Assembly: GCA_958009085.1 (NCBI GenBank)
Contig: OY253669.1
Span: 682,001 to 746,000 of the forward strand
Origin: Protoeuglena noctilucae
Taxonomy: Eukaryota
Reading direction: 5' to 3'
Length of the DNA stretch: 64,000 nucleotides
Part shown: one piece after another, positions 1-64,000 of the stretch
How the letters are laid out: each line of letters begins with the position of its first letter
How positions within the stretch are numbered: the stretch's first letter is position 1
Position numbers and translations under genes: made by a program
Notes under the pieces: generated by a model
Database searches by the model: none
Told to the model about the DNA's origin: nothing
What the model saw: only the letters and a program-made list of their open reading frames with translations

Positions 1-1766
1 GCTTGCGTCCCCGGCAGCGACGGAGCTCGAGCAATCGGTCCTCGACTGGCTAGCGCAACTCATCGGACTCCCCGACGCCTTCCTCAGCCGGTCTGGCAAG
101 GGCGGGGGCGTCATCCAGGGCACGGCATCAGAGGCGGCACTGGTGGCACTTCTGGCGGCCCGGGCACGCATCACGGGGGCGCCTCCCGCCAGTCCGGGCG
201 CCCAGGCCGACGCAGGTGCGTGGCGACATGCGCGTGTGTGGCGAGTGAAATGTCCTTGTGGTTAGTTAGTGTTCTGTACGCAGTGGCCGGCCAGAAGCTC
301 AGTGCTAAATTCTCTGCTGCAGGGTCTCCCGGTGACGAGTGGCGTCTCGTGGCCTACGCCAGCGACCAGGCCCACTCGTGCGTGCGCAAGGCGTGCATGG
401 TCGCCGGGGTGCGCCACTTCCGTGCCGTGCACACGAGGGCAGAGGACCACCACTGCATGAGGTGAGGCCCCGGCTAAGGGCGGCGCATGTGCATGGTGAT
501 GGAAGGCACGCAGGTGACACGATCGCATGGTGGCAAGCCACAGCAGCAGCGCTCTGCACCCACCGTTGCCTGCCTTGTATCCATGGGACCCATAGGTCTT
601 GTGCCACGTGCTCCCTGCAGGGCAGATGACCTCGCGGCGGCCGTGAAGGAGGACCTGGAGCGGGGCCTGATCCCTGCGTTTGTTTGTGCATCACTGGGTA
701 CCACGAGCAGCGCTGCCGTGGACGACATTGCGGGGCTGGCACGCGTGGCGCAGGTGAGGCTGGGAGAGACTCGGCATCGCGATTGCAACACTCTGGTGCC
801 CGTTGGCTGACCATCTGACATCCCACCCCGGTCTATGACCTCCCCAGGAGCATGGGATGTGGCTGCATGTGGACGCTGCCTATGCCGGGGCTGCCATGGT
901 GCTGCCGGAGATGCGGCACCATATGAAGGGGGTGGAGCTCGCCGACAGCTTCGATTTCAACCCGCACAAATGGCTGCTGACCAACTTCGACTGCTCGGCG
1001 CTCTTCGTGCGGGACGCGCAGCCGCTGGTCCGGGCCCTGACCCTCACCCCGGCCTTCCTGCAGAACGGGTGAAGCAGAAGATGCACACGTGGGGCCCATG
1101 GATTGCACATGGTCGTGGTGCAGTTGCCCGTGCATTGCACCACCGCTGTGAGCACCGTGCGGTGCTCTGGGCATGCATGGGCGCACTGCGGGTGTCCCCA
1201 ACTGCAACAACAGCGTCTCTGTCAATCTCCGCCCCAGTGCCACCGAGTCGGGTCTTGTGGTCGACTACAAGGACTGGCAGGTGCCTCTGGGCCGGCGCTT
1301 CCGGGCACTCAAGCTCTGGGCCGTCCTCCGGACGTACGGGGCGCGAGGCCTGCGCGACTTCATCCGAAGCCACGTGTCGCTGGCTCGCGAGTTCGAGTCA
1401 TGGGTGCAGGCCGATGCCCGATTCGAGGTCGCCGCCCCTGTCCACTTCTCCCTCGTGTGCTTCAGGTGAGGGCGGCAAAGGCAGAGGCGGTCACGCAAGG
1501 GCAGGGGCAAGAGCGCTTCTGCACGTGCACATGTCATGGCAGCAGCATCTGTGCCCATCTGTGCCCATCCCAGGCTGGTGGGGGCTGGTGACGACGCGAA
1601 CAGTCAGCTCCTGGACCGCATCAACGCCACGGGGAAGATGTACCTGACGCACACGGTACTGAACGGCAAGTACACGCTGCGCATGGCGATTGGCGGCAGC
1701 GCGACGCGGCGGGAGGACGTCGTGGCTGCTTGGGACTGCATCCGCAGCCAGGTCCCCAGCTCCTGA
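1..1766 (+). CDS. Aromatic L-amino acid (tyrosine/DOPA) decarboxylase, PLP-dependent group II; 5' end lies outside the window; 6 exons visible
   Basis: Spliced translation gives ASPAATELE..., [55 protein letters not shown] (PLP lysine), [19 protein letters not shown]. Five GT-AG introns join the frames. Stop TGA at 1764-1766. Confidence 0.93.
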
Positions 1767-2087
1767 CGGTATCTATGACCGTGAACTGGGAGCATCTCAG
1801 TGATAGTGTTGTCTCGTCTCACTGTCCGGACGACCTTTCGCGACTATTTTGGATCCGCCCGAGCCGTGGGCGTCGTTTTTCAGCGCAACACAGCGTGAGG
1901 CTGACTGTTCCGAGCGTGTGGGGCGTCCCCTAACCCAGCACACATGCCGCACGGTGGCGAGACCGCCCCGGCGCATTCCTCTCGAGCATTCGCACAGCAT
2001 TCTGCTTTTCAACAAAACTCCAGCTCGCCCAGACCGCGTGCCAAGTCAATAGCGACTGCGATTGCCTACACGCCAGCATCCGCTCCC

Positions 2088-5000
2088 TCACGCCTCCTCC
2101 TCCTCCTTTGCGTCCGTCTCTGGCTTGGGCGGGTCCGGGATGAGGTCCGTGAGCGTCTCGCCTAAGCCGAGCGCCTCCTCGAGCACGTCCCCGGGGATGG
2201 TCGAGGGCGAGTCGACGTCCACGGGAGGGAAGGGCGTGTCGTGCGTATCGGACACTGTGCCGTCGACGTGGTGGAAGCCCACCTTGGCCAGCAGTGGGCC
2301 GGGGTCGTACGGCGGCAGGTTGCCCTCCTCGTCCGGCTCCGGCTCCTCGGGGTTCTTCTCCGGGGCCACGTACGTGCCTGCAAGTCACGGACAGTGGGGC
2401 ACGCTCAGTGGCGGTGCATGCGAGTGCGCAGGGTGGCTGCTGGGTCAACAGGGTGCCACGGCGTGTATCCATCGCAGAGCATCGGATGCGGATTGTCCAA
2501 AAACGGAAAGGACCGGTCATGGAAGCGCCTGTGGCAGGGCGCTGGCGCAACCACCGCGAAAGGCCGTCGCAGCTGCCGCGCACCGACGAAGGTGAGGGTG
2601 GGCCCGTGGTCCTTGAGGATATGTTCGGCCGCGAAGAAGGGCAGGCCCCGCACGCGGTCCTGGTGGGACAGCGTGAAGACGGCCTCGCCGCTGGGCACGC
2701 CCTTGGCGTACGCGCCCCGGCTGACGTGCCGGGGCACCTCGTGGACGCCCTCGCCGCTCAGGAACCCCTCGTTCCAGGTGCCGTTGAGGCACGACTCGTG
2801 GCCGGGGTACCAGTAGACGCCCTGCCCGTGGCGCAGGCCGTTTTTCCACGTGCCACGGTACAGCGCCCCGTCGGGGTAGAAGTAGTCCCCGCGGCCCTCG
2901 TACTTGTCCTTCATGAACTGGCCGCAGTACCGGGACCCGTCCGGCAGGACCAGGAGGCCCCGGCCCTGTCGGGAACCCTCCACAAAGTAGCCGGCGTACG
3001 CAGCGCCGTTCTGCGGGGCAGGGCGAGGATGGACATGGCAAAGCGCAGTCATGCACGTGACACACTGTGTCGCGGCCGATTACTAGTGCTTGACAGACGT
3101 CCGTGTGCACCAAGGCGTGGGCCTTGCCTGGAAGAAGTAGACCCCGAGTCCCTGCCGCTTGTCGTCCTGGTATCCCCCCAGGTACAGGTCGCCGTTGGGG
3201 AGCACGATGCGCGTCTCCGAGTCCGCGCGCAGCCCCTCGGCGTCCCTCACGCCCTCGAACTGCGCCACGTCGCGGAGGTCCCGCTCCAGGTCGTCGACGG
3301 ACGCGCCCTTGCCGAAGAAGGCCATGGCGCGGCAGCGGAAGTGCCAGTCCTGCTCCACCATCTTCTTCGCCGGGGCATCCTCCTCCTCCTCCTCCTGCGC
3401 GCGGACACGGCCCAGCATTCTGTCCCCGTCCACCGCAGCATGCGACGTGTGACACGCGCCCAGCGCACGTCATGACCCTCCGTTGTTGCATGCGAGCCGA
3501 GCCGTGACTACCCCCGCACCTCGTCAGGGTTCTTGTCCTGCATGTCCATGGCCTTCTTCTCCTCAATGCCCTTCTGCAGCATCTCGAGCGTGCTGCCCTG
3601 GTCACGCAGGTAGTCCATCAGGGGCATCGGGGGGCGTCCAGAGTCGCCCTCCGTCGAACGCCAACGCCAGTACAGCGAGTCTGCAAAGGGGAACGCTTGG
3701 GCGGCTTAGACGCCCGCACCCGTGTCGCCCCTCGCAGCCGCCCGCATCCGCGCCCCGCTCTGCCCCTCACCGGTGAACTCCCGGGACACCTTGCCGAGGA
3801 TGACCATGTTCTTGTCCCCGTGCTGCCCCTCGGGGCTGACCAGCCGCGTCACCATGAGGTCCCGGTGGTTGCGACGGTCCTTCTTGTCCGTCACATCCAC
3901 TATGCGCAGGAACATGCGCTCCACCGGCTTAAACCCCTCCTCCCCGAACGACGTCAGGCCGAACACGATCGAACGCGCCGCGGGGCTGATCTTCTTCAAG
4001 TCGATCAGCAGCGACGCCTTCACCGGGAAGCCCGTCGGGTCGCGCCCCTCCCCGAACTCTGGGTCCTGGGGGCGGGCAAGAGGCGGACCAGAGCGTCGCG
4101 CGGATGCCATTCAGTCGGGTGAAAGCCAGGCCGGGTCAGCGCAGGGTCCCAGTCAGCGCAGGCCATACACAAGCAAGCTGCTTGCCCTGTGCCTCCCCGC
4201 GCTGCGCTGTGCTGCCCCATGCTCCACTGCCTCGCCTTGATCTTCTTGTCGTCGTCGGTGATGGCACGGATGCCGTCCGTGTCGCCGCCCGCGTCAATGA
4301 CCGCGAGCTGCTCCCCCTTGCTGTTGTACACGGCGCACACGACCTCACACTCGGGCTCCGGGGGCGCCTCCACCTCCTCCTCCTCTTCCTCCTCAGCCGC
4401 CTCCTCGCCCTCCTCGCTCTCCTCTCCCTCCGGCTTCTCCTTCTTGGGCTTCTCAGGAGGGAACCACGGGTACCCTGACCACCCCAGGTCCACCCGCACC
4501 AGCCGCACCGCATGCGGCCAAGGGGCCTCGGGCTCCCCGTCCTCTTCCTCGGCCTCCTCCTCCTCCTCCTCCTCCTCGTCGGCTTTCTTGTGGGGCTTGG
4601 GCACGGCCGGCAGCTCGATCTCCTCCCTGGGCTTGCCGTGGAAGGCCGCCAGCACCGCGTCCACCACCAGGCTCTCCACCTTGGGCAGCGGCTGCACCGC
4701 TGTGTCCCGGTCGACCACGACCGCGGAGGCGTCCACCTCGGGGAGCTCCCGCAGCAGCGCCTGCAGGTCCGGCACAGCGGGGCCGAAGGACGCGTGCGGC
4801 AGGCACGCCAGGTCGAACTTGGCCACCCAGCCGTTCGACACGCGGCACATGGCGCACACGGCGATCGAGGAGGGGTCGAAGTCGTTGCCGTCCACGAAGG
4901 GCTTCAGGTCCGCGCCACGCAGCACGTGCTCCAGCGCCCCGCCCTTCTCCTCCGCACTGCGGGCAAAGGATGAGCACGACGGGTCATGCCATGACGAGGG

Positions 5001-5472
5001 TGGGGCAGGCTGCAGGACGGAGAGTAAGCAGTGAGCGATTGATAGGCACAATCACAAATCCCGGGCCGCACCGCGCGGGGTCGAAGGAGGCTACGGAGAA
5101 GTGCAGCTTGTCGAGGCGCAGGAACCCCGGGGCGTCCTCCGAGGAGCGCGGGGTGGCGCTGGCAACGAAGAAGATGGCCTTGACGATGGCGGGCACCATG
5201 GATGGGTAGACGGCGATCTGCTCGTTGTCCTCTGCCGGGTGGCACTTGGCGCCGCGCTCGTCGCCCAGGTGGCGCACGCACATGCCGCAGGCCGAGAGGC
5301 AGCGGTGGTAGACGACGTCGACGACGTCGCCGGACTCGGACATCAGCACGGCCGCGAGGTCGTAGTCGGAGGGGCCGGCGGACGCGGGGGACGTCCAGCC
5401 CAGGCCAAAGGTGATGCGCTCGCTGTGGATCGGCAGGTTGAGGACCTGCCCGCGCTCGATGGCGTCGATCAT
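2088..5472 (-). CDS. RSP1: Flagellar radial spoke head protein RSP1-like (two TerD-like domains, acidic linkers, C-terminal MORN repeats)
   Basis: TerD-like ITFGLGW...DYDLAAVL...HLGD...DNEQI and RVDLGW segments. MORN repeats PNGDLYLGGYQDDKRQGLGVY, PDGSRYCGQFMKDKYEGRGDYFYPDGALYRGTWKNGLRHGQGVY. C-terminal FAAEHILKDHGPTLT resembles Chlamydomonas RSP1 as recalled. Two GC-AG introns. Start codon is uncertain because an upstream exon near 5580-5685 is possible. Confidence 0.8.
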
Positions 5473-6578
5473 GGCGATGCTGCGAAGCGAGGAGAGGAGA
5501 GGCGTTGCGTATCGTGAACGCAGGGGGCGGTTACGACGCGAGGGGCGCGCGGACGCGTGGGGCGTGCGGTGCCTCACCTGCAACGACCCCTGGCGACCGG
5601 CGGTGCCGCGGGAAGCGAGCGCTAGTGCGCTCGAAACGCTCCTGCAGTAGACGAGAAGTTGCCCGCGCTCAGTCGCTCCAGACATGGACGGAAGCGAAGG
5701 GGAAGTCGCGTGGAAGGCGGCACACGGACAAGGTGACCCCGAGTGAGCGCGGGACGTGGACAAAACGATGACGCACAGCACACAGGAAACGATTCGGTTC
5801 CGAAGATGCTGGGATGCAAGCGACACGGGTGACCGGGCCCAGACAGGAGCTCGGGGCGGGGCGGGATGCGCCGGCATGGGATGCAGATGTGCCGCCACGG
5901 GGACGCCCTTTGCCATCCGCACAAGGAAAGATTGGAAAGCTATGAAATACACAAAGCAATGAGGAGCTCTTTGGCACCTAACACTGCGTGCTGCTTCGCG
6001 GACCTGCACGATGTCTGCACATGGCACGCTCTGCTGTGCGGCTGTGGAGCGTGTGGCCGCAAGCGCCTGCAGCAACATACACATCTTTTAAGGTGCAATT
6101 GCACGGAGACATGCACGAGCGCCTCACCTCGGTGTATGCTCAGGAGATGCCACAACTAGACCAAGCCCAGCAAGAGACGTGCACGCACGCCGCCCCCACG
6201 ACACGAGCAGCTGCTGGCTGCGCAGGACAGTGGGTGATTTGTCCAAAGCTCCGGGGGCTCCAATCCCCGCTCGCCGCTGCGTCAGAACAATACTGTTGCA
6301 GCACATGCTCGTCGCGCCCCTCCTGAACACAATGCTCGATGGCAGGCATGACAAAGATACTCGACGTCGCTGCCGACCCCTGCATGCTCGAGCTACCGCG
6401 TCCATCGAGTGTGCATCACCTCTCAGGCCCGCGCTGGATGGCGTGGCGCCTGGAGCGGCCGACACCATCCCGCTGAGCATCTCAGCGGCAGATGGCAGTC
6501 GGTTTCACACTCTGCGCATCCAGCTGTCGCGCCCTGAGGTCCACGCGGATCACAGCCCGTGCGTTTTTCTGGGCGCCA

Positions 6579-9500
6579 ATGGCGTCCACTAGCTCGCGAA
6601 ACAAGGCGCTTGCCGCGACGCTCAAGGCCTTGGGCGACCAGAATGAGTACCGATCTTTCAAAGGGCTCGCAAGCGACTACAAGGTGGGCACGGGGCACTG
6701 CGTGTGTTCGGTGGCGCTGCGACTCCCTCACCCAGGCCCCCTCACCCAGGGCCCGTCGCCCTTCTCTCAGGCTAACAAGCCGGGCATCGCCGCTGACGAT
6801 GTGGCCGCGGCCTTCGAACGCACCTTCGGATCGGGGGACGCTGCACGGGCGGCTTTTGCTGAGATGTGCGCGCTCCTGCCCGACGTCCGGAAGCGTGGCG
6901 ACCTGCTCACCGCCATGGCACAGCGGACGGGGAGCAATGGGGAGCATCCAGCAGTGACGGGGGGATCGACGGACGCATGGGACGCTCGCGTGGCAGCAGC
7001 GGACACAGGCGAGTCGACGCACTGCGAGACTGCCCTGCAGGCGTCTCTGCTGCCCCGGCCCTGACTTACAATGTTTCCTTCTAGGTTGGAACAACCGCAG
7101 GAGAGGCTACGACGGGTGTCACTGCCACAGTGGCGTCGCAACGGCTCAGGTCAGATGCTTCGACAGCAAAGGCGAGCCCCTCGCACCAGGCAGACGAGGT
7201 GCCTGCATGTCGTGGGCCGGCATCGGTGCGGCTGCCCAGGGGCGTGGTCGGTTTCCGAAGACAGAACAAGGTCGTCATGGAGCCGGGGAGCGCAGTGTTC
7301 GAGGGGGAGCGTCCTCCCGGAGGCTGGGGCAAGGCCGTCGTGGTGTGGCTCAGGTGACGACATCGCTTGGCCAAGGCCTGTGCCACTGGCATGGATGGGG
7401 CGCTGAGTCCATGCCCCATGATTGGCATGCTTGCGATTTGTATAGCAGGGTGCTAGTCTGACCGGCTCGTTGTCACGCCAGCTCTATGTTCTGCACCGCC
7501 GCCGCTGCCCCGCTCCCCAGGCAAGACCTCCGCCTCCACGACAACCCCACCATCATCAACGCCGCGCGGGCAGCAGACGAGGCGCGTGCTCACGTGGTCT
7601 TCTGCTTCGTGGACTCCCCGAGCGAAGAGGGCGACGGCATGGACGGGGGCGTGTCCTGGAGACCTGGGGCGTGCTCCCGGCTGTGGACGCGGGAGGCACT
7701 GCGGGCACTCGACACTCTGCTGGTCAGCAAGTACGGTGAGGGCCGAGTACTGCTCAGAGCCAGGGGGGCTGAGGAGTCTTCCATGTTGTCTTCCACCCTG
7801 ACACGAGTGGTCATGATGGCAATCATGCACAACTGACCCATGTGCCGTAACCGAAACGTGTCTGGCCCTGTCACTGACGCAGGACCCGGGGCAGGCATCG
7901 TGTACCTGAAGGGCCCCTACACCCCCGCCCTGCTGTCGCTTTGCCGTTCGGTGGGCGCCGGCCGGGTCTTCTTCTCCCGACGCTACGAGCCAGCCATGGC
8001 AGGCGCGGACCAGAGGGTCGAGGCGGCGCTGAGGGGTGCGGGGATTCACGTGCGTTCTTTCAACACCCTCTTGCTCCGCGAGCCGTGGGATGTCCGGGTG
8101 GACATGTCCACATATGTGGGGCACTTCGGGACGCTCACGCCCTTCGCACGGGCATGCGGGGCGCTCGGGCACTGGGGACGGCCCGTGCACCCGCCGCCCG
8201 CCATGCCGCTGCTCGCCAGCAAGCCCGCGGAGGGATGCGGTGAGCGGGATGGGGTGTGCGCTTGTCGTGGAGCATGCGTGGGCGCTGCCTGTCTGGCAAC
8301 ACAGATAGATGCAACATGTCACCTCTGCAGCCCTGGACGATCTGGGACTCGTGAAGCTGCCCGTGGACAAGGAGGGCTATCAGATTGACTGGGTGTCCCA
8401 GGTGTGTGCTATGCATCGTGTCCCTCTGCTGACAGCACGTTGCTTCAGACATGCTGCTTAAGATACTCGCACAGCTCACGCATGCAGCTGCACACCCACG
8501 CAGCTCTGTATTGAGCCCGTGCGTTCCCTGCGTGCAGATCCTGTCGAGTTGGCGCTTCGACGAGCAGTACGCGCTCGACTCCCTGGACCGCTTCATCGCC
8601 CAGTGCCTGCGGTCGTACGAAAAGGACAGGGGCTACGCGGACGGTCGGTGCGTCACGCGCCTCAGCCCCTACCTCCACTTCGGGCAACTCAGCCCGAGGG
8701 TCATGGTGAGTGCAGGGGTCAGCTTGCTATTTTCTGCGTGCGTTGCTGCATACTTCATCCACAACGCTCATCCGGAGCGTTACCGGAGCCCTCGCCGCTG
8801 TGCCTGACCCAGATGAGCAAGCTCGCGGCTGCGGGGTGCAAAGACGTCAGCAAGACGTTCTGGCGTCGGTTGGTGTGGAGGGACCTGGCGTACTGGCAGC
8901 TGTGGCACTGGCCCTGCATGTGCAGCGAGCCCATCCGCCCCGCGTACCAGCGGCAGCAGTGGAATGCCGACTCGCGGCGACTGCTGGAGGCGTGGCAGGA
9001 GGGGCGGACGGGGTTTCCGTTGGTCGATGCCGGCATGCGGTGAGTGGTGGACGCTGGAGTGGGGTGACTGCTGCAGTGGGGAGAGCGAGGCAGCAGCAGC
9101 GATGGCGGGGGTGCATGCGATGGGGGCTGCTTGTGGTCGCGATCTGTTAGACCTATGTTAGACCTGCCTCGCAGGGAGCTGTGGGCGACGGGGTGGATGC
9201 AGCAGAGCGTGCGCATGTCGTGTGCGTGCCTGCTGACGGAGGTGATGAACGTGGACTGGAGGGAGGGTGCCCGGTGGTTCCACGACACTCTGTGCGACGC
9301 AGACCTGGCCATCAACTCCATGGTGAGTGATTGACAGACAACCCGTTTCGCAGACCCAATTGTGCAATGGATGGTGAGTGAGTAGCATGCATGATGAGCG
9401 ACAGACACCCGTCTATGGTCCCTACAACCCTTGCAGATGTGGCAGAATGCCGGCAAGAGTGGACTGGATCAGTGGAACTTCACAGTGTCTCCCGTGTCAA

Positions 9501-10581
9501 GATCCCAGGACCCCACGGGCGCCTACATTCGCAGGCGAGTCAGCGACCATGCACCCTTGCTACGTCTTCAATGCAAGAGGGAGATGAAGTCACCCCACTT
9601 CAGCAAACATGGCTAGACGGCTTCTCCCACACTTGGCCTGACCCATCAACCCCTCGCCTGCCATAAGATGGGTGCCGGAGCTTGCCAAGCTCCCCACCAA
9701 GCACATCCACGAGCCATGGAAGGCGCCCGCCGACGAGCTGGCCAGAGCCGGGGTGGTGCTGGGGGTCACGTGAGTGTTGCCCACTCGTCTGACTGTTCGA
9801 TGTTGACCGTTCACTGTCACTTTCTCCGCTCCCCTGATGTGGCCCACTGTCACTCGCTCTGCTCCCATCGTGCATGCAACCACGCCTCGCTTTGCTCCCC
9901 GTGTGCCCCAGGTACCCCGAGCGCGTCGTGAAAGAAGACCTGCGTGTGCTGCGGGAGGAGAACGCGAGGGCCATCCGCGCCGCGAGGGCCGCGGAGGCCG
10001 AGGCAATCGACGGGGGTGGGTACGACACTGTGGTGGCGCCCCCGGGGTCAACCGTGGGGCACGACGGGAGGCGCGTGAGGGTGTTCACGACGCCTCCCTT
10101 GCGGGGAGGCCCGGGGGAGATTCTGAAGAAGCAGAACTGGACGGTCGGGGAGGCGGTGGCGAGGATGGACACGCACGACCGGGAGATGACCAAGAAGATT
10201 GCACGCAGGGCCATGCGGCTGCAGGGGGCGGCGGGGGCGGGTGGAGGGTCGAGGGATGGGAAGAGGTGCGTGGAGTGTGGCAGGGGGGGGGGTTCCCATG
10301 GGTTGCATGGAAGGTCTCGCTGTTGCTTAGACACGGCTGGCATGCGGTGGTTGGGTGACCCTGCACCCAGCATGGCTGGCATGTTATCGTCGAATGACCA
10401 ACTACCGAGGGTTTCTCGTGCGGCATAGCAGGCGGCTCGCTGCCCCCACCCCCGCAGGGACAAGCGGCAGCGGGCGGGGGCCCTTGCGCCTCTTGACAAG
10501 CAAGACACGATGCAGAAGACGCTGCTCGAGTACATGAGGAGAGGAGAGGCGGACACGCGCATAGACGACTACATGCTGTGA
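6579..10581 (+). CDS. Cryptochrome/photolyase family flavoprotein (plant-like photolyase/CryP type) with an N-terminal helical extension
   Basis: VVVWLR|QDLRLHDNP, TRLSPYLHFGQLSPR, WQEGRTGFPLVDAGMR|ELWATGWMQQSVRM, DWREGARWFHDTLCDADLAINSM|MWQNAGKSGLDQWNF, DPTGAYIRR|WVPEL. About 13 introns. Last exon RDKRQ...IDDYML* ends at 10581. Exon joining around 7000-7240 is ambiguous. Confidence 0.88.
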
Positions 10582-10787
10582 CGCAGGGCCTCAGTTGCAT
10601 GCGCTGTGTCAAGTCCCGCATAGGCATACGCATACCCATACGCATCCATGTGGCACATCTCGACAGCAGCGTTTCTTCGCTCTGATTAGCACCCGTCGAA
10701 TGCATGACAAACACTCTGGTCTGTTTCAAATCGTCTCCCCACCCCCGCCGCCCCATGGCAGCCCCATGGCAACCCCACCCCCGTCGC

Positions 10788-13700
10788 TCACACGGGCATC
10801 CCACGCTCGCGCATGTCCGCCTCGGCGTCCGCCAGCATCCGGGCGCGCACCTCCCGCGGGTGGTTCTGGTGGTACACATTGCTGCGACTGGCGCGGAATG
10901 CAGCGTACATATCCGAGTCCCCCAGTCCCGCCGCCCCACCCTCCCGCGCCGCCCCCAGGCCCTGCCGGTACCCCGGCGCGTCGCGGCCGGTGGCGATCGG
11001 GGTGAAGATGTACTTTTTGACCTGCGACAACGACAGGAATCGAATTCAAGACGCTCGGCAGGTGCACATGTGCACGGCCAGCGACGCGCACAGCGATGGC
11101 CCCGCATGCGCACAGCGTGTCTGCCACGCGCGCTCCATGTCGCCGGGCACACGCACATGCTTATTGACAACCCCTGCTCCCCGCCGCATCTCGCCTGGGC
11201 TCTCCCTAGGGCCACGTCCCTCAGCACTGGGTCCTCCATTCCCGGCTTGTAGCTCGCCACCTCGGCCATGAACAAATCCAGGCGTGCCTTCAGGTACTTG
11301 TCGTTGAGGATGCGCTCACGGACATCGGCGTCGTCCTGCGGAGTTGCGGAGGCCAGGGAAGCCGTGAGGATGGGGATAGGTGTGTCACAGGGTAGATAGT
11401 AGCAGTCGTGGGATCCCTGACACAGGGCAACGGGGGCAGCGAACAACACGGTTAGGGGCAGGCATGCTTGGTGTGTGACAAGACAGCCAGTGCAGCAGCG
11501 GAAATGTGTGTCGAACAGTCACGCCAGGGACAGGTGCGGGTGGGAGGAGCCAGGGTGTTGAGGGTTCTGCAAGCGAGTTTGCTGCGAAGGGGTCAAAGTT
11601 TAGACAGTTTGGTCAGTACATGCACGCAGCCATGCAGGTGAATGGCGGTGAGAGTCCCTGCAAGCGAGTGAGGAGTGGAGGGAGGGCCGAGACGTGGGGA
11701 CGAGCTGCAAGGATCAAAGCAAGCGGGGTATCATGTGCGCGGGCAGTGTGGACCATGAAACAGGTGTCTGCATCGCAACGGGCTGAGTGGGTGCAGTCGA
11801 GGGTGCGTCATGTGGCAAGGTCGCAGGCTGCGGTGTGCGTGCGGGTCAAGCCAAGCCCGTGTGGCACGGCTGCAGGCGCGGGCACAGTCGAGTCAGCAGA
11901 GATCGTTTGAACCCGCGAGCCACGCCCGGCAACTGCTGTGCGTGCAAAGTGACAGGCGGTTGACCCCTGACCCATGACTCAGTCAAATGCACATCTCCTC
12001 ATCAAAAGCGCTGCCCGGGAGGCAGCCAGGGCCCCTGGGGACCCTGGCCTGAGCCCGCCCAATCCCCAGGCCCGGGCAGGGCGGGGCGGGACGGGGCGCT
12101 GCCAAACGTCGGGGGTTGGGGTGGGGCCGGCGGCGCCCGCTGCGTCTGCTGCGGGCTGCGAGCCTGCAGCCTGGCCGCGGCCTCCTGCCAGCCACGCACC
12201 AGGGCCCTTCTCCTGCCCTCCTCCTCCTCTTGCACGAACTCCATGGGCGTGGCCTCGTAGGGCCGATGCATCTCCAACGCCCTCCGCACGACGCTCGGGA
12301 TGACGCCCGCCGTGCACACCGCCGTCGAGTTGCGGGGTGGGGGCGCCGGGATCGGAGGGCCCTGGGGCCGCGCGGAGACGGGCGCAATCAGCGTAGAGAG
12401 TGGTGCAGTCAACAGAGAGATGAATACCACTCATCTCTCCCTGCATTGCACAGTCTCCACTCACCGCGTGCGGCCCGGGCCCCTCTGGGCCGTGGCCTCC
12501 GTACCCGCCCCACCCCTGCGGCTCCCTGCCGCCATCCCACGGACCCTCCCCGAACCCCGGCCCCTGCGGACCGTGAGGGTGGTCTCCCCAGGGTGCAGGT
12601 CCCGGAGGTGGGCCCCTCGGGGGTGGCATGGGTCGCTGTGCCACCGGCCACTGACCCTCCGGCGGCCCGAGATACGGCCCCGGCGCGGGTTCGGGCGGAG
12701 GCATGCCCGGATCGGGTGCCCGCCCTGCCTGCACGGGCCACTGCGCCTGCAGGGCGGGGTCCGGCAGTGCCGTCTGCCCTCTCTCCTTGGCCTCCCGCTC
12801 CCTCTTGCGCTCCTCCTCCCGGTCCGCCTTGGTCTTCTTAGTCTCCGCGGTAATGCGCGCCGCTAGCTGCGCCGCCACCTCGGCCGCCCGCTGCGCCGCG
12901 TTGACCGTCACGGTCTGCTCCGACATCGAGCGCGCCACGTTGGCGGCCATCTCGGCAGCCTCCGCGGCCGCTGCGGGGGCGACGATGTGCGAGAAGGGTT
13001 CGCATGTCGCATTTCGGGGTCGCGACCTGCGACGCGCACTGTATCCTGCTCCACCCACTGACACCCCGCCCGGCGCCTCTGCACCGCCACTGTGCCTGGG
13101 TCCCTGGTATTGGCTCCGTCGCGCTGGGTGACGTGTTACGCGGCCAGTACCAACATGCCTCACCGATGACGGGGTCGCGCATGCCGTTGTGGAGGTAGTA
13201 CCGAAGGTCCTTGCAGACGGAGTCCGTGAACACGCCCTTCTTCTCCCACAAAGCGAGCAGCTTCTCCAGGCCGTGCTGCGTGGACATGCCCCACTCGACG
13301 CTCCTGCGAAGAGACGGGGGTGAGTACGGTGCATGGGCGCTGCGGAGTTGGCTGGGCGGGCCTGCCGAGTGACTCCGGGGGCTCCCTGTGCCCCCCGCGC
13401 ATCACAGCTCGGGCCTGGTCAGCACAACCCACCTCATCTTCCCCGCGAGCAGCGCCCGGCGCAGGAGGGGCCCCAGCATGGGCCGTATCGCCTGGGCAAT
13501 GGCGTCGGCATCCGGGGGCGTGTTGGGGCCTCGGGTCGACGCACCCTTCACCAAAATGTCGTGGGCCAGGTACGCCAGGTGCATGAGGCCCTCGTTGTCA
13601 CCCACCGACTCGAGCTCCTGCAACATCGCGGCGCAAGCGGGGCTTGCATGAGATCAACCACGGCAACGACATGACCAACACGCCTGCCCTGGAGAGGCAT

Positions 13701-14767
13701 CTGAATCAGCACCCGCCCTCACCGCCGACCGCTCCATTATCTGCAGCGCCATCCCCGCCGCGTGCACCCGGCACTGCATGAACCACTCCTGCGACGCCGT
13801 GATCTGGTCCCGCGTCCCGTTCAGCTGCCGCAGCACGATCCCCCACCGCTCCCGCACTTCCTCGGGGTAACCCTGGGCCGCCTCCGCCAGCGCATCCGCC
13901 GCCGCGTCGTGACCCTGGTCATGCAATGCGGCCCCGGCCGGCCCAGGTGCATGGGGCGCCCCGTATGGCACGCCGTCAGGTCCATACCCCCCCGCCCCGG
14001 CACCGGCCCCCATGGCCATTGGCGGGGCTGGCTGGCCCGGATACGGACTCGACGACATCCCGTGGGGCTGACCGTGCGGATGCAGCGCAGTCATCATCCC
14101 CCCTTGCATGGGCATGGTTTGAGGGGGCGCGGAGTGTGCAGAGTGGGGGTAGCCCCCCGACCAACTCACGGGTGGCGTGACGGAAGTGGACACCCCCGAA
14201 TAGGTAGCAACATCCATGCGCTGCTCGCGGGGGGGCGGCGGGACGTATGGGGCGCCGTACGCGGGCCCAGGGTCTGACGGGGGCGGCGTGGGCCGCAGGG
14301 GTGCCATGTGGCCGGGGAAAGCCCCGGGCTGCGTAGCAGACCCCACGAAGGACTGCTGCGTTACATAGAGATGTCCCTGCGACGCCGGCGCGTGCACGGG
14401 CGCTGCGGCGTAGCCCTGGCTGTAGTTTGTCGGGCTTGGAGCTGCTGCCATGCCCAGTCCCTGGCCGACGTACGCCACGAACGCCCCCGGGAGGGGACCC
14501 GCTGGCGCATAAGCGGAATCGCTGGTCGACGGGGCCGTCATCGGCGCGGCGCGCGGCATCGGGACGTCACCGGGCCCTCGATCGAATCGGGAGCGGGAAC
14601 GCTTGGGCTGAGACCCCTGCGGTGCGCGAGAAAGGGTGCCGTGACGAGATTGGTTGCCAAGGGTGACGACGCGAACGCTGGAAAGCTTAATGGCTCGGTG
14701 TGTTGGCAACGCTCACCTCCGGAGGAGGGACCTCCCCTGGGTAGGGATGTTGGCCGAACTGGGACAT
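10788..14767 (-). CDS. CHERP-like U2 snRNP-associated splicing factor (Pro-rich N-terminus, CID domain, CHERP-type C-terminal motifs)
   Basis: MSQFGQHPYPGEVPPPE|GSQPKRSRSRFD. CID-like LNGTRDQITASQEWFM...HLAYLAHDILVK...LEKLLALWEKKGVF. CTAGVIPSVV...PYE motif. After an 864-nt intron come YLKARLDLF and GLG...DMYAAFRASRS, resembling the CHERP C-terminus. Joining the two halves is an inference. Confidence 0.68.
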
Positions 14768-15332
14768 GGCGGGGCCGTCCGGAAGCCCCTGGCGACGCCA
14801 AGTTGTCGCCTCGGCCTCCCCGATCCAAGCCACGCCGGGACCGGCTCAGGCGTGCGCTGCCTGGGAGCACGCCCACTGGGAGTTTCCATGATGAGCACGG
14901 CCGTGCTCGACAGCCGGGCCGCCAGGTAGCTCTCCAGGCAATCAGACTTACCACCCAGCAACGCCGTGATGTGCTGTCTGCGATCGAAGGCAGCCTCAGA
15001 AAGCGAAGCGTGAGGAGCGTAGCCTCAGGAAGCGAAAGCCCCAGGATTCCCTTGCCACGGTGCGCGTGTTCTAACCAATCTCACGTCAGGTCTTCGAAGA
15101 AGCAGTCCACTGGGTCATCGTCACAGGATGCCGGAAAACATCCGATTTGGCAAGAATTACCGAGTTCTTTTCGCACGCTTCGGTCCGCGCCGTTCATTGT
15201 GACTAGCGGAGGCTGCGGGCGTCGCGACAATCGGTCCAGGGTGCTTTTTCAGCGTCGGACTGGGGCACCGTGAACACAGGGGGCGCTCTCGCGCGATCTT
15301 CCCCGCGGCGGGGCGGGTAGGGGCTGGGAGCC
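14768..15332. promoter_or_regulatory. Putative bidirectional promoter between the CHERP-like gene and U2B''
   Basis: 565 nt between divergent start codons, locally less GC-rich, with CCAAT next to TCACGTCA at about 15076-15088. Confidence 0.45.
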
Positions 15333-16612
15333 ATGTCCGCGGGAGATGTTCCGCCGAACCAGACCATCTATGTCAGCAATCTCCCCGAGAAGCTGAAGAA
15401 GGAAGGTGGGATGCTTGCCGCCGGCCCGACGGGGACCCCGCTGGCGTGCTGCGGGCCCCAGCGGGCCTCTCGTCCAGCTGCGTCGCGTGCATTGCTGTCG
15501 TCGCTTGCGTGGATGCCGCTAAATGCCAAAAGGGCGCGGCTGCGGCGCGGAGGGAGCCTCGACTTGCCGCCTGGGACACAAGCGCACCCCGGGCGCATCC
15601 CCACGCCTCCCGCGCGCCCAGAGCGCACGTGTCGCACGATGGGCTCCTTGTTCGTCGATCGCCCGACTGGCCATGCCTGCTGTCGCTCCCGCAGACTTGA
15701 AGAAGGCGTTGTACGCCGTGTTCGGGCAGTTCGGCCGGATCCTCGACATCGTGGCGCTCAAGACCTTCCGACTGCGGGGACAAGCATGGATTGTGTTTGC
15801 GGATGTGACGAGCGCAACGAACGCGCTGAGGTGAAGCCCTTGGCTGGCTTTCGCAGAATGCGTAGGGCCCAAAGTGAGCGATGGGATCGTGCCGGACGCG
15901 CGATGGACCCGCGACACATTCTGCTCGCAGGGCCATGCAAGCCTTCCCTTTCTTCGAGAAGCCCATGCGGCTGCAGTACGCCGTGGGCAAGTCGGACGCC
16001 GTGGCCAAGCTGGACGGCTCGTACAAGCCGAGGGACAAGGCTGCCGCGCAGGAGCATAACAAGGAGGAGCGGGAGAAGCTGAAGGTGTGGGATGCAGGGC
16101 GCTGCAGGGCCCGGCAGGTCCTGCTGTGGATGGGGTCGTGCGGCAACACAACTCTGGGGGGCCCGCTTTGCAGGATCGGAAGCAGAAGTTCCTGGAGGAG
16201 CACAAGCGGAAGCTGGACCAGCAGGCGGCGGAGCAGCGGGAGGCGGCGGCTCGCTTCGAAGAGCAGCGGCGGCAGGAGATGGAGGAGAACATCCCCAACA
16301 AGACGCTCTTCGTCAAGAACCTGCCCCACTCGACGACGGGCGGCATGCTCAAGATGCTTTTCGAGCAGTTCCCGGGCTTCGTGGAGGTCCGCATGATCGA
16401 GCAGAAGCCTGGCATTGGTGCGAGCGCACCGCGATGCCTGGCGTGTGGCGCACGCTCGGGAGCGGGGGGCACGCGAGCCACGGGTGTCGTCCTTGCGCGC
16501 AGCGTTCGTCGATTTCGAGGACGAGGGCAAGGCCGCGGTGGCGAGGGCGGGGCTGCAGGACTTCAAGATCAGCGAGGGGCACAACATGCAGATTGCGTTC
16601 GCCAAGCGCTGA
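15333..16612 (+). CDS. SNRPB2: U2B''/U1A spliceosomal two-RRM protein (RRM1 loop is U2B''-like)
   Basis: [77 protein letters not shown]2 [11 protein letters not shown]...[15 protein letters not shown]...MQIAFAKR*. Four GT-AG introns. Confidence 0.92.
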
Positions 16613-16784
16613 TGCTGATGCCCGCACGGCGCGGCGTCACGTTGTCAGCCGGCCGCCGCCTGCCGATTCTATGCGTCTGCCGTTGAAATGTGCAGGGACT
16701 CGACGACGGCTGCTTCCGGCAGCCGGCCTCGGTAGAACGTCCGTCATGCTGCGGGTGTGCCCCAGCAGACACACCTTCTCAGTC

Positions 16785-17376
16785 TCAGTTGAGCTGCTCC
16801 ACCGTGTACTTAAAAGGAGAGACCCAGCTCGTGCTCGTGGCCTCCTCCTTCCTGCCGTTGCCCATGCTCTTGCGACCCATCTGGGAGCGCGGGCACGGGA
16901 GGGGTGGATGGGCGAGGGGCGCGCGCGGTGTCGGCAGATCAACCAAGGACGCGCCGATTCGAGCTCAGCGAGACCTAACGTATGCTGCCGGGGTTTCTCT
17001 GGGGCTGTAAGCATTCAGCAACAGGCCACTGGTGGGCCTGCCCTGCCAAGACAAGCCCGGGACGACGGATGGTGACGTGACAGCGCGCCACATGCCACGC
17101 TCACCTTCTTGGAAAACCGGCGAGCAGCCTCCCGGTTGCGCATCCGCTTCTCCTTCTTCGCGTTCCGACGCTTGGCCATGGCCACCACCTGCAGCAGGGG
17201 CCCGAGCCGCGTTCACGGGCGCCTGACCACTCGTTTCTACCTCCACACTACGAAGACAGTGTATAAGGGGCGGGGCGACGCACCTCGACGCGCCCGGCGG
17301 CCGCGACGCACGGAGCGGCCATGACCATCCCCGCCACCAGCGGACGCGGCGCCACCGTCGCGACCAGCCCGGTCAT
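16785..17376 (-). CDS. Small basic protein with a putative chloroplast transit peptide, function unknown
   Basis: Three in-phase GT-AG-joined exons: MTGLVATVAPRPLVAGMVMAAPCVAAAGRVE|VVAMAKRRNAKKEKRMRNREAARRFSKK|MGRKSMGNGRKEEATSTSWVSPFKYTVEQLN*. An upstream exon near 17505-17535 is possible. Not present as such in the ORF track. Confidence 0.65.
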
Positions 17377-17968
17377 CCCCACGACAGCTGCAAGGGAAGA
17401 CCGCGGTTTGAGGTTCGAAGCCGCGTGGGGGGCACGGCGACAGCCAAGCCCAGCAACCCTGCCCTCGGCGCCCCAGCAGCGCTCCCGGCCTGCCAGAGGC
17501 CCAACCGAACTGTCCATCGTCGCTACAGAGCATACACAAGTGCGGATGGCCGCAAGGCGAACACAGTCGAGGCGTACCCGCCCCGGCCTGGATGGATGAA
17601 CGTGACGCCTGGCCGAAGGACGGATGCGTGGGCCTTCTGACGATACGACGGACCCGCACAGTATCCGGTGCTTCCACATATGCTACCGTTGGCAGCAAAT
17701 CCCTCCAGCGCCTCACCTGCGGCCATCGTCCTCCCGCCGGCAGCCAAACACGCAACGAAGGGTGTGGAACAGACGGTTTTCCTGACCGGCTCACTCGTTT
17801 GAGATTACTCGTCGCGAAACTGCAGGAAGCGCGCCGGAGAGGCGAGGCTCGGGATGCATCGCACTGGCGGTGTCACCGCTCGTAATCTAAGCTGCGTGTG
17901 CCCGGGCGCGTGAAGACCACCCGGGCGGCCACGGTCGCGTTCCTTTTCGTTTCCGCGAGTGAGAGACC

Positions 17969-19238
17969 ATGGGTGAGTTCCGGCTCGGCTGCGCGGCCGC
18001 GTTCCGTGGGGTCGGGCCGAAGCCCGCCGCGGGGCGGTCGCGGTGGGCCAGATGTCCCCCGCGTCTGGTCCCCCGTGCCCTCTCGCCGTGGGTGTCGGCC
18101 CTGGGGGCCACGCCGAGCCGTCGTGTCGCTGCACGACGCGCGTCCGTGCCCGTGCCAGCCCCGCGCGGCCCGCGCTGCCCCCCGGCTGCCCTTTACAAAG
18201 CGCGTTTCTCACTCCCGCCCGGAGGAGCGGGCGGCTTGAGCGCTCGGTCTTGGGAGCCCCTCCTGCCCCTCCCCCGGGCGCCCCAGGCCATCCGGCGGCA
18301 CGAACGCCTTGCATTCGCTCGCGTGCAGGGATCACTCGCTCGGGGCTGCACAAGCGGCGCGCCACGGGCGGCAGGCGCCCGCACTGGAGGAAGGCGAAGA
18401 AGTACGAGCTGGGCCGTCAGCCCGCCAACACCAAGCTCTCCTCCAACGTGTCGGTGCGCCCCCTTCGCGTGCGGGGTGGCAACAGGAAGTTCCGGGCGCT
18501 GCGCCTGGACTCGGGGAACTTCTCCTGGGGCTCGGAGGCTGTGACGCGCAAGACGCGCATCCTGGACGTCGTGTACAACGCCTCCAACAACGAGCTGGTC
18601 CGCACGAAGACCATCGTGAAGAACGCGATCGTCGCGGTCGATGCCACGCCGTTCAAGCAGTACTACCTGCAGGCAAGCGCGCGGGCCTGCGGCTGCTGCA
18701 GACAGGCGCGCCCGGCGCCGGCCGCGGCGCAGCCCCCGTCGGATCCGTGCCGCCTTTCGCTCCGTGAGCCGTCCGTGTGCCGCCTCGCGACCGCAGCACC
18801 GCGGCATCGAGCTGGGGAAGAAGTCGGAGGGGGAGCCGCCCAAGCGGTCCAACGCGGTGCAGCGCAAGATCAAGGAGCGCAACGTCGGCCACAAGCTGGA
18901 CGAGCAGCTGGGGCACCAGTTCGACGTCGGCCGCCTTTTCGCGTGCATCTCGTCGCGGCCGGGGCAGGTGCGTCGCTGGGGCATGGGATCTCTTCCAGCG
19001 TGTCCATGCCGCGGCCTCGCATTGCGGCTTCGAGGAGACAGTGGAGGCGTGCGGCTTGCGTCCCCGTCGCCCCTCCGCGCGCTCGGAAGGTCGTGACGCG
19101 CGACCGCGCAATGCGGGGGCCACCCTGTGAAGCTTGTGCTGCCCGCAGTGCGGCCGTGCGGACGGGTACATCCTAGAGGGGGCTGAGCTGGCCTTCTACC
19201 TGAAGAAGATGCAGAAGAAGAAGGGAAAGTCGGCCTAA
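17969..19238 (+). CDS. RPS8: 40S ribosomal protein S8 (eS8)
   Basis: ATG-G micro first exon, then [15 protein letters not shown]...[12 protein letters not shown]...[24 protein letters not shown]...[36 protein letters not shown]. Intron 2 has a GC donor at 18673. Confidence 0.97.
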
Positions 19239-19770
19239 TTGCCCCGCTGGCTGGGGTCTGGGTCGGGGTTATGGCTAGTGGTGGGGGAGCCGGGCACCCG
19301 GGGCTTGACTCGTGCCGGCGCCTTACACAGGATGGCGTCAGGCAGCCCGGCTGCATTTGGCTAGATGCCGAGCGTGGGGCAGGCATCGTGCCCTGGTTGA
19401 AAGGGAAAGCAAATGTCGTGGTTTGTGGCGCAGCCTCAGGCGTGCGCATGGGACCAGGCAGCTTGCAGGGTTGGTGTGGCGCAGGAGGAGCCGGATCCTG
19501 TCGGGCCTGAGCAGACTGGCAGAACGGACTGGCAGCGGCCCGATGGAACCCGCCCTCGGCCCGGCATTCTCCTGCATTCTGCATGCGCCACGCGTCTAGG
19601 TGGAGCGACCGGGTGGGCCAGACGGACGCCAGAGGGCGGGCGTGGAAGGGGCAAACCGCGTTTATTTTCTGCGCAGCGACAGCTCGGCAGCGCGCGCCCG
19701 TATCCCGCGCCTGGCAGGCGCCCCTGCACGTGCTTTCGCTACCAGCGCGCGTCCTCAATGCGCGGAGGCC

Positions 19771-20746
19771 ATGGGCCTCATCTCGATCATCAAGAAGGTC
19801 AAGGCAAAGGAAAAGGAGATGCGGCTCCTCATGGTCGGCCTGGACAACGCTGGGAAGGCGAGGAGCGGCGTTGGAGCCTCATCTAGGCAATACACACATT
19901 GGCGGCTGCGGAAAATGCTCATTCCCGCCTGTTCGGCTACTTGCAGACCACCATCGTCAAGCGCATCAACGGGGAGGACATTTCAACCATCTCCCCCACG
20001 CTGGGCTTCAGCATTAAGGTACCTGCACGATGTTTGTCTCGTGGTAGGCACTGTCCGGTGTTCCCGACCCTCCCAGTGCCGCGTACCGCTCGCACGGGCC
20101 ACAAGCCAGGTCTGGATGCTCCGCAGACCATGCAATACAAGGCGTACCGGCTCAACATCTGGGACGTGGGGGGGCAGAAGACCCTGCGGTCATACTGGCG
20201 CAACTACTACGAGCAGACGGACGGGCTCGTGTGGGTGGTGGACAGCTCCGACACCCGCCGGCTTGCCGACTGCGCTGCCGAGCTAGCCAAGCTTCTCCAG
20301 GTGACACTGCAGGACTCTCGAGCATATCCGGTGCACCAGGCCTCTTGCGCGCTGATTCTCGGCCAGGGGCTCAGACGGGTGCGAGGGAGCAGCAACGCGT
20401 TGCGGGTGCACCATGCGGGAAGCACCGTAACCTTTGCGCCCGCAGGAGGAGAAGCTGGCAGGGGCGACCCTGCTGGTGTTTGCGAACAAGCAGGACCTGC
20501 CTGGGTCGCTGACGTGCGAGGAGATTCGTGACGTGATGGCTTTGGACAAGCTGGCGGGACGGCACTGGAAGGTGGGCGGACCTGCGTGGTGCAAGCTCGT
20601 GGCGTGTGCGGGGAGCAGCAAGGCGAACGGCAGCTTCTCTTGATGCGCAGATCGTGCCGTGCTCTGCTGTGACGGGCGAGGGCCTCCTGGAGGGCTTTGA
20701 TTGGATCGTCGGGGACATCGGCAGCCGCATCTACTTGCTAGAATGA
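19771..20746 (+). CDS. ARL2: ADP-ribosylation factor-like GTPase 2
   Basis: [104 protein letters not shown]. The GC donor at 19858 splits the P-loop. Confidence 0.96.
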
Positions 20747-20928
20747 GGACAAGCGCGATGCTCGTCAAGTTCACGCTCACGCCGTAGCCTTCCACTCCTA
20801 TCTAACACCAGTGTCACGACAACGATTCAAATGGCTAACGCAGGCTGTGCTGCGTGACTGCCCTGTGCATGTTGAACATCCGCAACAAGCGCGTTGCGGC
20901 ACGCAGCGCTTCTGTGAGACGAGCCAGG

Positions 20929-22668
20929 TCATCCCGCGTCCCCGATCCCCGCGGGTACCATTGGCCGCCCGTGGCCCCGCACCCCTCGCGGCGTGCTGAT
21001 CCCCGGAATCCCCGCCATCCGAGCCAGCTCCTGCCTCTGCGGAAAGAGTGCAAGGCCCTGTCACGTCCCACGTCCGCTAGATACCGTGTCCCGCCTGCCA
21101 CGCCCCACACTTACCTCGGCCGTGGTCCCACCGCCCCTCTGCCCCACGTCCTCCCTCGCCGTCTGCAACCGAAGCAACCGCTCCAGCTGCTGCACCCCCG
21201 CCCCCGTGGGCATGCCCGACCCTCTCTGCAGGTACACCACCGCGCCTTTGCACGCCCCGTTGCCCGTCGTCACGAGCTTGAGGCCGTAAATGGCCGACAT
21301 TTGCTTCACCGCCGTCATCTCGTCCCGCCCCATCTGCGGGGGGCCACGAGCTAACTTACATCACGCATGTGTCGACATGAGAGCGCAGAGCTCCCTCGTG
21401 ATCTCTGCTGCTCCCTGCCGCTCCCTGCCAGCGCCTCACCGGTCCCAGCGTGCGCATCTCGGTCCCATCCGCCACCATGCTCTCAAACTCCTCCTTGACG
21501 CCCGCCAAGTCGAACCCCTGCCGCGCCGCCCTCGCGGCCCGCTTGGCCTTGATCGCCTCCCGCCGGAGCTTCTTCTTCTCGCCCGGCAGGAGCGGACGGT
21601 CATCAGCATCCGCGGCGCGGGCCCGCACACCCTGGCCTTCCGCCATCTGCACGCGGCCCATAAGCCAGCCTCTCGCTTGCCAGATGGCGCAGCGGGCTGC
21701 CATGCGCTTCCCGACAGCACGTCACCTCGACGTCGTGATCCTCGAGGCCCCGACCCCCGGTCGTGATGGTGCGCTTGCGCCGAGTGCGCTTGGGCTTGAC
21801 TGCAAGGGCACAGGTGGGAAGGAAACACAGCGTCATGATGCGCACGCAGCCCCTTGTCCACGCCAGGGGCGTGCCGGGCCGCACACGCACCGACGTTGCA
21901 GGCGTCCACTTGGGCGTTGGCGTCGCGCAAGACGGCGGAGAGTAGATCCACTTCCACCTGCGCCGCCGCTGCTGCATCGCCGCCGGGACGCCCGCGCGCG
22001 GGCACGACCCGAGAAGCACCCCGCCACGTCCCTGCCGGCTGCCCCTCTCGCGCGGTGAAGCTCGTGTCGGAATCGCTACCAGTGAGCGACGCAGACGACT
22101 CGCTGCCGCTCCGGTCCCCTCCCACGCTCCTCCGCAGGGATAACGCTTCGCTGCTGCTGCTGGTGCTGCTGCCCATGCTCAGCTTCTCCACTGCGTCGAT
22201 GACGGTTAGCACGTGTGAGGCCAATCCCGATGCGCGTGACCCCCATAGGGTCTGGTAACACCACCGAAATGCCTCGCCGTCCCTATCCTCACCTTCCACG
22301 CCACCCATGCTGCGCCGCATGCGCTTCTCGCCACACTCCCGGCTGACGGGCCTTGTCCAGCCCCCGAGCACGCTCGGGTCGATCTCGGGGCCCGACATGC
22401 GCGTCGCCTCCTTTTTGCTGTTCGACCTCCGCCGTCGGCTATGCCTGCGGCGGTCGCCGGACCCCAGGGACGGGTGGGAGCCTCCAGGAACCTCGAGCTG
22501 CGCACGGCTCGTGGTCGTCGAGTCCGTGGTGGAGCTGAGGTTCAGCTGCTCGACGAGTTGACCCACATGAGCCACGCGGCCCTTCTTGCGCGCAGGGGGA
22601 GCCACTTCGCTGTCGGCAGGGCCCTCTCGCCACGGGTCAGCGCTCTGGGGGCGAGGAAGGAATTGCAT
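20929..22668 (-). CDS. R3H-like domain protein (resembles the R3H region of G-patch/R3H proteins)
   Basis: Exons give LLPGEKKKLRREAIKAKRAAR...GFDLAGVKEEFESMVADG...LGP|MGRDEMTAVKQMSAIYGLKLVTTGNG...VVYLQR (degenerate R3H). The N-terminus is low-complexity and the start is uncertain. Confidence 0.55.
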
Positions 22669-23252
22669 GCGCTGCAATGGCGCATTGTCACGCAGTATCC
22701 GTCGACGATAGCATTGCAAGCACAGCTTGCGCGACGTTGGGGCGGTCGAGAGGTCAACGAGGGGTCCCGGAGGGCAGCGCTGACCTTCATTCAATTTATT
22801 TCGCGTGTTACATCTGAGGGGGGCTCGCAGGTGCTCCCGGGTTGGCCTCCATCCCCGACAGTCCTCCGTTGTGGATGCGGTGTCGAGCGACGGCGCTTCA
22901 GGACGTGGCATTCGTACAGGGAAACGGTGCACGACCGCGTCGATCCTTTTCAGCCCGCCTGCGCGTCGCGGGGCCGTCGATTCCGTAGGTGGAAGCAAAG
23001 ATGCTCGGCGTCGGCGCTGCAGCGGCCTGCCCCGAGGCGTGCCCTCGGTCGCGACCGGGAAGCGCGAGGGGAGAGGGCCTAGCGATCCGGCCCTGGGCGC
23101 GTCGAAGTTGGTTGTCAGATCAGGAGCGATGGCGCCGTTCGCATCGGCCATCGGCGCGGGTGGGGGCGGAAAGCTCGGCAACAACTTCAGCTGGCGTCCG
23201 GGGTGAGTGCGATCCGCGCGAGCTCGCCGTCGCGTGCGTCTTCGTCGCTCAT

Positions 23253-25062
23253 ATGGAGCTCAGCGGTCGTGGTCGAGGTGGACCCCGCGGATCTCGGGGC
23301 GCGATGGCGCGAGGCGGGGGAGACGCGTCCGCACGCGCCCCTTGCGACGAGGATCTGCGCGCCCCTTGCGCACAGGCGCGCCCGCCGCGGCCTCCAGTGG
23401 ATCGACACTGCTAGTGGGTGACATTGGCGGAACAAATGCGCGGATCCAGGTGCGCCTCGCCATACGGCAAGCCTCCGAGTTGCGGTCCGGTGCCACGCGT
23501 CGCTGGCGTCCCCTGCAGCCGCATCGCCTCGGCAGTGACAAGCGTGGCGCATCTACTGCAACAATGGTCATGCTTATCGATCAGCCCTGCACCGTGCGCT
23601 CTCGGGCCCTCGCTTTTGCACGCCAGCGTTCCGTCCCCTGCAGATTGCGCGCATTTCTGCCGCCGGGGTCCCCGAGGTCGTGGTTAGGAAGGATTTCTCG
23701 ACCAAAGAGCACAAGTCCTTGCTGTCTGTCGTGGAGACCTTCCTCCGCATGCACCCCAACTACGCCCCCAAGTCCATGTGCTTTGCGGTGGCAGGCCCCG
23801 TCGACGACGGCCTGTGCTTTATGACGAACCTGGAATGGACCGTGGACGCCAAGGACATGTCCGCGCGGCTGGGGGTCCCCGTGGCCGTCCTGAACGACTT
23901 TGAGGCCATCGGCTACGGCATCCACGAGGTGCCCGGGGCGGAGGTGGTGTGCCTGAACGACGTCCCCGCCAAGCCGCGGGCGCCGATCGTCGTCATCGGG
24001 CCCGGCACCGGGCTGGGTGCCTGCCAGCTCTTCTGGGACGAGGCGTCGGGGGCGTACAAGTGAGGGGCGGCAACAATGGGCCACGTGCGCGCAGTTGCTT
24101 TGTATGGCTGCACTCGCATGCCCACGGCATGGTCACGTCGCATGGCTGCGTTCAAGTGACACCTGCGCATGCAGCCCAGCGCTTGCGATGCCACAATGTG
24201 GCCGCTTGTGAAGACGGATACCCATGAGCGCTGTGCCTGCAGGGTGTATCCTGGCGAGGGGACCCACAGTGACTTCGCACCACGGGGGGAGAAGCAGCGC
24301 AAGCTGCTGGAGTTCGTAGAGAGGGAGCTGGGTTACTGTGAGATCGAGCACGTGGGGTGCGGGTCGGGACTGGAGCGCATCTACCAGGTGAGACATGGCA
24401 TTTGCTAACCATGCCTCTGCTGTCACTGTAACAGTCACGGTGCCACCAAAACGCACGAGTGTTGCCTACAAATGCTAGCCACCTGGGGTGCACATTGATG
24501 ACTGGTGTTTCCCTCCGCAGTTCCTCCAATCGACGGAGAGCCCGGCCAACCAGCCCATCGTGAGCCTAGACGCGCAAGGCATCTCCCAGGCGTCGCGAGA
24601 CGGGGACCCCTTGGCCAGGAACGCCATGGACATGATGCTCAGCATCGTGGGGCAGGAGGTGAGGGCAGCGACTGCAACACTCTGCGCTGCTCTGCGTTTC
24701 CCCTGTGAAGGACGGACGCGGTGGCAGAATGCGGAGTGTCTGCACTGCGAGGCGTGGACAAGGGATGCAGTCACTCAGGGTACTCGTGATGCAGTCACAC
24801 TCAGCTCGGTTATCGCCCGCAGGCGGGGCACATGGCGCTGCGGTGCATGGCGCAGGGCGGGGTGTACGTGGCGGGGGGCATCGTGCCAAAGAACATGGAC
24901 CGGGTGCTGCCGGACGGGGGGGAGCTCCTGCGGGGCTTCCTGAACCGCCGGAGCCGGCTCTCCAAGCTCCACGCCTCCTTCCGCCTGTCGGTCGTCATGA
25001 ACCAGGGCGTGGGCCTCCTGGGGGCCATGAGCTACGCCCAGCGGCTCGTCAAGGACAAGTAG
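23253..25062 (+). CDS. glk: Glucokinase, bacterial Glk type
   Basis: LLVGDIGGTNARI, FAVAGPV...MTNLEW, LNDFEAIGYG, VIGPGTGLG, PGEGTHSDFAP, EIEHVGCGSGL, GGVYVAGGI, GLLGA. Five GT-AG introns. Confidence 0.92.
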
Positions 25063-25322
25063 CTTTTGCAGCCTGAGTAGCCACGTGGTTTTGTCGCAGC
25101 CCTTGCAAGGGCCTGCAGGCTGCATAGGCAGAGTGCGCCACGCATGCCGTCCCTCGCTCTCTCTCGCTTCACTCCCCTCCTCCCGGCCTGGGACTTGAAA
25201 TGGATTTCGCAACTACACAGTGGCGGAAGCAGCACCTGACGCCCGTCTACCCCAGCTCCCCTATGCCTGAGCTCCACCCCCAGCCCCACCCCCAGCACCT
25301 TCACCCCACTAGTCTCTCCTCC

Positions 25323-27540
25323 TCACAGCTTCCCCACGGCCTCCTCGAGCCTCTGCTTCTTGTACCCCGACACCTCAGGCGCCACCTCCTTCCCGTCCTT
25401 GAAGAAGCGGAATGCAGGCAGCGCCTTGACGCCCAGCTGGGACACCACGCCCGACATGGCGGGGTTCTCCGTGTCGACCTTCACGAACTTGACGCTGCGG
25501 GGACGGGGAGGGCATGGGTTGTTAGCGTATTACGTATGCACTGGTTGCGGAGACTGGCGCTGAATGCAAAGCGGAGGGAAGCGGTGTGGGGCAGGGAGGG
25601 GTGCCCTGCGACATTCTACGTGGGGTGATGTGACTGTGACAGGTGAGTTTGCGCAACGCCCCTCACTTGCTGTACTTGTCCATGAGCTTCTCGACGAAGG
25701 GACCAATCTGCTGGCACTTGCCGCACCACCTGCAGGTGCATTGCGGGTGCGGGCCTCAGTAACCGCTGTCAAGCAGCGCATGCCAGAGCAGCGGTGGGAC
25801 AGGCGCCGCGCAGGAGAGGAACCGATGCGGTGGGCGATCGAGCGCAGTCGCAATGCATGTGGCATCAGGCATGGCATGGGGCGACTCACGGGGCGTAGAA
25901 GTCCACCACGGTGGGCCCCTTGGCGATGGCGCTGCGGAACTCCTCCTCGTTCTTCAGGGCCGGGACCCTGCGAGAGCCGAAGCACGTTTTGCGTCACGAG
26001 TGCTAAGGTGCGTGGGTGAGTGGAAGGTCTGCAATGTACCAAGCGCGCCATGGGGAGGGTCGTGGAGTTTGCAGCTGTAGTATGCCATTGAATGCCTTCC
26101 AGCCCTCCCAGTCCAGTATCACTCACTTGGACGCTACCTCGTGCCCCTCTCCCTCATTCGCCGACTCGAAGTACTCGAGGCTCGCGTCCGCGTCCGCCTT
26201 CATCGTCTTGTCGCCCGGCTGCCAGTCCGCAGGGCATACCTCCCCGTGCTCTGCCACGAACTGCAGGGGCGTGCGGCAAGGCGTCCTGTCGGTTCCAATC
26301 GCAACACACCGCGTGGTTCATCACCAGGTGCCGCAAACGAGCGCGTTGCAAGGGGAGGCGGCTGCTGCGATCTCGTATGGCTTGACGCACGGCAGTCCGC
26401 GCTCGCCTGGTACGCCTGGATCAGCCGCAGCGTCTCGTCGACGGACCGCCCCACGGGGAAGTCAGTGAGGGAGTAGTGCACGACCACGCCCTCGGGGTTG
26501 ATGATGTAGAGCCCACGGTACGCGATGCCTAAGTCCTCGGCCAGGGTGCCGTAGCTCTTGGAGATGGCGTGGGTCGGGTCGGCCACCAGCGGGATCTGCA
26601 TCTTGCCCAGGCCCCCCTTCTTGCGCGGCGTCCTGCACCAGGCCAGGTGCACCTCCTCGGTGTCCGTCGAGACGCCAATCACTTTGGCGTTGATCGCGTC
26701 GAACTCCCGGTGGCGGTCTGAGAAGGCGATGAGCTCCGTGGGGCACACGAACGTAAAGTCCTGTCAGGGGCATCAAAGGGTAACAGCTCAGCCATGAAGC
26801 TAGCAGCGGTGCTGGTGCAGGCTTGCGCCCCGATGCGCCCTGGCCGCGGGCACCTTGGGGTAAAAGAGCAGCACGGCCCACTTGCCCTGGCACTGCTCTG
26901 TGGCAGCGACAAAGGGGTGCCACCGTGATGAAGAGGCGGGCTCAGAGAGCATAAGCAGCCGCAACTCTATGAACGACACGACCAGCAGGCAGAGCTCGTC
27001 TCCCTTAGTTAGCTCAGCACATACACACAGTCAGTCGCGCAGCAAGGTATCACCCTTCAGGTGGAACTTGGTGATCTCCATGTCCACCACGGCGTTGGAG
27101 CAGAAGTCCTGCGCGGGGTTCTTCATGACGGCCACCTGCTCGTCCAGGAAGGGGTCCAGCTGCGGCTGGAGGAACGATGGAAGCACTCAGACACCGTTGG
27201 TCCCAGGCAAGCGCAGGGAAAGCGAAGCACCAATCCAGCAAGCCACACCTTGATGTCCCCATGAACGCCCACCACGCTCTCGGTGTAGGTCCTCCGCGCA
27301 GACCAACCCGCGGGCGCGGCATACCGCACGCCGGCCAGGGTCACGGGCCGACCAGCGAGGGTGCTCAGCAGCCTCGGCGCAGCGGTCGCGCGAGAAGCAT
27401 TGGCACAGAGACCGAACTGCGAGGTGCTCCCCGAGATGGCCGCGGACGTCGCTCTCCCGGCAGATGCACCTGCGCCGCGCGGCGGGGGACGGGACGTGGC
27501 TTTGCGCAACCACCCCCCATCGCGGCACGCGGGGTCATAG
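25323..27540 (-). CDS. Typical 2-Cys peroxiredoxin fused to a C-terminal thioredoxin domain, with an organellar presequence-like N-terminus (start uncertain)
   Basis: FYPK|DFTFVCPTE (peroxidatic Cys), GGLG, GRSVDETLRL, HGEVCPADW (resolving Cys), EYF. In-phase exons then give VVDFYAP|WCGKC...VKFVKVD...ALPAFRFFKDG...GKL*. Confidence 0.9.
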
Positions 27541-28191
27541 ATGGGCCATCGTAGGTCCGCGCCGCGACGTTTGCGACTCGATACATCCGCTGACATGGAC
27601 GCATCCCCCTGTGCGTCCTTGAGACGCGCAGGACGGGATCGCAAACACATTTGCAATACTATCGTCTGTTACAGGGATCTTCGCACTGTTCGAGGGCATA
27701 CAAGCACGGAGCAGCAATACCAGACATCAAGAGTTCCCAGCGCACGATTGTCGACCCCTTGACAGACCTCCCAGGCTTCGCACCTGCCCCGAGCGACCCG
27801 AGGGCCGCACCCTTGTCCCATAGCGCGCGCACGAGACGCCTCGACATGGCCGCGATCTTAAGACGAAGCGGGCGTCCACGAAGTGAGTATTCCGGCGAGG
27901 CTCCGCGCGCAGCCCAACTCTCTCGAGCATCCTGGCGCACGTGTCAGGGGCCCGCACCTGAAAAGGAGCTGACGGCTCGGGCAGGCCGCACAACGCGGGC
28001 AGGCCTCGTCGTCGGGCAGATCGGCTCGGGTGCCACGGCCGCGAGCAGAGCAGAAGTCCAGACCCCAGCCCCGTCTCGCACGCCGCGAGAGGGGCCGTGG
28101 CGCGCCCCAGGGTCCGCGTCCGGACGCAGTATCTTCAGATTGCTCCCCTGCTTCGGCGTCGCCGGCTCTCGTGTACGATTCGTGCCTCCCC

Positions 28192-31100
28192 ATGGACACG
28201 CCCGCCATGGACGAGGGGCGCGCCCGCCCGCGGAGGGCCACGCGGGCCCCCACGAGGCTAGACCTCGGAGGCGACGATACAGCGCTTCAGCAGGCGAGCC
28301 ACGGCCGCTGCCGGTCCTCGCCTGTGGCCGCGGGGGGCCACCCGCCTTGGTCTGGGCCCTTCTCGGGGCCTTGGAGTGGCGCGGGGACCCCGGGGCGTCG
28401 GTTTCTGGACCTCAGGGCCTTGTATGGCGCCTGAGCTGCGGGTGTGCCGCGTTTGGCGCGACGAGAGCGCCCCGGGGCGCCACCCGGAGGGCCGTGTTCC
28501 TCGCCCTGCCTGAGCCTTCGGCCTGCCGCCCGCGCCCCGCCTGCCGCCGCTCGGACCCCCTCGCGGCCTCCGTCGCGGTTGTACTGCGTTACCTCATGCG
28601 ATGGCGGGGTCCCGGCGGCCCCGGAGGTGCCCCGCGGCGGGCCTGGGTCTCGGCTCGAGGTGTCCTGCCATGCTGCTTCAAATCGTCCCGGGCCCGGCCC
28701 GCTCGGCGGGTCTCGGGCCGACGGGGAGGGAGCCAGCGCATTTGACATTAGAATGTAGCGTAGCTGTGATGCCGGCGTGGGCGGGGAGGGCCGGGACGCG
28801 CTTCCCGGGACACCTTGCCTGCTCCCCCATGCACGAGTGCGGCGCGCGAGCATCCCCGGCCTCTCTCGCGCCCGCGCGCCTGCGCCCCGCGATGCGATAT
28901 TGTCTGTCAAGCAGCGTCGGGTAGACCACCGCCTCGCCGCGTCCCTCCCGCAGGCGCTGCGACTCTCGCTCAAGCACCACAAGCAGGAGCTCGTTGACAC
29001 CAAGCAGATCCCCGAGGTGACGATGCCAGGGCGCTTTGGTACGCGATATCGACGCGTCGCGCGCTCAGGGCGTGCCAGACGCCGGCGCTGCTCTCGCGGC
29101 CGCAGGCGCCCGTGTTCCGGCCCACGGCGGAGGAATTCCAGGACCCGTACGCGTATATTCAGAAGATTCGGCCCGAGGCGATACGTTGCGGCATATGCAA
29201 GGCGAGTGGGGGGGCGACAGGCTCCGCCGTGCCCGCGGCGCGCGGTCGTGGGCGGTTGTCACTCTTGCCTGCTGCGCACGTCGTGCAGGTCGTCCCGCCG
29301 GAGGGATGGCGCCCCGACTGCGTGCTGGATCAGGTGGACCAGACGCGGCGGTTCAAGACGAAGCGCCAGAAGCTGCACCTCCTGCAGCAGGGCCGCGGCA
29401 TTGACGAGGGCGCCCGCCACGACCAGTTCTCCTACCGCCGGTACGCCGAGTCGTTCGCCGCGGACTTCTACGAGCGCCACCCGGAGCTCCTGCAGGACGT
29501 GGAGCAGCTGCGGGAGGCGGGCGTGGACGAGTGGGAGGCGCGGGCGACCGTGCACGAGCGCTTCTACTGGCGCGTGGTGGAGACGCAGTCCGAGGAGGTC
29601 ACCGTCGACTACGCCAACGACCAGGACATGTCCAAGTTCGGCAGCGCCTTCTCGGAGGACGACCGCGGGTCGGGACGGCCCTCGCCGTGGGACCTCCGCA
29701 GCTTCCCGGTCCGCGACCGCTCCGTCCTCCGCAAGCTCGACCAGGACGTGGAGGGGGTCACGCGGCCCTGGCTCTACTACGGCGCTCTCTTCAGCACCTT
29801 CTGCTGGCACACCGAGGCGAGCCCCGCGGGATCCGCGCATGCCCTGGCCCAGGCTGCCTTGTTCAGCGCCTCTGACGTGTTGCGTGCCTGGCCACCAACC
29901 ATCGGCGATTCGCCCGGATCGCGCAGGACCACTTCCTGTACTCGATTAACTACATGCACGAGGGCGCCCCGAAGACGTGGTACGGCGCGCCCCACACGGC
30001 CAGCCGCAAGTTCGAGGCGACCCTCAAGCAGCACCTGCCGCTGGTGTTCGAGGTGGAGCCCGACCTCCTCTACCGCATGTCCACGGCCATATCGCCGCGT
30101 GTCCTCATGGACCACGGGTGAGGCGGCGACCGCTGCGCCGCCGCTCGGACCGGAAGTGGGACGTGGCAGGAATGGGCACGGCGCCTCCCCCGCGCGCAGT
30201 GTGCCGATCGTGCGGACCTTACAGCGTCCCGGGGAGTTCGTGGTGACGTTCCCGGACGCCTTCCACGGCGGCTTCTCCCACGGGTGGAACTGCGCCGAGG
30301 CCGTCAACTTCGCAACCATCGACTGGATCCCTCTGGGCCGCACCGCCATCACCAAGGCGAGGAGTTTAGCGGTGGCTGTGTCGCGTAACGTGCGGTGGTT
30401 GTGCCCTTGTGACCCTCAACTCCTGCTGCGGTGGCCCTTGGGTGGCGGAGCTGTGTCGCGCTCATGCGTTGCTCACTCTGGCCTCGTCAAACCTGTGCGC
30501 AGTACAAGAGCGGGCGCGGCAAGCGCGGCAGCGTCTTCCCGCACGACAAAATGGTCCACGACCTGGCGCGGCTGGCGCTGGGGTGGGACACGAGCCAGTC
30601 GGGGGTGGAGAGGTCTCACGTGTACCTGACGGGGGACAAGGGCATTAAGCAGGTGGCGGGGCGGCTGGTGGTCGACCGGGTGGGGGAGGACGAGGTCGCG
30701 TCGCGGGGGAACGAATCCCACGACGAGACGGTCAGCGACAGCGACGGGGGGCGCGCCACGCACGACGGCGCGAGGAGCCGCGCGAGGGAGGCGCGGGCGC
30801 AGGGGCAGGGGCACGGGCAGGGGCACGGGCAGGCGGAGGCAGAGGCGCCGTCCCGACCGCTGTGGGACATCGACACGCTCGCCTGCGAGCACTGCGGCAG
30901 GTGCGGCACGCTGCGGGGATGGATGTTTGGCGCAGCAACCTGTCCGTCAGCGTGGCACGCGTTGCGGCTTGCGAGACATGCGCTCTTTACACAAGCGACA
31001 CGGAAGCATTCCCGCCCCTCTCTTCCCGGCTCGCAGGGGCGACCGCGAGGACCAGATGATCATCTGCGACGCGTGCGACCGTGGCTTCCACATGGACTGC

Positions 31101-33409
31101 CTGGTCCCCAGGCTGGAGACGGTGCCGGAGGGCGAGTGGCGGTGCATGCGGTGCGAGGGCGAGCGGGGCGCGGCGGGGGCGGAGGCGGGCGCGGCGGCGG
31201 AGGGCGGCGCGGAGGGCGCCCAGCCGGGGCTGACGGCCCTCGGGGCCGACCAGGCCGCGGAGGTCGGGGGCAAGGCCTCCGCCGAGACCCGCGGGGTGGA
31301 CAGCGACCTGGAGGAGGACGCCGGGGACGTCGTCGGGGTGCTCCCGAGTTTCTTTGAGACGGAGTTCGACTGGGACTTTCTGGCGAGGGACTTGCGTGGC
31401 ATGGCGGAGGACGAGATGCACTTCCGGCGGTGGCTGCGGGACCACAAGGAGGCGGGGTTGACCGAGTACAAGGTGCAGCTGACCCGGTGAGGGCGCTGGG
31501 CTGGGAGGGCTGAGGGCCAGGGATGGGGTGCCTCGCCAGGGATGTGGTGTTGTGTGGAAGGCGAGGTGTGTCGATATAGACCTGGGATCGTCTCTGTGAT
31601 GTACACTGAGTATGCGAGGATGCGATTCGACCGCAGGGAGCAAGAGGAGGACCTTCCCCACTGCTGCATCTGCCAGGCGATCCCGTACTTTGCGTGGGCG
31701 CGGTGCAGCTGCCGGCCCGGCAAGTTGGCCTGCCTGGAGCACGCCTACTACGGGTGCCTGTGCGGGAGCGAGAGCAAGACCATGGAGGTGTTTGTGTCGG
31801 ACCGGCGCCTGCTGCACCTGGTGGAGGTGACGCACCGGCGTATGCTCGCGCACCGCCGGCCGGTGCCCGTGCGCACGCGGCGGGCCGCGGACGGCGACGA
31901 GAGCGAGTGCGAGGTGGACGACGAGACGCGGTGCACCAAGGCCACCTTCAACTGGCAGTGCAAGGTGAGACGTGGTCATGAGCCCAGAGCTGCGAGGGCC
32001 CGGGGCGGTGGCTTGACAGCCTGTCAGGCCCAGACCCGCTATGCGGCTTGGCACATGAGGGCGAGGGAGGCGAGGCGGGGCTGCACGACGCCGCTCATAC
32101 GCTCGTGACCCTCTCTGCCCCCGTCGCTTGCACGCAGCACGAGCGCATGCCCGGCAGCCGGTACTGCGAGTTCCACGAGCGGAGCCACCAGCGGGCGCAG
32201 GCGACGCAGGGGCCCCCGGGGCAGCAGTTCGCCGCCCGCCGCCGCCACCTCATGCACGCCCAGGCGCTGGCCTTGGGGCGGTACAACGGTGGTGCCGGGG
32301 CGGGTCCCTCGTCGTCCCGCGTCGGTTTGGGGGCCGCGGGGTGGATTGGCAAGGCCAAGAGGGCGCGGCCGGCGGAGATCCTGCCCGAGGAGGAGCGGTG
32401 CACGTGGGCCAACATGAAGGGGTCCCGGTGCCGGTACCCCCGGGAGGCGGGGAGCGACCTGTGCCTGAAACACTCGCAGGAGCAGGGGACAAGGGGCGAA
32501 GACCAGTGCCACCGGTGAGGGCAGGGCGAGGGTGGAGGGGGCGGGGTGTGGCGCGGGTAGTTCGCTGGGTGGCGGCGTGGTGGCTTGTGAGTCTGTTGCA
32601 TGGATGTGGTGGCTGGACGCGAGGGACGCCTGCGTTTGTTCCTCAGGTCCGGGCGGTCGTGGCAGTGCGTGGGGGCGCGGGAGGCGGGCAGCCTGTACTG
32701 CCCCGTGCACGGGCGGGAGGTGCGGGCCAAGAACCGCCGATTTGCTGCCAAGCGGGCGGCCAAGAAGGCCGCGGACGCCCTGGACGACCTCCTCAAGTGA
32801 GCCGAGCCGCTGCTGCGTCAACTTGCATGTGCCTTGCAGCAGAGTCACGAGTTGGCTCTTCGGGGCCATGCGCGCATGGCAGACCTTTGAGCTGCAATTT
32901 GAGGTCCTTCGCGGGTTGCTTTTGCTCGCAGAAAGGGCGCGGCGCAGCCTCGGGTGGACGCTGCGATCGAGGCACTGGCGGCGGCCAAGGGCCTGGTGGA
33001 GGAGGCCGAGCGTGAGCTGCGGAAGGCAGCGGCGGAGGCGAAGGACAAGGCACCGAGGCAGAAGACGGGGTCGGCGTCGGGGCAGAGGGGCCGGAAGGGG
33101 CGGCGGGGCCGGGGGAGGGGCGGGCGCGGGCGGGGCAGGGGGCGGGGCGCGGGCGGGGCGGCTGCGATGGGAGAGGGCGAGGCGGAGGAGAGCGAGGGGT
33201 CGGAGACTGGCAGCGAGGACGGCGACGCGGGTGGCATGGGAGAGAAGGCGGGCGACGGTGCGGGGGAGGGCGCTGGGGTGGATGGGACGGGGAGCGAGGG
33301 GCGTGGCAGCGGAGTGGGGGCGGCGGGTGCTGACGAGGACGGGATGGCGGAGGGGGATGAGGGGGCGGAGAAGGCGGCGAAGCGGATCCGCGTGGACGAG
33401 GCGCAGTGA
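28192..33409 (+). CDS. KDM5/JARID-type JmjC histone demethylase (JmjN, JmjC, PHD, C5HC2 zinc finger, three WRC-like fingers)
   Basis: JmjN APVFRPTAEEFQDPYAYIQKIRPEA..CGICK|VVPP. JmjC PWLYYGALFSTFCWHTE|DHFLYSINYMHEGAPKTWY...QRPGEFVVTFPDAFHGGFSHGWNCAEAVNFA with H-x-E...H intact. PHD CEHC...CDACDRGFHMDCL...WRCMRC. C5HC2 CCIC...CSC...CLEH...CLC. Confidence 0.92.
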
Positions 33410-33551
33410 GCGACGAGCACCTGGTGGCATTCAAGTAGCAACTTTGCCGCAACGCGATGGTCATTGCCCTGACTTATCTCCCCGCCTGCAAGCGCATCGG
33501 CATGTAAAGCACCACAGATGCGGTCGGCTTGAACCAAACTGGTCCTTCATT

Positions 33552-34982
33552 CTAGTCGCTCTCCTGCTCGCCCGCCTCCTCCGGCTCCTCCTTGTAAGCC
33601 CCAGGAGCCACCCGACTGGCGCGCTTGGGCGTGCTGCGAGACGACCCTGCCGCAGGCGCCGAGGGGCCCGCGCCCTCCTCCGCGTCGTCGTCGTCATCGT
33701 TGTCTATCTCCTCGTCGCTGTCCGCCATCTTCACCCTCCGCTTGGGGGGCGCCTTCGCCCGGGCGCGCTTGGGTGCGGGCCCGTCCTCGTCCTTCACCTT
33801 CGCGGGAGGCCGCTTGCGCGGAGCCGGCTTCTCCTGCGGACGCCACGCGACGCCGTGCGTGATCTCTACGGCTTTGCTGCAGCCCCGTGGCAGGGCGGCG
33901 CTCGGCCATTGAGGGGCGCTGCGTTCAAGCATGCGTGCTCGTCCCTCCGCACCTCTTCCACGTCGCTCGAATCGAACAGCTTTTCCTTGGTCTTCTGCGG
34001 GCGAGGTCACCCGTCCCAATTTCGCAAATCCAAGCCAGACGCCTTCCCAGCGCATTGCATGCAGTGACCCTACGCACCTTGCCCCCTTTCCGCGCAAACG
34101 CCTTCTTCGGCGTGTCCTCCCCGTCCTCCTTCTTAACCCGCTTGCGCGGCGCGGCGTTGCGCGGCTTCTTGGGCGTTAATGCGCCCGGACGGTTCACCCT
34201 CAGCCACTCCTCCGCCTGCTCCCTGCGGGCCCGATACCAGCCAAGCGTCCGCAGGTCTGCCACCAGCGTCAGATCACGCCGACGGCGGGGCAGTGCGTGC
34301 GCCCACGCCGCTTCTCGCCTGGGGAGCAGCCCCCGACGGATGCACCAGTCATTGGCCATATGGGAGCCCGGCCGCTGACGCAGCAGCGAGGTGTAGAACT
34401 TGCGGAGCGGGTCGGTCTCGTCTGCGGCACACGAGCAGGGACGGCGGGGTCTTTGGATGGACACTGCCCGTGCCAATCGAACGCTTCCCTTGGCGCCTCG
34501 GAACCCTGCTCACCCGGCGGGTCCATGGTCTGCCCCGGAAGTTCGAAAACCTTCCTTGGTTTCTTCTCGTCCTCTTCCTTCTTCGGGACGCCATCTTGGC
34601 CGGCCCCGTTCTCCGCCGCCCCCTGGCTGCGCCCACTCCCCCCCGCCTCGGTCTGAGGGGCTCCCTCCCCGTTTGCCGTCGCCGCCTGCGTGCGCGCGAG
34701 TGCTGGATGCGACCGAGCAAATCACAAGCTTCTCGCGTGCAACCTGCAGAGCAGCGACCGGATCGCCACAGCGACGAGAGGGGCGGGGGCGTGAAGACAG
34801 TCGAGCGCGAGCGGGAACACAAGGAGGCAGCGGTTGATGTGCACGAGGAGGTGCGCGGGCACATTGCCATTTCGACTGTGCCAGCCACGACTGCGCATCA
34901 CCTCGGCCTCCGGCGCGGGCGCGGGCGTCGCGTCCACGTCGCCTTCCGTTGGGACGGCCTCCTGCTGAGCGTCCTCCGCCAT
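33552..34982 (-). CDS. Conserved uncharacterised Lys/Glu-rich (likely nuclear) protein
   Basis: Core KVFELPGQTMDPP|DETDPLRKFYTSLLRQRPGSHMANDWCIRRGLL matches a motif I recall from uncharacterised plant/algal proteins (LPGQ..DPP...DPLR.FY.SL..Q.P.S.MA..W...GLL). Exons join in phase. Confidence 0.75.
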
Positions 34983-35357
34983 AGCTGCGGGCGGACCGAA
35001 CGCGATGAACACGTTTGTGCACGCACAAAGGTGCGGCATTAAGGTGGATGCCGCGGGTGGCCGGGCTGGGCCCCCCTCCGTTTTCCCTTTGAGATACAGG
35101 CCACCGCGGACCACGCGGCCTGCGCAGCGAACGCGATCGCACCTTCCACGCGTCCTTCCACGGCTAGCCGTCAATCACGCAAGCTGATGTGCCCAACCCG
35201 ACCCTGTGAATGGGATTTGCGCACCGTGCCCCCTCTTCAACCCAAAAGGACACAGCGATGCCGGCAAAGCGCGCAGATTTGCCCCTAGTAATCATCGCGT
35301 TAAAACTCCAGCTCTTCTGTCGAGTAGTCAGGCACTGGCGCCAGGCGCCAGTCGGGC

Positions 35358-37039
35358 CTACCCAAGCGCTGCGCGGATGGCCGCTACGTGGGCAGGCCCC
35401 GTCCCACAGCACCCTCCAACAACCGTGGCGCCCGCGTCGACCCATGCCTTGACCTCCCTGGCGTACGCGGCAGGCGTCATCAGCCCCTCGGCATCAAAGT
35501 CGCTGTCCGCGTACGGGACTGGCGCCGCGCCCTGCCCCAGCCACTCCTGCGTGCTCTTCTGCGCGCACGAAGACGACGTTGCGACGTGGAGCACCAGAGA
35601 CAGAACCCCTCCGCGTCTTCCTCGACCCAACATCGAGACCGTTAACCAGAGACCCATCAGCCCGTCAAACCCGGTCAAGTCTCTCGTCACCTTGAACACG
35701 TTTGCGTAGCCCCCACACCGCACGACCGCCCCGGCCTCCTCGGCGAGCTTGCCCGCCGCCTCCTTGAACAAGGGCAGCGCAGTCGCGACCGCCCTCGGGC
35801 TGCTGCAGTTCACCAGCAGCCCCCGGACGAAGCTGTGCTCGGCCGCCACCGCCAGCGCCGCCGACAGCGGCTCCCCGCTCCGCAGCTGGTTCGACCCGTC
35901 GTCCTTGATGCTGAAGCTGAGGAAGAGCGGCCGCGGCATGCCCGACAGGGCCCTGCACACCGCGCGCACCTCCGCCACGGCCGACTGCGGGCAAAGCTTC
36001 CACTCGACCAAACGTTCGAAGCAACCCTCTGGTCAGCATCCGGTGCGAACCCCGTCGCGGCTTACCAGGGTCTCGGCGATGAAGAGGTCCACGCATGGGT
36101 TCAAAGCATCGATGACTTTGGAATACTCCTCCGCCAAGTCCAACTCTTCCGGCAGATCCTTGGCCTCGTACGACTCCCTGCAGACGACGGCGAGCGCACG
36201 GTTCGCCCCGCCGGCACGCCGCCCGCGGGCACAGGACAGGGCGCGGCACCGCATACGCACCGCAGCGGCGGGAGGCTCCCAGCCAGCAGGACCATCTGGT
36301 CCTTGCCCGTCTGTTCCTTGGCCTCGTCGATCGCCTCGATGCAGAGGTCGCAGGACGCCTCAAGGATCTCCGCCTGCCTGTCCTCCAGCCCCACCTGCAT
36401 GCGGGGAGGCCTGACGACGACCTCAGCGCGCTCATAGCCCGCAGCAAACCCCGCCGCACCGGGCTCAACGCGCGATGTTGACGTGAATGCATGCATCAGG
36501 TAGCGGAGGGCCTGCGCGGTGGCAGGAACGCGACGCGGCGCGGCACCTTGCGCAGATGGTGGTTGGTGGCCACGAACGTGTTTGTCGTCAGCACGTCCGC
36601 CCCGGCCACCACGTAGTCCTTGTGGAGCGCTTTCACCGCGTCCTGTGGGCGGGCGGGGCGACGTTGGAAAGCGCTTTCCTCGCGGGGTGAGCCTCCAAAC
36701 GCCATGCCCCCTTGCCCCAAGGCCGGCGAACGCATCTCCGCACCTTCTCGTCCAAGTTGGCGAGGCACGTTTGCAAAAAGGTTCCTTCCACTCCCTTGCC
36801 CGCTGCCAAAGGCGACTGCGGAAGGAACGAGGGGGCCCAGGCCGGAAAGCGCCCGCATGACCTTTTCCCCACCCAAGCGCGAGCGAGCGAGCCAGCCCGC
36901 GCGTCACCTGCACCCCCCGCTTCTTCAGCTCGTGGCCCATGCCACCGTCGAGGACTAGCACCCGCGCATCGTCCACGGCACCCAGCGCACCGAAAGCGAT
37001 TGCACTGGAGCCGCTCTGAATGCGGAAACTCTTCGGCAT
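35358..37039 (-). CDS. Homocysteine S-methyltransferase family protein
   Basis: VLDGGMGHEL, AGADVLTTNTF, LAGSLPPL, DLFIAETL, LRSGE, LLVNCSSP and GGCCGTGPAHV (Zn-binding Cys). Six GT-AG introns. Confidence 0.92.
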
Positions 37040-37394
37040 CGTGGGTCGTATGAATCGGTATCTGGATCCAGCGGGCGATGCGGCGCAGGACGCGAGGGAG
37101 GGCCGGCCCCTGAAATAAGCGAGTGAGGGAAGGCAGGGCGGACTCCGTGACTGAGGTAGCCCACAAGTTGTAGGAGGAAGGCGTCGCGGGGCGCTGGATG
37201 CGTCAATCAGGACACTTCTGACGCACTTCTGACGCGCCGAGTAACTGTCCAGCTAGCTCTTCGCTCGTTGCTCCTTCCGCCCCAGAAATCCTGTGCCCAG
37301 CGCATTGTCAGTCGCTTGACTGGCAAAGCAACACAAAACCGACGGGTATGGACTCCAGCGTGTGTGGGTGGCCAGTCCGGCCCAGTTAGCAGCG

Positions 37395-39225
37395 ATGGGC
37401 GAGTCTGTCGACGCCGAAGAGCGTCTCCTGCGTCCGGTGAGAGAGCATCTATATCCCTCGGCATCTCCGGCAGTCGATGGCCCGCCAGGTGTGGAGCAGC
37501 TGTTATTTGCATTGCCAAGGTGCTCGCCGCTGTCTACGTACGCAGGGGCGGCACATCGACATCCCTGTCTTATCAGGTCGAGATGAGCTGGATGGCGATG
37601 CAGGCGTCATCGACTTCTATGCCGCGTGAGTGGACGTGGGCACCACTTGTGCTCTGAGCCCGTGGGCCGGCCTCTTTGTGGGATATAGTCTGCTTCCCGC
37701 GCCTCGCAGAGCTCGGGGACGAGACGTGCAGGGCACCGATTGGACGTTGACGAGCCTCACGCGGTCCGAGTACCGCACCCAGCGGCAGGCGTCGTACCAG
37801 AACTACCGGACCGGTCCGGGCCAGGCGGAGAAAGTCCCAGCCGACCTCATCCAGCGCGCCGAGCCCACGGGCCGCTATTACGACTACGTGTGCACGCGTC
37901 GGAAAGCCAAGACGTCCATCACTCACTTCCAGCTCCGTCACCTCGGTGAAGTGCCTGGGACAGCACGGTAGGGAGCTGCAAAAGGCAGCTGCCGTCCCTC
38001 CGGGACCGTCGTGCGAGCTCGCGTCGTTGCGCCCCGCAGTGAGCGCCGTCAGCGCCCGGGACGTGCTGCACGTGTGCGATGACCGGGTGCACTGCCTGGA
38101 CGCCGCGACGGGGGAGCTGACCCTGGTCATGGACCTGGCCGGCCGGTCCATGCAGGGCGGCGTGCCGGGCCTGGGGTCGGTGCAGGTGTCTTCTCTCGCG
38201 GCCGACGACCGCCTCGTGGCCGCGGGGGGCTTCGGGGGCGACCTGGTGGTGCGGCACCTCGGTGAGGCCGTGCCTAGCAAATGACAGGAGTGGCAAGATG
38301 GGTCGGAGGCCGTTTTGAAAGCACCTGCTCCCTCCCTTACCTTCCACGCAGACCGGCCCGGGCTGCTCTGCGCCGTGAGCGTCGCGTCCCGTGAGAACGG
38401 CATCGGCATCACGAACGGCATCGAGCTCTCGGCCGGGGGCGCCCACCCGCCCCGCGCCCTCCTCTCCAACAACGACGCCAAGCTCCGCGTCGCCGACCCT
38501 TGCGTGGGCCAAGTCTCCTCCGTCGTACCCCTCCCCTGGCCCGTCAACTTCGCGTCTGCCTGCCCCACGTGCCCCTCCCTGGTCTGCGTGGTTGGAGATG
38601 ACCTGGCAGCGGCCATGGTCGACCTTCACTCGGGCGCACGCACCGCCTCTCTGGGCGGCCACCTGGACTACGCCTTCGCGGTCGCCTGGCACCCTGATGG
38701 TCTCATGGTCGCCACGGGGAGCCAGGACATGGTCACGCGTATATGGGACGTCCGGCACCTCCGGTCACCCCTCGTCTTCGTGAGGCTGATCTGGGTTGTC
38801 GTGCGTGGTGGGTGGTGAGTGGTGATGTTTCGAATCTCACGTGGGCTGCTCCTGTGCCTCGCAGCTCAAGATGAACATGGGAGCCACACGCTCCCTGCGC
38901 TTCTCGCCAGACGGTGCGTTCCTGGCGGCGGCAGAGGCGGCCGACTTTGTGCACATGTATGACGTCGGGGCGGCCTTCACGCAGCAGCAGCAGGTCGACA
39001 TGTTCGGGGATATTGCCGGGATCAGGTGCGCAAAGCGTTCAGTGGGGCATTGCACGGCGCCAGCCCTGCCCAAGCGCACCTGCGCGCCCACGCCGGTCCC
39101 ACACTCTGTTGCCTCGCAGCTTCAGCCCCTGCGGCGAGGCCCTGTTCGTCGGTCTCAGCGAGCCCGTGCTGGGCGGCATTCTGCACTACAGCCTCCGCAG
39201 GGCGCTGCTCGAGGACATGCTCTGA
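37395..39225 (+). CDS. WD40-repeat protein, DUF2415 type
   Basis: GRDVQGTDW...TRSEYRTQR...YQNY, SITHFQLRHL, AGGFGGDL, SNNDAK, VVGDD, GHLDYAFAVAWHPDG..VATGSQD..RIWDVR, MGATRSLRFSPDG.FLAAAEAADFVH, FGDIAGI|SFSPCGE. Confidence 0.88.
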
Positions 39226-39596
39226 TTGTCCACGCCATCCGTCGCAGCACACATTCCGTGCTTTGAACGATTCGATTCACATGCCATCAGCACACTGCGC
39301 GCTTTGAACATGTCAGGGGAGGTGGTGCTACCGGTCCTTGCCGGACGCGGCCATGGGCGCCACGGAGATGCTTGCGACGGGGTCCATGAGGCTGGCGAGG
39401 GAGATGGACGGCGTGTCCTTGCGATGACCGTGGTTAGGAACCCCCTTTGGTTTCGCGAGGCCGAGGCGCTCCATGACCGTCAGCCCCCACTCTGGCGGCG
39501 CCCTGCGAGGGAGACGAGCAGACGGGGTTTGCAACCCCGTTCGTTGGGCTCTCCAGGTCGAATCCCGCCAGCCATTCCCGAGTGCAGCGAACGCCG

Positions 39597-39999
39597 TCAC
39601 TTCTTGTGCTTGGCCTTCAAACGCTCCTCCTCCTTCGACGACACGCGGCACAGGAATAGCATCCAGGACACGAGGGCCACCACATGGATGAGGACGAGGG
39701 GCCAGATGAGCCAGCGATACGCGGCAAAGCCCTCCTGCAGCATAAGGGACGAAAGGATGCTCTGGGTCAAGACCAGCTCTCGACGCGTCTTCAGCTGCCG
39801 GCTGCGCATGGCGGTTCCTAACCACCCTACCCGAACCACCACTCGCCTGCCTCAGGTGCGCTCCCTGCTCCCCCACGATGAGATGGTGGCCGACGCTGCC
39901 CTCGCCCAAGCGCACTTCGTGGTCCCGAGCCCGCACGAGCGTCAGGCAAGCCACCAGGGACGCCGTGGCGACGAGGAGCCTGTGCGCGTGCGGCGGCAT
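39597..39999 (-). CDS. Small (~96 aa) single-pass membrane protein with a signal peptide
   Basis: MPPHAHRLLVATASLVACLTLVRA (signal-like)...GAHLRQ, GC-AG intron 39846-39735, then EGFAAYRWLIWPLVLIHVVALVSWMLFLC (TM) RVSSKEEERLKAKHKK*. Confidence 0.6.
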
Positions 40000-40644
40000 A
40001 TCTCCCGGGCCAGCAACTACGCCTCTCGCTTCAAACTAGACGGGATAAACATGTCGACCTGCGAAGGATTGGATTTGCGACTCACTGAGTGGATCCGGGC
40101 GCATGCAGGGGCCCCGTGCCCGTCGGCTAGCTTCACGTAGACGCCAACGGGTGTCTCGCCCCGAAAGGTCGGCGAGGTGAACAAGATCACAGCATATCGC
40201 GTCTTACCCAAGGAAAGGAGGCGGACGTGTACTGTAGCCGCGAAAACGAGCGCTTGCTGTCAACGAAGCCGTGGCAACTTAAGTGACGCAGAAAACCGGC
40301 GCGGAAGCTCCAGACACGCACAATCGATACCTGAGAAACAGTGAGGCGGACGGTCGGGGGGGGGGGAGCATTGGCCAGCGGAAAAGGCAAACTGGGTATG
40401 CCCTTTGCCAGGAAAAGCTCGCGAGCAGACGGGGCGCCTCGGCGCCGAGCGCTGTATCACTTCAGAGACAAGGCAGCGGTATTGCGTGGGACGCCGGATT
40501 CTCTCGACCCAGCGTCGTGGCGAGCCGCCGCTCAACATCCCTCGGCATCTTAGACGTCGCACACGTGTGGCGCGGAGCTCGCGACAGGGACGGCCCGTGG
40601 CCGCGATTCCGAGCTGACCTGTCACCATCTGTCGCTGTGCTCAT

Positions 40645-42251
40645 ATGTTCGCGCTTGCGCCCGTGCTGCCCGCACGGCCCGCTGTGCGGCAGCAGACGCG
40701 ATGCTACTCCCAGCGGATCTCGCGGCGGTCGACCCTGGCGTCGACGGGCGCAGGTGCGAACTCGACACGGCGCGGCCGCGGTGCAGCCCGGGGCGTGCCC
40801 GCGCCCCGACCCTCCCCAAGCCGGCGTCGCGCAGCGATCGCATCTGCCCAGCGAGCGCGGGGCGTATGCGGCCGCCGAAAGCGCTCCACCCCTCGGCTTT
40901 TTGCAGCAGCAATGTTCGGGATGACGGGGGGTACGGTGGCGGCATCGGCGCGGACGAGGTCGGAGATCGAGAGCGGTGCGTGCGTGGTTCCAGCGGCCGG
41001 AGCCCCCCCCGCGCGCCACAGGGGCGCGGGCTCATCGATTGAGCTTTTATCCCGGCCGAGGAGCTCAACACCGTGCCCTCTCCCCATCCCAGTGCTCGAG
41101 AAGCCGGAGTGGCCTGCCGAGTTTCCGCTCCTGCCGCGCGACTTCCAGCGCTACGATGAGACGCCGGATTCGAAGTTCTACGCGAGCCCCCGATTCGTGA
41201 CGCACATCGACGACAAGGCCATCAAGGCGCTGACCGAATGGTACCGGCAGCACCTCCCGGTGTCCGGCCTGCGCGACTCGGCGGTCCTGGGTGAGTCGCG
41301 CGCTCCCCGCCCCTCGCGTGCCGCGATCCTTCGCGCGCGGCGACGCCTGGACGAGACGGAGTGCGCGAACGCGCCCGAGTGGAAGATCCTGGGCCGTTCC
41401 GCCCGGGTCGGGAGCGTTGTTGTTTTGTGGCTCCTTCCTTATCCTCGCCCGCGCGTCCACTGCGCCGCCCCGCCCCGGCCTGCAGACATGTGCTCGTCGT
41501 GGGTGAGCCACTACCCGATGGGCTACAAGGCGGGGAGGGTCGTCGGCCTCGGGATGAACGAGGAGGAGCTTGCGAGGAACCCAGGTGACGCCGAGCGTCG
41601 CCTGTGGTTTTGAATGCGCCCCTGGACCCGTCGGGCCCGCGCAGTCCTTCTGCTGCCTATCACACTGCTGTAGCCTTGATTTCGCGGCGCGCGGCCTCCC
41701 CTCCGGACTCCTCGCGCTCGAGCAGGCCCGCCTTCGTTTTGATTTGATTTGATTCCCGTGTGACGCATCCGCCCGCTCCCCTCCGCAGTCCTGACCGAGG
41801 CGCTGGTTCAGGACCTGAACGAGAACCCGAAGCTCCCTTACGCGGACAACTCCTTTGACATGATCACCAATTCGGTGTCGGTGGACTACCTCACCAAGCC
41901 TCTTGATGTGTTCCGGGAAGCCCACCGGGTTCTCAAGCCGGGCGGCATCATGGCCTGCTCCTTCAGCAACCGGTGCTTCCCCACCAAGGTCATATCGCTC
42001 TGGAGCATGACGGGGGACATGGGTGAGGGGCCAAATTCGAATCGTCGCGCACAACCGCACCGATCCGCCACCACCGTGACCCCGCGCCCCGCCCCGCAGA
42101 GCACGTTTGGATCGTCGGTTCCTACTTCCATTACGCGGTGCGCGGCGGGTTCACCCCCCCGCAGTGCAACGACATCAGCCCCCAGCGCAACATCCCCTTC
42201 TCTCCCGCCACCGACCCCATGTACGTCGTCTGGGCCCGGAAGACCGCGTAA
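40645..42251 (+). CDS. SAM-dependent methyltransferase (type 11), putatively plastid-targeted
   Basis: Transit-peptide-like N-terminus. DFQRYDETPDSKFYASPRFVTHIDD, L|DMCSSWVSHYP, GLGMNEEELARNP, QDLN..PKLP..DNSFD..NSVSVDYLTKP, SFSNRCFPTK, DPMYVV. Confidence 0.92.
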
Positions 42252-42623
42252 TAGGCGCGATCGGGGTAGCGGTCAGGAGGGAATCGATTTTGTGCTTGCT
42301 GGGGCTCACGTGCGCGACGGGCCTCCCTCGCGACGGCCCCCGGCTGTGTCGTTAGGACAGGCCCTTGCGGCGCCTGCGGGGCGCGTCTGGCATCTACCAG
42401 GCCTTGGGGCGCCCGGGTCGCCTGCAGACGTCCCGCCTCTCACCCTCGCTGCGGGTGCCTTATCCTGGCCTCGTGGCGCCTTGCCCGAAGCCGCACAGCA
42501 CTCGCATTTCATACCCTAGGGACGACTTGTTGAAGACGGGCGACGAAACGTGGACAGACGGAAAGACCGCGAAGTGGGAAGTGGGCTGGCACCGAGCAAA
42601 CACAGCGAGAGAACGAAGCGACC

Positions 42624-45600
42624 TCAGCCCCGCTCGGAGTCGCAGACCTTGCAGACCAGGAACAGCGCCTCACGGCCCTCGTGGCGGTACGTGCAAACCC
42701 CGCAAGTCCACGCCGAGTCGGTCTGCGGAGGTGCCGGCCCGGCAGGCCGTGCACCCCACGACGAAGCGGGCTGGTGAGACGAGGCCGGCTGGGCAGCTGG
42801 CAGGGTAGGGCGCGGGGCAGCCGGGACTGGCTGGCTTGCCGGTGGGGCCGGGCGGGGGGCGACCGGGGCCGGGGCAGCGGCCGATGCCTGAGGTGGCGTC
42901 GGGCGAAGCGGGGCTTGCATGACCGGTTGTGGGCGTGGCGTGGGCGCCTGCGGCTGTGCCGGGGGAGGGTAGGCCGGCCGGCGAGGTCCCAGCGCGGCCG
43001 CCGCGGTGACATGCGGCGGGTAGCTGGGCGGCGTCGGGGTCAGCGTCGCTGCGGGGGCGGGCGAGGGGGCATGTGATGGCGCATGGGTCACGAGGGCACG
43101 AGAGATGCGCTGTGGCCTAACAAGCGGGTGTCGCGAGCTGCGAGGGATCCCAGAACCCTACTCCTAACCTGCTGCTGGGCGGGCACTGGGCTGCGCGTTG
43201 GCTAAGGGCCCCTGCGTGGCACCAGCCCAGATGCCAAAGGTGGGCGGCTCTGTTCCATAATGCGGTTCCGTCCCATAATGTAACGCCTCGGCCTCTGCTA
43301 CGTAATCGTCTTCCGCCGCGCCCCACTGCCCCACTGCATTCGCCAAGGCCCCCGGGTAGAGCCCCATGTCCCCGTACGCCCCCGCTTGTGGGAACGCGCC
43401 ATACATGGACTCGTCGGCGTAGCAGCTGTACGCCCCGTCGTCGGCCGCGTGCCCCGTGGGATCGTAGACGGAGGCGTTCGGGAGCAGGACGCCGCCGAAC
43501 GAGGCGTCAAAGGCCGCGCCAGAGCCCTGCCTCCCGCCGCCGATCTGCGCCGGTAGGTCCCAGCCCAGCGCAGGCTGGGCACCACCCGAGGCGTGGCCTT
43601 GGGCGCCAGTGGACGATGACGCGTGCCCTTGAGACTGAGAGACCGATAGCTGGGGCACGTAGGCGTCGGGGTTGGTCTGGGACGTCGGCAGCTGGGTTCG
43701 GGGCGGCATGGCGGGAGACGCCGAGGGCGGGGCCGCGCTCGTGGTGGCGGTTAAGGAGAGGCCAGCCATCTTCCCGACCGGGGGCGCGGCTGCGGAGGCG
43801 ACCAGGGACCACGTGGGCAGGGGGCGCCGTTCCAACGCACGCCTCCGTCATGTTCAGTGTGCGCGCAGTGCCATGAGACATGCGCTCCCGCATAGAGAGG
43901 ATGCGGAATGCGGAACGTGACCACAATATGGTGTCCACGGCTAGTCATACCCGAGATGGGTTGCGCGATCCCTAAGACTGACTAGCAGACGCCTCACCTT
44001 GTGGGGCGGGGATCTCGGCGCCCTGGTCCCTCAGGTGCTGCACGAGGCCATCCCTGTCGCTGATGTTGAGCAGCACGCAGGTCAGCGCCGCCAGCCGGTA
44101 CCCCGCCTCAACGCCCCTCGTCACGGGGCCGACGTCGCCCCCTCGCATGCGATTGAGCTCTGCCGTGATGCCGTCGACCGTCAACGTGCCGCGCGTGACG
44201 CCCTCCGTCATCACGGGGTTCAGGTGCTTGATCAGATCCCCGGGAGCGTTGCGGACAACGTCGGGAGCCTGGGGGTGCGGCACGAACCGGCCATTCCAAC
44301 ACAGGGCACGTAGGCCTGGCGTTAATATCTGACAAACCACAGCCGCTGGCTGCAATCGCAGCCAACCACGCAATTGCGCGTCTCACCATCGTCGAGAACA
44401 CCTCGAACAATTTCAAGATGCCTTGCTCCCAAGCTCCTTCCTCATCGTCCGCCGACGACGATAACCCCGGCCCATGCCCGGCGGCAGGTGCCAACTGTTG
44501 ACCCTGCGCGCCCCAGAGTCCCTCCGCATTCCCGTTCGGCGCCGCGGCCGGCGTGAGGCGAGCGGCCGAGGCCGGCTGTGGCTGGGGTGGGGCCGAGACG
44601 GGGACGGAGGGCGCCAGAGGTGGCGGGAAGTCCTGGGAAGCGATGCGGGGGGTCCCAGGAACGGTCCCGGCTCGGGATCCATGCTGGCCCGAGCCCTGGG
44701 ACAGCGGCGGCGTCGCCGATGCGGGCGTCGCGGCCCGTGGCGCCTCCCCTTGCGCCCGCCCCTGGCTCGCGGGGGCCGAGTGCGGTGCCCCGCTTGGCGG
44801 CGCCGAGGCCAGGTTGGTCCAAACGGTGGTGGGGCCCCTCGCGGTAGGCGGCGGAGCGGAGAGGTCCAACGGCCGGGCCAGGATGAGGTCGATGGTGCCG
44901 CGGATCGAGTCGCGGATGGGGATGGGTCCCGTGAGCGAGAGGATGGACGCGGGCGCTGCCTCGCCGTCCACGAGCGGCATGCCCACCACGCGCGCGCCTG
45001 GGGGCGGCCCAGATGGGTCGGGCAACACTGCGCGCGGGGGAGGTGCGAACCCTGTTGCCACCATCACCGTACCATGGCTATGCGTGTCGCGTGCCTCGCA
45101 GGCCCAGCCGCTTCCCGACCGGATTCGCATAGCGCGAACGGATGGTCAGCCATCGATTCTCACCGAGGTAGTCGTTGTCCCGCGACACTCCTCTGCCCAG
45201 TCGCTCGATCCTCTCCCGCACGACACGCTCCGCCAGCACCTGGCCCCCCGGGCCCATCTCCTGCACCCGTCCCAGAATCTCCTCAACCTCCTCCCAGTCC
45301 TCGTCCAGGCACGGCATCAGCAGGGCGTCCTGTGGAGAGAGAGCAAGGTGACGGGAAAGCCCTTGATGCACCCAACCATGCCACTGTGTATCTGGGGCTG
45401 GCCAGACTGTAGCTAAGCAGTAGCTTAAAATTGCGCGTGACAACATGCAAAGCAAGGGCCAAGGCAAGCCGCTGCCATCTGGGATTGCCACGTACCTTGA
45501 ACACCGCCAATGCCAGCTGCGACTGGCAAATCGCATCGAAGGCGTCCCCCAGCGCCTGCAGGATCTCCAGCACGGCGGTGGCCTGGTCCTCCTCCGCTGC

Positions 45601-48600
45601 GCGACGCACCACCAGCTGGACTGCGGGCGGAGGGCGCGCTCCAGCAATGGTGACGCTAGCACGGGTAAGGACTGCGAAGCGACGGTGGTTGTGCACGAGA
45701 GGCGTTGCCAGAAAGCTCTGTGCTCACAGAGTGACAGCCTATGCCCCACATGTGCACAAGCTGTTATTCAAATCCCGGCCTCGCTCACCGAAGTCGGGGT
45801 CCATGGTGACCAGCTTGGGCCAGTCGTGTGGATCGATCTTGTTGATGACGAGCGACGGGAAGCTCCGGAAATACGTCTGCGCGCTCGGGAACGTGGTGGG
45901 TGCCGTATAGCAAAATCCCTAAGCGCCGTGCCGTCGCCGACGCGTCACGCGCCCCAGCAACACGCACACAGCAGCACCGCTGCCCCACAGGAGGACGCGG
46001 CGCTGTGCTCCAGGCTCGCCTCTGACTCCAGGAAGACGTTGCGCATGCTGAGCAGCTGACGCAGGAGCCCGATGCCCCCCGGCAGGTGCACGCACTTGTT
46101 GGCCGCCTCGCACACGACGATGCCCAGCGCCAGCATCCCCTCCATGGGCTGCGTCCACTTCAGTAGGTCGGCGACGATGTCCGGACCGTGCTGCATGGGG
46201 GAACCGAGGGTGACACTCCCGCAGGTGACACTCGCGCCATGCAACAGGCACCGCTCTCAACGGACCCTCCACTGCCGTCGTCTGGGTCATGTCATGCAAG
46301 CGTATCGACTCAGGGTGCCCCGTGCTCCCATCTGCACCGGGACGGCATCAAATGCTTCCCACGCTTTGGCCAGCACATGCCAGGGCCGCAGCCCTCACCG
46401 GCATCCGCAGCATGTCCATCACAACCGCAGGAGAGCCCCCGAGCCCCGGATTCACCAAGTGCGTGCACAGGGTGTCGAGGGCCGAGCGCAGGTAAAGCGC
46501 TTCACGGTCGCTGTGGAGCTGTGACATGGGGACCTGCAGGTGACGGGGTGGTGGGGGCGCTTGTCGGGCATGCGTGGCTGTGATGTGGAAGCTCCGTGAT
46601 GACCGCCTTGGAATGGACGGTCCGTCAGGCAGCGCCGAGATGAATGGACCTCGCTCATGGCTCGAGTGGCCGCTCACCTGCTGCAGGTACTCGCACATGG
46701 GGGCGCAAAGCTTAGCCACGTGACCCATGGCACCCTTGGCCCGCTCCCCGTCGGCGCCTGGGCCCCTCACAACCGCCACAATGACGGTTGCAAGGCCACG
46801 CTGCGAGAGGACAGAGGAGAGGTGCCTATGTCTGTGCTAGGAGGCTGCGCATGATGGGCTGGGTCCGTCCGGGTCATTAGAGCCAGCAGCGTGGGCCAAG
46901 GCGCACAGCATCCCTCACCAACATGGCGCCGGCAGAGTGGGCGTCGATATGGGGCGTGTCGATGTGCGGCAGGTTCTTGAGGCTAAGGACCGTCCGAAAA
47001 ACCAGCTCGCCACGCTTTTCTGCACGGTCAGGCTGGGAAGGGATGCTTAGCACGCCAAACACACATCTACACCACCACCCGCAGCATCACAGAAAGATAG
47101 CATGGCTCTGGCGGCGGTGGAGCAGGAGGGCAGCACTGAGGGGGGTTGCGTGCCTGTCGCAATGACCCTCACCGGCGATGGCTGACATGTATTCTGCCCC
47201 TAGCCTATACCACACTTCATCAAAGGCAGTGCGAAATCCCTGGTCCAGGTCCCAATACACGTTGACGGCGTGCGTGCTGCCCGTAACCCGTGCCATGGCG
47301 GCATGGATGTACGCCCCGGCCATGAGGTACGCTTGCATCGTGTAGTTGCCAAAGAACTCGCTGGTGAGCTCCCCGACGCGCTTGGACTGCGGGCAGAGCC
47401 CATTCGTCTGAGCAAGGAGCAAGGCACGAAAGCATGGGGACGCGGGATCGCGATGCGGCGGCGCGCACGAGGCGTACCTGCGCGAGGAGATGCATCAGCT
47501 TCATGAAGTTGGCGTGCTTTCCGGCCGCGACCGCCTTGATCGTGGCCGCAAAGCAGCGCGGATCGTGCCTCATCTGCGGGGCGCGGGGGAGCCAAGGACT
47601 TGCGCCAGGACCACCCGCGGTCAGGAGAGCGCAATGCAGATCGCGGGGCATGGGCGCAGATGCAGTTCAGCCGGTACAAGGGCTCCAATGCCTGGGCGCC
47701 CTGTGCGCCTGTGCCTGCGCTACGCACGTTGACGTTGCCGTCCTTGAGCTCGATGCCCGCTTCCGTCAAAACGCTTTGGAAGGACGGAAAGTGCTTATGG
47801 CACGAGTAATGGTAGACCTCCTCCGGACTGCACTGGGCCTGCGTGCGGCAAATGTGGGCTGATACATGTCACATCAAAACACACTGCCAACGCGAGGGAT
47901 CGCTTGGCGATGGAAGCAGACGCATGTGCGCGATGCACGCACCAGGGCCTTGGTGGGTGGACCCCACGGCAGGGATGCCGGGGCGCGCTTGTTGCACTTG
48001 GAGAATATGCAGGAGGCGTTGCCCGCGGGATTTACTTTGTTGCACGCGGGACAGACCCAAGAGCATATGGGAACTGCGTGAGGGCGCGGGGGTCGTGCGA
48101 GGAGTGCGCCACACCGCACGCGGCGAGACGTGCTGAGCTCGCTGCAGCGGCTCCGCACCTCCCTGCTGGGCCCTCTGGGCCGGGCGCGTCGATGACCCAC
48201 TACCGCGCGACTCGCCCCTCTTCCGCGCCTCCGTAGCTCTCCTGGCTGCTTCGTTGGCATCGATGAGCATCTGCGGAGATGTGCAGACAGCGTTCCCGCA
48301 TTCCCAGAGCGCTGGCCACGATGCGGGTCTCGCGTCGCAATTATGCAGTACAGGTAGCGCGCGGAGCGAGCGCCACGAGGTGCGGCAGGCACCTGGGGCC
48401 AGGGTGCGCGCGTGTTGAGCAGCTCATATCCCTCCACGTATCGCCGGTCCAAGACACACTTGACACCCATGTCGTTCGTGGTGGTCGCCCGGCGCCGCAA
48501 TCGGTCCACGCACGGCACGCACATCGTGTGCCCGCACGGCTTGAGCTGCGCGGAGCACGCGGTGCCGAGCGCAATTGGTCGGGTCGCGCTCCCAGCGCAT

Positions 48601-48854
48601 GGAACAGAAACACACTCTGCATCGCTAGATGCTGCGCCAGCGATGCCATCGGGGTCCCCGAGCGCGGCTCGATGCGTCTGCTGCATCGGGAGGCGGGACT
48701 CGCACGTGCTGCTCGCCTTCGCCATCTTGTCATCAGTGAAAGAGTTGCTGCAAATGGGACATTCGTAATCCCCTTGACCTTGGCCGGGGGAGTCGTGGGA
48801 ATTGTCTCCCCACAGCCCGCCCGTCCACGCGCTCCCCTCCGCCCCCGATCCCAT
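42624..48854 (-). CDS. Large multi-exon RING-finger protein with two RanBP2-type zinc fingers and a central helical-repeat region
   Basis: RING CPICSNSF...|LKPCGHTMCVPC...KCVLDR. ZnF WVCPACNKVNPAGNASC...C. C-terminal WTCGVCTYRH...CKVC. The central exons look helical. That all exons belong to one gene is inferred. Confidence 0.62.
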
Positions 48855-49349
48855 CGCGAGACCCGCGCGCAACACTCAGGTCAAGCACGATGGTCCCTGG
48901 GTGCAGGAAAGCTTCGCAGGGCTGCCACGGCGAGCGCCCCGCGCGATGCCCTGCGGCCGATCCCAGCAGGAGAGCACGGTGTGCGAGACTGGCGACCCAA
49001 TGCAGTTCCAAGGCCGCATACGCGATCTCATTGAACCCCACACACGCAGGTAGTCCCTCGTCTGCGAGGCCCTAGGCGCACTGCGTGCGCCGAGGGTGAC
49101 GTACGAGAGTGGGGAGCAAGAGATGCGCGCGTCGGCGACCCAGTCCGCGCAGTCTTTGCTGTGCCTGAGAGGCTAGCGAGAAGGGCGGTAAAAGGCGGCA
49201 GGCGAAGTGCTGCCAGTCGTGGTTCAAAACGCCAGTGCCTATGCCAGTGCCCATGTGCGCTGGCACGCCAGCGCACCCGCTGGCGCTTGCAGAGAACACA
49301 AGTGCGATACCCCGCGGCGGTGGGCTCATCCACGGGACCTGCCCTGCGC

Positions 49350-51262
49350 CTACTGCGCCGGGGGCGGGGGCGGCACGGGCCCAGGCGGCTGCGGCGGGCC
49401 CTGGGAAGGACGGGGCCCAGGGGCGGAACCTGGCGGGGCGAACGTCGGAGGAGGCGGGATGGGGTTGGGCGGCACGGCCGGGCGGAAGGCTCCCGGGGGC
49501 GGCATCGACATGGGCGGTGGTGGGATGGGCATGCCCATCCCCATGCTCATCATGGGCATGGGCGGGGGCGGCGGGATGTTCATGCCCGCCGGGTACGCCC
49601 CGGAGAGGGAGCCCGGGGCCTGCATGGCCGGGGGCCGGGGCGGCATACTGATGGGCGGGGGGCGGGCCACCCCGGCCTGGGCGTGGAGGGGTGGCGGGGG
49701 GAGGATGTTGGGCGGGGGACGCGGCGGGGCGTTCATGGGAGGCGGAGGCATGGAGGACGGTGGGGCTGGGACCCCGGCGGAGTCGGCGGACTTGGGCGGC
49801 TGCGGCCCCGGGGGGGGCGCGGTGGGCGGGGGCGGCAGGGACGTGGGGGGTGCGGGGAGCGGCGGGCGCCCGGCGTCGCTGCAAGAGAACGAGACGGCGA
49901 ATGTTCGTCGACGGCCTCCTCAAGCCGCGCGGTCCAGTTTCTCCATGTAAGCGCACAGGGCTTCTGCAGCCATCGCCTTGCCTTCGTGGGGGGGCCATCC
50001 CCTCGGGGACCGGCGGCGGTGGCGGCAGGACGAACGCGTTCGCCACGCGCATCTTGAAGGTGATCATGAGCGTGTAGATCTTGCGGTCGGGGTCGTAGTG
50101 CGCGCAGAAGCGGCTCTTGTCCGTCTGCGGGGCACGGGTGATAAAAAGCGGCGTCTGCGGATGCCATAAGCCGAGAATGCGAGACGCACACGGCAGGGGA
50201 GAGAGCAGGACTGGATCTAACGCCAGCATGCCTGCAGACTGCCGTGGGCGGGCGCGCCGGGCGGCCCAGCGTGACGGAAGCAAGGAAGTCACCTTGTCGA
50301 TTTCCAGGCTGGGGACTTTAAAAGAGATGATTTGGTACGGGTCCGCGTGGAACAGCAGGTACTGCCAGTTCTTGTCGTGGGGCTCCACGCGCTGCTCGAA
50401 AGCGCTCATAAACCGGTGCCGCGGCTTCTTGCCCTCCTCGATCTCCGGGTACTCCACCTCGAACAGCAGGGACTTCAGGCCCGTGTCCGGGTCGATCTGC
50501 TTGGTGACGCGGTACCCAGGCCGGCCAATCTTGATCACCCGCCGCGTCGGCTCAATCTGGCGGCACAAGTAAGACCGGGGCCGGTTGGTGAGCAAGCCAT
50601 GCAAGCGGACGGCAGCGACGTCGATCGCGGGCACGCCGCGGGCGCGGCTCTCGCCTTCGCCTTCACGACCGGCGCGATGGGATGGTCCTTCTGCTCCAGC
50701 GCGGCACGCTTGGCCAGGTTCTGCTGGTGCCGCTTGCCCTGGGTGTGCGCGAGGTACGAACCCTCGTTGTCGTGCAGCGTCAGGCAGAGGCGGCACTCGA
50801 TCTTGCCAATGTGGTTGCGGAAGTAGTACGGGTCCTTCTCCAGGTCGATCGTCTCCAAAGCGAGCCGTCGCAGGCCTGCAGGCGATCGACAGGACCAACA
50901 CGTTGCCGCGGGCACTCTGTGCTCGTGTCAAGCCCGCGGGCCCGGCGCGGTGTGGCCCGTGGCGGCGCTCGCCACTCCGTGGCCCCCAGGCGCGGTCAGA
51001 CGCCTCCAAAACCACCCAGCTCGTAAACACGCATTTCCACCGTGCTATTAGACCAAAGCAGGGGGGGATTGCAGCTCACTGCCGCGCCGGCACGCGCAAA
51101 AAGGACGGGGCAAGCAATCGCAGCCTGCGCTGGCCATCGCCGGCCCAACCAGACGTGTGCTATGCCTGACTCACGTTCCCTCCGATCCGCGTTGGCCTGA
51201 GCCTCGGAGACAAACCCAGTCCCGGGCTTGACGCCGTGCTCTCGGGCGTCCATGAACGACAT
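49350..51262 (-). CDS. SF3A2: Splicing factor 3A subunit 2 (Prp11/SAP62)
   Basis: DRRER|LRRLALETIDLEKDPYYFRNHIGKIECRLCLTLHDNEGSYLAHTQGKRHQQNL, KIGRPGYRVTKQ, PRHRFMSAFEQRVE, then a Pro-rich tail. Two GC donors. Confidence 0.96.
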
Positions 51263-51672
51263 GGTCTCCCCCCCTCACGCGACCCTCCCTGGCCCCGACA
51301 GGGGCTACCTCAGGACCTGTGTGCCCCTATGCACCAGCGACGGCCCGTGAATCCCCGAAGATCGGCGATGTCGTCGCAGCTGGGGATGTCCGTGGCTCTC
51401 CGGATCGCAGATGCCGCGATGCGAGCGACCCGGTGATATAACGCGCGAAGTTGTCTGCGGCCACGGGCGTCGCCACGCTCTGTGGTCTTCCGGCAGCGCG
51501 CACACGCAGTCACTTGCATCGAGTCAGGGAAATGGAGGGCCCAATACCACCTGCCACGCGAGAATCCCCATCATTACGCCGTCCAGGTGCGGCCACCTGC
51601 GGTCCGGACGCAAGGAGCGGCGCACAGACCCGCAAGCGCAGGGCCGGGCGCCGCGTCCGGCGCGCGGAAGCC
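51263..51672. promoter_or_regulatory. Putative bidirectional promoter between SF3A2 and SART1
   Basis: Only 410 nt between the divergent ATGs, which must hold both 5' UTRs and promoter elements. Confidence 0.5.
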
Positions 51673-54600
51673 ATGGCGGACGGGAACGGCGAGTCGGGCT
51701 ACAAGCCCGTCGTCCAAGAGGAGAATGGGGAGCTGAGCATGAGCATCGAGGAGACGAACCGGTTGCGTGCTTCGCTGGGGCTGAAGCCGCTGGCGGTGAG
51801 CAGATGCGCGACGCGCTGGCTTGCCGGAGCATGTCAGTCGAGCCTCATATTCCCAACGAACGCGCTGGTGGAAGGCAGGGTCTGTTGGCGCGGCCGTTTG
51901 TGAGCAAGGCTTTCCCGACGCGCACTGCGTGCGTTCGCCCCGCCTTCGCCGCAGGTGACCACTCAGACGAGGGCGGATAAGGCAAAAGAGGAACATGAGC
52001 GTGGGATGGCGGCGCGGGAGGAGAGGGAGCAGAAGGAGGCGTCGGCAAAGGCGAGGGCAGGGGAACTGGAGAGCGCGTGCGCGTGACCACGCCGCGCAGC
52101 GTCCCCGCGAGCGCGGCTTCTCCCTCGCCATCTATCTCGCAGATTCGGGCAAAGCTTCAGGAGATGGCCGACAAGAGGAGGGTCGAGGAGCGCCTGCGCA
52201 GCGTGCGTACGCTGGGGGAGGCAGAGAGCGGGGGCGAGGACGACGTGATGGCGTGGGTGCAGCGCAGCCGGAAGCTCCACGAGGTGCGGTGCAAGCTCCA
52301 GCTGTCGCGGGTCGTAGGGCGCCGCAGGGACGGGATCGCTGAGGAACCTCTGCGGAGCCCGGGGCAGTTCGCTGGGGAACGCTTGCGTGACGTTCAGCGT
52401 GGCAGCGTTTGTGACCCGCAGCAGCAGAAAGAGGAGGAGGACGCAAGGCGGCAGGCGGAGGCGCGGGGGCGTGCCCGCAAGCGTCGGCGGGAGGCGGACG
52501 GAGAGGGGGCTGACGAGGAGGAGGGGGCCGACGAGAAAGACGGCGGGGGCTACTCGGCGAAAGAGATGGCTGGGATGAAGGTCAAGCACGCGGGGGAGTT
52601 GGAGCTGGGCGAGACGGCCATCCTGACGCTCAACGACCGGGGCGTGTTGGACGAGCAGGGCAACTTAGTCGAGGACGACGACGAGCAGCTCGTCGACGCG
52701 GTCCGGCTGCAGGCGAGAGGGCATGTTGGCGCGCTTCAGAGGGCCGTGGCTGCTTGCATTGCAGGCGGAGGTCGGCTCGGCCGTAAGCCAGCTCGGCTGC
52801 TTTGCGCGGCCCTTCGTGCCGTGAGGCGTGAGCAGCCGAGCTGCCGTGAGCATTCACATGACCTCACATCACCTGTGCCGTTGTGTCATATCGCGCAGGA
52901 GAAGAAGCGGGAGCACGCCAAGAAGATCAGCCGTGCGCGGAAGGGCTACTCCGGGGTGAAGGCGCTTGAAGAGGGCGACACGGGCCTCCTGGCGCAGTAT
53001 GACGAGGAGGAGGATTTCCGCGATACCTCGGAGGCTCTGGTGCTCGACGGCGACGGGACGCTGGCGGCGAAGAAGGCGAGGGGTTGCAGCTTAGCGCAGG
53101 GGCAGCCACGGTGCCGTTCGCAGCCACGTACGGGGGCGGACATGCGGGCTGCCACATGTGGCCGTGTGGTTCGTGACGGAGTTAGAGACAAGTCAGTGCG
53201 GTCCATTCCCTGCGCGCGCAGGCTCGGGAGGAGGAGGAGGTGAAGGCGAGGCTGGCGGAGCGGCTTGCGTCGGTGGAGGAGCGGGCGCGGCAGCAGGGGG
53301 ACTACATGTCCAAGGAGGAGGCGGTGGGGATGGACGAGATCCGGGAGAGGAAGCGGAAGAAGAAGTCAAAGAAGGAGAGGCGTCTGCGGAAGAAGGACCA
53401 CGACGAGGGCGAGGAGGGCGCTACGGACGCCCTCATTGCGCAGGCGAGGCGTGGGGGTGGCACTGGCGTGCGGGATGGCTGGAATGAAACGAGGGGCGTG
53501 CGGGGATGTGGGCGGGGGCTGGGCGATGGACGGCGGTATGTGTGACTGATGCCCGACACAGCTCGCGCCCCCGCAGCTCGAGGCCCAAGCGGAGGGTGAG
53601 ACGCAGAGCGACCTGGGCACGCGGTCGCAGCGGGAGAGGATGGTGGCGGAGCGGGCCAGGAAGGAGGCGGAGGAAGTGAGGAGTTGGCCGGGCCATGCCT
53701 CGCCCCGCGCTGCGCGTCCTTTTGCTGTGCCGCGTGTAGTGTCGGCTGCAGTCTCAACCTCCGCCTGTGCTTGGCCGCAGCGCGACGCTCGCAAGGCCCG
53801 CTTCCAGCGCGCGTTGGACCAGGCCAACGAAGCGTCGCGGGCCCTCAAGCCGACGTCGTCACTCGCCCCGGCAGCTCCCGATGCCGACGGGGTGGCGGAC
53901 GAGGACGAGGAGCTGCAAGCGAGCCTGGAGCGGGCGCGGCTGGCGGCACAGAAGGCCGGGAGGGCGCAGGAGAGCCTGGCGGGGGTGGCGCGGAGCTTGG
54001 TGGCCAAGCGGGAGCAAGAGGAGAATGCGGGGCCAGTCACGGCGGGCGGCGTGGTGTTCACGGACGCTGTCGAGTTCCTGCGGTGAGCGAGGCCGCGTGT
54101 GGATGACAAAAGGGTTTTGCGGATCGCGCGATCACGAGGGACGGGCGTGGCAGATGCGTATTGAACAACGGGGCTGGCCATGTGCTGGATCGTTTCTTGC
54201 GTGTTGCGCGCGCAGGGGCATTGAGGCGGCGGACGCGGGCACGTCGGGGGGAGTGAAGGACGAGGAGGGGTTCGCGGGGGCGGAGGATGTCGACATGGAG
54301 GGCGGTGCGAACGACGAGGCGGGGCCGTCAGGCGAGGGGCGGGGATGGTGCATGCGCGGCGTGCCTGTTGACGGGCAGCGGATGCGCTTTTTCAGCCGCG
54401 CCGGCGGTGGCCTTTCACAGCCACGCAGCCCACTTACGCGCCCCGCTGTCTCTTGGTTGCCTTGCAGGCGGTGGGAGGGCAAGGCAGTACCGGAGAAAGG
54501 CCGAGGGCACCGACGCGCCCGGAGAGATGCCGCCGCCGCACAGCCGCGCGCCGGAGACCGTCACGGCGGAGAGGGCGGTCGGCCGGGGCCTGGGATCCGC

Positions 54601-55435
54601 TTTGACGTTGCTGCGGTGAGGGCAGAGGGTGCCTGCGAAGCATTGCGACGGACCACTGCTGCTCATCGCCTCTTCCTGCCATGGCTGCGGCTGGCATTGC
54701 TCGGCGCCTTGTCGCAGAATCCTCGACTGACCTGCCCCTGGCCGCCCTGCCCGAAGGGAGAAGGGGGAGCTGTCGGAGCAGATCCAATGGGCGGGCCGCA
54801 ACAACGACATGAAGAAGGTGGCGGTGCAGGAGGTGGAGGACGCTCTGTTCGGGGCGTCGCACCTGCGTGGAGGCGACAGCATGGAGGTGAGCCTCCGCCG
54901 GGCCTTGTACGTTAGAGTTGTGTCAGCCCGACAGGGCGTTCAGTGTGCGGTAAGAGAGCCCTCGGCGCCGTCCCTGGCTCGCGAGCGCCGCTCAGCAGCT
55001 GCGGCTTACGTACATGCAGATCCGGATCGAGAACGCCTTGCGCAAGGTGGACGATTTCGGGCGCATCTTGACGCCCAAGGAGGCGTGGCGCCAGGTCAAC
55101 TACAGCTTCCACGGGTGGGGCGCTTCGAAGAACAAGCGGGAGAAGATCATCAAGAAGTACGTCGAGGATCTTAAGTCGAAGGTAAGACGATGCATCGGTC
55201 GTCATGCGGGGTGTCGGGAGGGCTGGGTGCGAGGGTGGGGCGTCGCTAATGCGTTTTCCTGACCCCTCCTGGCGTGCAGAAGGCCGCGAGCTCATTAGCG
55301 GTGAGCAGCACGGCCCAGGTTAAGGAGCAGAAGGCCAGGGAACAGGGCGGGGCCTTCACGGTTGTGAAAGGGGAGATAAAGCCCGGGCAGACGCGGGAGG
55401 GCGCGGGCAAGTACGCCACGCGGCACGACGACTGA
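51673..55435 (+). CDS. SART1: U4/U6.U5 tri-snRNP protein SART1/Snu66
   Basis: HIND motif LSMSIEETNRLRASLGLKPL, GMKVKH...ILTLNDRGVL, LLAQYDEE, GLGSALTLL, DDFGRILTPKEAWRQVNYSFHGWGASKNKREK. About 11 introns, five with GC donors. Confidence 0.93.
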
Positions 55436-55674
55436 GGCCTAATCGCTGCATGACGCGAGGGCGGTGGGAGTGCTTCCGTCAGGACCTTGAAATCTTGCAT
55501 CGCGCCAGGTCGGCCCGGCACTGGCGCCAACGCCAGCAACTGTCTCTTGCACAAACGAGTCGCACAGCCGCTCGACAGCAAGAAGAGAAGAGCGTCACAT
55601 CTGGCAACCTCGCTAGCAACCGAAGAGCCGCTGGCTAGGAGTGCGTTGCGGATCACGTGCATGCCCCACGGCAT

Positions 55675-56188
55675 ATGATGCCATCGCCTGTGGAGGTCCA
55701 GAGCCTTTTTCGGGCGTTTTTCCGCGAAGGTGCGAGACAGCTCTGTACTCGAGCGAATCTGCGACGCAGGAGCCGCCTGGGCGCGGCGGGAGGGCGACCG
55801 AGTGTTCGTCGCTTGCTCGCAGCCCGGAAGCACTCCAACTACAACATCCGCGCGTACGTCAGGAGGAGCGTGAGCCGAGAGTTCAAGAAGAACGGTGAGA
55901 CGCCGCCGGGCCGTCGGGATCGACTCTGCTGGCGCTTCTCCAGGGTTTGCTGGCTCGTGATGGCGATGGCTGCGACAGGCCGCATCGACAGCCGCCCCAC
56001 TGCAAGCGCTGCTCGCAAACTCTGTTTCTCCTTGCCTTGCAGCTGGGGAGACGGACCCGGCGAGGGTGCAGCAGCTCTTCGACTTTGGCAAGGACCAGCT
56101 CGCGCTTGTCCGGCGCAGCGTCCTGGTCCAGGCCCTCTACGGCCGACCGCAGCGCTTAATCCTCGAGGTTCAGGGGCGCGGTGCTTGA
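55675..56188 (+). CDS. ISD11: LYR-motif protein ISD11/LYRM4 (mitochondrial Fe-S cluster assembly)
   Basis: Three exons: MMPSPVEVQSLFRAFFRE|ARKHSNYNIRAYVRRSVSREFKKN|AGETDPARVQQLFDFGKDQLALVRRSVLVQALYGRPQRLILE...*. Confidence 0.88.
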
Positions 56189-56344
56189 GGCGCCCCCTCT
56201 CCTATGCCTGCGCTCGTCCCCCGCCATTGCTGCCGAGACGCGCTGGCATGAGCTCGACGGACGCTTGCCTCCCGTAGCGTCGCGGCTGCGAAGCTCCTGT
56301 TATCCGGACGGCGGTCGTGACCTCGCCAGAGGCCAGCCGCAGCC

Positions 56345-57448
56345 ATGGCAACGCTTTCGGACATGCACACGCAGGCGCGGCGCCTCGTGCTGCATATCAG
56401 GGGCAACCTCGACAAGTTCGAAGGCCTGGAGGGCGCTTGGCGGGCGCGGGATGGCATGGCAGGATCCGCGCCGGACGGCGACGGGTGGGCGGGGGCCGTG
56501 CCGGGGCGGCCGTGGGACGCGACCTCCGGCCTCCGCCCCACGTCACGCGGGGTGACCAGCCACGTGGGGATCGAGAAAACCGATAAAGAACTTATGGAAA
56601 CGGAGGAGACAGCGAGGCAACAATTGTGGCACCTGGACGCCATATGCAGAACGCTGGAGGGGAACTGGAGGCAGCAGGTGGGCGCACAGCCGTTGCATGA
56701 GAGGGGCGGCCGTTCAGAGGAGGGAGGCAAAGTGCCCCGCGTGTTCGCCGCAGGTTGTGTCCGAGGGGCCGAGTCAAAGGGACGTGTGGCAGCGAAAGGT
56801 GGAGCAGGTGCGGGCGGACTACGCAAGTTTGCACGCGGAGCTGGAACATGTGACGCGCCGGGTCGACCGGAGGCGCGCAGAGGAGAAGCTGAGGGCTGAG
56901 CTGCTGAGTAGAGTGGACGTCAACGGGGAGGCAGAGAGGTGCGCGGTGCATGGGCGGCAGACCTGTGGCACGCATGTCGGCAGGCTCATATCGAGAGCAG
57001 AGAGCACAGGGGCTTTCCAAGCACCTTTCCACGCAGAGCACGGCACGAGTTCGACGTGGAGGGCCAGATGATGCAGAGCGTGAACAGCTCAAAGCGCGTC
57101 TTGGCAGAGGCCTTGGCAACGGGCAGCGCCGTGCTGGAGCGCATGGGGGCGACGAGGGAGCGGCTCAAGGGAGCGCAGAGGTGAGCGGAAGCGATTGGCG
57201 CGCGGCATGCGCTTTTTTCGATGCTGGTTGAACTCGGCGCGGGTGCGGTGGCTGGCCCTTCGTGCACTCCGTCCGCCCGTCACGCGCGCAGGAAGGCGCT
57301 GGACGTCATCAACTCGCTGGGCCTCTCGGACTCAGTCCTGCGCGTCATCGAGCGGAGGCAGTTCCGGGACCAAGTGATCGTCTATGGGGGGATTGCCCTC
57401 GTCACGATTGTGGTGCTGTATCTGCTTTGGCGAAAGCTGGTGGCATGA
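56345..57448 (+). CDS. Membrin/Bos1 (GOSR2-type) Qb-SNARE
   Basis: DVWQRKVEQV, RAELL, SNARE segment SVNSSKRVLAEALATGSAVLERMGATRERLKGAQR|KALDVINSLGLSDSVLRVIERR, C-terminal TM VIVYGGIALVTIVVLYLLW. Confidence 0.9.
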
Positions 57449-57499
57449 GGGTCCCGCGCGCCTCGCCATGCTCATTTAACGCACCCACCGTCTCCCGCG

Positions 57500-58596
57500 A
57501 TGCGCTGCGTCCTCCGGCCAGGCTTGCGCTCGCCGTCGACCCTGCGAGCCGTGAAAACCATGGCCGGCACCGCCCAAGACCTCAAACAGCTGCCCCGGTG
57601 GTGGGACGAGAACACCATCGCGGTGGTGTCTGGAGCGAACAAAGGCATCGGCCTGGAGATCGCGCGGCAGCTCGCGGACCTGGGCATGCACGTCGTCCTG
57701 GGATCCAGGCGAGGAGAGCTCACGGGGTCGCGTTGAGCATCTCGTCCTTGCCGTGTCGAGGACTTTGCGTCGATGCGACTGCGTGCGCGGTCCGACTTCG
57801 CACAGAGACGCTGAGCGCGGGAAGGAGGCCGTGCGGAACATCACGTTGCAAAACAGCGCAGCCAAAGTCGAGTGCGCCGCGCTGGACATCACCGACGAGG
57901 CCACGGTCACGCGTCTAGTTGGTGAGCATCGATCACGTGCTGCCCTCCTCGCCCGATGCGCCGGTGCGACGTGGCCGGTCTCGGCGGTGGCCTGCAGGCG
58001 ACTTGCGGGCCCGCGAGGGCAAGGAGGTGGCGGTGCTCGTCAACAACGCGGGCATTGCCTTCAAGGGCGACACCTGGGGCGCCGAGGAGGCCCGGCAGAC
58101 CATCGAGACCAACCTGCGGGGGACCCGGCGCATGACCGAGGCCATGATGCCCCTGCTGACCCCCCACGCCCGCGTGGTGAACGTCAGCTCGCGCGCGGGG
58201 CTGCTCAGCATCTTCGCTGCCGGCCGCGCCGAGGCGACGGACCGCATCGCGCGCGAGGGCTCGGTGCAGGACGTCGACGGCGTCGCCGAGGACTTCCTGA
58301 GGTCCGTGGCGGACGGCAGCTACGCAGATAAGGGCTTCCCTCGCTCCATGTACGGGGTGAGCAAGGCGCTGGAGAACGCCTACACGCGTGTGGTGGCCCG
58401 GGAAGCCGCGAGGGACTGCCCGGGGCTCCTCGTGGCGGCCATGTGCCCCGGGTGGTGCGCGACGGACATGAGCAGCTGGCGAGGCCCGCGGAGCGCGGCC
58501 CAGGGAGCGGACACGGCCGTGTGGCTGTGCGTGGCGCCAGAGGAAAGCATTCAGACGGGACAGTTTTGGGCAGACCGGCAACGCATCAGCTGGTGA
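57500..58596 (+). CDS. Short-chain dehydrogenase/reductase, carbonyl-reductase type (start at 57500 or 57560)
   Basis: AVVSGANKGIG, VLVNNAGI, VVNVSS, YGVSK (YxxxK), CPGWCATDM, GADTAVWL. Confidence 0.92.
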
Positions 58597-58744
58597 TGGG
58601 TGGTGGGTGGCTGTGTGGCTGTGGTCGGCGCCAGCGGGCACCAAACGAGGGTAGAGAGCCAATCAACTAGCAAAATCGACTGCGCGGCGGGGTGTGAATG
58701 CGCGCTACGAGCTCCCAGTCTGCAACTGCTATCACGTAGTGCTG

Positions 58745-59448
58745 CTACCGCGAACCTCTCGCGAACAAGGACGTGAAGTCGAGGTGCACGCCCAGCTCGG
58801 CCGCGTCGTCGTCGGCCACAAAGTCGTTGCTGAGCGTCTTAGCCGGGCGGGGCCGGGGTTGCGTGGGCCCCGTGAACGACAGGTGCCCCGCCAGGTCGTT
58901 GCTGATTGCGTGGGCCAGGCGAGCCCGGCGAGACCCCACCGGGCGTAAGGCGTCGGCCGAGGTCGCCCCGTCAGCGCCCGAGTCCGCGCGCCCCCGCTGC
59001 TGCTGCAGCATGGACTGCGAGCTCCTCCCTTGCATCTGCTGCATCCGCTGCACTCGCCGATCCTCCTCCCGCACCTCGGGCGCCAAGCACGTGAAGAGGC
59101 AGCGGCCCATCCGGCTTACCAAGCCGCCCGGCTCGCTGGCCCGCCCGCGGGCCGCGCCATTTCCAAAATCCACCGTCTCTCTGCTCGAGTACTTGCTCAC
59201 GGGCATCGCAAGGGAAGCCGGGGACGCCTGGCGGGAGAGGCCCTGTGGCGACAACGATGCGATGCATTTGGAGCGACGCCCACGCGCTCAGGAAGGGCCC
59301 GTGCAAGGTCTCCACAACTCTTACGGACAAAGTATGACCTTTCCCGCAACTGACGGGCGGCGCGGGGAGTCGCAGTGGCTCAAGGAGCGCTGTGAGCCTT
59401 GTGAGCCCTGTGAGCCCCAATTAGCCCCGCCCTCACCTTGGTCGCCAT
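58745..59448 (-). CDS. Hypothetical low-complexity protein
   Basis: MATK|gtgagg micro-exon splices in phase to GLSRQASPASLAMPVSKYSSRETVDFG...DFTSLFARGSR*. No recognisable domain. Confidence 0.45.
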
Positions 59449-59990
59449 GATCGCTGAATCTTTTCGCATGTCACATCCCAGTGGCTGCAGCTTTTTCCTT
59501 CGCGATGCAGATGAGCCGTCGAAAGCCGGGTCTGAGCAAGTCGTCGCGTGTGCGTTCTCTGCGCGCACAGGCAGGGATTCAACGTGCCTCATTCCTCGCG
59601 ATCAACACTCCCGCTCCGCAACACGCGACAAGCCTCGCTCTCTGCGCTGCTCGCGCCCCCACCGACCGTGTCAAAGTTAGACGTCACCCCTGTGCATGCG
59701 GGGCGCGCCCCGTTGTGCGTTCCCTATCGACTCTGATCATTTTTTGTGCGCAGGCTGGAGGGGGCGGGTCAGCACGACAGGTCGACACGCCGTCGCTCTG
59801 GCCCGGGCACTGGCAAGGTTTGCAGCGCCTCTGCGAGCATGCAAGGCCGCCCTCACCATAAAATTCGCACCTAAATTTGCCTCGCCTCGCCTGGCGCCAC
59901 GCTGCTTCCCCTTAGAGACAGCCCAGGGAGTGCGCGCCTCGACCTGGCGGCGTGCCGACGACGCGAATGGCTGCGGGTTGCGATGAGGGA

Positions 59991-61826
59991 ATGCCGGGTC
60001 CATGGCGGGAGTGGCTGGAGGGGGAACTCGCTCGATGGAGCTCACAGGGACTGATGGTGCGGGCAGCACGAATGCGCACGGCACCCGCGAGGCGCCGCCC
60101 GGTGGCGTGCGCCAGCGCTGTGCGGCTGCAGCTGACAGTCGTCCTGCACGTCTGGGGCATCCATCCGGGCGCAGGCCGCCGAGAGGGCGCCACGACTAGG
60201 ACGTGCCATCCACCTTCCCTCCCTCCTCGCGCAGAGACGCTTGCACCTGATGCATCTGTCAGAGCGACCAACGGCCGTGACAATATCGCGGGAGGAGCTG
60301 CTCGCGTGGCTGGCGGAGCTGGACGGCACGGGACGCCCCTCGACCTCCCAGGCACCGCTCGACGTGGAGCCCGCGGCGCTGACGCTCTTCAGCACGAACG
60401 ACTACCTGGGCCTCTCTTCTCATCCTGCCGTCCAGGCCGCCTACGGCTCGTCGGGGGCTGCGCACGGATCGGGGACGCGGTCCTCTGCAATCGTATCTGG
60501 CTACTCGGCCGCGCACCGGGAGCTGGAGGTGGCCCTCGCGACGTTAAAGGGCGCGGAGGACTGCCTACTTTTTCCCACGGGCTTCGCGGCGAACCTGGCC
60601 GCGGTCTCTGCTTGCATGGCCGGGGGCGACTGCGTGGTGCTTTCGGACGAGCTCAACCACGCGTCCATCATCGATGGCGCCCGCCTCGGGTCCCGCGCGG
60701 GCGCGGAGGCCAAGGTGTATCGCCACAACGACATGGGCCACCTCGAGGAGTTGCTCAGGTGACTAGCTGCACCACCACGCGTGCCATGCTGCCGAGGGCC
60801 ATGCGCCCCCCTTGTTCACCCGGGTGCCGCTGCGGTCCGCCAGCGCAGGTCGGCGTCGGGGAGTGGGAAGCGGGCGATGGTCGTGACCGACGGCCTCTTC
60901 TCCATGGACGGGGACTTTGCCGACCTCCGGGCCCTGGCGACCCTCAAGCGGCGTTACGGCTTCCTGCTGGCCGTGGACGACGCGCACGCCACGCTCGTGT
61001 GCGGGGAGCGGGGGGCGGGCACCGCGGCCATGCTGGGCGTCGAGGAGAGCGTGGACCTCCACGTCGGGACCCTGAGCAAAGCCGTCGGGTGCCTGGGGGG
61101 CTTCGTGGCGACCACGCGCGGGATGAAGGCGTGGCTGTCGAACCGGGGGAGGGGCTTTGTGTACTCGACGGCGCTGCCCGTGCCCGTGGCCGCAGCTGCC
61201 CAGGCGGCCCTTCGCGTCGGCATGGAGGAGGCGAGTGCGGACGCTGGCCCTGCCGCAGCTGATCCGATGACACGTGCGCGCAGGCAAGAGCGTGACGGAT
61301 GACTCTCTTGCACCGGCCTGCAGGAGTGGAGGCGAGAGCACGTGTGGTCCCTCGTGCGCCGGGTCGGCGAGGGGCTGGGGTGCACGGCATCGTCCCCGAT
61401 TGTGCCGGTCGTTGTGGGGGCCGAGCAGGACGCTCTGGCCATCAGCGGACAGCTATTGAGGGCGGGATTCCACGTGCCGGCGATCCGGCCCCCGACCGTG
61501 CCCAGGTGCCCCTGGCTCTGCTAGAGCTAAGCGCGCCTTGTAAAGCGCTGGCGGTCGCGACACGCTGCGAGCGGGTCCCTCTCGCGCACGCAGAGGCACG
61601 AGCCGGCTGCGAATCTCCCTCTCAGCGGCGCATACGACGGAGGAGGTGGACAGCATGATGCGGTGCGCCCCGCCTCGTGCGCTGCGGCCGCTTCTGTTTG
61701 TGCGAGCCAGTAGCATACGCGAGGCGATGACGTCGAACTCGCCCGCACCACACCCGCAGCGTCCTCAGGGACGGCGTCCAGGGCGTCAGGCTGGGCACAA
61801 CGCCCCAGGTGCCAAGTAAACTGTAG
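59991..61826 (+). CDS. bioF: 8-amino-7-oxononanoate synthase (BioF) with a C-terminal PTS1 (SKL)
   Basis: LFSTNDYLGLSSHP, LLFPTGFAAN, SDELNHASIIDG, VTDGLFSMDGD, VDDAHA, GTLSKA, PAIRPPTVP|RGTSRLRISLSAAHT. The last exon ends VPSKL*. Confidence 0.94.
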
Positions 61827-62498
61827 CTCCGTCTTGACACGTGCATGCATGACTCGGTAGGTACCACAGAGGATGCGAACTCTTTGATTCCCACTTCCCG
61901 CGGATTCGTCGTTCTGGTTTGCCCGCTGGCGTTTCTCTGTTGGCGACCAGAAGCGGTCTGAGAAGGTGCCTTGGCGCCGTGAGGTTGCCGCTCGTGACAG
62001 TTGCTTGCTCTGTAGCGCGAGTGTGGATCGGGATTGCGCCCAACGGAAGGGTGCTTGGCTCACTGGACCCGTTGAACTGCTTTCGCGCCGCACGCATGAA
62101 AACGGGAGAGCGACAGGTATCCCCGTGACTTCCGGGCAGTCCAAGCGTCTTGGCTGCCGCAGCCTGGCCTGGATGGCTGAGAGTGTGCCCTAGACGAGAA
62201 CGAGATGGAGATCAATGTGTGCTCGCCCCCGTTGGGCCCGTGCGCGCGGCGACCGGGAGCACGTCTTCGAAATGCATACATCGGGATGAGGGCTCCGCCT
62301 CTCCGCGCGGCTCGGGGTGAGGGGGCTCGGGGTGGTTGAGCGGCGCGGGCCGAGCAGTCCTGCCTCCCTGGTCGTTGGCCCGCACTCCCGCTCCGCCGGC
62401 TGCGCACCGACGTCTCGCTTGACGTATGCTGTGCAGGAGCCAGCGGCCCGGCCCCCGTCGTCGCCAGCGATGCCCATTCGCAAGCGCGGCTCCAAGCC

Positions 62499-64000
62499 AT
62501 GTTCGATTGGCTCAACTCGCCCCTGGTGAGAGGGCTGCGTCCACGTTCAAGCGCGCGATTTGCATGGTTCGGCCTCTTCTTCGAGCCGGATAGACGCCGA
62601 GGGCCCGCGTCGGCCTCGCAACGCGCAAGGGCAAGGAGATCCCGCTTGCCCCCACAGTTCGCGCGCGCCGCGTCGACAGAGGCGCCCTCCCAGCTCATCG
62701 GGGGCCGGCAGACGCTACAGAAACGCGAGCAGCCGTCGAGATCGCCGGCAGCGCAGCATCGCGGCAACGCGAAGGCGGGGACGAGCGATGCCGCCCGCAT
62801 GGCCGCGGTTGGCGCCCCCGCGCCCTCCGCACGGCCCTCGCACCCCGCGGCGCGTGCGCTCGCTTCGCTGCGGGGCGCGATCACGGCCCGCACGCACGCC
62901 GTCTGGAGCACGGCGCCCGCCGCGGTGCCCACCACGCCGCTGGCCGCGCAGGGGTGGGGCGCCCTGGCCATCTCCGCGGCCCTGGTGGGCAGCTGGGTGC
63001 GCGCAGCGCTGGCGAGCTGGTGGGCCTTCGACGCAGTGCAGCGTCTGTCGGGCCAGCGCATCGCCGGCGAGGCGGCTCTGGCCCAGGACGGCACTTCGTG
63101 GGCCCATGCGGCCCGCGCCAGCCTAGCATCAGCGAGCGCCGCCGCGACGCGGGCCGCGATGACGCTCCTCTCGGCGCTCTTCGGTGTGGGCCCCGCCGTC
63201 GCCGCCGTCGCCGCCGCCCGCGGCCGTGACGCCGCGTCGCGCGAGCGCTGGATGGTGGAGTCGCCGTCGTCGCCGGAGGCACCGCTCGCTCCCCCCGCGC
63301 CCGCCGGGATCTCGCCGGTGGAGCTCAGCCGTCTCCGCGACCGCCTGCGGTCCGAGGAGGCCCGCGTGCAGAAGCTCGTGTCTCAGCTGGCGGCCGAGCG
63401 TGACGTGTCCAACCGGCTGCGGGACAGGCTCGGGGAGGAGCGCTCCCGGCACCTGGAGGAGCGCCGTCTAGTGCTGCAGAACTCCCCGAGCCGCGTCGAG
63501 TTCGACATGCAGGCCGAGACGATTGCGTCGCTGCAGGCGAGCGTCGCGGCCGGGCGATTCCGCTGACAGAACAGTGGCGCCCGCAGGGTCTGAGCCCGCC
63601 GTTCTTTTTGCTAATCGCAGGCAGACTTGGCCCGGGCGAACGCGCTGATCAAGTCGCTGCCCTCCAAAGGCCAGTGGCAGGACGCGCTGCTGCAGATCGA
63701 CAAGCTGAAGGAGGAGCTGACGTCGCTGAAGGCCGAGCTCGTCCGCACGAAGAATGCGCGGGAGCAGGTGCGTGCCATCGCCGGCGCGGGTGGCGGTGCC
63801 GAGGGCACTGAGGGCTGGGTGGCGCGATGGGCGACGGGCGTGGTGTGCCGCTTTCCGCAGGCGGAGCAGGCGCTTCAGGCGGCGAAGCGCTCGGCCCAGG
63901 CGGACCTGGCGGACGTGAAGACCCGTTTGGGCCGGGAGGTGGAGGCGCGCGCGGAGCGGGAGCAGCAGGTGTCTGCGATGGAGGCAACGCACCGGCAGGA
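62499..64000 (+). CDS. Long coiled-coil protein with a hydrophobic Ala-rich N-terminal region, running off the window end
   Basis: ORF from 62499. Heptad-rich ELSRLRDRLRSEEARVQKLVSQLAAE..., continued over introns (GC donor near 63537) as ADLARANALIK...IDKLKEELTSLKAEL. Start uncertain. Confidence 0.6.

What the first reader, a model, noticed from the sequence alone, without database searches (positions are those of the whole stretch)
1..64000. Very high frequency of GC-AG introns with a strict AG|GCRAG donor
Seen: conserved reading frames require about 25 GC donors among roughly 135 hand-inferred introns, on the order of 15-20%. Several split invariant motifs and so are hard to explain away: ARL2 P-loop GLDNAGK|TT at 19858, JmjC catalytic HTE|D at 29817, RPS8 at 18673, SART1 at 52051, 52713, 53076, 53444 and 54332. 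Every GC donor is preceded by exonic AG and nearly all read GCGAG or GCAAG, while GT donors are much more relaxed (gtgcgt, gtgacg, gtacct, gtgata). Established: GC-AG introns are usually only about 1% of U2 introns, and they need stronger U1 pairing at flanking positions. Inference: this lineage has relaxed +2 recognition, or GC-biased substitution converts GT to GC wherever the flanks compensate.
Basis: partly seen in the sequence, partly recalled or inferred. Interest (0 to 1): 0.72.

Follow-up and report, generated by a model that had tools for sequence, protein, structure and literature searches.

The report
Many GC-AG introns in green alga
About one intron in six in this stretch of a GC-rich marine green alga starts with GC instead of the usual GT, but only where the neighbouring bases are a perfect splice signal; this is real, but the same thing has already been described in other GC-rich algae.

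Summary
RNA contigs from four marine metatranscriptome runs gave 51 splice joints in window 17601-37600. Only 15 were shown: 13 GT-AG and 2 GC-AG (18673 and 26406 minus strand). Five more GC-AG introns have independent support: a transcript-derived protein (61231), contig-piece ends (29202, 29817), and exact collinearity with Pfam or PDB homologues (19858, 29817, 50557). A self-trained gene finder recovered all 8 cited sites. It settled on 28 GC of 135 introns, or 23 of 130 (17.7%) after I removed doubtful calls.

GC donors occur almost only where both flanks are consensus (AG|GCRAG): 22 of 37 such donors, against 1 of 93 others. That 59% matches the intron C/(C+T) of 0.62.

My reading is ordinary U2-type introns in which donor position +2 drifts to C under GC-biased substitution wherever U1 pairing is otherwise complete.

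Very abundant GC-AG introns in GC-rich algae are already published for Aureococcus, Micromonas pusilla, Chlorella, Emiliania and Pelagomonas. This is therefore another member of a known kind.

Limits:
- One window only; no whole genome is held.
- U1 and U6 could not be inspected.
- 36 joints were not visible.
- 11 of the 23 GC calls rest on the gene finder alone.

The parts
18673..18796 (+). GC-AG intron in ribosomal protein S8 gene, cag|GCAAGC
   Evidence: RNA joint in 4 of 4 runs. The only canonical placement within the 4-base ambiguity is GC-AG.
19858..19946 (+). GC-AG intron in ARL2-like GTPase gene, aag|GCGAGG, splitting the P-loop
   Evidence: Flanking exons match Pfam Arf profile 2-27 and 28-51. 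The GT-only parse moves the donor 24 nt upstream, to 19834.
26261..26406 (-). GC-AG intron in peroxiredoxin-thioredoxin fusion gene, cag|GCGAGC
   Evidence: RNA joint in 4 of 4 runs. The spliced mRNA gives one open frame.
29202..29288 (+). GC-AG intron in KDM5-like demethylase gene, after the JmjN exon, aag|GCGAGT
   Evidence: Contig pieces start at 29287, which equals 29289 within the AG ambiguity, and lie inside longer contigs (table 8). The exon before it matches JmjN 1-31 of 34. The partner piece was not shown.
29817..29926 (+). GC-AG intron splitting the JmjC H-T-E|D motif, gag|GCGAGC
   Evidence: Contig pieces end at 29814 in 4 runs. The exons abut in 6 of 6 shared PDB chains.
30357..30502 (+). 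predicted GC-AG intron in the KDM5-like gene, aag|GCGAGG
   Evidence: Gene finder only. The downstream exon has no PDB match.
50557..50654 (-). GC-AG intron in SF3A2 (Prp11) gene, aag|GCGAGA
   Evidence: Phase-0 junction. Upstream exon residue 73 corresponds to human SF3A2 102, and downstream exon residue 1 to 103.
52051..52142 (+). GC-AG intron 2 of SART1 gene, aag|GCGAGG
   Evidence: Gene finder. No in-frame GT donor with the same acceptor within 75 nt.
52713..52898 (+). GC-AG intron 4 of SART1, cag|GCGAGA
   Evidence: Six GT alternatives and intron retention score 4.4-41.8 bits lower against the SART1 profile. Pfam SART-1 positions run up to 113 in the exon before and from 127 in the exon after.
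53076..53221 (+). GC-AG intron 5 of SART1, aag|GCGAGG
   Evidence: The single GT alternative scores 16.3 bits lower.
53444..53576 (+). GC-AG intron 6 of SART1, cag|GCGAGG
   Evidence: Two GT alternatives each score 7.1 bits lower.
54332..54467 (+). GC-AG intron 9 of SART1, cag|GCGAGG (least certain of the five)
   Evidence: The GT alternative at -27 scores 5.0 bits lower. The GT alternative at +75 scores 2.1 bits higher, but it reads gcg|GTGGCC and would leave a 61-nt intron.
61231..61323 (+). GC-AG intron in 8-amino-7-oxononanoate synthase (BioF-like) gene, gag|GCGAGT
   Evidence: The spliced model equals transcript-derived protein P0002 from residue 2 to the stop.
3011..3127 (-). predicted GC-AG intron, TerD/MORN protein gene, cag|GCAAGG
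   Evidence: Gene finder only. Also found without a donor matrix.
4066..4235 (-). predicted GC-AG intron, same gene, aag|GCGAGG
   Evidence: Gene finder only.
9535..9667 (+). predicted GC-AG intron in photolyase/cryptochrome gene, cag|GCGAGT, with an odd AAG acceptor
   Evidence: Appears only in the run with a length prior. Uncertain.
11022..11194 (-). predicted GC-AG intron, unknown gene, cag|GCGAGA
   Evidence: Gene finder only.
12564..12728 (-). predicted GC-AG intron, unknown gene, cag|GCAGGG (the only retained call without RAG at +3..+5)
   Evidence: Gene finder only.
34223..34318 (-). predicted GC-AG intron, unknown gene, cag|GCGAGA
   Evidence: Gene finder only. It lies in the RNA-laid region, but its joint is not among the 15 shown.
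39735..39846 (-). predicted GC-AG intron, unknown gene, cag|GCGAGT
   Evidence: Gene finder only.
45877..46019 (-). predicted GC-AG intron, unknown gene, gag|GCGAGC
   Evidence: Gene finder only.
57709..57805 (+). predicted GC-AG intron, short-chain dehydrogenase gene, cag|GCGAGG
   Evidence: Gene finder only. The exon before it matches adh_short 2-29.
63537..63620 (+). predicted GC-AG intron, unknown gene, cag|GCGAGC
   Evidence: Gene finder only.

Best explanation
These are ordinary U2-type spliceosomal introns of a GC-rich (about 67%), intron-dense marine green alga. In roughly one in six of them the second intron base is C instead of T. The T-to-C change removes one base pair with U1 snRNA. 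It is tolerated only where the other core positions (exon -2 A, -1 G; intron +3 R, +4 A, +5 G) all pair. At such fully consensus donors, position +2 behaves as nearly neutral and has drifted to the C/T ratio that GC-biased substitution sets in intron interiors. At weaker donors C is removed by selection.

Shown: the GC-AG junctions are real, they are frequent in this window, and they are confined to full-consensus flanks.

Inferred: the direction of change (GT to GC), the role of U1 pairing, and that the rate holds genome-wide.
For: RNA and transcript evidence:
- RNA joints: 2 GC-AG and 13 GT-AG among the 15 shown, each with a single canonical placement.
- Transcript-derived protein P0002 fixes GC-AG intron 61231-61323 plus 3 GT-AG introns.
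- Contig-piece ends fit 29202 and 29817.

Collinearity across GC introns:
- Arf profile 27|28.
- Human SF3A2 102|103.
- KDM5 and JMJ chains, 6 of 6.

Self-trained gene finder:
- From GC priors of 0.01, 0.13 and 0.5 it converges to 30-31 GC of 144-145 introns.
- With a length prior it gives 28 of 135.
- Forbidding GC donors costs 190 log-odds units and mis-places RNA-proven and transcript-proven junctions.

GC share by flank class:
- both flanks consensus: 22 of 37
- exon AG only: 1 of 37
- RAG only: 0 of 43
- neither: 0 of 13

Composition and signal type:
- Intron interior C/(C+T) is 0.622 against 0.59 observed at full-consensus donors (binomial p 0.74).
- Flank pairs to the U1 consensus average 5.3 for GC donors and 4.5 for GT donors (p 8.6e-5).
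- 0 of 135 introns have U12-type donor or branch motifs, and introns share no repeat (1 marginal hit).

Literature (passages read):
- GC-AG is 39.6% in Aureococcus, 22.2% in Micromonas pusilla and 7.7% in Chlorella, with canonical U1 5' ends in the three species checked there: Aureococcus, M. pusilla and Micromonas RCC299 (PMC3033335).
- 14-17% in Aureococcus and about 14% in Pelagomonas, attributed to GC content (bioRxiv 10.1101/2024.10.30.620910).
- 56% of 241 mapped junctions in Emiliania huxleyi (PMC4028052).
Against: - Only one 64-kb window was examined. No genome is held, so the genome-wide rate is unknown.
- 36 of 51 RNA joints were not displayed, and the single read-laying run is spent.
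- 11 of the 23 retained GC calls rest on my gene finder alone. The five in SART1 rest on it plus profile scoring or the absence of an alternative.
- The gene finder penalises GC by about 2.2 log units relative to GT. This pushes GC calls toward strong flanks, so part of the strictness in the predicted set is built in. The evidence-backed 7 of 7 is free of this bias.
- Frames alone do not force GC: 23 of 28 calls have in-frame GT alternatives.
- One SART1 alternative (54332, +75) scores 2.1 bits better.
- The direction of change from GT to GC was not shown, because no relatives' genomic loci were available.
- U1, U6, U1C and Prp8 were not seen.
- The match of 59% to 62% rests on 37 sites (95% interval 0.42-0.75).
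Confidence: 0.75

Rival explanations
1. The lineage's spliceosome has changed (U1 5' end, U6, U1C or Prp8), so that +2 T and C are read alike.
For: GC reaches 59% at full-consensus donors, far above the 1.2-1.3% typical elsewhere (PMC6310983 and PMC3033335, passages).
Against: GC is absent from weaker donors (1 of 93). A general relaxation would not predict that. The U1 5' ends of Aureococcus and two Micromonas species, two of which have high GC-AG shares, are canonical (PMC3033335, passage). Not testable here: no snRNA in the window and no genome.
Confidence: 0.1
2. GC donors are kept by selection as deliberately weak sites that regulate splicing or intron retention, for instance in splicing-factor and chromatin genes.
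For: Counts are uneven: SART1 has 5 GC of 12 introns, the KDM5-like gene 4 of 11 (one doubtful), SF3A2 1 of 3. Churbanov et al. proposed selection for alternative splicing in mammals (PMC2490688, abstract).
Against: GC donors also lie in housekeeping genes (RPS8, ARL2, peroxiredoxin, BioF). The share at strong-flank donors equals the neutral C/(C+T). No retained-intron contigs were reported for the two RNA-proven GC introns, although contigs drop rare forms.
Confidence: 0.1
3. The GC donors are an artefact of hand or ab initio inference, and nearby GT donors are the ones actually used.
For: In-frame, stop-free GT alternatives exist within 60 nt for 23 of 28 GC calls. A parser without splice matrices picks many false GC sites in this GC-rich DNA. 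5 of 28 GC calls are doubtful, and one is contradicted by an RNA contig piece (35143-35558).
Against: Seven GC-AG junctions are fixed by RNA, a transcript-derived protein or exact collinearity. The GT-only parse fails at these very sites.
Confidence: 0.03
4. The GC donors were spread by an introner-type mobile element that carries a GC donor, as reported for putative introners of Pelagomonas.
For: Putative introner elements with both GT and GC donors are described in Pelagomonas (bioRxiv 10.1101/2021.10.25.465678, passage).
Against: All-against-all BLAST of the 135 predicted introns gave 1 marginal 19-base hit and no family.
Confidence: 0.02

Closest known systems
GC-AG-rich genomes of GC-rich algae: Aureococcus anophagefferens, Micromonas pusilla CCMP1545, Chlorella sp. 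(Iwata and Gotoh 2011, PMC3033335); Pelagomonas calceolata (bioRxiv 10.1101/2024.10.30.620910); Emiliania huxleyi (PMC4028052)
   Same: - High genomic GC (window 64-70%).
- GC-AG share ten-fold or more above the usual 1%.
- The acceptor stays AG.
- No length difference between GC and GT introns (median 133 against 129).
   Different: - This genome is much more intron-dense: about 135 introns and 26 gene calls in 64 kb. Aureococcus has 0.4-0.9 introns per gene and Pelagomonas 0.19 (preprint passage).
- There are no introner repeats here.
- Its nearest relatives by a BioF tree are core chlorophytes and a pedinophyte, not Micromonas.
- The species was not identified, so I cannot say whether its own genome paper reports the rate.
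Ordinary U2-type GC-AG introns of animals and plants (about 1.2-1.3% of introns; PMC6310983, PMC3033335)
   Same: - GC at +1 and +2, AG at the 3' end.
- Stronger consensus at the other donor positions. That this is a general rule is recalled from Burset 2000 and Thanaraj and Clark 2001; those papers were not read here, and PMC55748 is not held.
- No U12 motifs.
   Different: The frequency is about 15 times higher. Within the full-consensus class, GC is the majority state (22 of 37).

Membership tests
U2-type GC-AG introns | Intron begins GC and ends AG at a junction proven by RNA | tested here: met
   2 RNA joints and 1 transcript-derived protein junction. 4 more by contig-piece ends or collinearity.
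U2-type GC-AG introns | Compensating consensus at the other U1-pairing positions of the donor | tested here: met
   7 of 7 evidence-backed GC donors read AG|GCRAG. 22 of 28 predicted GC donors against 15 of 107 GT donors are strict.
U2-type GC-AG introns | No U12-type donor (RTATCC) or branch site (TCCTTRAY) | tested here: met
   0 of 135 predicted introns.
U2-type GC-AG introns | Removal by the major (U1/U2) spliceosome | not testable with these tools
   No snRNA gene in the window and no genome held.
GC-AG-rich, GC-rich algal genomes | Genomic GC above about 64% | tested here: met
   Window GC is 0.637-0.705 per 4 kb. The whole genome was not seen.
GC-AG-rich, GC-rich algal genomes | GC-AG share far above 1-2% | tested here: met
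   In this window only: 2 of the 15 RNA joints shown and 23 of 130 curated predictions.
GC-AG-rich, GC-rich algal genomes | The share holds genome-wide | not testable with these tools
   No whole genome is held.
GC-AG-rich, GC-rich algal genomes | Canonical U1 5' end despite many GC donors | not testable with these tools
   Rfam found nothing in the window.
Introner elements | Introns are copies of a repeated element | tested here: not met
   1 marginal 19-base hit among 135 introns.

The most novel reading that the evidence does not exclude
In this intron-dense green alga, donor position +2 is at neutral compositional equilibrium (about 60% C) at every donor whose five other core positions match U1, and is essentially fixed as T everywhere else. 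The genome would then be a natural titration of the U1-pairing threshold: a sharp all-or-none rule for when the 'invariant' T of GT can be dispensed with. It would also hold one of the highest GC-AG loads known in an intron-rich genome, so GT-only annotation would corrupt a large share of its multi-exon genes.
Probability: 0.4. Interest if true: 0.45.

Novelty: new member of a known kind. Interest (0 to 1): 0.3.

Why it matters
Practical: a gene finder or aligner that allows only GT donors would mis-place about one junction in six here, which means a wrong model for most genes with six or more introns. My GT-only parse moved the ARL2 donor 24 nt upstream, removing eight codons at the P-loop, and mis-placed the RNA-proven RPS8 and peroxiredoxin junctions.

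Conceptual: the clean split of 22 of 37 against 1 of 93 gives a simple, testable threshold for when the spliceosome tolerates C at +2. It supports the view that high GC-AG loads in GC-rich algae come from mutation or conversion bias plus compensation, not from altered machinery. The phenomenon itself is already in print.

Tried and rejected
Gene finders:
- A single-strand parser without splice matrices recovered 4-6 of 13 minus-strand RNA joints and called about half of all donors GC. It was rejected as noise from GC-rich DNA.
- A run without the donor flank matrix recovered 11 of 15 RNA joints, called 172 introns with 15 GC, and mis-placed the RNA-proven 26406 donor. It is too imprecise to test strictness.
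- A frames-only test of 'GC is required' does not discriminate: 23 of 28 calls have in-frame GT alternatives.

Database searches:
- The search with a SART1 exon (longer proteins) found only P0001, an unspliced read-through ORF call, which is useless for junctions.
- A second SART1 exon found nothing.
- The scan of metagenome contigs with a SART1 exon gave 596 pattern matches, none confirmed.
- Protein Atlas with the RPS8 exon gave no useful taxonomy.
- PDB searches at thresholds I set too strict returned nothing and were repeated. KDM5 exon 30503-30898 has no PDB match, so 30357 stays unverified.

Earlier findings, genome, Rfam:
- Earlier findings hold nothing on this genome or its look-alikes. 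Three notes on Ostreococcus introns do not bear on this.
- No whole genome is held. Rfam found nothing in the window.

Doubtful GC calls dropped from the curated count:
- 28775-28953, 35235-35447, 43049-43286, 44576-44743, 49897-49969.
- All have non-consensus flanks. 35235-35447 lies inside a contiguous RNA contig piece (35143-35558). 49897-49969 is on a probable antisense shadow gene.

Merged-gene 'introns' from the first run, which disappeared once a length prior was added:
- 34985-35431, 49353-49981, 48748-49349, 61809-61950, 61966-62657, 6918-7264.

Other:
- The 5' part of the glucokinase model does not fit the RNA piece start at 23641 and was not counted.
- The species was not identified. 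A single-gene tree places it in core Chlorophyta without a supported class.
Full report
What the window is

The 64-kb window is 64-70% GC throughout. It is densely packed with short exons on both strands. Four marine metatranscriptome runs hold about 0.34-0.42 of the sampled words of 17500-27400, which fits exons only. Four runs of 'organism A' hold all of them.

A transcript-derived protein identical to one window gene (P0002, BioF-like) has its best named relatives in green algae: Micractinium, Chlorella and a pedinophyte, at 69-72% over one exon. A single-gene tree puts it inside core Chlorophyta (support 97) without a supported class. I did not identify the species. No whole genome is held, and Rfam finds no RNA gene in the window.

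Direct RNA evidence

- Laying the contigs of runs X1-X4 on 17601-37600 gave 51 joints. Only 15 were displayed.
- Resolving the stated ambiguity of each joint, every one has exactly one canonical placement: 13 GT-AG and 2 GC-AG.
- Contig pieces 29287-29814 lie inside longer contigs in several runs. They start and end exactly where GC-AG introns 29202-29288 and 29817-29926 predict, once the shared AG is allowed for (table 8). Their partner pieces were not shown.
- P0002 equals my spliced BioF model from residue 2 to the stop. This fixes GC-AG intron 61231-61323 (gag|GCGAGT) and three GT-AG introns.

Homology evidence

- The ARL2-like exons match Pfam Arf positions 2-27, 28-51, 52-109, 110-151 and 152-173. 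The GC-AG intron at 19858 therefore splits the P-loop with no residue gained or lost.
- At 29817 the upstream exon ends, and the downstream exon begins, at adjacent residues in 6 of 6 PDB chains common to both searches, e.g. 258|259 in 4igo and 475|476 in 5ceh.
- At 50557 (SF3A2, phase 0), the 73-residue upstream exon aligns from human residue 30 and the downstream exon's residue 5 aligns to 107. That gives 102|103.
- For SART1 no RNA or transcript protein could be found. I built a profile from 38 full-length homologues and scored my model against every in-frame, stop-free GT alternative that uses the same acceptor.
- The GC model scores 496.7 bits. Ten of the 11 GT alternatives and the one intron-retention form lose 4.4-41.8 bits.
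- One alternative (54332, +75 nt) gains 2.1 bits, but it has a poor donor (gcg|GTGGCC) and would leave a 61-nt intron.
- 52051 has no such alternative at all.

Frequency

I wrote a two-strand Viterbi gene finder. It uses codon log-odds, one donor-flank matrix shared by GT and GC, an acceptor matrix, and re-estimation from its own output. The 15 RNA introns served as seeds.

- From GC priors of 0.01, 0.13 and 0.5 it converged to 30-31 GC of 144-145 introns, recovering 14 of 15 RNA joints.
- It reproduced all 8 cited GC donors.
- With an intron-length prior, which removed most gene merges, it gave 28 GC of 135 introns (13 of 15 RNA joints).
- It predicts 49 introns in the RNA-laid region, against 51 joints reported.
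- Five GC calls have non-consensus flanks and are doubtful. One of them lies inside a contiguous RNA contig piece. Without these five, the count is 23 of 130, or 17.7%.
- Forbidding GC donors lowers the parse score from 2609.1 to 2418.9 and mis-places the RNA-proven and transcript-proven junctions.

The RNA-only figure is 2 of 15.

Strictness

- All 7 evidence-backed GC donors read AG|GCRAG. None of the 13 RNA-proven GT donors has both exonic AG and RAG at +3..+5.
- In the predicted set, 22 of 28 GC donors against 15 of 107 GT donors have both (Fisher p 1.4e-10).
- GC donors have more U1-consensus flank positions, 5.3 against 4.5 of 7 (p 8.6e-5).
- By flank class, the GC share is 22 of 37 (both), 1 of 37 (exon AG only), 0 of 43 (RAG only) and 0 of 13 (neither).
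- Caveat: my model gives GC about 2.2 log units less than GT, so GC calls lean toward strong flanks. The evidence-backed set is free of this bias.
23 of 28 GC calls have an in-frame GT alternative within 60 nt.

Mechanism

- The introns are U2-type by their signals: none of 135 has a U12-type donor or branch motif.
- They are not copies of a mobile introner (1 marginal hit).
- GC and GT introns have the same length (medians 133 and 129).
- At full-consensus donors the C share at +2 (59%, 95% interval 42-75%) equals the C/(C+T) of intron interiors (0.622; binomial p 0.74).
- Among GT donors alone, exonic AG and intronic RAG are negatively associated: 15 seen against 27.6 expected (p 1e-6). This is expected if many full-consensus donors have moved into the GC class.
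- My reading: +2 is near-neutral when the other five core positions pair with U1, and it drifts under the genome's GC-biased substitution. Elsewhere T is held by selection.
- The direction of change and the state of U1 and U6 are inferred, not shown.

What is known

- Iwata and Gotoh 2011 reported GC-AG at 39.6% in Aureococcus, 22.2% in Micromonas pusilla and 7.7% in Chlorella. They linked it to genomic GC, called its origin an enigma, and found canonical U1 5' ends in Aureococcus and two Micromonas species (PMC3033335, passages read).
- A 2024 preprint gives 14-17% for Aureococcus and about 14% for Pelagomonas, against 0.32% in the lower-GC Aureoumbra (10.1101/2024.10.30.620910, passages).
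- Emiliania huxleyi shows 56% GC among 241 manually mapped junctions (PMC4028052, passages).
- Plants average 1.2% (PMC6310983, passages).
- Churbanov et al. inferred net GT-to-GC conversion in mammals (PMC2490688, abstract).
- My searches for GC-AG together with alga, Emiliania, Micromonas or Chlorella, and for GC donors in marine green algae found no report for an intron-dense marine chlorophyte like this one. Supplementary tables of these papers were not read.

Verdict

The phenomenon belongs to a published kind, so interest is modest.

What is mildly new:
- The very high intron density of the host genome.
- The sharp all-or-none dependence on flank consensus, with +2 at compositional equilibrium.

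Both rest on one window.

Noticed in passing
window 25323-27821 (-): A 2-Cys peroxiredoxin (AhpC-TSA plus 1-cysPrx_C) is fused in one RNA-verified reading frame to a C-terminal thioredoxin domain, behind an N-terminal presequence-like stretch. All 8 introns are fixed by RNA joints.
   Followed up: partly
whole window, 135 predicted introns: The acceptor is unusually uniform. 108 of 135 introns end GCAG and 15 end CCAG. The usual CTRAY branch motif is found in only 13 of 135 introns between -60 and -8. The branch signal of this alga was not worked out.
   Followed up: no
window 52143-53220 (+), protein P0001: The public protein collection holds a 359-residue ORF call for this locus that reads straight through introns of the SART1 gene. 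This is a prokaryote-style call on eukaryotic DNA, not a real protein.
   Followed up: yes
window 17601-37600, runs X3 and X4: In runs X3 and X4 most laid contigs are 95-99% identical (100 of 138 and 52 of 79). In X1 and X2 nearly all are 99% or more. A second, closely related population of the alga seems to be present in those samples.
   Followed up: no
window 9323-9680 (+), photolyase/cryptochrome gene: The Pfam FAD_binding_7 match jumps from position 110 to 153 across a predicted 358-nt 'intron', so an exon was missed there. The later run places an exon with a GC donor and an odd AAG acceptor (9535-9667). This is unresolved.
   Followed up: partly
window 23129-23643 (+), 5' end of glucokinase gene: The RNA contig piece starts at 23641, three bases before the predicted exon start. 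This cannot be explained by junction ambiguity, so the first exons of this model are probably wrong.
   Followed up: partly
window 49984-55435: Two spliceosome protein genes, SF3A2 (minus strand) and SART1 (plus strand), sit head to head about 400 bases apart. Both carry GC-AG introns: 1 of 3 and 5 of 12.
   Followed up: no
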